A DNA stretch of 64,000 bases from Amoebophrya sp. A120 (GCA_905178155.1 CAJINV010000015.1:2067730-2131729), one strand, 5' to 3'; positions 1 to 64,000 are shown, counted from the first letter of the stretch. Program-made: numbers and translations. The notes: generated from the letters alone by a model not told the origin.

Positions 1-1795
1 CCGGGCTGGTAATGCCGCCGGTGGCGCCGTCAACAACAGCAGGAAGATCTTCTTCCGTATCGCCCCCATCGCCATCTTCTTGTCCCCCCGCCACATCTGG
101 TTCTACTCCCTCCTCAGCTGGCGTTTGCTCCGGCGCTTCCGTTTCTACTTCATCTTCGTGCGGTGACGTTCCGTCCTCGGGCGAAGATTCATCATCCGGA
201 CTTTGTGGTTCCTCTGTTTGCTGTTCCGCTTCACCAGGAGGAGCACCCGCTGCACCATCACCACCATCCGCTTCAACCTCTTCCTCCTCTTTCGAGCCTC
301 CCCATGGAAGAGGGCCGTCAAAAGAGTCAAATGCGGCAGCAGCTGCTTCGTTTGCCGCCTGAAAGAGGTTTTCCGCATGCGAGAGAGAGTCGAGAATCCA
401 GCTGGAAAGCTGTTTTTCAATCTTGTCCGTTTGCCGCACGAGCCAGGCTGGCGCGCCGCCCAGCGTGGTCGCCCGCGTCAGGAGTTCCATCACGCAGTAG
501 GGGTTGTGCGTCACGCCTGCTCTTGCGCACTGGGCCGCTGTCTCGGTGTCGTCAGAAGCGAAACTGCCCGTCGCGGTCACCAAATTGTCAATCATTCCGT
601 CATCCACGGTAACGGAGCCGGGGCTGTGAAGCATCAAATCAGCCTATGCATTGCAAAAGCACAGCTATCGCTATCGTACCGGTTGTACAGCGCCTACCTG
701 CTAGTAGTTCTAGACCTTAGGTTCTTGCGTGATACAGTCACAAAAAATTATCAATTACCTTATAATCGAAATTGTTCTGGGAGTGAGACAAAAGATCTTG
801 GCTGTGCACATCATGATGCTGCGGGGCAGCAATTACCAGTACGACTGCGATACTTGTTCTTGTTTTGCGATTGATACATCAGTCACATCGACGAGGCCAG
901 CTTCAACTTCGGATTGGAGCTCTGCGGCCACTTCCTCAGGTGGGGTGCCGAATGGTGGCGGCGGGCCGCCGTCCACGATTTCCGGAGGGGGGTGATCGCC
1001 CAGGCTTCCGCCCTCGCCCGGACCACCTGCGGCCGGTTCGCCCGCATCAGCCGGTTCGCCCGCATCAGCCGGTTCGCCCGCATCAGCCGGCTCGCCCGCA
1101 TCGGCCGGTTCGCCCGCATCAGCCGGTTCGCCCGCATCAGCCGGCTCGCCCGCATCGGCCGGTTCGCCCGCATCGGCCGGTTCGCTCGCAGCCGGTTCGC
1201 CCGCGGCCGGTTCGCCTTCAGCCGGTGGCCCATCGCCGTCGGCCGGTGACTGGCTGCCCGCCGGTTCCCCGTCAGCTGGTTCGCCTTCCGGCTTGTGATT
1301 CGGGGAATCAACCACACTGTCGTCCTTGTCCTTCGACCCTTGGTCACAAGGATTGAATTTCTCTTGCATCTGAAGCACACTAGTGGCTGATGTTGCCACT
1401 CCAGAAGTTTCGCCCATTGGTTCCCTCGCCTGTTGCATGATCGGAGATTTTGTAACGGAGCTGCTTTTCAGACTCCTCTCTCGTTCCTGGTTTTTCCTAA
1501 TCTTCGTGGAGGTAAGCGAGCGTCTGAGTTCGCGACCTGCTGCTTGCGTCGTGTCATCATCCTTCCTGCTCCGAGCGGGTGTTCGCGACACGCTTTGCTG
1601 GTGGAGTTTTTGAGAGAGTTGTAAACCGGACGCAGCATCATGACCAGCGTTGTTGAGAAGGAGAACAAGGGCAAGGGGGAAAAGCGCCGTCGCTCCTTGC
1701 TTGCGGGGAAAGCGCAGTGCCCGGTGATCTGCCCACTCCGCCTTCGACTGTTGCGACACGGCGCAAGGCATTGTTGTCCCCTGCGGCTCCGACAT
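1..1795 (-). CDS. Secreted acidic low-complexity protein with GEPADA repeats; 3' end runs off the window; exons ~877-1795 and <1-639
   Basis: ORF 833-1795 has a hydrophobic N-terminal segment. Removing element 645-876 plus 5 nt joins it in frame (VTD|DLMLHSPG) to a frame that stays open toward the window start. Confidence 0.7.
645..876. mobile_element. Degenerate family-B TIR introner
   Basis: TATGCATTGCAAAAG...TTTTGCGATTGATA; flanks CAGCC/CATCA (decayed); removal restores frame. Confidence 0.7.
1032..1225 (-). repeat. 18-bp coding tandem repeat (GEPADA, ~10 copies)
   Basis: GCCGGTTCGCCCGCATCA-type unit repeated. Confidence 0.95.
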
Positions 1796-2728
1796 TGTGC
1801 TTTTGTGGGTGAACGAAAAACGACGTGGACAAAGATCAAATTGATAAATTATCGAAGGGGTACAGGTACTAGAAGTTGCACTTTATTAACTTTCTAAATC
1901 TTATCTCCCGTTCGAAATATGCTTTCGTGTTGAAGGGGATGATCTAGCTTTGGCACATCACCACGTGTGTCGTTGACAAGAGTCGTGGATATGCTAATCG
2001 TATGGAAACCTGGAAAATGGTTTCGTGATATTGCATTCCAAATAAAATTCCGTTCGAGTCACACAGTGAGATTTTTACTTCCAGCTTTCGTCGAGATTAC
2101 ACCAGGTGGAATTCATGCTAGTCGCCGACGAGGATGCTGGAGGAGGACGTATCTTCACGCAGTACAACTAGTACGGGTATTACAGTACGATGAAAAACGA
2201 AGCACTACAGAAACAACTGTCATTGCCTGGCGAACGACGACGCGTAGAAGGAACGAACGAAAAAACGATAGATGAAGGACGATCAAAGCTGCACGGACAA
2301 GAGCAAGACAAAAACAGACTACAGGCTTTTTACTTGTTTCTAGAGCCAGAACTTTCATTTTCGAAACGAAATAGAGATAGACGCTAAGTGTGCACGATAA
2401 AATGAAATTCGTCCACCTCGCGGGGATGCGGCTGTGTCAAGACCCATATCCTGCGACGCCTCCAGCGAAGAAAAAACCAAAACGAGAATCACAGTGGACG
2501 AGTACACTGTAACTATTAAAGATCAGATCTTTGATAATATCTGTTCCGTCTAAAAAGGCATAATAGAAAAAATTTTTCCGCAATTGCATTTCTTGTTCTT
2601 CTTGTTGCAGAAAACATAACATCTGCAGCAACAGCGCAAATTGATCTCACCATGGGACAAACTTCTAAAACTAAACACAAGCCAAAAATTCGAGGCTTCA
2701 GCATCTCTTTCGCCCTAGTAAAACTTTT

Positions 2729-5523
2729 CTATTTCTTCTCAAAGGAAACGATCTGTGCAGCCGGTGTCGAACTACCTTTCGCAGCATCTCCAGCAGCAGC
2801 ACCTGATTCAAGACCTAGACCTTCCCCACTTACGGCAGCATTTCCCGCCACCGTTGAAGATGACAGTGGTGCGCTTTGCAGGGTTGACGAAGTGATGAAA
2901 TTTTTGTTCCCAAAACTTGCCGTGCTCATGTCGTAAGAAATCAGTGGTCTCTGCTTTTTGTTTTGCTCGTACTGGATTTTTCTTTCCATTTCGTCAAAAG
3001 GAGTGCCAGTGGTCGTAGTGCCCTCTCCAGCTGTGCCAGTCTCTGTGGCTGCTCCAGCTCCCGTGTGGACGAAACTGTTTCTGTAGTTGGCCCCAGCGGA
3101 TCGACGTGGTGTTCCAGCACCGCTGCCGTCATTGTCGTAGTTGAGAGGCACAAGCGAAATCGAAGTTGTGCAAGAGACTATCACCGCAAGCGCCAGGAGG
3201 GTCAGCACCAGCATGACGGAGACGAGGATCAAAGCCAACAGCAGAGAGCTCATCTTCTTTGGCGGCTCACTTTCGTTGGGGTTGTTGTTGGTCGGGTCGT
3301 TTACGTCTTTCATCTCCACTTCGCTCTTGTCGCTGGAATCTGTAGTCCCTCGTTGTCCTCGTCCAAACCACGTTCTTCTTGTGGAATCTTGTTTTTCATT
3401 TTCAGACGAAGACCCCAAAAGGGCTTCAGTCGAGGGTCGTGTTTGTGGTTCATCGTCTGGGTGAAAAATACTGCTTCCACCTCTTGTCCCGCCACCGCTT
3501 GTTGTTGTTCCGTGTCCGTTGTTACTGAACTGCGCTGGGTGTAGAGTATTTTGATCAGTCTTATCCACTGACACTGTGGCTCCTGATTCTGTGGTCGTAC
3601 TACTGTTATAATTCCGGTCGAGCGGTTCTTCGTTCCTTGTTGCCGCGTCGGATATAATTCTTGCGGTACCATGCAGGTTCCTCGCAGGTGCTGCATCTGT
3701 TGACGCACCTCCATCGGACAACATCCAAGGTGACTCTTCAGAAGTAGGCCTCGAGGTGGTACTAGACGTAGTTCGTGTGGTTGGAGGTTCATCTGCTTCT
3801 GGTACTGGTTGTGGCTCTCCTGCTTGCGCCGGATCCGTGCCATAATTGGCAGTTGCCATTCCACGCAGATCTCCAGGAATACCAGGTCCTGGCTTTTCCT
3901 CTTCACCCTGAGGGTAAAATCCAAGTTGCCCTGCAGGTCTAATTGGACCGCGTTGAGAATTTGCTGCTCCCTGCTCGCTATGCATTGCAAATATGTCTGG
4001 GTCTGGAAACTTGTGATGCTAAGTGGCGATGATTGAGCATACTCCTGAGAGCAGCCAAACATGCCAAATTTTCAGGACGCTTCCTCATGTGTAATTCGCA
4101 TGATAAACTGCGTTTTTGCATGACAAAGAATTCGCGCTTCCGCTTTTGTCGGTCACGCAATACAGATTTCATAGGAGTGCAAAACACGCAATACAGATTT
4201 CAATTTTTCCAAACCCAAACACATTTGCAGTTGATACTCGAGGTCCACGCTCGACCGTTGGAACGCTGCGCACACACTATACCGGTCTTTCACAAAACGA
4301 TTGTATTCCGCCCATTCTATAAAGCCGCTTGCTGTACCGTCCAAGATACCATCCACACACCGGAATAAATCCTCCGCAAACTCCATTTGCGTCTCAAAGT
4401 CGTTAGTTCCGTCGCTTATGTTTCCGAACGCGTTGGCGCCGCCGTCCCGGAACTCAGACAAAGAAATTTTGCTCCCATCAAAATCCCATAGCGCCAGTGC
4501 TGCAAAGTCCGGCAACGGTTCAGGCAATCGGGTTTCCATGTCGGTTATTCTCAGTGCGACGCGGCTTCCACTGTTATGATCATACGCGAGGCTCTTGCAG
4601 AGACAGGCACGGTGGAAATGTCCGTTTGCGTCTCTCACGGTCCCTCCCGCCACCCAGTAGGTCAGTGCGCCGTATTCTTGTTTGTTCAAATACCCGCGAG
4701 CATTGTCTTCGGTTTGTGGATCGTCCAGCGCATTGAAGACTCCGATCGTTTCATGTCCATACGCTTTCTCCCACTCCGAAGCCTCTATTCTGCCGTCGGC
4801 GTGGTTGACTGAAGTGCTGATGCTGTCCCACGGAACCGGTCCCTCAGCTAAAATTCTGTCGCGAAACGACTTCGGATCGGGGAGAGATTGGATAGCAAGC
4901 TCCACTCGAAACGACTTCGGAATTCTGTCGCGAAACGACTTCGGATCCACCAGAGAACGGGTTTGTTGCTGTGCAGCTATTTGGTCAACACCAGAGCCAC
5001 CAGCTGCTGTCTTTCCATTTTCCACTCCTGCCTGCGCTGCATGGTCAAGCTTTTGCAGTGCCGAAGATGGTTGCTGGCTCGATGATGAAGATGCGTTGCT
5101 ACTTCCAAAGACTCGTCTTGTGCGAGCGAGCAACGACTGTTTTTTAGACTTCTTCCTGTGTGCCCGCCGAAGATGTCGTGTTTGCAACTGCTGCTCGTCA
5201 GGGGAACCTGAACGGCCATCGGGAGGGAGATCCTGATGATCATGATGTCGCTCGCGGTCGTGCTCATTCCAAATCTGGACTGCACTCTTGTTCCCTAGCT
5301 TACGTGCGCAAGCGATTCTGTTTCTGTCGACAAGAAAGATAACAACAAGGCTGTTGACAAAATTACGTTTGCCGGCCCAAACTACGGGCTGCTTACTTTT
5401 GATTTTCAAGAAGACCATAGTTTGTTGAGATGAGCAAGATTTTCTCAGGCGCACGACCAGATAATTCAATTTACATACGTACGAGAAAATAAATGCTAAT
5501 GGGGAACCATCCTGCTCCCGCAT
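2729..5523 (-). CDS. EF-hand-like single-pass membrane protein; exons 4237-5523 and 2729-3973 (start may be ATG 5418)
   Basis: EF-hand-like loops DGRIEASEW, DFDGSKISLSEF, DGTASGFIEWAEY; TM helix LLLALILVSVMLVLTLLALAVIV; junction DLE|QGAA in frame. Confidence 0.75.
3979..4236. mobile_element. Family-A TIR introner
   Basis: TATGCATTGCAAATATGTCTGGGTCTGGAA...TTCCAAACCCAAACACATTTGCAGTTGATA; TSD CTCGC/CTCGA. Confidence 0.9.
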
Positions 5524-6289
5524 CCATTTTCAGTTTGGTGGAAGTGATCCAGTATATGCAAACTGCATCAGCTAGCTAGAAAATGGTGTAGAAACGCGGC
5601 AAATTATGCGGCCCAAGAGACCCAGACAGTGCTGCATTCATCTTTGTCTCATGCCGCAAAAATGTCGGTTATCAGAGTAGAGGACGAGAACTGAAATTGA
5701 TAGGGAAAACGAAACTCAAACTTCGCACGAGGGAGTGCCGAGCATACGGACGATTTACAAAAAAAACAAGCACGAATAGGAGATGTACGGACGAGAACGA
5801 CAAGATGAACTACTTTTTGTGTGTTTGTGAAGACACAAAAAATGAGATTTTCTACCACGCGCACGGATACAAGAACCAACTAACACTCCTAGCTAGGTAG
5901 GGCTATAATGTTGCGAGACAAACATCTACTGCTCTTCATTTGACGAATAATTCCGATGGATTATCTGATGTGCTGCTGGAAAAGCGATCACAAAGAAGGG
6001 CGCTCTGGCACAACCGAGAAGTGAGCACGACCTTGATGGTCAACTTCTGAAGAGAACAAACACGACACCTGCTATGGAGGCCTACTGAGGATTGACGTTC
6101 ACCTCTGATAGAGACGAGCAGGAAAGAAATGCTACCATATTTAACGTGATTGAAAAATCAAATTTTTCTTGAAGTGGCTTTATTATGTTGAGCGCTCCTT
6201 TTTCAGCCGGAGCCCGCATTTTTTTTCAAAAAAGACTCACTCACAGTCACACTCACCGCCCGCCTACAAAATAAAGAACTATCTGCTCA

Positions 6290-9200
6290 TCACGATTTCC
6301 TCGGAGCAGGAGGAGCCACAGGAGGAACGACTACTTTCGGAACCTGCGGCTTCAAGGGCCGGAAATCCATTGCGTTAGGGATAATCGGCGCCGCATTTTC
6401 ATCCTCGTCGCTCTCTAAACCCGCGCCGTCCAACCCCTTGGCCCAAAACCTTTATCAAACAAAAAAGTGTTAATGTCAACGGTTTTGACAGAATGCAGTC
6501 ATGCATGACAGATTTTGCGTAATATGCATGCTATGCATGACAAATTTGGACACGTTTTGTGACGCGTCACTGCATCACAAATTCCGTTAACGTGAACACT
6601 TTTTTCTGTGATAACCTTCCCGGATCCACCATGGTTCCCAAATTGCTATAACTAGCCATCATGCTATTCGCCGCAGCACCGGGACCTCCGGCAGGGACAC
6701 CGCCGAGGGCACCGGCATTGTTGAAACCACTTCCAGGCGGGAAAGCTGCAATTGACCGGTAGCTGGTTAAGCTGTTAGAAGCAGCTCCTGCAGGCATAGT
6801 GCCAGAAGGCGGAACTTGTACTTCCTGCAGCCTGGAAAAATTGTTTGTGGTTGGACTTGTTCCGCCGGACAAGTTGTACTGCGCACTCTGTTGTGTGCTT
6901 AGATCGTAGGAACCAATTTGCTGGCGCCCCGCTTGGAGATGTTCTCGGGTGTCGCCGTGTAACAATTCCCGCTGCCGCGCAAGGGCGCGAGTTCGGGCGG
7001 CTTCGTTTTCATCATCCTCGTCATCCTCCCCTAGCAGCTTCTGTTCGTAGCGCACTATGAACAGAATCACGGAAAAAACGCAACACAAGATGGCGATGGT
7101 GAAGATCGTGCAGAGGCACTTTTGGTTGCTGTTGTCAGTCGTTTCAACATCTTCTGCCGAGTCCTGATCGGAGTCTTCTACTCCGGCTTCCATTTGTTCG
7201 TCGTCCTCGTCCTCGTCACCGCAGAAAAAAGAGCGGCCGCATTCTTGCAGGCCTGTGCTGCCAGTGCCACTTACTGCCGAAGATGGATCATTTTCTGTGT
7301 AATTGTCTGCATTTCTTGCGCCAGCGCCGTTCGAGGCTGGTACCAGTTCAGCGCTCGCGCCCCCCATCGCAGGCCTGTTACTATTGGTCTTCCCAGCTCC
7401 TGCTGTATTTTGTTCAGACGGGGGCGATTGCGGCTTACCGGTCGCAGTAGACGTGGTGGCCGTATTGGTGATACTGGTGGTTCTTGGAAGTGTGGTAGCA
7501 GTTGTGCGTGGTATTTTTGTCGTGCTGCTTGTACTAGTGCTTGAAAATACTACGACCGATGTGGTGCTAATACTAATGCTTGGAATATCATTTTTTCCGG
7601 TGGTAAGAGTGGCGTTTGGAATTAATGTGGTGGTAGGTCCGCTTTGAATTATAAGAATTACGGTCGTGGTAGTTGTGTTTGTAGAAGTTGTGGTGGCTGC
7701 CGTCGAAGCTGTTCCTGTCGGTGTGGTCGCGGGAGCTACACTTGCCTTCGTTGTGCTGGTCGAGGCAACTTCTTCAGTCGTCGTTTCAGTCGGAGAGGTT
7801 GTGGAAACGAGATGGGCGGTAGTCACTGTCACGGGGTCGAGCTGCGTTGTAGAAGGCGTGAAAATAGTTGCTACAAGTCCGTTAGGCGTCGTGCTGCTGC
7901 TGCTTGTACTATCAACTTCTCCATCATAGCACCATAGTGGCGGCTCGTAGACAGTACCTGGCACAACTGGTGGTGAGGGTTGTACTTGTGGGATGGTCGT
8001 CTCTTCTTGGCCTGGTTCCGTTTGTGGAGCGACCGCCGTGGGCACCGGGCGCGGGGTCGTAGTAGAAGATATTGATATAGTGGGAGGACTATGACACCAC
8101 CTCTTCAGTTCAGCTTCTTTCCTATGCATTGCAAAAGTATCGCTCTAATGTAGTACCAATACAGCCTGCATCTCTATATGCAAAAATCTTTTTCAAAACA
8201 AATTTATTAATATCGAAAAATGAAATCAATTTGTCATCGACTGACGATCGATCCTAAGAAACACGTAGATCACTGATGTCATGCAGTATTCATCTTGCAA
8301 GATGAATTACGTACGAAATTGCGCTCCTTTTGCCATGGATACCTCCAAATTTCCAGGATGTCGTATTCTGGAACGTTCAGGTGTGACACCGCGTCCGTGA
8401 CATCGATGTTAAATTCGGCAAATATGTCGGAACTACCCGCGTCAGTCCCAAATATCGTGGACCACTCCGGATGGAGTGAAATCTTTCCGTCATCAGAGAT
8501 CGCATCTTTCAGCAATTCCGGGTGGTGGAAAAATTTCCGCCGAAAGGCCAAGGGATCGGGCAGCCTGTAGTCGATGATTGCGTTTATCCTCTCCGTGTTC
8601 AGTAGCTCGGGTATAAGTAGTGGCAGCTTGATGTTATGGTCGTGCTCTTCTTTGCTCCTTTTGCGCTGGACGTGCTCTTGTTCTTTGTGCAGCAAAGACG
8701 AGAAAGTGTTAAATTCGGCATAGTCCAACACGGGTCCTGCTGTATCGATATGGTTGGAATCTATGGCGGGCTCGTGATGTTTATTTTCGGCGAAGGCCGA
8801 GCTGAGTTTGGTAGTTCGAGCTTCGCGTCTGCTCTATGGATGTGTCAGGATCGAAATCGACAAAATCGAAAAATTTGTGATGCATAAAATGCATGACGCG
8901 AAATACGTGTGTTGCAGAGCAGGCAAGTGAGGCCGATTGTAAGCCTGTTTGGGGTTATAGCTCGAGCTGCTAAACCGGCATGAGAGAACCAGCCTTCTTT
9001 GCCTACACAGCATTACAAACTGGATTTAGGCGCACCCAGAATTTGTCATGCGCCACTTAGAAACTGGGTCCGAACTGGAATCCATTTTATGCATGACAAA
9101 TCATTTCGATTTTGTCAATTTTGATTCTGACACTTCCATATGCTCTTTCGTAGTAGTAGACCTGCTCTTGCAGCACGACCAGCAGAAGAAGAAGCCGCAG

Positions 9201-9585
9201 CTCCGGCCCCGCTACCTCGCAGCCTGTTCCGTGTGTAGAAGTAGTTGTTCCTCGCCCCATCTATTGTGCCATCCTGTCCACCGCGCCGAAGCCGAAGTAA
9301 ACCTCCACCCGCTGTGCTTCCTGTTTCCTGTTTTCTACTTTCATTCTCCAAAAAAGCCACTGCATCGTCTACCGTCGTGGTTCTATCGTGATTTTTTGTT
9401 TCTTTGCGCCTCTCGGCATAATTGAAATTATTGTCGTTCTCCACAGCGAGGGCATTGTGGGCTACAAAGATGCCTGCCGGTTCTGCTGCCTCCACAGATT
9501 GACGTGCCAGCGAGGCCGAGAGAAACGCAAACACCGTCGTTCTCTTCGTATGAGCGAAGATAGAAGGAGGTGAGCCTGACATCAT
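6290..9585 (-). CDS. EF-hand-like, Thr-rich mucin-stalk membrane protein, 4 exons (9141-9585, 8342-8829, 6614-8117, 6290-6447); paralogue of 2729-5523
   Basis: Signal-like N-terminus; all three junctions in frame after removing element plus 5 nt; TM helix CLCTIFTIAILCCVFSVILFIV; stop TGA at 6290-6292. Confidence 0.8.
6453..6613. mobile_element. Family-I TIR introner
   Basis: TATCAAACAAAAAAGTGTT...AACACTTTTTTCTGTGATA; TSD ACCTT/ACCTT. Confidence 0.92.
8123..8341. mobile_element. Degenerate family-B TIR introner
   Basis: TATGCATTGCAAAAG...CTTTTGCCATGGATA; flanks TTTCC/CCTCC; frame EIWR|EAEL restored. Confidence 0.75.
8835..9140. mobile_element. Family-C TIR introner
   Basis: TATGGATGTGTCAGGATCGAAA...TTTTGATTCTGACACTTCCATA; TSD TGCTC/TGCTC. 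Confidence 0.93.
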
Positions 9586-11149
9586 ACTTTCAATTTAGGC
9601 TTTTTTTTTATCATGGTACCCTAATATCGCGCTCTTCTAGAACTACTGCACCAAGCATCCCGGGCCCGGACAGTAGAGAGTCGGTGCTTATTTGAGTATG
9701 AATTCATTTCGGGGTCGTGAGTACGTACCTGTAGGAATGAAAGCTACCTACTGAGTGGCTAGGATATGCGCAACACTACACACAGTACAAACCTGACATG
9801 TTCGGCAATAAACAGTGAGCTGATCAAAAAGTTCTTTCTGTTGCTGGCCTCCTAGTACTTCCGTTGGTTTCTCTTTCTAGTAAAAGCACGATGACGAAAA
9901 GAAAAATGACCACGGCGGAGGCGGAGCTGTACGACAAACCAAAAAACCACCAAAGCAGGGGATGAGTGACGATTACGATTCTTCTTCGGAACGATAAAGG
10001 TGGACAACGACCCGGATTATATTACTTCTTGTTGTTCGTCTATTTTCACTTACAACACGCTTGGACAAAAATTAACACGAAACGGTACGACAAAGCACTA
10101 GAACTTGTCGCAAGAACCGGTGGAAGCTGCATCATCTCCGCGTTGTTGTAGTTGATGCGCAACAAGTAGACTACACAACCACACCAACGATGGACGATAC
10201 GAAGATAAGGTCAAAATAGAACCCTAAAACCATAAACCCGTTCAACCCTTCTAAACCCTTTTCGACGCTGGCGAAGGAACCGGGGCGGAAGCAGGAAGAT
10301 GAATCAGGGGAGAAGAAGAACTGGATACCGCAACTGATCAGAGAGAGTGTGCACAAGAACGCATGGTAAGACCTAAAGATTCTATTTTAAGCAAACTACC
10401 CACATAGGACACCGGATGGCGTCATGCCCCAAACCACAAAAAACCTGCTTGGTGCCAGTAGGGCCCGGGGAAAGCAAGAGAGCAGCACGAGAAGGAAAGG
10501 TAAAATCTACTTTCAAAAAGCGCTAATAAAGCCTTGTGCTCTGATCCGTCCGGGTGTGCACTCCCTTTTGGTTCTAAAGCTTCAGCAGTGCTGAGAGCGC
10601 TCCGACCCTAAACCTCCTGACCAAAGCCAAAAGATCTACGTACGTATGCGCACGAGCAAGGCAGGAACATCGCCTGATGTGGACGATGTTCCTAAACTAA
10701 AAAACAAAAGAGCGACTCTCGGACCGGAGGTAGGCCTCACGGTAGTCGATGCGAGCGAAGGAAGGTAGGCCTCACGGTCCTCGATGGACGATACGAAGAT
10801 AAGGTAAAACAAGAGTCTTTCACGAACTTTATTTGGCCTGTAGATAGAATAACGACGTCCGAAGCTGCAGAAACCGCAGTAGAGACAGGCAGCTGTCGGA
10901 CGAGATCTAGAACACCTTCATGGCTCGGGCGAGGAGATGAGCTTGAGCATGAGGCCTTGAAGGTGGACATGGCTCAGAACACAATACTACCTCGTTCATT
11001 TGAAAAAATTGAGTAGATGTAGAACAAAGCGCTTCATATGTTTAAGTTTATGCAGAGCAACCTTGTAGTTATCTCCCGGGCGTAGCTCTACTCGAGAAAA
11101 GAAAAGGAAATCACTTCGCCCAACATCCGAAGATAATCCGTGCTGACCA

Positions 11150-16286
<5,137 letters not shown>

Positions 16287-17400
16287 GGTTGATTTGTACT
16301 ACCACTTCCTCGAGTGGTCAACGTAGAAGTTGTGGACAAGTATTAGTCAAGTTGTGAAGTAGATTTTGCGCGAAAGTGCGTGACGGATTTGAGTGTCGTA
16401 TTAAAGGTGAGCAAGATAAAGCTCTTCGTCCGGATCGTACTCCTTCTACCACAAAGCTGATTGCTACCACGACGGCCCCCTTTCAAATTGAATTGTACAC
16501 TTCAAAAGTACTTACAGCTTGTTATGTTCTATATGTTTCATCTGTTCTAGGTACAATCCTAGCACAACCTGAACCAGTCTGCCTCGTCACGCGAGTTGAT
16601 CACCCCTACCATGCTCCTGTAATATCGTTGCTTCACAACAACTACAAATCATCATTCGGCGCAGCCCACTCATGAAGTTAGTTACCGCGTCGTGCACCCA
16701 ACCCCAGCAGCATCAAGTAGAACAAAAGTGCTGGTGACGCTAGAACATGCGGAAGTCGTTGCTAGCTGCTTGTAATCAGTGCCCTGGAGGAGCAGCACTA
16801 ACTTGCTCCTCCGTGCGTTGTGGCACTACTTCGTTGTGGTACTACTCCAGTGGAGCTTCTTGTCGTGTCATCTTTCATTGATTATGTACAGGAGTAGTTC
16901 TTGCGGGAAACGGAAACGCCGTGCTCATGTTGATTGTTCTTTCATTTACGTGCGGCTGCATGTACAACAAATCTGTCTACAGGTGCATTGAAACATCGAT
17001 GGGTTGTAAAATTGAAAGAAAAAGCCCCCACAGGAAGCACTTCATATCGAAGCATAATTGACCCCCGTGTCTTGCTTCGCCGCACTTCTTGGAAGCTGCG
17101 AGAACGCGTTGCAAGATGAGTTTTCTGCTCCATTCAAAATCAAAAAATAAAACTTGCCACTCCTGTGAATTCGAAAAAATCTACCACAGCTAGAGCTAGA
17201 TACATACCTCTAGGTACTAGCGTAAAACTAAAACAAAGTCGAAGTAGAGTATCTTGAGTAAAACTGAAACAAAGAAGAGCATCGCATGTGCTAATGCTGT
17301 GATTTGTCGTAACTTATTCTGCTGTTCTGCGCTTGCTTGCGGTTAGCTTAAAACATAAACTTAAACAAGACTGATAAAATTAACTTGACTCAGACTTCAT

Positions 17401-20400
17401 CTACGTCGCTGGAGCCTCCTGTAACGTTTTCACTTCGTCGCCGGAAGTTGATTGGAGGTCTTCTTCCTCACCGGTCGTGGCACTACTATCATTCCCAACA
17501 CCACCACCCCCTCCCCTCCTGGTCTTTTCATCGGCCAGCAAATCGGTGTCTGTATCCACCACTGCTTTCTCTACACCCGCTTGCGTTTCCTTCATGTTAT
17601 CCAGTAGTTGCTTTTTCAACAATTCCTCCGCTTCTCGCTCATCCGGGAAGTTGTTCCAGAAATAATCCAACCCCCGAAACGCCGCCTTCGTCGCCAAGGC
17701 CGGCTGGTGCTCGGTTGCGTATAACGGTGCTTTTCCCCACCTACACAACCGTGATGGGCAGGAGATTTGCATGTGCACGGCGTCTTCCTTCGACTCTAGC
17801 ATCTCCATTTTCTTATCCACAGAAGTAAATTTCCCGAACACGTACAAATGCAGACGCTTCGTTCGTTCGTTCGTTCGTATGGATCGGCTCTGCCGACCGG
17901 GTGACCCATCGCCTTGCATATAAATGACCGACATAGGCGATCCCCGTTACGGGACATACATATTGGCCGCACGGAAGGGCCCTAGGCACTACATACATAG
18001 TTCATCCTAGCGCCTACCACTTCGGTCGGGACTAAGTCAGCCTGGTCCTGGGGGTTCACAGCGCACTAGCCATCTGCTAGCATAAACAGACTGGGTTTTG
18101 CAAACTGTAACTGATCTAACATCTCATAACAGTGAGGCCATCATACGGGTGCGCTAAAACGAGCTCGGGGCGCTCCGTACGGACGGGAGCCTTTCGACGC
18201 GGCGCACACTCTCCTGTAGAGTTTTACGCGGAACACGGATGGGCCGCGCACGCAACTCAGTCGAGGAGGACACACGCTCCCTCAATAATCGAGGTGGTAG
18301 TCACTCACGGCGGCTGGCCTGTCTGAAAACGGTACTCCCCACCTCCCATCTTCCCGGTTCGTCAATGACTCTGGCAAGCCATGTTACTTAGACTCCCCGC
18401 GCATGCAAATATGGGACGGCGGGGGGGTTTTAAAAAGAGCTCTCGCCGTCCTTGATCTACTATAAAAGAAAAAGCCCTATAATTTCGGCGAGGCTGTTTA
18501 GTTATTCGCTAGCTGATGGCCTCCTGTATAGTAATGGTCTCCCTTTTCTCCTCCTTTCCCCTTTCTCAATTTAACTCGCCTGCATCCTCCTGCTAATTTA
18601 ACTCGCCTCCCCATTTATCTCGCTGAAAACTCCGTCCTCAATTTCACTCTCCTGCCAATCTAACCCGCGACGCCAACGGCTTTACTTCGGCGCATGGTGT
18701 GAAATCTTCGCGGCTTCTCTTCTCAGCTCCTCGACCTCTGCGCAGCGTTTTGCTCTGTTACCTTTTCTTCCGTCGTCCAGCATGACAAAACTTGCCTTCA
18801 ATCCTAGTCCAGCATGACAAGTTGGACACTGCAAGTTGGCGAAATTTGTCATGCATTTTGTACATGTACAGAAAATTTGTATTGCATACTTCTCAAACGG
18901 GTTCAACTTCGGAATCGACGCATCCCGAATTTTCAAGCTCAAGAAATCCGCTATCCCACGAAAAAACTGTTTCACTGTGATGACTTTGCAGGATCTGCAT
19001 CACAAGTTTGCTACACATGACACTGAAAATTTGTCATGCGCGCTTCCCAAGGGAATACACGCTTGAAAATTCAATGACTTGCAGGTGTAGCAAGACAAAG
19101 AGTTTTGTGTTCCATTTTCTGCATCACAGCTTCACAGTGAAACAGTTTCTTCTTGCGATATCCGCGCACACCATCATCTCCCGGTCTAAGTGGCCGAATC
19201 TCGTTTCATCCAATTTTTCCTGATTGAAATACAACGCCGAGGTTTTCCCGAAGTCCTGCAACTGACACTCCATCACCTTGCTACTGTAGTAGAGAAAATT
19301 CGTGGTTAATTTTTCCGGAATGTCCAGCGCCTCGTCGTAGGAACCGTGCAATACAAAGTGCTTTGGGAAGGATTTTTTGTCCGCGCCGGAGCTGGACGAA
19401 ATCTGCGGTTGGCAGAGCGGTCTTTTCTCCAACTTTTTCGCCATCGCGGGGGGAACTTTGTAACCGATGGCCGGGTCGAAAAAGTCGTAGGAGACGACGA
19501 TGATCCCAGTCAAGTCGGACTGGATCATTTCTTCACAGGCTAACCGGTACGCCATCGCGCCGCCGCCGGAAAATCCAAGGACGAAGACTTCCGGTTTGGT
19601 GATTTTCCCATTCGACATGAACGTGAGGAGGTCCTGGCTGTGCTGAATCAGTGCTATCATCGCCTCAGCGTCGGATGGGTAGGAATCAAAATCCGGAACT
19701 TCCGCGTCGTCTGGGGTTTGGTCTTGGTTGGAATTTAATTTTTCCGCGGCTTGTCGTTCTTGTTCTTCCACATTTTCCCCACTACTTCCCATTTGCAGGA
19801 ACAGCGCAGGAGGTCCACCTCCCGATTGCACTACCACCGTAGGTCCACCTCCCGCTTCTCCTTCCGCAGCTTGCCCTTCGTCGTCTGCTGCTGCTCCTTC
19901 TGCAGCTGCTGTTGCTGCTTCTGCGACTGTTGTATCAGCTGCAGCTTCATCTGCGGACGATTCTTTTACTTCCGGTGCACCAGCAGCCGGAGCTTTCTGT
20001 TCTTCAGGTGATTCTTCTGATGCGCCTTCAGGACCGGCAGCCGCTCCCTTTGTAGGTGCTGCAACTGGCTCCACACTGATATGGGGTTCTCAAGAGTTAC
20101 ATTCTCAACCGTTACATTGATTTGTGATGCAAAATGACCATAAGCCGCCACACAATCAAGGTGTTTCGCATGACAAATTCTCGAAGGGCTAAACACCACC
20201 TGAATCTGCTCCGAATTTGTAATGCAAAGCGCGCAATCTTCGCGCGTTCACTTTTGTTGTTCTTGCATGACAAATTCATGTAACAGTTGAGAATGTAACA
20301 TTTGAGAATTCCATACCTGAACAGCCCATCCTCGTCATCCTCTGGGTCCTTCGGCGGTTTTTTCACTTCCAATATCAAATGCAAAAATGTCTCTGTCTGG

Positions 20401-23400
20401 AAGAATGCTGGAGTTTGTAATGCAGATTTTGCATCGCCCGTGAGGTCTGTGATGCATGCTCTAGCATCAGAGATGTTGCGAGGGCTTTCCGATGCTCATA
20501 CCGCATGAGAAATGCCCTCTCCGCGTAGCAAATACTTATTACACCTCTTTTGCTGTTCATGCAATACAGATTTTCTGTAGAGTCCAAAGTTAGCATCACA
20601 AGTTGCATCCTTCCAGGGGACCCAGACATATTTGCATTTCATATCCAACGGATCCTCGCAAAACCCCTTCGCCCCTAGATCAGCGAAGGTTTCCCAGCAG
20701 GCCGCGGGCTCTACCAACCGGATGCCGTTGCCGGTGTCTTTTGGGAGGTCCTCCTTGTTGTTTGCCGATTCGTCTTCCGCCTTCGCTTGTTCTGGAGCAC
20801 TTCCGGCTTTCGCTGTTTCTGCAGGACCTGGAGCCGCTTCATCCGCGGCTATCTCTGCTGTTGGCCAGCCTTTCTTGTCTTCTGAACCTGCTACTGCATC
20901 GTCCGTGCCTTCGACGGCAGTCGTGCCTGCTTCTTCGTCTTCACCCGATGAAGCTGCTGGTGGTACTACGGGCTCTTGGTTGAGTTGCAGAAGCGCCCCA
21001 GCCACTGCAGTGGCGCCGTCTTTGTCTTCAGGCGCTTGTCCTTCTGCTACTACTGCCCCTGGTGCACTTGCTCCCTCTGGACCGCCAGCTGCTTCTGACT
21101 GTTTCGGAGCGGCGGCGTCATCTGCTGCTGGTAATTTTTCAACATCTTCCTGCACTACTCCGGAGCTAGCAGTAGCGGCAGGAACAGTAGCCTCTGCTCC
21201 TGCTTCTTTTTTCTTCTTCCCCTTCGCTTTTTTCCGCATCATTCCGTACTGTTTATCCGCCAACGGGCAAATCACGATCACGCCCATGTTGTTTGCCACT
21301 TTCTGCGCGTCTAGCGCTTCTGATTTCGATCCGCAAAACGCGTACTCGTCGTGCTGTTGTAGCACGTCCCGCCCCGTGAACGCGAACAGAATCCCGTGGT
21401 GTAATTTTATCCCCAGGGAGGAAATGTCCGTTCCGTCAGAAAGCCACACCGGGGAATAGGCTCGGTATCTGACCTTCCGGTTCTTGTACTGAAATCGCCA
21501 CTTCCCGCTCGGGACGTTTTGCATGATCGTTTCCACGTCGGAGGACACATCCGGATCGTTAGAATTCGTTAGTTGTGGGAACTCCGTGTCGTCTTCCTCT
21601 CCTAATTGCCCGAGAAAAATGTGATTGGAACCAACGCCATCGGCCCCGTTTTCGTCACTTCCGCCTTGTACTTTCGAAGCAGCAACGCTTTTCATGTCCG
21701 CTTCATCACCTAGTACCTCTCCAGTTTTCTCGCCCTCCTTCTGGATCTCCTCCCGCATCTTCATTACCCGTAACACCGAGAAAACCTCGCTTGAATTCCC
21801 GTAATGATCATCTCGGACGGATTCGATGTGTGTGATGTCTTCCCGCTTCATGTAGCCCAAGTCCAGAATCGGCACCCCTTCAGACTCAACTCCAGTCACA
21901 AACTGCTCGTAATTCTTCGGAATCCCCGAAAAACGGACAAACCGCGAAACTCGTTGGCTTTCATCGAGGACAACTGGTGCAGCGGTTGTTGTGGTGGTTG
22001 TAGTTGTCGGCGCAGGAGTGGTCGGTGGGTCGGTGACCTCCCCCTCGACCGGAGTACCGTGAAACGGATCTTCGACTTTCGTTGGGTCGAGTTCCTCTTG
22101 CTCTTTTGGTTCACCGGTATTTTCTGCAGCCGCGGCGGATTTGTCCTCTTCGGTACTCTCTTTCGCACCTTCGCTGTCCTCCGCTTCTCCCTCCTCTTCA
22201 TCCGAATCGGGAATGCCGCCAAAAGGCCCTTCGAGCAACGTCAAGAGCTCCGCTTTCTCGTAGTCATCGCACTCCCCGGGTAATTCGACTGAAGACACCG
22301 CCAACGCCTTGTCGATTTTGAACATTTTGTCCGCTTTTTTCTTCTCATCAAGCTCTAATTTCTTCTTTTCCCCTATCAAGGAAAAAACACCCATCCCCAT
22401 CCATTTTCTGCATGACAAATAGTTGGTTTTGTGCGGGCGTTGCATGACAAATTGGATGGGGATGAGTGTTTTTTCCTGGATATCCCCGTCTGCGGAACTA
22501 CTGTCCACCACCTCCGCACACACCTCATACTTCGGGTCGCCTTTGAGTTTGTGGACTTTGATCAACTGATCTTTCACGGAATCATACAACTGCTGCCGTT
22601 TCATCGCGTAGCATCTCCTCTGCAAAAGTATCGTACCCGTATGGCAATCATGCAATACAATTTTTTGTCTTATAGGTGAATCCGCATTACAAATTTCATG
22701 TCTCATGCTGAGGAAATTTGTAATGCATGTCCATGCATTTCAACGAGTACCAAATATAGCCGCCGGGGCGGGGGTAGTGAGGTCGTGGGCGTTTTTTTGC
22801 CGGCCGCAGCCTTGGCCGCGGCTTTGCTTTTTATGGGCTCGCCATACCGCCGTGAGTAACGTTATGCCGGACGGTATGGCGGCCACTTGGGAAACGTCGC
22901 CAATTTTGGCAAATTCCCGAAATTCCTTTCCGAAAGCCAGCCCCCACGCTATGGGGCCGATCCGGGTGCCGCGGGGGGCGTCCAAAAAGCGAAGAAAAAT
23001 CGGGCCCATAGCATGCGGATTGGCTTTGCGCGTCTGGAGCGCATTTTCTTTTTCGCGTTTTTATTTTTCACGCCGGCGCTTTTTGCAAAGCTTCCCAGGC
23101 TCTGAAACTGGCGAAAAGGCGGCCGCTTTCGCTGCCACCCAAAATGCTCCGAAATCACGGCCGTGCCATGCTGTTTCGCTGTTCTGATTTTGGGCGCGTT
23201 TTTTGCGCGTCCCTTTTTGGGCGCCCCAAACCGCCAGAAACTAAGGCGGTGGGCGCCTCAGAAGGGCGCCCCTTTTGCCGGCTCCCCTGCGTCGTTTTAC
23301 CCAGCGGCGATCGATAGAATCCGCTGGCGATTCGGTGCCGACACAGCCAAAGCCGCTTGATAATTGAAAATATTTTTTGTCAAAAAACGCTTCCGGCCGC

Positions 23401-26400
23401 TTGAAAACTGCCGCTCGTTTTTCAGGGTAGCTGTCAAAAAAACTCCCTGGTTAGAACCGTTCGGTGACCTCACTACATACGATAACGATGCCTTTGCACT
23501 GCATATAGCAGACTTGCGGGATGCCGCTATCGTGCCCCAGTATGCACTATGGATTGTAAAAATGTCTGGGTCTGGAAGAATGGAAGGTCTGTCATGCTCT
23601 GCCAGCATGACCCCAAAGTATGTCATGCACGTTACCCAAGAGCCCCGTTTTTTTGTCATGCAGAAACGCAGTTTGTCATGCGGAAAAGGCAACACCTCGA
23701 AGCTCAGAAACTTGTCATGCTGAGCCAGCACTTGTGGCCGCCTCATGATACGCCAACCAGCGTCACAAGTTTCCAGACCCAGACATTTTTACAGTTGATA
23801 TGCACTTCATGCAGTTGAAGTTCGTCGGCTCGATACCTTTCGTCCCACAAGACGGGCAGCAATCTTCGTAAGCGTTCATCGGGTATTCGCCACAGTCGGT
23901 TGCTTCGGAGATTTTCGCGACGAGGTTCTCCAATTCCTGCTTGTCGTCCGTTGTTTCACAGGGTGGGCACGTGAGCTTTTGAGTTCCGTCTTTCGAGGTG
24001 ATGGTGGTGGAGCCAGTAGTAGTGCCAGCGGGTGAAGCAGGAGCTCCTGAGGTTTTTTCATTCGGAGGGGGAACTCCTCCTGCTGCTGCTGCTGCGTCGG
24101 GTTTACCTGCGCCAGCTGCTCCTGCTGCTGCGTCACCGCCCTCAGCTGCTCCTGCAACTGCTGCTTCATCTCCGCCTGTCGCACCAGCTGTACCCTCCGC
24201 TCCTGCAGCCGCCGTAGCGCTACTCGTATTCATCTTCGCCGTGCCGTTACTATTCACGGGACCAACACCTGTTCCTGCAGTCGCATTCACCGCTCCAGCA
24301 CCGAGATCACCCTCGTCATCCTCCATCTCCCCTTTGTCCTCCGCAGAAGTGAAATTCGCCAGCGAAACCCCCTGATTGTTCATGATTTCCTCCTGCGTTG
24401 CCGGTAGAATTTTTTTCTCCGCCGCCGGGGCTTCAAACATCGTGATTTCCGGCGTGTTATCAAGTGCAAAAGTATCGCACTAGTAGTAGAAATCACATCA
24501 CAAGTTTGGTCAGTATGAAAGATGCAAGTTGTCATGCTGCTTAGCGTACACTGATAGATCTGTCATGCATGATTGCCATTATTAGTACGAGCACGATTAT
24601 ACTTTTGCAATGCATACGTGTTCGGCACTTTCCCGTTTAATTTCTGCTTAACCTGCTCCTTCTCCAAACACTTCGAATTTTCAAAATCCGCAAACGCCGT
24701 CCCCGCGGGGCAGGAGACGCACTTATCCCCCGGCTCGCCCTGTTCCGTCGAGGGGCACTGTTTCCCGACCGCGGGCTCCCCTCCTCCCTCGCAATTGCAA
24801 ACTTGGTCGACACACACCGCTTTTTCTGTGTTTGGGAAAAGTTCAACCGTGGATTCCGGGCAGTAGCTGTGGATCGGGGAAGCGTCTTTCGCTTTCTGCA
24901 TCGCGGCCGCCTTCTCTTTCTTGGACAGGGTGGAGGTACCCGAGGGTTTGTCATTTTTGTCTCCTGGTGCAGCTTCATCTTTTCCTGGTGATAGAGAGGC
25001 TCCAGCCGATGGCATTCCCGGTAGAGTTGGTAAAATCTTGATCGTGTTCAAAGTCCGGTATGGCTCACCGTTGTAGAGTAAAGCATTCGCATATCCACAG
25101 AAAAAACCCCATCCCCATCCATGTTTTGCATGACAAACATAGAATTTGATACGTGTTTTGCATGACAAATTGGATGTGCATGGGTGTTTTTTCCTGGATA
25201 TCGCAGTTCTCAACAGATTTTCCTCCTGCCCCGGCTGGATCGACACCGCTGCACTCGTAGTTGCACCAGATGCCATCTTCCCGCTATCGACGAGAAACGG
25301 CACTGTCACTTCCGATAACACTTCCACGTTTTCGCTTCCGAGCAGTTTCACCTTCACCGGCACGTCGTCCGTTGCCTCTGCTTGGATTCGCTGCTTCTTG
25401 TGCCTTGTGCGTTTTGTTTCTTTCGACGTTCCGAAAAGCAGCTGCACCTCCTCCGATGCTTTTTGTTTAGCCTTATTTGTAGCTGCATCCACTGCGCCAG
25501 CACCCGTTGAGTTATCATCCTCCTTCGTCTGCTTCAACTCAAAAGGCGCGGTGATGATGTTGTTCCCTAATTTTGCAGCGTCGAATTCCGGCTTCTTCTT
25601 CACCTCATCCGGAATTGTGTTCAACAGCCAAACCGGCTGAATCGGTGAGTCGCCGAACTTTTGAAAAATGGTGTCTTTGAAATGATTTGCCAGTGCCGGG
25701 TGGCAGGTTACCGCCGCTATGGAGTTCTCAAATGTTACATGATTTGTCATGCTTAACTACCATTATCATCTACACGATCAAGCTGCTCTGCATGACAAAT
25801 CCTGGAGGGGCCAAACAGGCTGACAATCTGTGCCAAATCTGTCATGCAAGACGCGCAATGCCCCCCCTTTCATTTTTCCCATTCTTGCATCACAAATCCA
25901 TGTAACAGTTGAGAATGTAACGTTTGAGAACGCCATAGCCGCGTAGCCGAGGTTCAAGAGCTTGGGGATCGCGCACGGGGCGAACTGCGGCCACGTAGCG
26001 GAAAGGGAATCTGATGTAGTCGTTGTAGCGAGATATGCATGTTGACAACCATGGTCACCAATACGATATTGAGCATGAGAAACCCCTTCGTCACACAAAA
26101 AATCTTCCAAAAAAGCACTATACCGAGCATCATCTGGATCTCCGTGGGCACGCTGTCAAACTTTTCTTCGTTGATCGTGCCAATCTGCCGCATCAGAGCG
26201 TACCGCACCGCTTTCGTCTGCAACGCCTTCAGCATGTCGGGCATGTCGAGTAAGTTCATCCAAAACCGATATTGCAGTGAATAAGGCCCCCACCCCCAAG
26301 TTTGCAAAAATTTGTGATGCGAAGTTTCCAAATGAAAACTTTTTGCTATGCATGAAAGGAGTGTGAATCTTTCTGATGCAGAGTGTAGGCGTGTATCGCA

Positions 26401-29400
26401 TCGCTTGCATGACACGCGCCACTCTTGCTGGGATCTTTTGCAATTACAAATTTTTGCTATTCACGATGGGAAACCTGTGATGCTGATAGATGCAAGAGGG
26501 CAACTATTTCATTGGGAAAGGTTTGCAATACAAATGCTCCCAAGTTCGGGGGTGGGGGCATTTTTCACTGTAGTAACCGAACTTTCATCTTCATCGACTT
26601 CTGCACTAACTTGAACGCAGCGGGAGATGCACTTTCCGCATTTTGATTTTCCTCTTTTCCATTATTCCGATTTTTCATCGTTGCTCTGCCTTGCAAAAGC
26701 ATCAAACTCGTCGAGTTCGACTGCGACTCACTGCCCTCCTCATACGCCTTCTGCATGACAGCCTCCGCTTTTGCGTGCGCAATGGAATTTTCCTCTGGTT
26801 CCGGCTGCGTCACGTTCTGCTTGGTATTTGGAATCTCCGGCTCCGGCATCGTGGCTGCTTTCACCGCCTGCGCCGACGATTTCGCGTGCGCGAGGTCTTC
26901 TTGCTTTTTGTACGCACTACTCGTCCCAGAAGATCCAAAACTAGCTTTCGCTTTGTACTCTTTCGTCGCGATCTTCGAATAGTCAAACGGCTGTTCCGGA
27001 GGCCCCCTTTTGCTTGAAGGATTATCCGCAGTAAATTTCCCGCACACGTACAGATGCGGTCTCCGCATGACAAAACATGGCTTCGATCCTGGTTCAGCAT
27101 GACAAGTTTTACGCTCCAAATTGGTGAAATTTGTGATGCATCTTGCACATGTACGGGAAATTTGTATTGCATACGGATAGGAGAATTTCAGCTTCGGAAT
27201 CACTGATTTCTCGCCGTTCCCCTCCGAGAACAAACTCGTTCCGGCTGGCGGCTCCGGCTTCAATTCTAGGGAGACCAGCCGGAGTTTCTGATATCTCGGG
27301 ACCACTACACCGACCGCACGGGGGATTTCGTTAAGTGCGTTCCTGATCGCCGTGGAAATCGCGATGTTGCTGTACGCGTCCTTTCCGTCGAAAGCGAGGG
27401 GAAGTTCGATCTGTGGGAAGGTAATCTCCATGTCGAAGGAAGCTGCTTCGTCCCCGAAGTACTGGCAGAAGGATCGGTGGGGCGGGACGTTGTAGTGTCT
27501 GGGTGGTTTCAAAACGCTGTCGTCGTAGGGGGAGGATGATTTTTCATCGTCTTTGTCACCTCCTGCTGCAGGAGCAGGGTCTTGTCGGTCATAGGACTCT
27601 GTGCTGTCAAGAACTGAATACGATGTTTTTGCTGTCTGGATCAAACTAAGGTCGGTTTCTTCGCCCGCAGCTTCTGCTGCTGTAGCAGCACTCGCTGCGT
27701 CCTCTCCCGCTGCGTCTCCTGCATCAGAACCGAATGTACTACCTCCCTCCTTCGCGCTAGTCATCAACGCTTTCTCCGCGTTTTTCTGCTCCTTATCCTC
27801 GGCGTTCTCCCCTAGAACTCCGGATTCCAAGGCCGCATTCGGTGTATGCATTGCAAACGTATCGTACTAGTAGAAATTGCATCACAAATTAGCTTAGCAA
27901 GACAAATGTAATTTGTCATGCTGTTATAGCTTTGGAAGGAGGTTTGTCATGCACATCTGCAATCAGTACGAGTACGGTACTTTTGCAGTGCATACGGTGA
28001 TTTCTTCAACGATTTCGCACTGCACTCCTCGCTCGTCCACTCCCCCGCCCAGTAACGGAGTAGAAACGACATTTTGCAGTTACACTCCGCCAAAGACGTA
28101 TGAGAGTGCACAGCTCCACCTCCCCCTCATTTGTCATGCAAAACCCCAAATCCAACCGCTTCCCTCTGGCACTGTTAGCATGACAGATTCATCCGGAAGC
28201 CCAAACAGTACTACATAAGGCACGAAAAATTTGTCATGCACAGTTTCCATGTGTGCTGGTGTTTGTATTGCTGTTCATGTCAACATACAAATCAATGAGG
28301 GCGAGGGGGGGTTGTGCACTGTCGTAAGACGGGTCGTTCGGTGTGTCGCAGTACCGGATCTGCTCGATATCGTTTTTCTGCTTGTTAGAGGATATCATCG
28401 TGAAATCGCCGTTCTTCTCGATATTCTCGTCCTGCTTCCACATCATCAGCGCATCTTTCGAGATCGGACCAAGGCAAACGGGTTCCGCTTGGAGGTACTT
28501 GTCGTGGAAAACCTTTTGGTTGTTGGAAGAGGGGAGTTATCGTGTGCAAAAGTATCGTAGTTGTACTAATTACAATCATGCATGACATCAAACCTGGTTT
28601 CTTAGCAAATCAGCATTACAAATTCTATATGTAATGCAATTTATACGTAAATACGATATTTTTGCAATGCATAGGAGGCGTAGTGCCCAGGAGTTGCTGG
28701 TCAGTTCTGAAACGGACTTCATCCCGTTGGCGGAAGGGTAGAGGGTCGAGAGCGTCACTTCGTCTGGTTCTTGAGAGGTGTTTTCTTTGTTCTTCATTTT
28801 GGTGTTTTGACCTGCAGCGGTTTTCTTCTTCTTCACTTCTTGTTTGTACTTTCCTTTGGCACCAGCGGTTCTCTTCTTGGACACAAATTTGCCGCTTTCC
28901 TTTGGGGCAGCGGCAGGCTTGGCTTCCGCTTGTTCATCGGTTCCCTCCTCTTCCTCCATTTGATCCTGCCCTTGAGCCACTAGTGCCTCGTCGTCCTCTA
29001 GTTCTGCGTCGGTGGTTTCCTGCTCTGCATTTTCTCTAGCACTAGCATCCTCTACTTCAGTATCCAAGAAAAAAACTGTGCTAGTGTAACTTTCTTTGGC
29101 TGATAGCATCACAAATTTGCTCTACATGACACAGAAAACCTGTCATGCGTGATTTGTAAGGGAAAACACACATGAAAGGAGGACTGCATGGCTGTCTGGC
29201 ATGATAGGTGTAACTCTGTTGCATGTTCTGCATCACAGATTTACACTTACACAGTTTTTTTCTTGGATATTCAGTTTCTCCTGTCTGCAACAGCGACACC
29301 ACGTCCAAGTTTTTCGCGCTTTTTTATCAAAATGAAATTTCATCCCGCACACGCAGACGCAAAGCTTGTACCGTTTCATCCGCATGACAAAAATTTTCTT

Positions 29401-32400
29401 CAATCTCATTCAGCATGACAAGTGGTAAGCATCTGCTCAAAGTCAGCGAAATTTGTGATGCAATTTGTACAATGTCGTGTAGTCCGGGAATCATGAATTT
29501 GTCTTCGCATATCTTCACCACCGCTTTCATATCCGGTTTCATCACCTCGAGTAAGCACATCTTCTGAAACGGGCAACAGATTCCACTATGGCACTGGTAA
29601 CTGTGCACGCAGTTCTTCCCCACTTCCAACCCCGTCTGCAACGGGCAAAATCCGGGTATACTGTGCACCGGCCCGTTGTACACCGGACCAATATTTGCCG
29701 TATCCCCCGGTTTAAACGTTTTGCTGTCCGGAGTTAAAGGGAAAAAAGGTCCGTTGTCTACGGTGCAGGTGCGGATGCACTCCTTGCTTCGGCAGTTCCC
29801 GCGCGACCCGAGACCGCAGGCAATTGGGCAGTTACACAGGAGCTGGTTAATGCCGAACTTGCTGTAGGGGACTTTCCCTAAATTTAGAGAATTCGACACC
29901 CCCGTCTTTTCGTCCACGTGAAAGCTGATTTGCTTAAACGCCGTGTCGCAGGTTCGCAAATCCTCGGATTTTAACTGTTTCCCGACTTGATCTTTCAGCA
30001 ATACCGCCCAGTCTCTGCAGCTCAAGTCCGCTTCGTCTCGGAAATCCAAGGAATCCCTACACGGAGCGTTTAAATCCAATGCGTTGGGGTTGACGTAGAG
30101 GTAGCTGTCGGGAGAGATGTATTTCAGGTCGAACGCGTATTTTGGGGGCGTGAAGTCCAACTCTTTGGACGCCGGTTTTTTCTTGTCCAACAGCTTGTAG
30201 ACCAACGACCTCGTGTGGGGGTGGACCAACGGGTCGGAAACTAATTTCTCCAGTCTCTTCCGCTGCTCGGCGTTTGCTTCGCCGTCTTTATCTTTTCCAC
30301 TTTGTTCCGATGATCCGGCCCCGAGCAACCCTGTTGGTTTCTTGTACGTGGAGAAATGCGCCATTTGACACACCAACTGCGTCGCGAGTCGGTGCTGTCC
30401 GAGTTGTTTGTCGAAATTCACTTTTTGCGGTTGATTGAAGATAAACTGGCCGGAGGGAGCGAGTCTTTGGCACCCAAACGGCGTCCACTGATTTTTCACA
30501 GCCGGGTCGATGCTACTCCCTTTCGATGGGTAGAAGAAATCTGCCGCTTTCCTGCACTCTGCCTCGGAGGAAACTGGGACGAAATTCGCACCGAGGACTT
30601 GCGGACAGTTGAACGCGTCGACTTTGGCTAAGACAAATTCCGGGATGATCTGCGCTTCCGGGAGTTTGTACAGCGTGAGGTCTTCCACTCGGGTCGGGAA
30701 GAAGGGTTTTTGGTGCTGATGCTGCTTTATTTTTCGTTCTCCATTTATTTTCCGGTCGACCTCAGCGAGACTCACAACATCGGCCTCCGTAGTTCCATCC
30801 GTAGTTGCCTCTCGCAGAATTTCTTCGGGAAAGTCCTCCGTTTTCCCGTCTAAATGCTCCAACTCTACTACTTCATAATCTTCCTCCTCGTCGGTTTTTG
30901 CTTTCTCCTCCACGTCCACATCATGCTTTTTCGAATTCAGAAGTGCAGGACCAGCAGCAGAGGGCGCCGCCGTCACGACCGATGGGGAAGTAGACGCTGA
31001 ACCTGAGGTTGCAGCAGATGTTGTTCCTGCGCTTATAATCGGGTTGTTGTACGGGGTCGTTGATGAGTTGGCCGCACTCTTGTTCATTGCTACTGAAAAC
31101 GACAGACTATTCTTCGTCCTCAAAAACTCCGTGTCCACCTTCAAAGTCGTCTGCCGGTCTGGCATATGAACTGCAAAAGCATCGCACTCGTAGTAATTGC
31201 AGTTATGCGTTACAAATCTTTTTCCTAAGATCAATCAGCATTACAAATTCCATTTCTCATGCTGAGGAAATTTGTAATGCAATTCAGACTAGTACCATGC
31301 TTTTGCATTTCGTATGGCAGCCACGCGCGACTGCGCCATTTCTTCCCTTTTTCCTGGCTGTTTTCGAAAAGCAAATCTTCCTGCGCAGTTTGTCCGATCC
31401 GGTGGAGCGCAGTGGCGTTCCTTTCTTCCTTCGCAATCTCGTTGGCGAACTTGACGAGATTATTGGCTGTGGCGGGTGCGAGGTTGAAGATTTGTTTGGC
31501 GTATGGGAGGGGTAAAATGACAGAGTTGAGCTAGAAGTAGCTGGCATAATTGAGTATTTTCCACCCGGTGTTCGTATACCCTTGCGCAACGTTCACTTGT
31601 TGTAGTGGGTGAGCCTTGGAGACAACTTGAGTGCAATAGGTTGCCAGAGTACTGACTCTCATTCAAAATCAAACATGCGGGCATGCGTGCTGTTCGCACA
31701 GACGCTCAGATGTTTATGTGTTGCGTGTAACCTGCAAAGATGCAAAATCCTCGAGTGAAATGATTGATTATCCACGTTACAGAAGCAATAAGTATGATCA
31801 CTTCCATGGTCCAATTCATCTTTCACCACCCCATACCGACCCGGCAACCTTTCTCGTCTTCCCATCCGCTAGCTCATACGTGTACGGCTCGCCCTTGATA
31901 CTATTCAGCGCGCCCGGAAAAACGCCTTCCTTCGCAACCACGGAATTCTCCATGGCGAAGCTCCAAATCCCGTCTTTGTCCTCCTGCAGAACTTGCTTTT
32001 GCTGCGCCAAATCCTCATCAGATGCTTGTGCGGGAGAGGTGATCTTGAATAATCTGTTTTTCTCCTTCGTCGGATCCTCGTACACGTCTGTGTAGGTCAG
32101 CGAATCTCCCGCTGGATACAAATATGTCCCGTTCAGTGCGTCGGTTTGGATTACGCCGGAAATGTTGGTTAAATTGCGGTTGTACGCGTAATTATCCATT
32201 GTTCCCGGGAAAACCACCGGGGAATTGTCGCCCAAATCCCCAGCTTGTTCCAGCAGATCATGCTCTTCGGACCACTGCTGCTGCAGTTTTCCCTGGGCCG
32301 GTACGGGAACTTGATTTTCATTTTCTGTTTCCTGCAGCAAAGCTGTTGTAGTACCTGGTGTCGTGGTCCCCTTCTTCCGATCGTCCAGAACCGGCAAGTG

Positions 32401-34029
32401 CTTCAACACCGGTGGCTGCAGACTGACAGACGCAGAGCAGGCGGACGCGGTGCCGCCTTCTAAAGGGATGCCGAAATCTCGACAGATGAATTCCTGCATC
32501 GATTTCATCCAAGATTTGTCCAACAGCAAGTCGTTTCCGCTGGTCATTCCCTTCAACACCAACTCCATTTTGATCACACCCTCGAGTTGGATTGGTTTTA
32601 CGCCAGCTCCTGAAGAGGAGGAAGAAGCCGCGCCTTTCGTCTCAAAAACGCGGCCTCTTTCCTTGCTGCAATATTTCGATTCGGCGATGAAGTAGTAGCC
32701 ACTGGAGCAATATGCATTGCAGATATGTCTGGGTCTAGAATAAACCTGTGATGCTGAATTGAGCATGATAGAAGCGCTTGCAATGGCAGCCAAGCATGAC
32801 AAGTTTTCGAGACACCGACCTGCTGATGCCTAGCACGCATCACAGATTGCGTTTTTGCATGACAAAGCAAGCCCCTCGTTACGTTTGCTGTTAATGCAAC
32901 ACTGATTTTCCAGGAATGCAAGACACGCATCACAAGTTCCACTGGTTCAGACGTATTTGCATTTGATAAGCAACCTGTGGATTTGCAGGCGTACTCCCCC
33001 GGGGTCGAGTATGGATGTGTCAGAATCGAAATCGACAAAGTAGTTGAAATGATTTGTCATGCATAAAGTGGATGCCAGTTGAAGCCCACTTTTCAAGTGG
33101 CGCATGACAAAAAATTCAGGTAGAACCTAAATCCAGTTTGTCATGCTGTTTGGGTAAGGGCGGCGCCTTTTGTCATGCTACTTTAGGAGCCCTATTTCTA
33201 CCCCTCAAGAGGCTTACAAATTGCCTCCCTTGCGTCCTCTGCAATAGAGACAATTTTTGCGCTCCACTTTATGCATGACAAACTATTAATTTGTTCAATT
33301 TAAACTTTGTCGATTTCGATCCTGACACATTCATATCGAGCAGCCTTCTTCGAGAGACGTTGCGGCGAGACCGTTTTTACACGTGCAGGGCTTGTTTATT
33401 GTTGGCGAAGGTGCTGCTGACTCGGCGTCGGCGTCGCCTTGTGCTGCTGCTGAAGCAGCTCCTGGTGCTGCGATTATTTCGGCCTGTGGGGTGGTTGCAG
33501 GCCCACCCTGTGCTAGGCCACCTCCCGCATCGGCTCCTGCACCAAGAACAGGAGATGCAGCTGCTTCTCCTGCGTCTGCTGCGCCAGCGGCTTCGTCTCC
33601 TGGTGCAGCAGCAGGACCATCCGCCGCTCCGGCTGCTCCCCCCGCAGCTGCATCTTTACCACCTGGCGCCACTGCACCTCCTCCTACTTCCTCTGCTGGC
33701 GTTTGTTGCAGAAGTTGCACGACTTCGCCTTTATTCCCCGCCGCATTTCCACTCGGTTTCTTTCTCCTTTTCTTTTTCTTCTTTCTCCCCGCATGTAACT
33801 GGCGGTCCGCTTCCAACAGCATGCTCCTACACGCGACGCTTCTTTGCGCCTTCCAGTGTTTGAAGTAGTTGGCGATCAGGAAGCCGTGGGTTTGCTGCAA
33901 GAAGGATGGCGTGAGAAAGAGGGTTTTAAGGAGGAGCATGGCGAATGGAGGGCGACGCATTCGCTCGTCGTGGCGGTGCGGTGCTGCCGCCCGATGATGC
34001 TGGTGTTTTACTTGATGTGGCCACCACAT
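17401..34029 (-). CDS. Giant (~3,400 aa) secreted multidomain protein: Cys-rich modules, acidic/Ala-rich linkers and a C-terminal alpha/beta-hydrolase (esterase/PHB-depolymerase-like); ~22 introns
   Basis: 20 TIR-introner junctions join in frame under the element+5-nt rule; two further non-TIR introns (~26011-26123, ~31510-31835); GFSGGGAMAYRLAC nucleophile elbow and HGSYD; start ATG uncertain (34029/33960/33939). Confidence 0.75.
17814..18888. mobile_element. Family-H TIR introner carrying a ~920-bp nested insertion
   Basis: Both halves match the intact copy 27023-27173; TSD TTTCT/CTTCT; junction PFEK|MEML. Confidence 0.88.
17857..18775 (-). mobile_element. Putative 5'-truncated non-LTR retroelement fragment with a (CGAA)n tail
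   Basis: Absent from the family-H consensus; (TTCG)5 at 17858-17877; truncated ORF end (..EELRREAAKISHHAPK*) at 18682-18775. Confidence 0.5.
18952..19160. mobile_element. Family-E TIR introner
   Basis: TATCCCACGAAAAAACTGTTTCACTGTGA...TCACAGTGAAACAGTTTCTTCTTGCGATA; TSD TCCGC/TCCGC. Confidence 0.93.
20080..20315. mobile_element. Family-D TIR introner
   Basis: TATGGGGTTCTCAAGAGTTACATTCTCAAC...GTTGAGAATGTAACATTTGAGAATTCCATA; TSD ACTGA/CCTGA. Confidence 0.92.
20373..20643. mobile_element. Family-A TIR introner
   Basis: Family-A TIRs; TSD TCCAA/TCCAA. Confidence 0.92.
22374..22482. mobile_element. Family-F TIR introner (109 bp, stop-free in host frame)
   Basis: TATCAAGGAAAAAACAC...GTGTTTTTTCCTGGATA; TSD TCCCC/TCCCC. 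Confidence 0.92.
22614..23505. mobile_element. Family-B TIR introner with nested insertion
   Basis: TCT(sic)CCTCTGCAAAAGTATCG...CTTTGCACTGCATA; TSD TAGCA/TAGCA. Confidence 0.88.
22741..23476 (-). mobile_element. Nested GC-rich element with asymmetric inverted repeat (Helentron/Helitron2-like)
   Basis: GTAGTGAGGTC (22774-22784, subterminal) and GACCTCACTAC (23466-23476, terminal); small CCGCC/GGCGG hairpin; no TSD. Confidence 0.55.
23548..23800. mobile_element. Family-A TIR introner
   Basis: Family-A TIRs; TSD TGCAC/TGCAC. Confidence 0.93.
24458..24616. mobile_element. Family-B TIR introner
   Basis: Family-B TIRs; TSD CGTGT/CGTGT. Confidence 0.92.
25092..25200. mobile_element. Family-F TIR introner (109 bp, stop-free in host frame)
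   Basis: Homologous to 22374-22482; TSD TCGCA/TCGCA. Confidence 0.92.
25718..25937. mobile_element. Family-D TIR introner
   Basis: TATGGAGTTCTCAAATGTTACA TIR; TSD GCCGC/GCCGC. Confidence 0.93.
26270..26575. mobile_element. Family-G TIR introner
   Basis: TATTGCAGTGAATAAGGCCCCCACCCCC...GGGGGTGGGGGCATTTTTCACTGTAGTA; TSD ACCGA/ACCGA. Confidence 0.92.
27023..27173. mobile_element. Family-H TIR introner (stop-free in host frame)
   Basis: TATCCGCAGTAAATTTCCCG...CGGGAAATTTGTATTGCATA; TSD AGGAT/CGGAT. Confidence 0.88.
27845..27994. mobile_element. Family-B TIR introner
   Basis: Family-B TIRs; TSD CGGTG/CGGTG. Confidence 0.93.
28099..28326. mobile_element. Family-J TIR introner
   Basis: TATGAGAGTGCACAGC...GTTGTGCACTGTCGTA; TSD AGACG/AGACG; homologous to 46113-46343. 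Confidence 0.9.
28538..28673. mobile_element. Family-B TIR introner
   Basis: Family-B TIRs; TSD GGAGT/GGAGG. Confidence 0.9.
29061..29269. mobile_element. Family-E-like TIR introner
   Basis: TATCCAAGAAAAAAACTGTG...CACAGTTTTTTTCTTGGATA; TSD TTCAG/TTCAG. Confidence 0.92.
29325..29511. mobile_element. Degenerate family-H-like introner
   Basis: TAT...ATA ends; internal similarity to 27023-27173; flanks TTTTT/TCTTC; frame VVK|SAKNLDVV restored. Confidence 0.7.
31165..31314. mobile_element. Family-B TIR introner
   Basis: Family-B TIRs; TSD TGGCA/TGGCA. Confidence 0.92.
32711..32968. mobile_element. Family-A TIR introner
   Basis: Family-A TIRs; TSD AGCAA/AGCAA. Confidence 0.92.
33010..33335. mobile_element. 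Family-C TIR introner
   Basis: Family-C TIRs; TSD TCGAG/TCGAG. Confidence 0.93.
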
Positions 34030-34161
34030 TGTCGTGGGTGTAGCTCTACTGGAGAGTTTTTTATTGGGAGGTTGAATACCGCCACGCGCACAGTTCTCGC
34101 GTCCAAAAAACGCGGCCAACCCTTACCCGCTGTCAATGTGCTGCCGCGCAGCGATGACGAC

Positions 34162-34469
34162 TATGGAACTGTCAGAATTGAAATTAACAAAGTTGAAATA
34201 ATTTGTGATGCATAAAATCTGTACCAGTTGGACCCACAGTTTCCAATCGGCGCATGACAAATTTTCCTGGCCTCTGAAGCAAGTCTGTCATGCTGTTTAG
34301 GGCAAGATGGCTGCTCCCTGTCATGCTAGTCAGCAGCCCGATGCTTGACCCTTACCAGCACTAGAATCTGCCTCCCTTGCGCCTTCAGCAATAGAATCAG
34401 TCTCTGTGTCGCATTTTATGCATTACAAATTATTTCAACTTTGTCGATTTCAACTCTGACACATCCATA
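34162..34469. mobile_element. Family-C TIR element upstream of the probable start codon (5' UTR or intergenic)
   Basis: Family-C TIRs; TSD ACGAC/GCGAC. Confidence 0.9.
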
Positions 34470-35126
34470 GCGACTATGAAGGCGTTGAGAAGAGGACACA
34501 TTTTGCAGTTTGCTTAGCCACCGGCCCCGGACGAGCTAGTGTTACGATTAGGAGGGACGGGAGATTTTGGTTTTTAGTACTACGCTCCGGCACTTCTTCA
34601 TCGCAAATACGCTCCTCCTGCGACTCCTCTTTTTGCTCTCAATTGGCAGAAGTAAGGACCCACCAGTGTGTTTGTGTACGCCTCCAGCTACTACAGATGC
34701 GGCGTTTCAATACCTAACGCTCCAAAAATACAATAAATCTCATCTCTCCATCGCATAGCACCATCGCGAATAATCTTACTCGCGAGGGTGCAGAGGACCA
34801 CACCACTCAACAACGCATCTGATGTGTGCTCAACAACGAGAAATAACAAGAAGATGCCACCAGGCCGCTCAAAGCCGATGCAAGCACAAGCAGCAGGCCG
34901 TGCTGCGGTTTTGTCAACGTCTCTTTGTGTTTCTGCGTTTTCAACAGTGACTTCTTGTTATTTTTAGTCTATCTCTAGAGTGATATCGTTCTGTCTTGAA
35001 TTATTATTATTGTGCATTACAGTGTGAAGCAGCATCATTCAAGCTGCGGGTCCAACGTTGTAGACGTTCCCTTCGTTCCAAGCAAAGAATCGATTCTACA
35101 ACGTCAATCCTCATCTGCACCCCCGC

Positions 35127-36555
35127 CTATTCCTCTGCAACCGCCCCGTCCGATGCCACGACACCACCCCCAAACGCCGAGTCGTTCGCGGTCATTTTTT
35201 CAATTGCCGCAATCATCTCCTCCTCGGTAACACCCTCGGATTCCAAAATGGCCTTGAATTCCCCCAAGTCCTGACTGTTTCCCTCGCCAAAGAAGAACGG
35301 AAGCAGGACAAAACAACCGATGGTGGCCCTGGATTTTGTTTGTAGCTTGATGGATTTTCAATTGATGTAAGTCGGCGTCGCTAGTATCTATGTCAAGGAC
35401 GAATAGGAAAACGAAAATAAATGCGTGCTGACAGCTCGTTTCTTTCACGGAAGTCCCACATGATGAAGACAAAGTCGAAGCATAATTCTCATACCATCCC
35501 AACATCCAAGCGACCGCAATCAGCAAGACCCGTCGCTCCGTTTTGTTGCTCTGCGGCACCCATTCTGACCGGGGGTCAGGGTTCAGATGGAACAACCGCA
35601 TCATCAGCTTGTGGTTCGGAAGCCACTGCCTGGTCGCGCGCCCTTTCGCTCTCTCCTGTCCGAAGGTGCGAAGCCGCTCGAGGGATGGAATGTTGTTTGG
35701 CACAGCCGAGCCAGAAGCTTCTGCTGATGACGATCGACCGGGATCTGTCATGCTGATCCCGCTACGAGACGAAGTTGCGTTCATCGGCATATGATCCCGC
35801 AGCCGTCCCATCTGCCGCCACTGGTGTTCCGTGTAGTTGTGCAGTGGCTGGTAGGAGGAACTTGTGTTGCTGTAAAGAGAAGAAGCGTTTGCGTCTGCTC
35901 TCCTCGTGAACCGATCCGCGAACTGCTTGGCGAGACGGCGTTTTTTCCAGAAGAAGGACTTCAGTCTGTACGGGAGTGTTTTCTTGTACATTTCGTACCG
36001 TTCTAACCGCTGCTGTGGCGAAATGCCGGCGTTCGAGGTGCAATCCATATCGGTCAGATCGCGGTGAAAAGTACCGAGTTCTGTAGTTTGGTGATTTTGC
36101 ATCACCCGCATCGGGTCGAACACTTGCCGGATCGGCGGGCCGGGGAAGGAGCGCTTTTGGGTAGTTATTGCGTGACCACGACGACAGTATCCTCTTCCTG
36201 CCCGTCCGATTGCATCTCCTGGGTTGGCTATGCTTTGCGAGAGGGAAGATGAAGTAGAAGACTGTGATGGATGCTGTAGGTGCAGGCGACGCGCTGGAGG
36301 AAGAGGAAGTACGACTCCACATAGCTGACGTCGCTGCGCTGTTGGCACGACCGATCGCGATGCTGAGCCACCGGGGATGCTGTTCAGATACAACAGAGAA
36401 GGTTGCTGCAGTGTGGCCTGCGTCGTGCGAACAAGCGCTGGAAAGGAGGACGAAGACGCTGCCATCATGCTGGCCCTCCAAAAACTGCTTCTAAGGACAC
36501 AACGCTGCAACGGATCTGCACAGCTAACTGCTTGCTTTGGGTTTTTGGACCACAC
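35127..36555 (-). CDS. Hypothetical protein, possibly mitochondrion-targeted; intron ~35272-35485 and last exon DLGEFKAILESEG..AEE*
   Basis: Long ORF with Ser/Arg-rich, acid-poor N-terminus; CAG acceptor before a coding-like last exon; start uncertain (ATG ~36469). Confidence 0.55.
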
Positions 36556-36688
36556 AGTGTAAGATTGGTTCCTAAACCCTGAAACCTAAACTAAACCCTT
36601 TCTGGGTCGATCTTGAGCAGCAGATGAGGGCGGTGGCGCGGATCGAAGGTGAGACGGTCGCGTCGGCGGCGGACCACACAGTGTAAGA
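36547..36688 (-). mobile_element. 106-bp insertion with 18-bp TSD and telomere-like tail
   Basis: GGACCACACAGTGTAAGA at 36547-36564 and 36671-36688; CCTAAACCCTGAAACCTAAACTAAACCCT inside. Confidence 0.8.
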
Positions 36689-36929
36689 AAGTAAACTCGC
36701 TCTGGCCACACCCCCCTTCAGCCCAACTCTCGTTCTATTTTCTCTAACAAGGCACGAGCTTCTCCCCTTTAATTTTCAATACGCACAGCAAGAACCTGCT
36801 CCAACAACACTCTTCTTGGCGCGGCCGGGCAGATTCAGATCTTCATGTTCTGTAGTTGCATTCAGATAAAATTGAATAGCACTACACACAGAGACTCAGA
36901 TGAACAACAACAGGCATTCGCTTACTGCC

Positions 36930-37880
36930 AGCCTGGCCAGGGAGCAAGGTAAGGGACCAACCCGGCCGAAATGTGAATACAAACAGCCAGCAGGCCCCCA
37001 CCCCCTTTACCTTAAACGAAAAAAAAACACGACACACGCGAGGGCGGCCCGCGCGCTTTCTTCCGCGCCACGCTCCCTCGAATTGCACGCCCCGACCGCC
37101 CAAGGTCTCTGTGGGCTGCAATAACGGGGCGCAAGGTAGGGGAGGCGGAACACACGGGCGGCCGGGGCCAGGGCGGTCGGCCGGACGAAGGAGTTGGACG
37201 AAGGGCAGCGGCCAGGCCGAAGAATCCTGCGGCCGCGCCGATGCATGAACGAGGCGCCGCCAAGCTGGCAATGGGTGCGACGATAAATACACGCCACCCG
37301 CCAAAAAAGCCCGCCCAAATTCGGCGGCGGGCGCACAAAACCAGCAAGCCAGGTCGGGAGCGGAAGCCCCGCCCCAGTCCCGCCAGCGGGGCGATCGCTC
37401 ATCGGCGCCGCCGCTAAGGCCCGGGGGCGTTCTCGATGTAGATGAAACACACACACGCCACGCCACACACTTGGCCCGGCGGGGCCAAACCAGGGCAATG
37501 CGTGCAAAAGGCGGCGGCCCCCCTGGTGGGGCGCGCGCTTCTGCCAGCCCGCGCCCCCTTGGGTGTTTTAGATAGGCCGCAAGGTGCTGCACTAGTCGCG
37601 GCGTTTTCGAAGCATTCCGGAACCACGCCCGCGCCCGCAATTCGTGGGGTCGCCGCCTTGCTGGGGGATGCGGCCGGGTGGAATCCCTTCGCGCTCGGTG
37701 TTACGGCGCCCGCGCCGTCGCTTACCACCTAGCCGCTCCGCTGGGAGGCGCTCGCCCGCGGCCACCCGCGTTCCAGGCGGCCGCGAGCCCCCCACCTTTT
37801 CCCCGGCCGCTGGCGCCATTTGGCCAACGGGCGCCGAAGCTCCCCAGCGCGCGCGCGGCGCCCTACGGTTCCGGGGCGTT
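36930..37880. mobile_element. GC-rich intergenic block, probably a non-autonomous element
   Basis: Sharp GC rise; resembles the nested GC-rich inserts; CGCCC..GGGCG hairpin near the right end; ends not defined. Confidence 0.35.
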
Positions 37881-38337
37881 TGTAGTTGGTCTGCAAGCCA
37901 TTGTGGTATTATTGCGCGGCAGTAAAGTAGAAAGCGGCAGCACACGATGCGTGACCTCCGTTGGCGCCGCAACGAACACAAGCAGCGTTCTAACCGATTT
38001 ATCGAGCAGCATCTGTCTCGTTGTCTGTTTCTGTATCGGAAGTCGTTATCAATGAGTGTGATCATGCTCGTCATTCGCATTCTCATATTTTCGGAGCATG
38101 GGCAAAAAAACCGGAGGATCCAAAACCAAAGTTGATTTTCTTCGCATCGGGGCACTTTACTTTATTTACACACGACACGCAACAGCCAGCTCTTCCAGCA
38201 CAGGACGCAAGCACCGGCTGGCGTTGCGTCATCGAGCAACAGAAGAGTTGTTGAGTGCCACCAGTACAAAGCAAAATAGGACCACTGAGGCCAACTGCAA
38301 CCAATGAATTTAAATATCCAGCAACGCTACTTTTTCC

Positions 38338-41300
38338 TCACAACTCTATTCCTCCCTTCACCAACCCCAGCCCGAACTTCTTCAAAAACTTCTCATTTTC
38401 CCCGTTCCACAGCTCCGCTTCCGCCTTCCGCTTTTCCACGACAAAGTCGCACAACTGGTCCCACTCCGGGTGTCGTTTTTGCCGGATCCCCTGAAAATTC
38501 ACGTAGTAGTCCCCGTCAAAGTGCCAGCCGTCCGGAAGCCGCCCGCTGTTGACGTTGAACCCAAATTTTTCATCGTGCAACCCGTGCAAGTGGAGCTCCG
38601 CCTCGCTCGGGTACTTGGGAACCTGCTCGAACAGTTGAAAAGTGCAGTTTTTGGAGAGGAGAACTTGGTCGAAATAGGTGGTGAGTTTTTCGTGGAAGTG
38701 TTTTTGTGCTTGTTGGTCACCTTCTCCTACCGCAGGTACGTAGAGCCAGAAAAGAATTTGCTCCAGCGAAGAAGGCACCAATTCGGCATCATTGCTGCCG
38801 TCAATGATCGTCCAGTTGTTCGGCTCCCCTTGTTCACCTAGCCTCAAAGACCCGGACTTGATCCTTTTCAATGTCGGAACCGTCACCGGTGCGGCGTCGA
38901 TTGTGAAGCTGCTAGAAGTTGTACTAGCTCCTTCTTCTTTGGTACTGCAATAGCTGTTCATCTTACAACCCGCACCAGCCTCCGCCGTTAACACGTTTTT
39001 CAATTCGATCGAGATCAAATTTTTGTTCCTTACAAGCTCTTTCGTCAGAGTCACTTTCAGCTTTTCGAAGTCGAACAACTTCTGTTTCACGTCAATTTTC
39101 ACGATCATCAAGTCTTTCGCTGAAAACAATTCTGACGATCTGTCGCTGATGTTGTTGTCTAAGCAGCCCGGCTATGGATTGCAAAAGTGTCTGGGTCTGG
39201 AAGAATGCAAGATTTGTCATGCATATTTCTCATGACCCACGATGCCTGTAATGCATGCCCCAGCATCACAGGTTTTTTGAGGGATTCTTGATGCCCATTC
39301 CGCATGACAAATGCCCTCTCCGCGTAGCAAAAGTTAGACTCTGTTTGCTGCTCATGCAACACAAATTTTTTAGACATCGAGACACAGCATCACAAGTTGC
39401 ATTCTTCCCGACCCAGACATTTTTACATTTGATACCGGTCTTGACACTAATTTCTCCTTCGCCAAATGCGCGACGGCAAAGGCGTCGGATATGGAGTTCT
39501 CAAATGTTACATTTTCAACTGTTGTCATGCAAGACTCTCATCAGTATCCACATCATCAAGCTGCTTCGCATGACAAATTCCTGAAGGGCTAAACAGCACC
39601 TGAATCTGTGTCCAGCCTGTAATGCAAAAAGCGAAATCTTCCCCCTTGCGCTTTTGCTATTCTTGCATTACAAATTCATGTAACACTTGAGAATGTAACA
39701 TTTGAGAACGCCATATCGGAAGCCGATGCGGAGGTGCGGCTGCTGAAGTACTCATCCGCTTTTAAAAGTTGCGCTTTGGGATTCACCGCTTTCACGAAGT
39801 GTTCCAGTTGCTGGACCGCGATGGCGGTTTGGTAGGAGGTGGAGTTCGGGAGAAGCGCAACGGTGCAAAAGCCAGGCTCGAGAAGGGATCTGTGGAAGGG
39901 GATTTAGTAACGATGTTGTGATGCTGCGACATGTAAAGAAGCAACAAAAGAAAATTGTGTAAATGCAGCTGGCACCAGATCTGCTCCTGTTGGTCATTAT
40001 ACAAAAACGAACATGCGTCGCCAGTATCCTGATCAACACCAAGAGAGAAAGACGACCCATGCTGTTCTTACCTCACGGAATCCGGTAGGAAGTTTTTGAC
40101 CAGTTGAGAGGAAATCTGCGACTTTTCCTCGGCAGAACAAGAACTCCCCGAGGACGGCAAGACGGTCGATGGCGTGAAGATCCCCAGAAAGTCCCGCAAA
40201 TCCGTGACACAGTGGGCGTTTGTTGGCGGAATCAAAGCAAGCCCCGAATCGTTCAGAATCACGGCGTTTTTCTCCGGGTAGTGGAGCGACGAGGAAGCAG
40301 ACGCTGTATTTACGTTTTCCACACTGTTCCCTGTGCAGGAGCTTGTTGTACTATCTCCTCCGATTTTATTTGCCAGAGCTAGTCGTTCCCTGACACTGAA
40401 GAACTTTTTTTTCTCCCTCTTGGCCAAGTTTTCGGCGAATTCGAACGTCACCGTGCTATTCGGCAACGTGTTATGCATTGCAAATATGTCTGGGTCATCT
40501 GGAAAATCAAAATTGGAAGTTGTATTGCGTGTCCGGGATTCCACAAAATTAAATCTGTATTGCATAAAAGCAACGAAAGCACCGAAATTTGTCATGCAAA
40601 AGCGCAGTTTGTAATGCGCACTAAGCATCAGAAAGCGTCTGAACAATTTGTCGTGCTACACTGCTCTTACAGACGCAGTTGCTCATGGCCATTCAGCATT
40701 ACAGGTTTCCAGACCCAGACATATTTGCATTTGATACGTGTTGATCCACAGCAGATTCGCCTCGCTGTAGCTTTCCGTCAAATCTCCAGGGGTTATCACA
40801 CCAAAAAGTGTTAAAGTTAACGGTTTTCATAGATGATTGCAAATATGCATGACAAATTTTCCGCAGCATAAATGCTATGCATGACATCGGTGGTCTACGG
40901 GCAGGCTGTCCCGGTGGCGCTTTGGCCAATCGTACAGAGAAAAAAACAAAAAATACAAGTTAGGTAGGAATACAATTGAAGGTTATGAATGAAGTCAAAA
41001 GTCGTAGAGACAGTATTAAAGTAGTTCCTACGGGCATGGTCACGATTGGGTGACCATGCCCGCATGGTAGAGACAGTATTAAAGTAGTCACGAATGCTAT
41101 GCATGACAAATTTGGGCACGTTTTGTGATGCGTTACTGCATCACGAATTCCGCTAACGTTAACACTTTTTCCCGTGATAGGCGTCCCGAAGGCGGCTCGC
41201 CGGCTGTTCGGCGGCATTCGGGCTAGATGAGAGTCCGTGAGGGAAACCGTGTTGAGGAAGTTTTGCAACGCCGGTGTAGTAGTTGTATTAGTGGTTGATG

Positions 41301-44300
41301 AGGAAAGAACGTCTGCTGTTTTATTTCTACCAGTTCCCGTTCCGAGAGGACCCATCGCTGTTGAAGATTTTGCGAAAAACGACTCCTCCACCCCGAGTTA
41401 TCAAATGCAAAAGTGTCTGGGTCTGGAACCTTGCCAGGTTTGTCATGCATATTTTGAATGACTCATCATGATGTCCTCTGTGATGCATGCTCCCGAGTGA
41501 CAGAATTTTAGAGGGCTTTGTGATGGCTCTAACGCATGAGAAATGCCCTCTCCGCGTAGCACAAACTGGAGTCCTGTTGCTGGTCATGCAATGCAAATTT
41601 TTTTAGGATCCAGAGACAGCATCACAAGTTTAGAATCTTCCAGACCCAGACATTTTTGCATTTGATACAAACAGTTCACGGACAATCGGCGAAGCGAATT
41701 CTGGTTCCGCGGGGGAGACTCGTAAACCGATGGTGGATATAACCTGCTCATGTATTTTTACAATCTCAGACATTACCACAACTAGAAGATGGAAATCTGT
41801 TATGCAAGACCTGCATGATCATCTAGCCCACTCCTACAGGATTGCGCATGACAAGTTTCGGAGTCCCATCAAAGCGCACTACAATTATCTTGCGAAATTT
41901 GTATTGCAGAAAGTGGAACGCAGTGTGAGTCTGTCATGCTCATCGTGCCAGACAAAGCCCAAGCCCTATTTTTGTAACGTTTGAGATGGTAACCGATTTG
42001 AGCAGGTCATAGTGGAAAGCCAGGGATTCGGAATGCGGACGAAGAACGAACAAACTGCGTCGGCTATTACACTGAAAAATGGCCCCACCCCCAAAGTTGC
42101 AAAAATTTGTGATGCGAAGCTTCCAAATGAACACTTTTGGTCATGCATGAAAGGAGTATGAACCTTTCTGGTGCAGAGTCTAGGCGTAGGCGTGTATCGC
42201 ATCGCTTGATGCATGACAAGCGCCGCTTTTGCTGGGATCTTTTGCAATGCAAATTTTTGCTATTCACTTTCACGATTGGAATAAATCTGTGATGCTGATA
42301 GATGCAAGAGGGCGAGTGTTTCACTTGGCAAGGTTTGCAATACAAATGCTCTCAATGATTCGGGAGTGCTGGGGGAATTTTTTATTGCAATATCGGCTTC
42401 TGCTCCTGTCGGAGGTGGTGCTGTCGCATATCCTGTGCAAAAGTATCGCGCTCGTAGTAATTGCAACCATGCATTACAAATCTTTTTTGAAGGTAAATGA
42501 ATCCGCATTGCAAATTTTATTTCTCATGCTGAGAAAATTTGTCATTCAATTTATACTATCACGATGCTTTTGCATTCGATATCGCATCAGAAACTACAAC
42601 TTCCGGACTCCCACTCAGCGTCGCCTTACAGTAGACCGCGTTTTTGATCTGCAGTGCGGTTTTCGGCACGGCGCTGTTGCCAGAAAACGGAGTCGCGGAC
42701 ACCACTTTCATCCACAGTTCTGTAGTTCCAGATGATAAAGTTGTGCTGGAGGTCCCATATGGGAGTGTCAGGATTGAAATCGTCAAAGTTGAAATGGTTT
42801 GTCATGCATAAAATGCGACGCAAAAAGTGACTCTATTGCAGAGGACGCATGGGAGGCAGATCATAGTCCTGGTAAGTGTCAAAAGTTGGACTGCTGACTA
42901 GCATGACAGAAGGCAGCTCTTTTGCCCTAAACCGCATGACAGACTCGCTTACAGGACCGGGAAGTTTTGTCATGCACCGACTACAGGCTGTAGCTCTAAC
43001 TAGTATCCGTTTTATGCATGGCAAACTATTTCAACTCTGACGATTTCAATCCTGACACCTCCATATCCCAGCAGTAGCCATCTTCGCGGAAAAATTCTTC
43101 AAATCCTTACACGTATACTTGATGAAGAAATCTTCCTTTTCATCACTTTCACTGCTTCCAGAAGATGATCCACTAGCTTTCATCGCTTTCCTCGAATACA
43201 GCGCCAGTTGACTCGCATGTGGCTTCAGGTCCGTTACCTTAGAACCGATGAAGCAGAGGGAAGAAGTTGTGGAGGTGGCCGAGCTGGAGGAGGAAACAGT
43301 TCCGTATTGCTTCAACTCACTGGTCAAGGACGCAGACACTTCCGTTAGCTTACTGGTCGGTAAACACAAAACCACGCCCGTGGTGTGGTCGGCGGTGGTG
43401 GAGGAGAGCTCCTTCAGATGTTGAACAGGCTTGGTTTTTGATGATGAATCATCCTGTGTCGTTGATATTTCCTCCCCTTCCACGGCCATTTTGTTCGAGG
43501 AATTTTCACTGCTCGTCGTCTCTCCGAATGAAAAGGGACTCGGAAACTTGTCCCCCGTGATCCGGATCGCCTCTCCCGGCGCGCGGGCGGCCGCTTTGGT
43601 GTACAGAAACGAGTCGCCCCAGACGACTTTTGTAGACGATAGTGTTGTAGTTGAGCTAGTAGTCGTTGTGCCTGTGCTGTCACTTGGTAAAAAAACACGA
43701 CTCTCGTCCACCACCGGTATTTCTACCTTCACGGTTACTAACACCGTTCCGGCTTGTGGTTTAGAAATGGTGGTGTCCAGTGGGTATCCGAAACTGTCCA
43801 GAGCCTCGATTTTGATGTTGTTATCGTCTCCGATCTGTTTTGTCACGTGCTCCCCCATATGCAGTGCAAAAGTATTGCACTCGTCGTAATTGCTATCGAT
43901 ATCGTGCATGACAAATATCGCTTTTTAGGTAAAATAGCATTACAAATTGCATTTTTCTTCTTGAGAAAATTTGTGATGCAATTCCTACTAGTACAATACT
44001 TTTGCAATGCATACCCCAACTGGGAAAAAAGCCACTCCCTGTACGCTGTCGCAAGGGATTTACCGAGAATGCTGTCGAAGAGGGGGAAGATAGTGGTTTT
44101 GGTACTAGGACAAGTGGTAGCTGAAGCATTTTGATTCATCTCTATTCCTGCGGATGAAGTAGATGTTGCTTTCACCATAAACGCGTCGACGCAGTGTTTC
44201 GCCAGGGCGATCTTGCTCAGCAGCTCGTGGTTCATTTGTCGTGTTGGAGACGAGTTATCGGATGCTGATGTTGAGGAAAACACCGTCGGTATGGTCCGAG

Positions 44301-47300
44301 CGAAAAACGTCTTCCACTTTGGGTCGTAGACCTCGTGCTTGATGAAATTTGGACACTCCGTCACTGTGGTTTGCACTTGTGTCGTGGATGGAGAAGTAGA
44401 AGCTGCCCCGAAAACTTTTGATTTCCTGTAAGGCAGGTTGTCCAGGACTTCCTCGTTGTTTAACTCTCCGTATGCTGTATGGCAGGAAAAAACTGGTGTT
44501 CCACTGTGAACTACAACTCGTGATGCAAAGAGTGCCTCACACACTGGCTGCGCAAGTGTTTGTCTTGCTAGTGATGCAAGCCACAAGGTAACAACTTTTA
44601 GCCGTGTTTACTTCCAAGATGGGAAAAAATGACAGAGCATGCCAGATTTTCTATGTCACGCGTAACGTCAAACTTTCGATGGTGTAGACCCTACTGCAGC
44701 ATCAAAATCATCACAGTATTAAACAGGTTCATTTATTTTTGTTCGATATTCCCAGAGTTGGCAGCACGCGTCTCGGTTGTAGAAATTTCCGAATGATTCC
44801 TTGAAGGCGGCGAGGAGCGGGTCGTTGGTGTCTTGCATCACAGCTTGATCGCCAGGAGTGCCGGTGCCATTACAAACTAGCTCCTTACAGTAAACCACAT
44901 CCGACGCGCCGACGTTGGAGAAGAGGAATTCCAACTATCCAGGAAAAAACACGACCCATCCCCAACATCCAATTTGTCATGCAAAACGCGCAGGAGTTCC
45001 AATGTTTGTCATGCAGAAAATGGATGGGAGTACGTGTTTTTTCCTGAGAAGTACCAATTCCGACTCCAAGTTCTTCACTTTCTTCTTCATAGACAGAAAC
45101 CCATGATTCCCAAACTCGTCTAGCGCGTACGCCTGTACCAGCGGCCATTGCTCGATGGATTTCCCGAAGACCCCGACGGATTTGGTGTAGGCTGTATGAT
45201 TTTTTCTGAATGTGATCAAGTCGTGAGGAGGACTCAGCTGGAGGTGATCGTGATTCTAGTACAACAAGCATGACAAGACTAGCGCATCCATCATGCGATG
45301 TTGAATCCCGCACGACAAAAAAAACTCAACTTTAACTCTAACTATATACCTTCCTTCGTCGGCAACACCTGGCTCCCGGGCTGCTCCGCGCCAAACCCTT
45401 CCGGATAGTTCAGCGCCTGGATGAAGGCCTTGATTTTGATCAAATCGTAGTCGTCCCCCAGTTTCCCTTCCCTGTACCCCTTCGGATCGTTCAGAAACTT
45501 CTCGTTGATGCACTCCAAGCGGCAGCTCCACTTATTCTCGCTTGCGTTGAAAACTTCCAGGTTGGGCCACAGACACATCATATGAAGTGCAAAAGTGTCG
45601 TGCTTTGCATTTATTGCTCTAGTAGTTGTGATTGCATTACAAATTAGCTCAGCACGAAAGAGACGTCAAACGGAATTTCTCATGCTGATTTAGCTTAGGT
45701 CAGCGTTATTTGTCGTGCATGCTTGCAATTACAACTACGACGACGATATTTTTGCACAGGATACATCACCTCATGCAGCTGCTCCGCGATGGTGTGATTC
45801 GGGGCGAAGACGAACGTTTTGGACATGTGCAGGATGTATCAAATGTAAAAATGTCTGGGTCTGGAAGAATGCAACTTGTCATGCTAAATCTGAAGCATGC
45901 AAAAATCTGTGTTGCATGACTACAGCCGTTCAGTTTTGACCAAGTCGGGAGGAAGTTTCTCATGCAGGATAGGCATGAGAGAGATCGCGCAGAATCTGTC
46001 ATGCTAGGTCCTGCATTCCAGACCTCATGGGTCACTCATGGAAAAGCTGCATGACAAATCGCGCATTGTTCCGGACCCAGACATTTTTACAATCCATAGG
46101 ATGATAAAAACCTATGAGAGTGCACAACTCGTCCCCCTCTCGTCCCTTACTTGTCATGCAAAATATTACCAAATCCACGCCCTGCCTCTTGGCACTGTTT
46201 GCATGGCAAGTTCTGGCAGCGTACATAGCACGACAAGAGCCCTGTTCAAATTTGTGATGCAAAAACTACACTCTTACTGACGCTTGTCTTGCTGTTCATG
46301 CCGTACAAATGAGGCGGAGGAGGAGTTCTCGTGCACTCGGATAAAACCTCATCCCAATCCGTCGTGCACGAGCCGAAGAGGTTTTTGAAGGTGTTTGAAG
46401 ATCCCCCGGTAGTTCCAAAAATACCCCCACCGACATAATTCTCCCCGTCCTTATCCAATGCAAATATGTCTGGGTCTGGAAAGAACCTGTGATGCATGTC
46501 AGTGAATGGAAGCCCAAGCATGTCTGTGCATGACAGATTTTTCCGTGCTGGCTTCGTGTTGCGTATTCTGCATGACAAACAGCGTTCTTGCATGACAGAC
46601 AAGAGGAGCTCTTGCTGCCCGCGCAAGACACAGCTCAGCGTCACACTCACAACATGCCAGACTAGCATGACAAATCTCGCATTCTTCCAGACCCAGACAT
46701 ATTTGCAATGCACAGTCCTTCTCCTCATCTTCGCCTTCCTCCTCTGTGCTTATGCTGTGCAGAAGTATCGTACTCGTACTAATTGCAAACATGCATTACA
46801 AATGTTTTTCCTAAGGCAAAACAGCATGACAAATTCCACTTTCCTTCTTGCCAAAATTTGTGATGCAATTTAATATACTAGTACGATACTTTAGCAATGC
46901 ATAGTGCTTTCCGTCAGCCCAAATTGCTCGTCAAAATCTGCCCACGGATCGTTATGTATTGCAAAAGTGTCTGGGTCTGGAAAGTTGGAACCTGTGATGC
47001 TACCTTTGGACTCTACATAAAATCTGTATTGCATGAACAGCATAAGAGGTGCAAATTGCGCTACACGGAGAGGGCATTTCTCATGCGGTATGAGCATCAA
47101 AAATCCCTCGCAGAGGTTCTGATGCTAGGGCATGCATCACAGACCTCGTGGGTCATGGAATATCTGCATGACAAACTTCTGCATTCTTCCAGACCCAGAC
47201 ATATTTATGTGCATTTGATAATCGTCCTCTCTGCTCAATTTCGGCTGCGGGGCCGGTTTCGCTTCTTTCACGCCGATCTTCTCCGCGTCCTTCAAATTAT

Positions 47301-50300
47301 AGGGCTTTTTGTGGACGAGAGCGGTGGCTGCACTAATTCCATTTCCAGACGGAAGAGCAGACTGATGATTTCCTCCATTACAACTCGTTCCGAAGGGAAT
47401 GTCATCGTAGCTGAGCTCCTCCAAAATCAGGTCCGGCCCGGTCTTCCCGAGTAGCGAGTAGAGAAAAACCAGCTCTTATCGCAAGAAAAAACTGTTTCAC
47501 TGTGAACTTGTGATGCATAGAATGGAAGACAGGACTATTTGTCTTGCTACACCAGCAAGACATCTGATTTTCAAACGTGTTCTCACTTGGGAAGCGAGCA
47601 TGGCAAACAAGGTCAGGGCACGGGGGCGGGGGCCCCCGTGCAGCGACCTTCCCGACATTTGCAGGACGTGGCGCACGTAGATACGTGGACAGCACGCCAG
47701 AAATTTCGAAACTTTGAGCTTGCTACCTATACTGAAAGCAAGAGGCCGGCCGCAGAGTCCCCGCGCTGACCTGCGGCGTTTGCGCCTGGGCCGTACGGCT
47801 CCCGGGAATCGCTTCCATCCAGCTGGCCCCTAGGTCATGACGCGGGGACAGAGTCCACACCGCGCTGACCTAGGGCTTTTGCCCCGGGGCCGTGTTCGGG
47901 AAGGGGAAGCGCTTGCAGCTGGCCCCTAGGTCATGGCGCGGGGACAGAGTCCCCGCGCTGACCTAGGGCTTTTGCCCCTGGGCCGCACGCTCGCTGTCCG
48001 GGAAGCGCTCAAAGCTGGCCCCTAGGTCATGGCGCGGGGACAGAGTCCCCGCGCTGACCTAGGGCTTTTGCCCCTGGGCCGCGCGCTCCCTCGCTGCCTG
48101 TCCGGGAAGCGCTTAAAGCTACCTAACCCCTAGGTCATGGCGCGGGGACCTGTCCCCGCGCTGACCTAGGGCTTTTACCCCTGGGCCATGCGGTGTCCGG
48201 GCCGGCAGGGTGGGCCCGTGACCACTAGGTAGCCCCTCCGTCATGTGGTGACGCTCGCTGGGACAGGGTCTCCCCGTTTGCCTAGGGGTTTGGCGCCCGG
48301 GCCATGGGGTGTTCCCTCCGGGATGCAGGCGCCCAAAGCTCGCCCCTCGGTCATGGCGCGGGCGCAGAGTCCTCGCGTTGGCCTTGGGCACTTGCCCGGC
48401 CGGCCGCGGGCCGTGCCAGCCTGCGGTGCCCGGGAGGCGCTCTCACATGTTTGGACGTGGCGCCACCGCGGGGGCCCATGCCCACATGGGGGCGGGACCG
48501 CCTACGGGGGTTCGGGAGATCCGCCTCCTGGAATGTTTGCGCGCCCGTCGCTCTCTGTGCCTGCGTGTTTGCGCCAAGCGGGCCCACTGCTGTGCTTGGT
48601 CTGGAATAAAAGCCGACGCGCCCGGCGTTCTTGGCCTGGGTGGTGGCGTGTATGAATAGAATAAAAGGAGCCCCCTGTGGCCCTTCTTTCCGTGTTATTT
48701 CTGTGCTATCTCTGCAGAAAAGCGCAGGGCCCATAGATACGCGCCCACCTTTCATTCTCAGTCGGGCGCGCGCTTGTTTTGTCGGCGCAGAAAAGGCACC
48801 CGCGTGGGGCTTGGTAGATCGGCGCGCCCGGAATGTCTACGCACGGGGCAAACCAACAGCAAACACATCCCAAGGCACGGCGGCGAGTGGGTTCGCGGGG
48901 TCCACCCCCCCGAGTGGGCCTGCTTATCTTTGTTGACACTCGCTGGCCATGCCATTCGGAGTCGCGTCCGAACGCGCCCGGGGTCTGTTCGGGGACGATG
49001 TGTCCGGCTTGTATTTCCCCGAGGTGTGTTCGGGAGTGTGCCCCGGGGTTTGCCTGGGGTGTGTCGGATGTTTGTGTGTGTGTGTGTGTCGGGGGTGTGG
49101 GCCGGGGGTGTGTCTGGGGTGTGTCTGGGGTGTGTCTGGGGTGTGTCTGGGGTGTGTCCGGGGTGTGTTCGGGGTGTGGGTTGTAAATTGCAAATCACGA
49201 TGCTACGCACCCACTTTGCATACCCCAGAACACACCCCAAAGCTTCAGCAGTTCTTGTCGGGGGGGTGTGTCGGGGGTGTGTCTGGGGTGTGTCGGGGGT
49301 GTGTCTGGGGTATGTTTTGGGGTGTGGCCTGCAAATTACGAATCCCGATGCTATGCAGCCACTTTGCATACCCCAGAACATACCCCAAAGCTTCAAAAGT
49401 TCTGGTTTGCTGCAGTCTAAATAGTAATTGTCCGTGTCATGTGTAGCAAACTTGTGATGCAGATCTTGCAAGATCATCACAGTGAAACCTTTTTTTCGCG
49501 AGATAGCTCTGATCCCCGGTGGCTTCTCCCATCACTGCCAATATCAAATGTAAAAATGGCTGGGTCTGGAAACTTGTGATGCTGCGTGGCGTCTCATGAT
49601 GAGGCCACAAATGCTGGCTCAGCATGAGAAGTTTCTGAGCTTCTACGTGTTGCCTATTCTGCATGACAAACTGCGTTCCTGCATCACAGAAAAATGGAGC
49701 TCTCGGGTAACGTGCATGACAGATTTAAGAGTCATGCCAGACAAGCAAAAGCATGACAAACATGCATTCTTCCAGACCCAGACATTTTTGCATTTGATAG
49801 CCAAGGAGGATGATCAATGCGTCGTCGTTATCCTGAGCCAAAACGTCGTCCCCACGACCCAGTAGTTGTCAACATGCAGATCTGCATCATGCTAAGGAAG
49901 TCTGTCATGCGGAACCCCATGAAGGGCATTTTCTGATGGCTTTGTAAAAATTGCTATGCTAGAATCAGGATGAGCAGATCGATTTGTGTTGATGCGGCTT
50001 CACTACAACTAGCTCCTTCTGAACGCGATGTATTTTACACTGCACGTGCAAGCGAAAAGTTGTCATGCGCAACAGCCAAACCTCGTTCGATTTGTGTTGC
50101 TAAGTTTCCAACTTGAATCTGGGGTACGGATGGACGTTTTCACACGGAATAGCAGTCGGCATCGAGGCGGAGTTGGTGGAGTGCGTAGCATATGAACTGC
50201 AAAAGTATCGTGCTCGTATTGCAGTCATGCATTACAAATCTTGTTCTTACACTAAATCCGCATTACAAATTTTATTTTTCATGCTGAGGAAATTTGTAAC

Positions 50301-50404
50301 GCATTTATACTTACGAGTACGATACTTTTGCAGTTCATATAGCACCGGTTCCGAGAGGACACCGGGTCCAAAAATTTGAAAGCCTTCTTGGTACTGTCGG
50401 TCAT
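38338..50404 (-). CDS. DNAAF9: Dynein axonemal assembly factor 9 (Shulin / C20orf194) homologue; ~21 TIR introns plus a few other introns
   Basis: Reconstructed DALIILLGSDGRSHRGSELVFLYSLLG, WDEVFIIL..CLWPNLEVF, IEQWPLVQAYALDEFGNHGFLSMK and C-terminal LPDGWHFDGDYYVNFQG..HPEWDQ match my recollection of DNAAF9 motifs (GILCILGIDSRYNEG, EKWPIVQAFAL..GFFTMK, LPAGYFYNGTQFVNFFG..HP). Confidence 0.85.
39173..39434. mobile_element. Family-A TIR introner
   Basis: TSD CCGGC/CCGGT. Confidence 0.92.
39490..39715. mobile_element. Family-D TIR introner
   Basis: TSD TCGGA/TCGGA. Confidence 0.93.
40472..40736. mobile_element. Family-A TIR introner
   Basis: TSD CGTGT/CGTGT. Confidence 0.92.
40794..41179. mobile_element. 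Family-I TIR introner with nested 206-bp insertion (40887-41092)
   Basis: Matches 6453-6613; TSD GGGGT/GGCGT; nested insert flanked by 16-bp duplication AATGCTATGCATGACA. Confidence 0.9.
41399..41667. mobile_element. Family-A TIR introner with diverged flanks
   Basis: Intact TIRs; flanks CGAGT/CAAAC; frame RELF|GVEE restored. Confidence 0.85.
41731..41991. mobile_element. Highly degenerate family-D-like intron
   Basis: Residual TGTAACGTTTGAGA end and GCATGACAA motifs; ACCGA on both sides; exact boundaries not resolved. Confidence 0.5.
42065..42392. mobile_element. Family-G TIR introner
   Basis: Homologous to 26270-26575; TSD TCGGC/TCGGC. Confidence 0.92.
42429..42581. mobile_element. Family-B TIR introner
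   Basis: TSD TCGCA/TCGCA. Confidence 0.93.
42758..43065. mobile_element. Family-C TIR introner
   Basis: TSD TCCCA/TCCCA. Confidence 0.93.
43858..44013. mobile_element. Family-B TIR introner
   Basis: TSD CCCCA/CCCCA. Confidence 0.93.
44478..44748. mobile_element. Degenerate family-E-like introner
   Basis: TATGGCAGGAAAAAACTGG...TTTTTGTTCGATA; TSD lost; frame QLWE|YGEL restored. Confidence 0.65.
44936..45053. mobile_element. Family-F TIR introner
   Basis: TATCCAGGAAAAAACACG...CGTGTTTTTTCCTGAGAAGTA; TSD CCAAC/CCAAT. Confidence 0.85.
45581..45763. mobile_element. Family-B TIR introner
   Basis: TSD CATCA/CATCA. Confidence 0.9.
45837..46098. mobile_element. Family-A TIR introner
   Basis: TSD GGATG/GGATG. 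Confidence 0.93.
46113..46343. mobile_element. Family-J TIR introner
   Basis: TSD AAACC/AAACC. Confidence 0.9.
46452..46714. mobile_element. Family-A TIR introner (right end ACA)
   Basis: TSD GTCCT/GTCCT. Confidence 0.9.
46751..46903. mobile_element. Family-B TIR introner
   Basis: TSD GTGCT/GTGCT. Confidence 0.92.
46953..47220. mobile_element. Family-A TIR introner
   Basis: TSD ATCGT/ATCGT. Confidence 0.92.
47477..49505. mobile_element. Family-E TIR introner expanded to 2.0 kb by a nested element
   Basis: Halves match the reverse complement of 18952-19160; TSD GCTCT/GCTCT. Confidence 0.92.
47608..49427 (-). mobile_element. Nested 1.8-kb hairpin-ended element with internal minisatellites (Helitron/Helentron-like)
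   Basis: 10-bp stem GCACGGGGGC/GCCCCCGTGC at 47618-47641; ~5 palindromic 70-90-bp repeats at ~47750-48185; (GGGGTGTGTCT)n at ~49105-49325. Confidence 0.65.
49542..49799. mobile_element. Family-A TIR introner
   Basis: TSD GCCAA/GCCAA. Confidence 0.93.
50191..50339. mobile_element. Family-B TIR introner
   Basis: TATGAACTGCAAAAGTATCG perfect TIR; TSD TAGCA/TAGCA. Confidence 0.94.
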
Positions 50405-51031
50405 GTTCTTGTGGGCTCAGTTTTTTTTTTTTTTACTGTTGGTTCTAGAACAGGGTGAAATACTGCGGTCACGAAAATTTACAGAGAATGACGAGAAATA
50501 ACGCTAAAAGACCATCCTGCTCGTCGGAATAACCACCGGCAACTTGTTCATCTACGGACCGCCCCACAAATTATAGCTCTTTTGCTTGGAGGATTTGCAA
50601 AAAATCTCTCTCATATCTCGTCTTTTTCTCACTCTCACATTATTTCCAAAGACATTTCCAGTACTCGCAAGCGCCTTTTCGCTTACCTGCTATAGTACAA
50701 TGGTCGTGAATAAATTGGCTCACTTTGAGGAGGGTAGATGCAGGCATGCGAAACTTTTTGCTCGAAGCCTTCGCTTTGGACCAATCACTTTGGACTTCTT
50801 GCTGCGAGAACTCAGTCGCACGACTCAGTTATGGCTTACTGCTAAAGGTGAACAACGAACTACCCCCTGCTCGTCCCCCGCCACTGAGATAAAATTAAAA
50901 ACAATTCCAATTCCTCTAAATCGAAAATAAATCCTGGAAGAACTACTTGTGTCGCCTGGGCCTCTGGTGCCGTGTGGTTCCGGAAGTGGATCAACATGCG
51001 GCGCCGTGAACAAACATGAAATGAAGCAGTA

Positions 51032-51420
51032 TATCCTGTGCAAAAGTATCGCACTCGTAGTAATTGCAAACATGCATTACAAATCCAGTTCCTAAGCAAA
51101 ATCCGCATTGCAGATTTCGTTTCTCATGCTGAGGAAATTTGTGAGAGCGGGGTAACAAAATAAAAAAAGAGGGCCGCGGGGAACCTCTTGTCCACCCGGC
51201 CGGGTGGACAAGAGGTTCCCCCCTTTCGCTGCCGGAGCGGCCGGCTCGCAGAGGTCCCCGCCCCCGCGTCGCCATGTCGGATCTCCCCCCTCGTCGTCGT
51301 CCGCCGCTCGCCGGGTGCGGAGATCCGACGTGGCAACGCGGAGGGGGACCTCGGCGAGCCGGCTGCCCCGGCAGCGAAAGGGGCAACATTTATACGAGTA
51401 TGATACTTTTGCAATGCCTA
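51032..51420. mobile_element. Family-B TIR element with nested double-hairpin insert (~51144-51387)
   Basis: TSD CAGTA/CAGTA; 44-bp perfect palindrome at 51178-51221. Confidence 0.88.
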
Positions 51421-52115
51421 CAGTATGTACAAGGACAACAGTTAAGGTTAACAAGAGCGCAGCACTGCTCGCCAGTTGAGATGAACTACCCGCCCGCTCA
51501 AGAGGAGCGACCAACTACTGCAGGTGCTATTGACACTTCTACACCGAACTCAAGAAATCTTCTTCTAGATGAGCGCCATGCTTCATCTGGGTCGTGAAAG
51601 TCTTCTCTTTCATACCAAACGAAAAAATCCACCACAGCCAAAATTTCAAATTTTTTCTTTTCCGATTGGACTGGCAGCTGCGGGTGCTCGAGCTGGAGCA
51701 CTCTTGGTCTCCTGCGTGTTCCCTGGCCGGAGCGAGGATTGCGGGGGACTGGACCTGCAGGCGACCTCCCCAACCAACGCTGCGCTGCCGAAATAATGGC
51801 GGCCTGTCAAACTTAAGAAACTTACCACAGGCAAAAAGCGCGGGAAGTGCGAGGGGCCTGTAGCCCTTCCGACTAGGGCGATAGAAGGGTGTCAGACAGA
51901 AAAACGAGACGGCCCCCAGAGGCTGCCAGGTGCGGTTTTCCCGCCTTCGGCCTTACGGGCCAGCAGCTTCCCCAAAAATCCGCCACACCAGACAACTGCA
52001 CACCTTCAGGAGGTGTCCGGTGCTGCTGTGGCGGATTTTTGGGGAACCCTTCCGCCGATGCTATGGCCTTCCCCCAAAAATCCGCCACAGCAGCACAGAG
52101 CACCCCGTTGGAGCA

Positions 52116-52240
52116 CCCCTCAACAGGCTTACAATCTGCCTCACTTGCCTACTATGCAAGGCAGGCACTTTGTGGGTTGCATTTTATGCATCGCAAACTA
52201 TTTGTTCAACTTTGACGATTTCGATCCTGACAGTTCCATA
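52116..52240. mobile_element. Right half of a family-C element; left half replaced by GC-rich block ~51612-52115
   Basis: ...CGATTTCGATCCTGACAGTTCCATA; no partner TIR found; CCCAAAAATCCGCCACA direct and inverted repeats at 51971-52090. Confidence 0.7.
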
Positions 52241-53569
52241 ACCTGCACCAGAACCGTCTTCCAACAAGGAGCCCTGCGCCCACGCCTGCAGGTCACCCGA
52301 TTGTTCCGATTGCGCCAACGTCCGCACTTGCTCTGTTGTAGCTGCGTCAAGATCTTCCGTTTGCTCATCGTCAACATCATCTTCTGCTCGGCGGCGGGAC
52401 AAGAATTTCCTGGTTTGATGTTTCGAGGGCCTCGGCGTCTTCATCGTGTGTAAAAACGTGCCCATTCCAGAACTGTCATGCAGATTTACCATAGCGGGAA
52501 CGTTTGTGATGCGGCATTTCCAGTCGTTTGTAGGAATTTGCATGCGAAACTTTTTGTTCCAAGCCTTCGCTTTGGACCAATGACTTTGGGCTCCTTGATG
52601 CGGCAAGAACTCAGTTTCCACAACAAATCTTCATCTTCTTCTAGATGTTGAGTGCCATGCTTCATCTCAGTCATGAAAGTCTTCTGCTCTTTCATCATCT
52701 GCATTTTTGGAAAAGTGTCTGGGTGCGACAAGAATTCTTGCACAAAACTTCAAGTTCAATCTTCGAAGATCAGCATAAGAAAACAACCTCGACCTGGAGC
52801 TGGACCTCCAAGAAAATAGGTACTATAAACACGACGTTGCAGAGCTACAAAGTTGGAAGTATACCGGTATGAAATGACCCAGCAGCGCCTTCTTCGCGGT
52901 GTTATTGTTCAACGGGCCGAGAGGTCCTAGTACCGATATCAGGATTTCTGACAAGAACCCCTCGACGGAAAAAGGGGTGACCGACTCAGACAGCAAAAAA
53001 AGTGGACGACGAGTTCTTGCAGCACTAGTAGAAGTCAAGTGGAAATCATGATTTGCAATAGTAGAAGTCGACGACTTCATCTTGCACTAGTGGAAGTGGT
53101 GAACGAGTTGCACTCGTCACACAAAAACCGAAGAAACCGCGTGGAAGTTGTAGCTGTAGATACCGAGTAATTTTGAAAAATAAAACTCCACAAGATGTCT
53201 TGACTCATCTCGTCGAGTGCAAGTAGGTCGTGGCTCTACTTGATGTGTCTGTGTCCGGTTTAATATTGTCTATAATACCTGGACCTGTTCTTGTGACCGG
53301 ACGAGGTAGATCTAGATCCGCTTCCGTTCGTACTCAAAAATCCGCTGCCAGAAGGCTCGCGCAAGGGCCAACCTGGGGCACATACAAACACACAAAAATC
53401 GGAAGAAGCGATGGCATTGAGCGCTCGGAACTATCCCAGCCGGAGGCCCTACAGGCCCGGTCGCTGTGCATCACCTTCCGCGCGCGGCCCAATAGCGACC
53501 ACGTGGCTGGCAATATTGCTTCACAAAGGCGACGGATGGGCTACATGGAAGTCCCTTCTTGCCATTTCT

Positions 53570-53875
53570 GACCCACCCCGGGCTTGGGCCTCGCGCTAAG
53601 GTCTCCCGTCCACTTGGCTTTCTGCTGACTCTTTCTTGGAATTTTTTTGGATTTCTGAGAACTTTTTCTCGGAATTCTGTTGGAATTTTTCTTGGATTTT
53701 CTGGAATTTGTCGGGAATTCATTTGGAATTTCCCCAGCCACGACGCTATGACGAAATTCCAAAAAAAATTCTGACAAATGTCAAACAAAAGGTTGACAAA
53801 TTTCCAACAAACGTCAGACGCGAATGCAACAGGCCCGCGACCTTGGTCGCAACCTAGGTCGGGACCAGGGTCACA
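53570..53875. repeat. Degenerate ~11-bp GGAATTTT repeat tract ending in a hairpin; probable element remnant
   Basis: GGAATTT(T/C) repeats at 53638-53732; GACCTTGGTC..GACCAGGGTC at 53839-53872. Confidence 0.5.
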
Positions 53876-54553
53876 CAATACCAAAGGACGAACAAATACC
53901 CCAAATCTGCGCCATGCTTCATCTCAGTCGTGAAAGTCTTCTCCTTCATCTTCTGCATTGGAAAACAAGTGTCTGGGTCTGGAAATCTGCAATACTGATC
54001 GCTCCCTGAGTAGAAGATGCTTACTTCCATAAGTAGTCTAGCATGACAAAGTTTTAGCTGGAAGATTGTAAATAAATGAATGTGATACAAAATGAAAATC
54101 GAAAGTCACTGTTGTAAAAAGTAAATAAAAGAGTCGTAGTCATTGAATGCTTCAAGACGAAAGAATTGAATAGAGCAAATAGAAAAAGTAGAATATGAAA
54201 TCGAATGGAAGAATATGTTGAAGTTGAAAATCAAAATGCTTCTGTAATAATAGTAAACAAAATTGAATATGAGTTTGAAATTTAATTTCCGAAAGATACA
54301 GAAACAGACGGAAGGCGTCGTGGAATAAACGAAAGCATTCTTCTTCTTCTTTCTTGTTCATGATGTCCATCTTTCCTCCCTGCTCTTCTCTTTCCCTCCA
54401 CTTGAATGCTTGTGCTTGCTCTTCTACTTGCTGTTGCTTCAGCTGCTCCCGCAGAGGAAGGAACATATAAAAAAATAGGCAATAATTTTTTTTTCGAAAA
54501 GCAGCATCCTCACTCACCGTTGTCGTACTTTTCTGCACGGAAGGCAGTAAATG

Positions 54554-54882
54554 TATGGAAGCGTCAGGTTTGAAATCGTCAAAGTTGAAATAATTTGTAA
54601 TCCATAAAATGCCTTAGCCTTTTCCAAGCTGGAACCCAGTTTCTTCCAAGTGGCGCGTGACGACTTTCGGCGGTCCCTAAATCCAGTTTGTCATGCTGTT
54701 TAGGCAAAGAAAAGTGATTTTCTCATGCTACTTTAGCAGCTCGAGCTGTAACGACCCCAAACAGGCTTACAATCGGCGCCACTTGCCTGCTCTGCAACAC
54801 ACGTACGTACCTCGGGCCATGCATTTTATGCGTGCCAAATTATTTCAAGAACTGTGTCGATTTCAATCCTGACACATCCATA
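54554..54882. mobile_element. Family-C TIR element downstream of a stop codon (3' UTR or intergenic)
   Basis: TSD AAATG/AAATA. Confidence 0.9.
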
Positions 54883-55048
54883 AAATAATGGCTGAAGACG
54901 CTACAGCTACAACTGGTCGTGACCAAATGTCGCGGAAATTCGTGCTCACAACCTCCATCTGCAGCTATAAGGTGGATTTATTTCACCGTGTTAGAAGTGC
55001 TCCTCATCTTCCTTCGTCCGTTCAAAGGTGGTTTTGCTTTTGGAGAAG

Positions 55049-58000
55049 TCAACCTCCCCCAGAAGCCGCTGCACCCGCGCCCGGGGACCCACCCGCCTGC
55101 GCGGCCTTATCAAGAGTAAAAATGTCTGGGTCTGGAAGATTTCTAGATTTGTCGTGCATATTTTCCATGACCCATGATGTCTGTGATGCATGCCGTAGCA
55201 TCACAGATTTTTAGAGCGCTTCCTCATACCTATTTTTCCGCATGACAAATGCCATCTCCGCGGAGCACAAAATCTACTCCTCTTCCTGAGCGTTGCAATA
55301 CAAATCTTTTTCGAATCCAGAGACAGCATCACAAGTTTAGACTCTTCCAGACCCAGACATTTTTACATTTGATAGGACTTGGAGACCCACAATTTCTTGA
55401 CCGCGGTGGAAAACAGTTTGTGGAACGCAGATCCCCCCCATCGATATCAAATGTAAAAATGTCTGGGTCTGGAAGATTCTGAGACTTGTCATGCATGTTT
55501 TGCCTGGGCCATGATGTCTGTGATGCATGCCCTAGCATCACAGATTTCTGGAGGGCCTCGCGATGCCTATTCCGCATGACAAATGGCCTCTCCGCGTAGC
55601 AAAAATTACACTCCCTTTGCTGCTCACGCAATACAGATTTTTTTGGAATCCAAATTCAGCATCACAAACACAAGTTGCATTCTTCCAGACCCAGACATTT
55701 TTACACTAGATAACCGAGCAACGTGCCCCATGTTCGCGATGAGCTTCCCCAAAACCGACCTGGCCTATCAAATGCAAAAATGTCTGGGTCTGGAAACTTG
55801 TGATGCTAAAAGTGAATGGTAGACGGACTGCAATACGCAGCTATGCATGACAAATCTTCCGGCTCCCATGTCTTACGTATTCCGCATAGCAAACTGCGTT
55901 TTTGCATGACAGGTAAGAGGGCCTTTTCGTGCCTATGCAATACAGATTCTCAAGTCATGCCAGACAAGCATGACAAACTTGCATTCTTCCAGACCCAGAC
56001 ATTTTTACAGTTGATATGGCCACAGCTTGCACCAAACCGAGACCCCAGCTCTTCAAAATCGCGAGGTCAATGTAGTGTCGCAAACCAGATTCGTCCGAAG
56101 TTAAGAACGTATAAATGAGAATCCGCAACGCCGCCGGAAGGCCCAATGCGGTGGTTCTGGGGGTGTAGAAACGAAGAAACGTGCTCACTAGCAGCTTGGT
56201 GACGGCCCCGGCCACCATGGAGCAAATGGAAACGTGAAAAGAATGCGTGACGAAATGAAAAATGCTTTTCATAAAGGGCACCTTTTCCACGACAGTTTCC
56301 AACCAGTTGCGTGCCTGTTCTGGCGTTGTGTTCTTGTCTATTTTGGAAATTGCCGTTTTATCCTGGTCGTCTCCTTGAGCAGTTTGAGACGCAGACGGGA
56401 ACTTTGTGTCCAAGACCGACTGGACATTTTTCGTCATGCTCTCGAAGAACCTTCCAAGCGCGGAGGAACTCTGGACAGCGACAGCCCCCGCACTGGGGTT
56501 TTGCTCTTTGTCTTTGACTTTGTCCACCTCCACCTTCTCGCCAAATAATTTCTCCTCGAGGCCCTTTAAAGCTTCTGGATTTTCAACAGCCTCTTGGACC
56601 TTGATGTTGTCTCCTGTCACCGTTCGCTCAGCCAACTCCTGGTCCCACGTCTTCCCGACGCCACCTGGTGCACCAGAACCGTCTTCCAACAAGGAGCCCG
56701 CCCACGCCTGCAGGTCACCCGATTCCGATTGCGCCAACGTCCGCACTTGCCCTGTTGTAGCTGCGTCAAGATCATCCGTTTGCAAATCGTCAACATCATC
56801 TGCTTATGGATTGTGAAAGTGTCTGGGTCTGGAAGGTTGGAACTTGTAATGCTAGCCTTCCATACCTAGAAAATCTGTATTGCATAACCAACAAAAGTCG
56901 CAGCCTCTTTTGTCATGCAAAAACGCAGTCTCTCATGCGGATTGCCTAGTATGAGAAAACGTTTTGGGAAGTTGTCATGCCGGACTGCATTCGGTAGTGT
57001 GTTCATCATGCACATTTTAGCATCACAAGTTTCCAGACCCAGACATTTTTACATTTGATACTGCTCGGCGGCGGGACAGGAATTTCCTGGTTTGATGTTT
57101 CGACCTCGACGTCTTCAAATGCGGCGTCGTGCGTAAAAACGTGCCCATTCCAGAACTGTCATGCAGATTTACAATGAAGACAGGAACGTTTTTGATGCGG
57201 CATTTCCAGTCGTTTGTAGGAATTTGTAATGTTGTTGTGAAACAGGATAGTACGCAGATGGACATGGATTTGTAAAAATGCAGCTGTCCTTGTTGCCAAC
57301 TTGCACTATAGTACCTTCAGGACTGCAACTTGTCATGCGTGGCTCCCCAAACTCCTAGGCTTGTTTTGTAAAATCCCCCTCTTGATTCGTCTGGGGTGTT
57401 TATCTACTGGAAAAGAACAAATTAAAACACAGAGAAACTTCAAATTGCTATTTCCCATTCTGGGGTGGGGCGTTTTAACTTAGGATATGCGGAGGCTTTT
57501 GTTCTTCTCCCACAGCACTTCTGATCTCCTCGACGGCAAGATGAACACTACTTTCCAGGCCGTTTTCTGCTGAGCTCCTATCCTGTGCAAAAGTATCGTA
57601 CTCGTAGTAATCGTAGTCATGCATTACAAATTTCTTTCTCAAGTCAAATCCGCATCACAAATTTCATTTCTCATGCTGAGAAAATTTGTCATGCGATTAT
57701 TATACATTATATTCATGCGAAAAAAGAGGTAGACAGAGGGTCCCAGAGAGGTGGCCGAGAGGTCAAAAAGAGGTCGACAGAGGTAGAAAAGAGGTCGACA
57801 GAGGTGGAGAGGTGGCGCGGGACCCCGTTCGAGAGGGTCCGCGAGAGGGTGCGCGAATAAGGCCCGCAGTAAGCGCCCACCCTTAGGCGCCGCCTAAGTG
57901 GCACAGAGGGTGCAGAGAGGTCAAAAAGAGGGGGCGCGAGAGGTCGACAGAGGTGGAGGGAGGTGGCGCGAATAAGGGGCGACCTCTCGCGGACCCTCTT

Positions 58001-59772
58001 GGCCACCTCTCGGCCACCTCTGTCGACCTCTACCCGCGAGTATAGCCGGATTATTAGCGGGGACCCCAAAAGAGGTCAAAAAGAGGGTCTGCGAGAGGTC
58101 TGCGAGAGGGTAAAACACAAAGAAGCGGGCGCGAATCCGCATGGTGCTGCCAATATTTGCCATTGCAGGCCATTCGCGGACTTGTTTTCTTCGGCGCCTT
58201 TCCGCGCCACCCTCTCGCCCACCCTCTCGCGCCACCCTCTCGCGCCACCCTCTCGCGCACCCTCTCGCGCAACCCTCTCGCGCCACCCTCCCGCGCCACC
58301 CTCCCGCGCTACGCCCTCCCGCCGGGCGGCTTCTGTTCGCCCCCGGTGTTCTTTGCGGCTGCTCCCTGCGCAGAGCGCCCACAGGCGCGGGAAGCGCGCA
58401 AGTGGTCCTGCGGGTTGGCGCGGCGCAAACAGGGGGCAGGAATCCAGTATGTTTGGTTGTGCATAGGCCCTTGGCGTTGTGGTCCCATCGGCAAACAGTC
58501 TTGGCCCGGCCCAACAGCCTTGCGCTCCGGCGGCAGCCGGAGCATGGCTGGTTTATACTAGTACGATAGTTTTGCAAAGCATAGCTCCCCTGTTCCGACG
58601 ACGAGGAGGACAGCCGGCGGGCCAGAAAACCTTTGTTCGTTGCTGGTTCAACAACTATATGCTCTGCAAAAGTATCGTACTCGTACTAATTGCAAATATG
58701 CATGACAAATCTTGTTCCCAAAGCAAAACAGCATTACAAATGGCATTTGTCGTGCTGAGCTAATTTGTAATGCAATTTATACTACTACGATACTTTTGCT
58801 ATGCATAAACTATCGGGTCTACTGTCGTGACTGCGAGCGGCGCCGGGATGAATTGATGTGTTTCATCGGCCGCGGTCGTGGTTTCGAGGAAGCTGCTCTT
58901 CTTGCCGTTCTTTTCGCCGGGGTATCAAGTGCAAAAGTGTCTGGGTCTGGAAGATTGCCAGGTTTGTCATGCATATTTTGCATGACCCATGAGGTCTGGC
59001 GTGTAGGACATAGCATGACAGATTCTGCGTTAGTTCTCTCATGCCTATCCTGCATGAGAAACTGCCTCTCGATTAGGTCAAAAGTGGACAGCTTTTGGTA
59101 ATCATGCAACACAGATTTTTACATGATTCAGATCTAGCATGACAAGTTGCTTTGTTCCAGACCCAGACATTTTTGCATTTGATACGGGGAACAAGTGCTC
59201 TTGGATTTGCTTTATGATTTTGCCGGTCAAGGCCTCGCCATTAAGGACCTTCAGGCGGTTATGGGAGTGTCAGGATCGAAATCGTCAGAGTTGAAATAAT
59301 TTGTGATGCAAAAAATGCAACCCACAGAACAATGCCTGTCTTGCATAGTAGGCAAGGGAGGCAGATTGTAAGCCTGTTGAGGGGTAAGAACTGAGCTGTT
59401 AAAGTAGCATGACAGCAGGCGTCTTCCTTATCCAAACAGCATGACAGGCTGGAGTTCACTTCTACCCAAATTTACCATGCGCGGCCACTTGGAAGCTCGG
59501 TTACAACTGGCATCCATTTTATCTTATGCATGGCAAACCGTTTCAACTTTGACAATTTCAATCCTGACACTTCCATAGAGGTGATCTTTGGCCATGTCAA
59601 AAAAATTTCCGTAAATCGTGTCGCCCAACTCTTTGACTTCTTTCGGAGCATCATCATCATCATCATCATCATCACTGGTTGTGGTTCCTTCCAACAATGA
59701 TGATTCATCTCCGGCATCGTATGAATGCTTAAAATATAATTTGCCCCCCCATAAACCATGTTTTATTTTCAA
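55049..59772 (-). CDS. Hypothetical protein with SSLLE/SSFLE motifs and amphipathic/hydrophobic C-terminal helices; 8 TIR introns plus one other; 5' end not found
   Basis: Junctions in frame after removing element plus 5 nt (KDHL|LKVL, LFP|GEKN, PIV|VEPA, AVA|RSVL, VAR|WGGS, VSKS|AQAG); stop TGA at 55049-55051. Confidence 0.7.
55108..55374. mobile_element. Family-A TIR introner
   Basis: TSD GGCCT/GGACT. Confidence 0.92.
55445..55712. mobile_element. Family-A TIR introner
   Basis: TSD ATCGA/ACCGA. Confidence 0.92.
55766..56016. mobile_element. Family-A TIR introner
   Basis: TSD TGGCC/TGGCC. Confidence 0.93.
56805..57060. mobile_element. Family-A TIR introner; empty site in paralogue at ~52384
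   Basis: TSD CTGCT/CTGCT. Confidence 0.95.
57579..58583. mobile_element. Family-B TIR introner with nested insertion
   Basis: TSD GCTCC/GCTCC. Confidence 0.92.
57697..58551 (+). mobile_element. Nested hairpin-ended element with AGAGG-rich and 13-bp (CGCCACCCTCTCG) minisatellites
   Basis: Absent from the family-B consensus; stem GCTCCGGC/GCCGGAGC at 58524-58543, 8 nt from the end. Confidence 0.65.
58658..58807. mobile_element. Family-B TIR introner
   Basis: TSD AACTA/AACTA. Confidence 0.93.
58923..59184. mobile_element. Family-A TIR introner
   Basis: TSD CGGGG/CGGGG. Confidence 0.93.
59260..59577. mobile_element. Family-C TIR introner
   Basis: TSD GCGGT/GAGGT. Confidence 0.92.
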
Positions 59773-59823
59773 GAAAACGGTTTCTACTCGATCTCGTTTT
59801 ACCTTGAATTTGATCTTGACACA

Positions 59824-60126
59824 CCGAGCATTTCAATAGAATTTCTGGTTGCAAGTTGCATGTTCCGAGCTTTGCAATATGGCAACACCGAGCTTTGCAA
59901 TTGACCACACTTGAGGCTATTTGAGTTCAAGTAGCAACCGATTTGCCTTCAAGTAGAAACCGATTTGCCTTCAAGTAGAAACCGATTTACCTTGCAGAAA
60001 AACCGAATTACCTTCCAGAAAGCCGAGACTCGCCTTCAAGAAAACCACAACTTATTCGCGCAGTCAGCTTCACCGGGCTAACTGCGCGAATAGTTGTGGT
60101 TTATTACAGAACCACAACTATTCGCG
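59824..60126. repeat. Cluster of short direct repeats and a ~27-bp-arm hairpin
   Basis: CCGAGCTTTGCAAT x2-3; 22-bp TTCAAGTAGAAACCGATTTGCC x3 plus decayed copies; hairpin 60042-60102. Confidence 0.85.
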
Positions 60127-61294
60127 AACATCCACTATTGGCCATGAACAACGACATACAATAACGGCGCATGCGACCGCGGATCGATCTGCGGCACTAC
60201 TGTTGGAGAACAACATTATTCCATTTGTTTCCTCCTCCCTTCTACGTGTTCAATGTCAGCTGCTTCAACTTTGGTTCGAAAAAGTTTTTCGTAGTGCATG
60301 CTGCCGACCACGAGAAAAACAAATGTTCAGTGATGATGCTAAGTTCGCCTAACTTTCACATCATGTTTTTATCATGCGTCAATCTGAAATGCAGAGAGAC
60401 ACATGATCAACCGAAGGTGCATAACGTCCAACCTTTCTATATGTTCCTCCGCGGAGATGGAGTTCATCGTAGATGTGCAATGGACATGGAGTTCATCGTG
60501 TCTAGGAAACAATAGAAAGGTAAACCGATGGAGATGGTTTGGGACGGAGAGAAAAGAATGTTCCATACAAACACTGGCAGCGCCCAGCATACCAGTGTGA
60601 AGAGATAATATCATGATGCCCCTAAGTGCGGGGCGGACAGGTGAGTTGGGAAGCCTCTTCCCTTACAAAGAAAAATTATTTTTTTTCAAATACGAGCTCG
60701 AAGTAGCAGTAAAAAATCAAGTAGCTACGAGAGTACGGATGTACTTTCGTAACTACCTGATACAAACAGAGATGGACGAATAGATACGTCACAAATTAAG
60801 ACCTTGCATTTTCATAATGTAAAAATAAAATTATTTGTGTGGGAGGTGGGGCACAGATGTTGTCAAGATCGCACACCTCCCGAAAAGCAGCTGTAGGCGA
60901 TGGTGATGGTGTTACATCACTCATCTATCAATTTCTATAGAAATATTTTAATTTCTAAATTCAAATTTTTTGTGAAGTCGACAGTAAAAAGCCCAGTCTC
61001 CAACACCCTGGAGATCTGGGTAAAATTGAAAGTGTTGACAACGAAAGTGATCCGCGAAGGATCACTTCCGACGTCAAATAAAACGATGTTTTTTTTCTAA
61101 AACAAAAAATTAAAACTCTAATTTTGTAGTGCGAAACGACATCTGTGATTCCAAATTCCACTGATTGCACGGGAGCGCTATCAGTCGGAAAAATACCTCA
61201 CAGTACAACCATAGAGCCCATGCTAGTTGATCAAGATCAAATATATGCAAGGACTGCGACAGCTATCGAAGAAAGATTTTTTTTCAAATCACAT

Positions 61295-64000
61295 CTACTC
61301 CTCGTTCTCCTCGACCATCCAGAACTCATCCAAGGTGTTGCACCGGCTGCGCTTCGCGGGTTCCTCCACGACCTCAAAATCCTCCGTGGCAGCGCGCGGA
61401 CGCAACGCTCCCGTGCGGGAGACCAACGGGTTGTTCACGAAGTCGACCACCGGGGGGACGTACGACGACGAAGCGGAGCTGCTGCTGCTCGCAGCGCGGG
61501 TAGAACCCGCCTTACCCTTCTTCTTGTCATTCGCGTCTTCGGCCTCGGAGGAGGTGAGCAGGTTCTTCTCCGGGTACATGGAGGTGAACGGGTTCTGTCC
61601 GATGTACTCGTCCATCGCGTTGATACCTTCGGCCACGGCCTTGCCGGCTTTGGCGGTAACCTTCTTCTCCTTCTTGGTCGGGTCTTCCTTGATCTCGGTC
61701 GGAAACCAGGTGGTGAAGGTGACGCCGCGGATCGTGAACGACTCCTTCGAGAAGCGGATCTGCTGGGCCGACTTGTTCGGCTTGAAGTCCATGGCGATCT
61801 CACGGGCAAACGCCGTCGCGTACTTGTGGGCCATCGGGGAGGTTTTCGAACGAAATTCGATCGCCACCGGAATCTTGATCGGAATCACCAACATTTTTTT
61901 CAAAACAGTGGCTTCCGCGATCCACGGCTCCCCGGACTTGAGGCTGGCGGCCGGAATGGAGGTGTTGTAGTAGTCGCGGTTCAAGTCCAAGCAGTCCGCC
62001 GGCATCTGTGGTTTTTAGTTTGTATGTGTGTGAAAATGATCGAAAAGAAGCCCTTGAAATGATAGTAGATAGATGTAGTTTCTTGCTGTTGTTTGGGGTA
62101 GCGACTTAGACTCAGCACCACGACACAACAGGCGAAGGGCGAAATAGTGGTAGTGCGAAGCGGTCCCATATAAACTGTTTCACTGGCATTTAAAATAGAG
62201 TCTGAGCCAAGATTGTCTTTAGTCAGTGCGAGCACAGCTTCGCAGCCGTAACGCACTGACTCTGAAAAGCGGGCCGCATCATGGTAACGCTATAAAGCAA
62301 CACTCTTTTGTGCATGAACAAGCTGCACTTCGCCCTGAAAGTGCTGTGTAAGAAAACTATTGTGCCTTGAATTCGTGGAAGAGAGGCGGAAGACCCCATC
62401 TTCGGATTTCGACTGGCATCCACCTTACGAACAACCATTCACGAAATTCTGGCGGAGCAAGATCAAGACTCCAAACAAATTCAGGATGTACGTCCAGCTG
62501 GGTGATCTTCTGGAACAGGACCAAGGCGAACCAGCGGTCACTCTCCGCACCCTTCAACGCGTCCTGCAGGACCTTGAGGCTGTCGTTGTAGCGGTCTTCG
62601 ATCTTCGTCATCGCCTTGACATGGTTCTCCTTCATCTCGACGATCTGGCGGTTGGCCTCCGCGGTCTCATTGATGCTGATCTGTAGTGTAATTTTGCGGA
62701 CTGCAATTGATCTGGAACATGAGTTTGAACTTGAAAAAAAATGCTGGCATTGATGCATAATAGTAATGCAGTGCTGCAATACGAACTCATGCGCATGGTG
62801 CTAAAATATATGAGTGCATAAAAATTTGCTACTGCGTGGTACTAAAGTATCTGACTGCATGGCACCAAAGTATATGACTGCAGTGTCGATGTTGAAGTTG
62901 TAGTTGACCTTTAAACTGAAGGTGTAGATGGTGTTGATATGTAGCAATAATACCTTGGCTTTCTTGCGCTCCTTCGCGGCCGCCTCGATGGACTTCGACA
63001 GCGCGCGTCCTTCCTCCTTCTGCTGGCGATTCAGGGCGGCTTTTTCTTCCTTGTAGCGGGTGGTGAGTTCTTTCATCGAGTCCTTCAAAGCTTTGATTTC
63101 CGGGCTGCTGGTCTTCCCTTTGATCTGGGCGCACTGACCGTCGAGCTTTCCGATCTTCGGATCCTTCTTATCCACATCAGTCTTCACCTGGGTTCCCTCG
63201 CCGAACGCCGGCAAAGAGGTATCAAACACGTCGGCAAACCGCACCACAATAGTCCCCGGCATCTCCCCGCAGATGAAGACGATGGTGAACTTGAACTGGC
63301 TCTCCAACTCTTTCAACACCGCGTTCTCTTCCTTCAGCTCCTTGCTGCGGGCACCGAAGCTCCAGTCGACGTTGCAGATCAAAAACGCTTCAGCGGGGGT
63401 CTTGGCGCACACGTAGTCACCGACCTTGGCGCCCTTGGTCTGTGATATACGTTTACGTTTAGATTGCAGCGCCAGTTGTCGTTGATACTAAAACGACAGC
63501 TACATCAACAGCAACATCATCGTCAACATCTTCAAGCGGAATGGCGGGCGACATTCGTTTCACTCTTGGACGCGCACGCGCGATCATCTTTATCTTTGAG
63601 TTTGACTGTGACGTCGACATTGATAAAGATGATAGTGCGAAACCGAAAACGAATTACATGATCTATGGCCGTGTCGCCTTTCGCTTCCGCTTGAAGTTGA
63701 AGCATTGCCCCATTGTTATTGTAAAAAAGAAATGTAGATAATGATAAAGATAATGATAAAGATATACCTCCCAGGTGACAGCACCGCGTTCGATCATCAT
63801 GTCTTCGCCATCATCGGAGGAGCTCGACTCCGGGTCGTCCTGGGCCGCGGGCGCCTTGATCGCCAGCTGGGTCTTTTTCTTCTTTTCATCCTTTTCCTTA
63901 TCTTCCTTCTTCTTCTTCGCAGGCTTAGAGGCGTTGCGGATCACTTCGCTGATGAGGTAGGCCAAAAATCTGTTCTTGTCCGAATCCGCAGGCTCCGAGC
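61295..64000 (-). CDS. Hypothetical Lys/Glu-rich coiled-coil protein with canonical GT-AG introns; exons 63768->64000, 62954-63439, 62492-62680, 61295-62005; 5' end outside window
   Basis: Phase-0 GTA donors and CAG acceptors join four ORFs in frame; strong C/G-ending codon bias; AT-rich introns. Confidence 0.7.

Follow-up and report, generated by a model that had tools for sequence, protein, structure and literature searches.

Introner elements of Amoebophrya sp. A120 are removed exactly, together with one copy of a 5-bp repeat, probably at one fixed cut register

Introner elements of Amoebophrya sp. A120 were described by Farhat 2021, with an end motif of TAT, seven nt and AAA, direct repeats of 3-5 nt (a 5-bp example is given in the legend of Fig. 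S19) and RNA-seq support; no clear boundary signature was reported, and the border was left unknown (PMC7789003). In Gozashti 2025, one family of A120 carries the entry "5-bp TSD, TA/TA termini, Ginger", and an integrase-like ORF is reported for it (PMC12130899). The small transposon-like inserts themselves are thus already known from these two studies, against the novelty that a sequence-only reading of the locus had implied. The likely addition made here, from a window of 64,000 nucleotides (the whole stretch of A120 DNA that was analysed), is a cut at one fixed offset, 1 base upstream of the insert and 4 bases downstream of it.

Further systems are comparable. IS3EU/GingerRoot transposons have similar TA..TA termini, short TIRs and an integrase-related DDE clade, but their TSD is usually 6 bp, in contrast to 5 bp here, and no transposase was seen in the window (PMC10045372). 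MITE-derived introns of Fritillaria borealis also have a TIR and a TSD, are mostly non-GT-AG and are removed precisely; however, they fall into AG/AC and AG/AT classes with a YAY end and a duplicated U2AF, whereas the first and last bases are free in A120 (PMC13326754; review PMC11282704). The nonconventional introns of Euglena share paired ends, unequal spacers to the cuts, accompanying GT-AG introns and a proposed MITE origin, but their motif is CAG/CTG, the downstream exon begins with a purine and they are released as full-length circles, while the A120 elements have TAT/ATA and no purine bias (PMC12501133). In SOS splicing, DNA transposons are likewise cut from mRNA via inverted repeats without GU-AG, but imprecisely, with indels and as a rescue route, in contrast to exact and routine removal in A120 (PMC12779559).

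In the window, 61 elements whose inverted repeats end in TAT…ATA and which are flanked by 5-bp direct repeats were catalogued between positions 645 and 59577, in agreement with the earlier count of about 60. Their summed length is 18,492 bp, or 29% of the window. Of 44 TAT..ATA pairs flanked by an exact 5-bp repeat, 33 had an inverted-repeat score of at least 8; none did in any of 10 shuffles. The proposed size of 109-330 bp was adequate for most elements (55/61 have 109-334 bp), but six longer ones of 386, 389, 892, 1005, 1075 and 2029 bp had gone unmentioned. On the sense strand TAT forms the 5' end of 55/61 and ATA the 3' end of 60/61 elements, so that "nearly all TAT...ATA" was correct; TA..TA termini are present in 60/61 at the 5' and 60/61 at the 3' end. 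The elements outside the two large host genes are the following:

645..876, minus: diverged element, 232 bp, repeat with 2 mismatches; host support from frame only
3979..4236, minus: element, cluster B1, 258 bp
6453..6613, minus: element, 161 bp, ends resembling 40794
8123..8341, minus: element, 219 bp
8835..9140, minus: element, cluster C, 306 bp
14760..16298, minus: VPS4 open frame, two elements removed; no indel vs relatives
15617..15873, minus: element in VPS4, cluster B1
15928..16080, minus: element in VPS4, cluster A
34162..34469, minus: element, cluster C, 5' of the annotated P0122 start
51032..51420, no strand given: element, 389 bp, cluster-A ends plus insert, no host frame shown
54554..54882, minus: element, cluster C
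55108..55374, minus: element, cluster B2
55445..55712, minus: element, cluster B2
55766..56016, minus: element, cluster B1
56805..57060, minus: element, cluster B1
57579..58583, minus: long element, 1,005 bp, cluster-A ends, insert rich in repeats
58658..58807, minus: element, cluster A
58923..59184, minus: element, cluster B2
59260..59577, minus: element, cluster C

The direct repeat had been described as 5 bp long. This length was verified, but only 40 of the 61 repeats are exact; 1, 2, 3 and 4 mismatches were found in 14, 4, 2 and 1 cases, respectively. In 135 metagenome loci, which add 285 more elements and for which the repeat was not a selection criterion, 169/208 element pairs had an exact 5-bp repeat. 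Exact repeats of 2, 3, 4, 7 and 8 bp were found for 25, 2, 1, 1 and 0 of the same pairs, and the 6-bp TSD of IS3EU/GingerRoot was rejected with 0/208. A paralogous piece near 52244-52540 represents an empty site with a single repeat copy, the counterpart of element 56805..57060. Clustering of the 55 elements below 420 bp catalogued at that stage gave 9 multi-copy clusters and 9 singletons, which bears out the earlier estimate of at least 10 families, and five clusters occur in both orientations (8/3, 6/3, 6/2, 3/3 and 2/1). No transposase was found among the window ORFs scanned, and three ORFs tested in the 2,029-bp element 47477..49505 had no Pfam match. The family 38 of Gozashti 2025 has about 810 bp and an ORF of a kind not found in the window elements; it was likened by description, not by sequence, and may be a separate family (PMC12130899).

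The deposited proteins P0121 and P0122, labelled Amoebophrya sp. A120 by their source, are 100% identical to the window exons, and the end logo (T100 A98 T92, then A75 A80 A97 at positions 11-13) matches the published TAT, seven nt and three As. Because of this host identity and this motif it is virtually certain that the window elements are the introner elements of A120, a link that the sequence-only reading had already drawn. The A120 host, the TAT/7 nt/at least three A ends, a repeat within 3-5 nt, families and non-canonical removal from mRNA were all found, as were repeats overlapping the border. The difference is not one in kind: the repeat has the same length of 5 bp across the window, and a single register could be inferred (compared with PMC7789003). 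The VPS4 and DNAAF9-like host genes were also confirmed. The VPS4 frame, with A25 as closest match (72%), is intact once its two elements are removed, and neither junction has an indel compared to relatives.

P0121 (1,493 aa, DNAAF9-like) is encoded by a gene with 22 elements and 2 GT-AG introns. In the following list "absent by length" means missing from contig X3/12 by length arithmetic:

38341..50404, minus: P0121 host gene, DNAAF9-like; 22 elements, 2 GT-AG introns
39173..39434, minus: element, cluster B2; absent by length
39490..39715, minus: element, cluster D; absent by length
39890..40071, minus: canonical GT-AG intron, donor GTAAGA; absent by length
40472..40736, minus: element, cluster B1; absent by length
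40794..41179, minus: element, 386 bp; absent by length
41399..41667, minus: element, cluster B2, 3 repeat mismatches, registers 2-5 possible
41738..42011, minus: element, 274 bp; absent by length
42065..42392, minus: element, cluster G; absent by length
42429..42581, minus: element, cluster A; absent by length
42758..43065, minus: element, cluster C; absent by length
43858..44013, minus: element, cluster A; X3/12 junction direct, 43853-44013 skipped = 156+5
44478..44748, minus: diverged element, 271 bp, register of at least 4 required
44936..45053, minus: element, cluster E, TAC at 5' end
45192..45349, minus: canonical GT-AG intron, donor GTATAT
45581..45763, minus: element, cluster A
45837..46098, minus: element, cluster B2
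46113..46343, minus: element, cluster H
46452..46714, minus: element, cluster B1, TGT at 5' end
46751..46903, minus: element, cluster A
46953..47220, minus: element, cluster B2
47477..49505, minus: long element, 2,029 bp, cluster-F ends, insert rich in repeats
49542..49799, minus: element, cluster B1
49829..50151, minus: diverged element, 323 bp, registers 4-5 only
50191..50339, minus: element, cluster A

The contig X3/12 has 3,511 nt, exactly the length predicted without 10 elements (plus 5 nt each) and one GT-AG intron, and the gaps inside it, 582 and 224 nt long, agree with the prediction as well; X3 is RNA-type by guess only, and 9 of the 10 junctions are based on length sums. An unspliced X3 contig with a depth of 7.3 spans the element 44478..44748. 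The second gene encodes P0122 (3,480 aa):

17404..34029, minus: P0122 host gene; 21 elements, 1 GT-AG intron
17814..18888, minus: long element, 1,075 bp, ends resembling 27023
18952..19160, minus: element, cluster F, 209 bp
20080..20315, minus: element, cluster D, repeat mismatch at base 5; register 5 excluded
20373..20643, minus: element, cluster B2
22374..22482, minus: element, cluster E, 109 bp
22614..23505, minus: long element, 892 bp, cluster-A ends, insert GC-rich
23548..23800, minus: element, cluster B1
24458..24616, minus: element, cluster A
25092..25200, minus: element, cluster E
25718..25937, minus: element, cluster D
26011..26123, minus: canonical GT-AG intron, donor GTATAG
26270..26575, minus: element, cluster G, TAC at 5' end
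27023..27173, minus: element, 151 bp
27845..27994, minus: element, cluster A
28099..28326, minus: element, cluster H, TAC at 5' end
28538..28673, minus: element, cluster A
29061..29269, minus: element, cluster F
29325..29511, minus: diverged element, 187 bp; located via P0122 protein
31165..31314, minus: element, cluster A, TAC at 5' end
31502..31835, minus: diverged element, 334 bp, registers 2-4 only, none GT-AG
32711..32968, minus: element, cluster B1
33010..33335, minus: element, cluster C

The deposited proteins demand the removal of the element plus 5 nt, and nothing else fits, at 43/43 junctions (22/22 in P0121, 21/21 in P0122), although minor imprecise forms would be invisible in them. 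One rule is thus common to all families, as had been proposed. Likewise, deletion of the element and one repeat copy had been said to restore the frame: it alone gave the longest two-sided open frame at 48/59 junctions, shared first place at 2 and was beaten at 9. Contigs document the removal in one gene, and the deposited proteins do so in two. Elimination at the DNA level, as for the internal eliminated sequences of ciliates, would also fit TA-bounded ends and exact removal, and a rare excised allele could escape, since contigs drop rare variants. However, the X1 contigs, presumed to be DNA-type, continue unspliced through the elements at an even depth of 42-45, and the contig without elements also lacks a GT-AG intron. 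Excised forms in DNA had been named as the sign of elimination; instead, the DNA-type contigs retain the elements and the RNA-type contig is without 10 of them. DNA elimination is thus extremely improbable, and there is little doubt that the elements exit exactly from the RNA.

The position of the cuts was narrowed down with the deposited proteins. When the same register was applied everywhere, registers 0 to 5 resulted in 5, 5, 2, 2, 0 and 2 residue differences across P0121 and P0122, and thus register 4, with the intron N·TAT…ATA·NNNN, is the sole uniform register that reproduces both proteins. Informative are five junctions with diverged repeats, taken from annotation (BLAT, EST2GENOME, Gmove) and not from reads; their allowed ranges are 2-5, at least 4, 4-5, 0-4 and 2-4, and 4 alone is common to all. 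Register 5 is excluded by two junctions, one of which, 20080, is GT-AG at register 4, so that annotation bias is possible; the junction 31502 has no GT-AG register that could draw an aligner. The nine commonest A120 boundary pairs in Table S4 of Farhat all start with N-T (PMC7789003). Register 4 puts U at +2 in 61/61 and A at +3 in 60/61 elements, numbers that depend on the inferred register. The N-T excess of Table S4 could be generated by BLAT sliding. Alternatively, removal may be exact without a single register, the cut occurring wherever the repeat permits and the agreement at register 4 reflecting sparse data and aligner habits. The small number of informative junctions and the Fig. 3 legend of Farhat, according to which the position of the splice sites varies with respect to the hairpin and the border is unknown (PMC7789003), are in line with this, but the five ranges intersect in exactly one value, sliding across a mismatched repeat base would alter the joined sequence, and 31502 lacks a GT-AG register to pull it. 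A variable cut is therefore unlikely, and a single register, in which the intron includes 1 nt upstream of the element and 4 nt downstream of it, is probable. A Euglena-type code (CDG/CHG motif, spacers N3 and N5-6) was rejected, as TAT/ATA and spacers of 1 and 4 are found here. The same is true for an ordinary U2-type GT...AG intron: GT-AG ends are possible in 3/61 elements at any register, which confirms that most TSDs do not permit them, and in 1/61 at register 4. Any GT/GC/GA-AG or AT-AC register is available in 10/61 elements.

The bases at the cuts appear to be free. The first intron base of 252 elements was A in 76, G in 66, C in 59 and T in 51 cases, showing no G preference, and AG at the intron end was not preferred either (18/252). 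A drift of the first base to G (5/6 in the window) failed the control, with 8/14 at other repeat positions and 2/5 in the loci. Repeat base 5 was a purine in 142/252 cases with a sense background of 0.56, i.e., there is no purine bias at the downstream exon start. End-to-end folding predicted at least 10 pairs in 52/55 elements, with weak pairing at stem positions 4-7 (22-40 of 59). The earlier idea of a machinery that reads a stem closed by TAT/ATA rather than GT-AG thus stands insofar as GT-AG is not required, but the symmetric closed stem does not, because the cuts would fall outside the stem, by 1 nt at one end and 4 nt at the other, positions 4-7 pair poorly and the triplets are conserved unequally. 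Among 313 elements, the first T was changed in 1 and its mirror A in 8 (p 0.038), and the third T in 12 and its mirror A in 2 (p 0.012), p-values uncorrected for three positions and for kinship of copies; for position 3 the metagenome loci alone gave p 0.18. Of the 8 changes at position 1, 5 retain a U-G pair.

The elements probably originated as non-autonomous DNA transposons of an integrase-like type (Ginger / IS3EU-GingerRoot-like), inserted in either orientation with a 5-bp target duplication, D1-D5. The element plus 5 nt leaves the RNA and stays in the DNA. Judged from the five junctions, D1-D4 would stay in the upstream exon, the intron would consist of D5, the element and D1-D4, and the downstream exon would begin with its own D5. 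The inverted repeats are predicted to pair, with a core from about position 8, and to keep both cut sites together, so that distance, rather than an AG, would determine the 3' cut. Catalysis might be performed by the major spliceosome, which would accept N-U-A-U as donor whatever its first base; under register 4 this donor resembles the canonical GUAUA donors of the same genes (GTATAG, GTATAT and GTAAGA are present in P0121/P0122), while the acceptor is without AG. A conserved A at position -7, counted from the 3' end, is a candidate branch point. The donor likeness may be a coincidence, since the transposase fixes TA ends anyway. PRP8, SLU7, U2AF65, U2AF35 and U1-70K genes are recorded for A120, and U1 snRNA was not detected (Farhat 2021, PMC7789003). 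One tunicate processes inverted-repeat, non-GT-AG introns with its spliceosome, which speaks for a spliceosome; the free first base, the missing AG and the undetected U1 snRNA speak against it. To our knowledge, indifference to both the first base and the terminal AG is beyond any spliceosome.

The same elements and register could be handled without a spliceosome, by an endonuclease that takes its distance from the paired ends and cleaves 1 nt upstream and 4 nt downstream of the stem, and an RtcB-like ligase that joins the exons; a route of this kind has been proposed for the nonconventional introns of Euglena and demonstrated, with imprecise joining, for SOS splicing. Free bases at both cut sites, immaterial orientation and inserts up to 2 kb, the undetected U1 snRNA and the ordinary GT-AG introns in the same genes would suit it, as would Euglena's tested code, in which the paired motif likewise has spacers of different length, N3 and N5-6 (PMC12501133), and SOS splicing, which is set off by inverted-repeat pairing and depends on AKAP17A, CAAP1 and RTCB (PMC12779559). 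In contrast, the donor-like N-U-A-U and the unequal mirror-base conservation suit sequence reading, TAC 5' ends are tolerated although they break the third pair, while a wobble-preserving 3'-end change is rare, and SOS splicing leaves indels, versus 43/43 exact junctions here. "RtcB" is not mentioned in the text of the Farhat supplement (PMC7789003). Such a nuclease and ligase are conceivable, at odds below even. Catalysis by a relaxed spliceosome may be close to an even chance, and the same tentative grade applies to the preferred explanation as a whole, i.e., that published A120 introners leave the transcript exactly, with one duplication, and that a fixed register and a relaxed spliceosome directed by the pairing of the ends are likely.

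Taken together, a fixed register leads to testable predictions of the intron end positions, the branching adenosine and the reading of the circle junction, and it supplies a re-annotation rule for A120 genes. It is a rather speculative extension that the "variable" non-canonical introns of A120, which number in the tens of thousands, follow one code, N·UAU…AUA·NNNN, with a U1-less spliceosome reading only donor positions +2 to +4 and the A at -7 and finding the 3' site by distance from the RNA stem, so that any transposon with such ends would be a scarless intron anywhere and in either orientation. If the register holds genome-wide, either a spliceosome would operate without information at the two outermost intron bases, or an alveolate would possess another splicing system that is exact. 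A fixed register would also explain how transposons can occupy 29% of a gene-dense region with not one residue changed.

The window was scanned for TAT…ATA pairs with an exact 5-bp direct repeat, which yielded 44 pairs; 33 of these had a strong inverted repeat, a number that was zero in every one of 10 shuffles. The list grew to 61 elements through end-profile scans, searches for partner ends and a deposited protein that led to two more; together the elements make up 18,492 bp, i.e., 29% of the window. An end-like match at 26685 was dropped, as it lies within the coding sequence of P0122, a protein of 3,480 aa (17404-34029, minus strand), and a right end without a partner, at 52240, is not in the count. 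Most elements (55 of 61) had sizes of 109-334 bp, and six were larger, with a maximum of 2,029 bp. Alignment of the interiors placed the 55 short elements into nine multi-copy clusters and nine singletons. Both orientations were seen in five clusters, whereas all host frames are on the minus strand.

The exact 5-bp repeat was present at 40 of the 61 elements, but the list had partly been selected on that repeat, and, thus, its length was re-tested in an independent set of 135 metagenome loci containing one end motif of the elements. With pairs picked regardless of the repeat, it was found at 169 of 208 element pairs, a 6-bp repeat at none, and lengths other than 5 were rejected in the window as well as in the loci. 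Over 490 kb, the loci comprise 285 distinct elements, and exact copies of the end family of the window are among them. Long matches to genes of the window were found in none of the 135 (L001-L135), and the end motif was absent from the viral contigs searched. The transposon-like elements with 5-bp direct repeats noted in the sequence-only reading are confirmed. Element 56805-57060 has its empty site in a paralogous exon piece near 52244-52540, where the repeat is present once, as target duplication predicts. Between 52115 and 52540, half of a cluster-C element (its right part) adjoins this piece, which is paralogous (88-92%) to exons 56669-57226 but devoid of 56805-57060; either the site is empty here or the piece was copied from RNA. 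Several copies of other short repeats, about 60-75 bp long and 82-88% alike, are scattered over the region 50740-54000; they come with fragments that resemble the cluster-B end and lack TAT…ATA ends.

The TA..TA ends resemble those of IS3EU/GingerRoot, for which the available text of PMC10045372 gives a duplication of usually 6 bp; because it is 5 bp here, the elements were not assigned to that group. No transposase was found in the window, where nine ORFs tested for the long elements had no Pfam hit of any kind, or in the loci, where three of five long candidates had no ORF of 90 aa and the other two resemble mispaired ends around host exons. For the motif GCAT(G/C/T)ACA(A/G)A, 126 hits fall within elements and seven outside, with 55 of 59 elements containing it, which suggests one superfamily with a common putative binding site. 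It was seen in both orientations and across unrelated families. Five long elements (47477-49505, 57579-58583, 22614-23505, 17814-18888 and 51032-51420) are ordinary short elements with large GC-rich or repeat-rich inserts, which are possibly other mobile elements nested within them. Three insert-bearing elements within P0122 or P0121 (a DNAAF9-like protein of 1,493 aa, gene 38341-50404, minus strand) are still exactly removed.

Deletion of the element plus one repeat copy had been proposed to restore the reading frame, and this was borne out: of 59 junctions, it gave the sole longest two-sided open frame at 48, was equalled at two and was beaten at nine, while deletion of four or six additional bases instead of five was rejected. 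Stops in all three sense frames were found in 51 of 59 elements. As had been claimed for VPS4, the spliced product aligned to eight relatives, with no indel at either junction. One window exon each was 100% identical to the deposited Amoebophrya sp. A120 proteins P0121 and P0122, and only the +5 deletion fitted these proteins, at all 22 junctions of P0121 and all 21 of P0122, including the 2-kb element. Element 34162 precedes the annotated start of P0122 and is outside this count. The deposited proteins stem from a published transcript-based annotation and are, hence, an indirect RNA read-out.

Contig X3/12, from a sequencing run that is only guessed to be RNA, aligned to 38104-44473 in pieces with zero changed letters. 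It jumps over 43853-44013 (156+5 nt), the middle parts that were not seen measure 582 and 224 nt, and the whole contig 3,511 nt; all lengths equal the prediction that ten elements, each with five bases, and one GT-AG intron are gone. Contigs of run X1, which has an unrecorded library kind and even depth, continued unspliced through elements. Elimination of the elements from the DNA is considered highly improbable. In the raw RNA runs X9 and X10, 178 and nine reads were aligned, all at repeat positions and none covering exons. At 44478-44748, which has a strongly diverged repeat, an unspliced X3 contig of depth 7.3 was seen beside a spliced contig of depth 70.2, reflecting either partial retention or DNA in this run.

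An exact repeat D1-D5 leaves six possible cut places, and only differing repeat copies allow the protein to discriminate between them. Because junctions with diverged repeats were seen neither in reads nor in contigs, the register, i.e., the number of upstream repeat bases kept by the upstream exon, was derived from the deposited proteins.

Register ranges of the elements with differing repeat copies (named by start coordinate; host genes on the minus strand)
41399, element in P0121: 2-5 upstream bases kept
44478, element in P0121: at least 4 upstream bases kept
49829, element in P0121: 4-5 upstream bases kept
20080, element in P0122: at most 4 upstream bases kept; register 4 is GT-AG here
31502, element in P0122: 2-4 upstream bases kept

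When a uniform register of 0, 1, 2, 3, 4 or 5 was applied to 43 elements, 5, 5, 2, 2, 0 and 2 differences resulted, respectively, in 4,973 residues. A fixed 1/4 staggered cut is thus likely from the sequences, and the intron would consist of D5, TAT…ATA and D1-D4. Variable registers, with no single cut position among the elements, are unlikely. As 20080 is GT-AG at register 4, the one exclusion of register 5 without a GT-AG pull comes from 31502. In the part of Table S4 of Farhat 2021 that was available (PMC7789003), nine of the nine top A120 boundary pairs begin with N-T, and nine of nine A25 pairs begin with TT. These starts agree with register 4. The gene models underlying P0121 and P0122 were built with BLAT, EST2GENOME and Gmove. 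BLAT slides toward GT-like letters, and this could be the source of the N-T excess in the table.

At register 4 the donor reads N-U-A-U-(C/G), while canonical donors in the same genes are GTATAG, GTATAT and GTAAGA. Predicted end-to-end pairing comprised at least 10 pairs in 52 of 55 elements and was good at positions 1-3 and 8-14 and poor at 4-7. Bipartite transposon ends, outer plus inner, would give the same pattern. End conservation was analyzed in 313 elements (61 from the window and 252 of the 285 from the loci, 33 unstranded ones being dropped). On the sense strand, the first T deviated in one element as opposed to eight for its mirror A (p 0.038), and the third T in 12 as opposed to two for its mirror A (p 0.012), with p-values that are uncorrected and related copies that are not independent; position 2 did not differ. 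A U-G pair was kept in five of the eight changes at position 1. Mirror-image ends are equal for a transposase, yet they are conserved unequally on the sense strand. Neither G at the first intron base nor AG at the intron end was overrepresented, which counts against a normal spliceosome. An apparent selection for G at this first base, seen in 5 of 6 cases with p about 0.02, was rejected, because the control gave 8 of 14 and the result did not recur in the loci.

The best reading, though a tentative one, is a stem-guided removal by a relaxed major spliceosome. The inverted-repeat stem would hold both ends together and act as a ruler, the spliceosome would read donor positions +2 to +4, and the A at -7 is a candidate branch point. 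A120 retains PRP8, SLU7 and both U2AF subunits, and Fritillaria, as far as described in the available texts (PMC13326754, PMC11282704), offers a precedent. A close rival that is nearly as likely is removal by a separate nuclease and ligase. Such a removal has been suggested for Euglena, where the tested code also comes with unequal spacers (accessible part of PMC12501133), and SOS splicing would be a parallel, but it is imprecise according to the sections available (PMC12779559).

Further features were noticed in the window. Between genes, a 41-bp self-complementary unit is repeated in tandem (11692-12732, 25 copies, 99% identity), followed by a 40-bp array with six copies (13235-13478). Region 34120-34500, upstream of the annotated start of P0122, spans element 34162 and may represent a first coding exon missing from the annotation; it has a hydrophobic start and a GTAAG donor. 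P0122 had three distant matches among 1.8 billion representatives and no Pfam family above the cut-off, just weak hydrolase and cysteine-rich matches; a conotoxin match was weak and below Pfam's cut-off. The homolog search with exon 33337-34122 returned nothing.

The introner system of the window is already known. The accessible text of Farhat 2021 (PMC7789003) describes A120 introner inverted repeats as TAT, seven variable bases and then at least three As, a motif equal to the end logo of the window elements, together with direct repeats of 3-5 nt, 29,850 copies and RNA-seq support; U1 snRNA was not found in A120 and the introner borders were left unknown. In the literature searched, i.e., the available parts of papers outside subscription (including PMC12005148 and PMC11453091), no study defines the register of A120 splicing or examines its chemistry. 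The likely fixed 1/4 staggered register and the unequal reading of the two ends are added here, and they make the way in which these introns are spliced testable.
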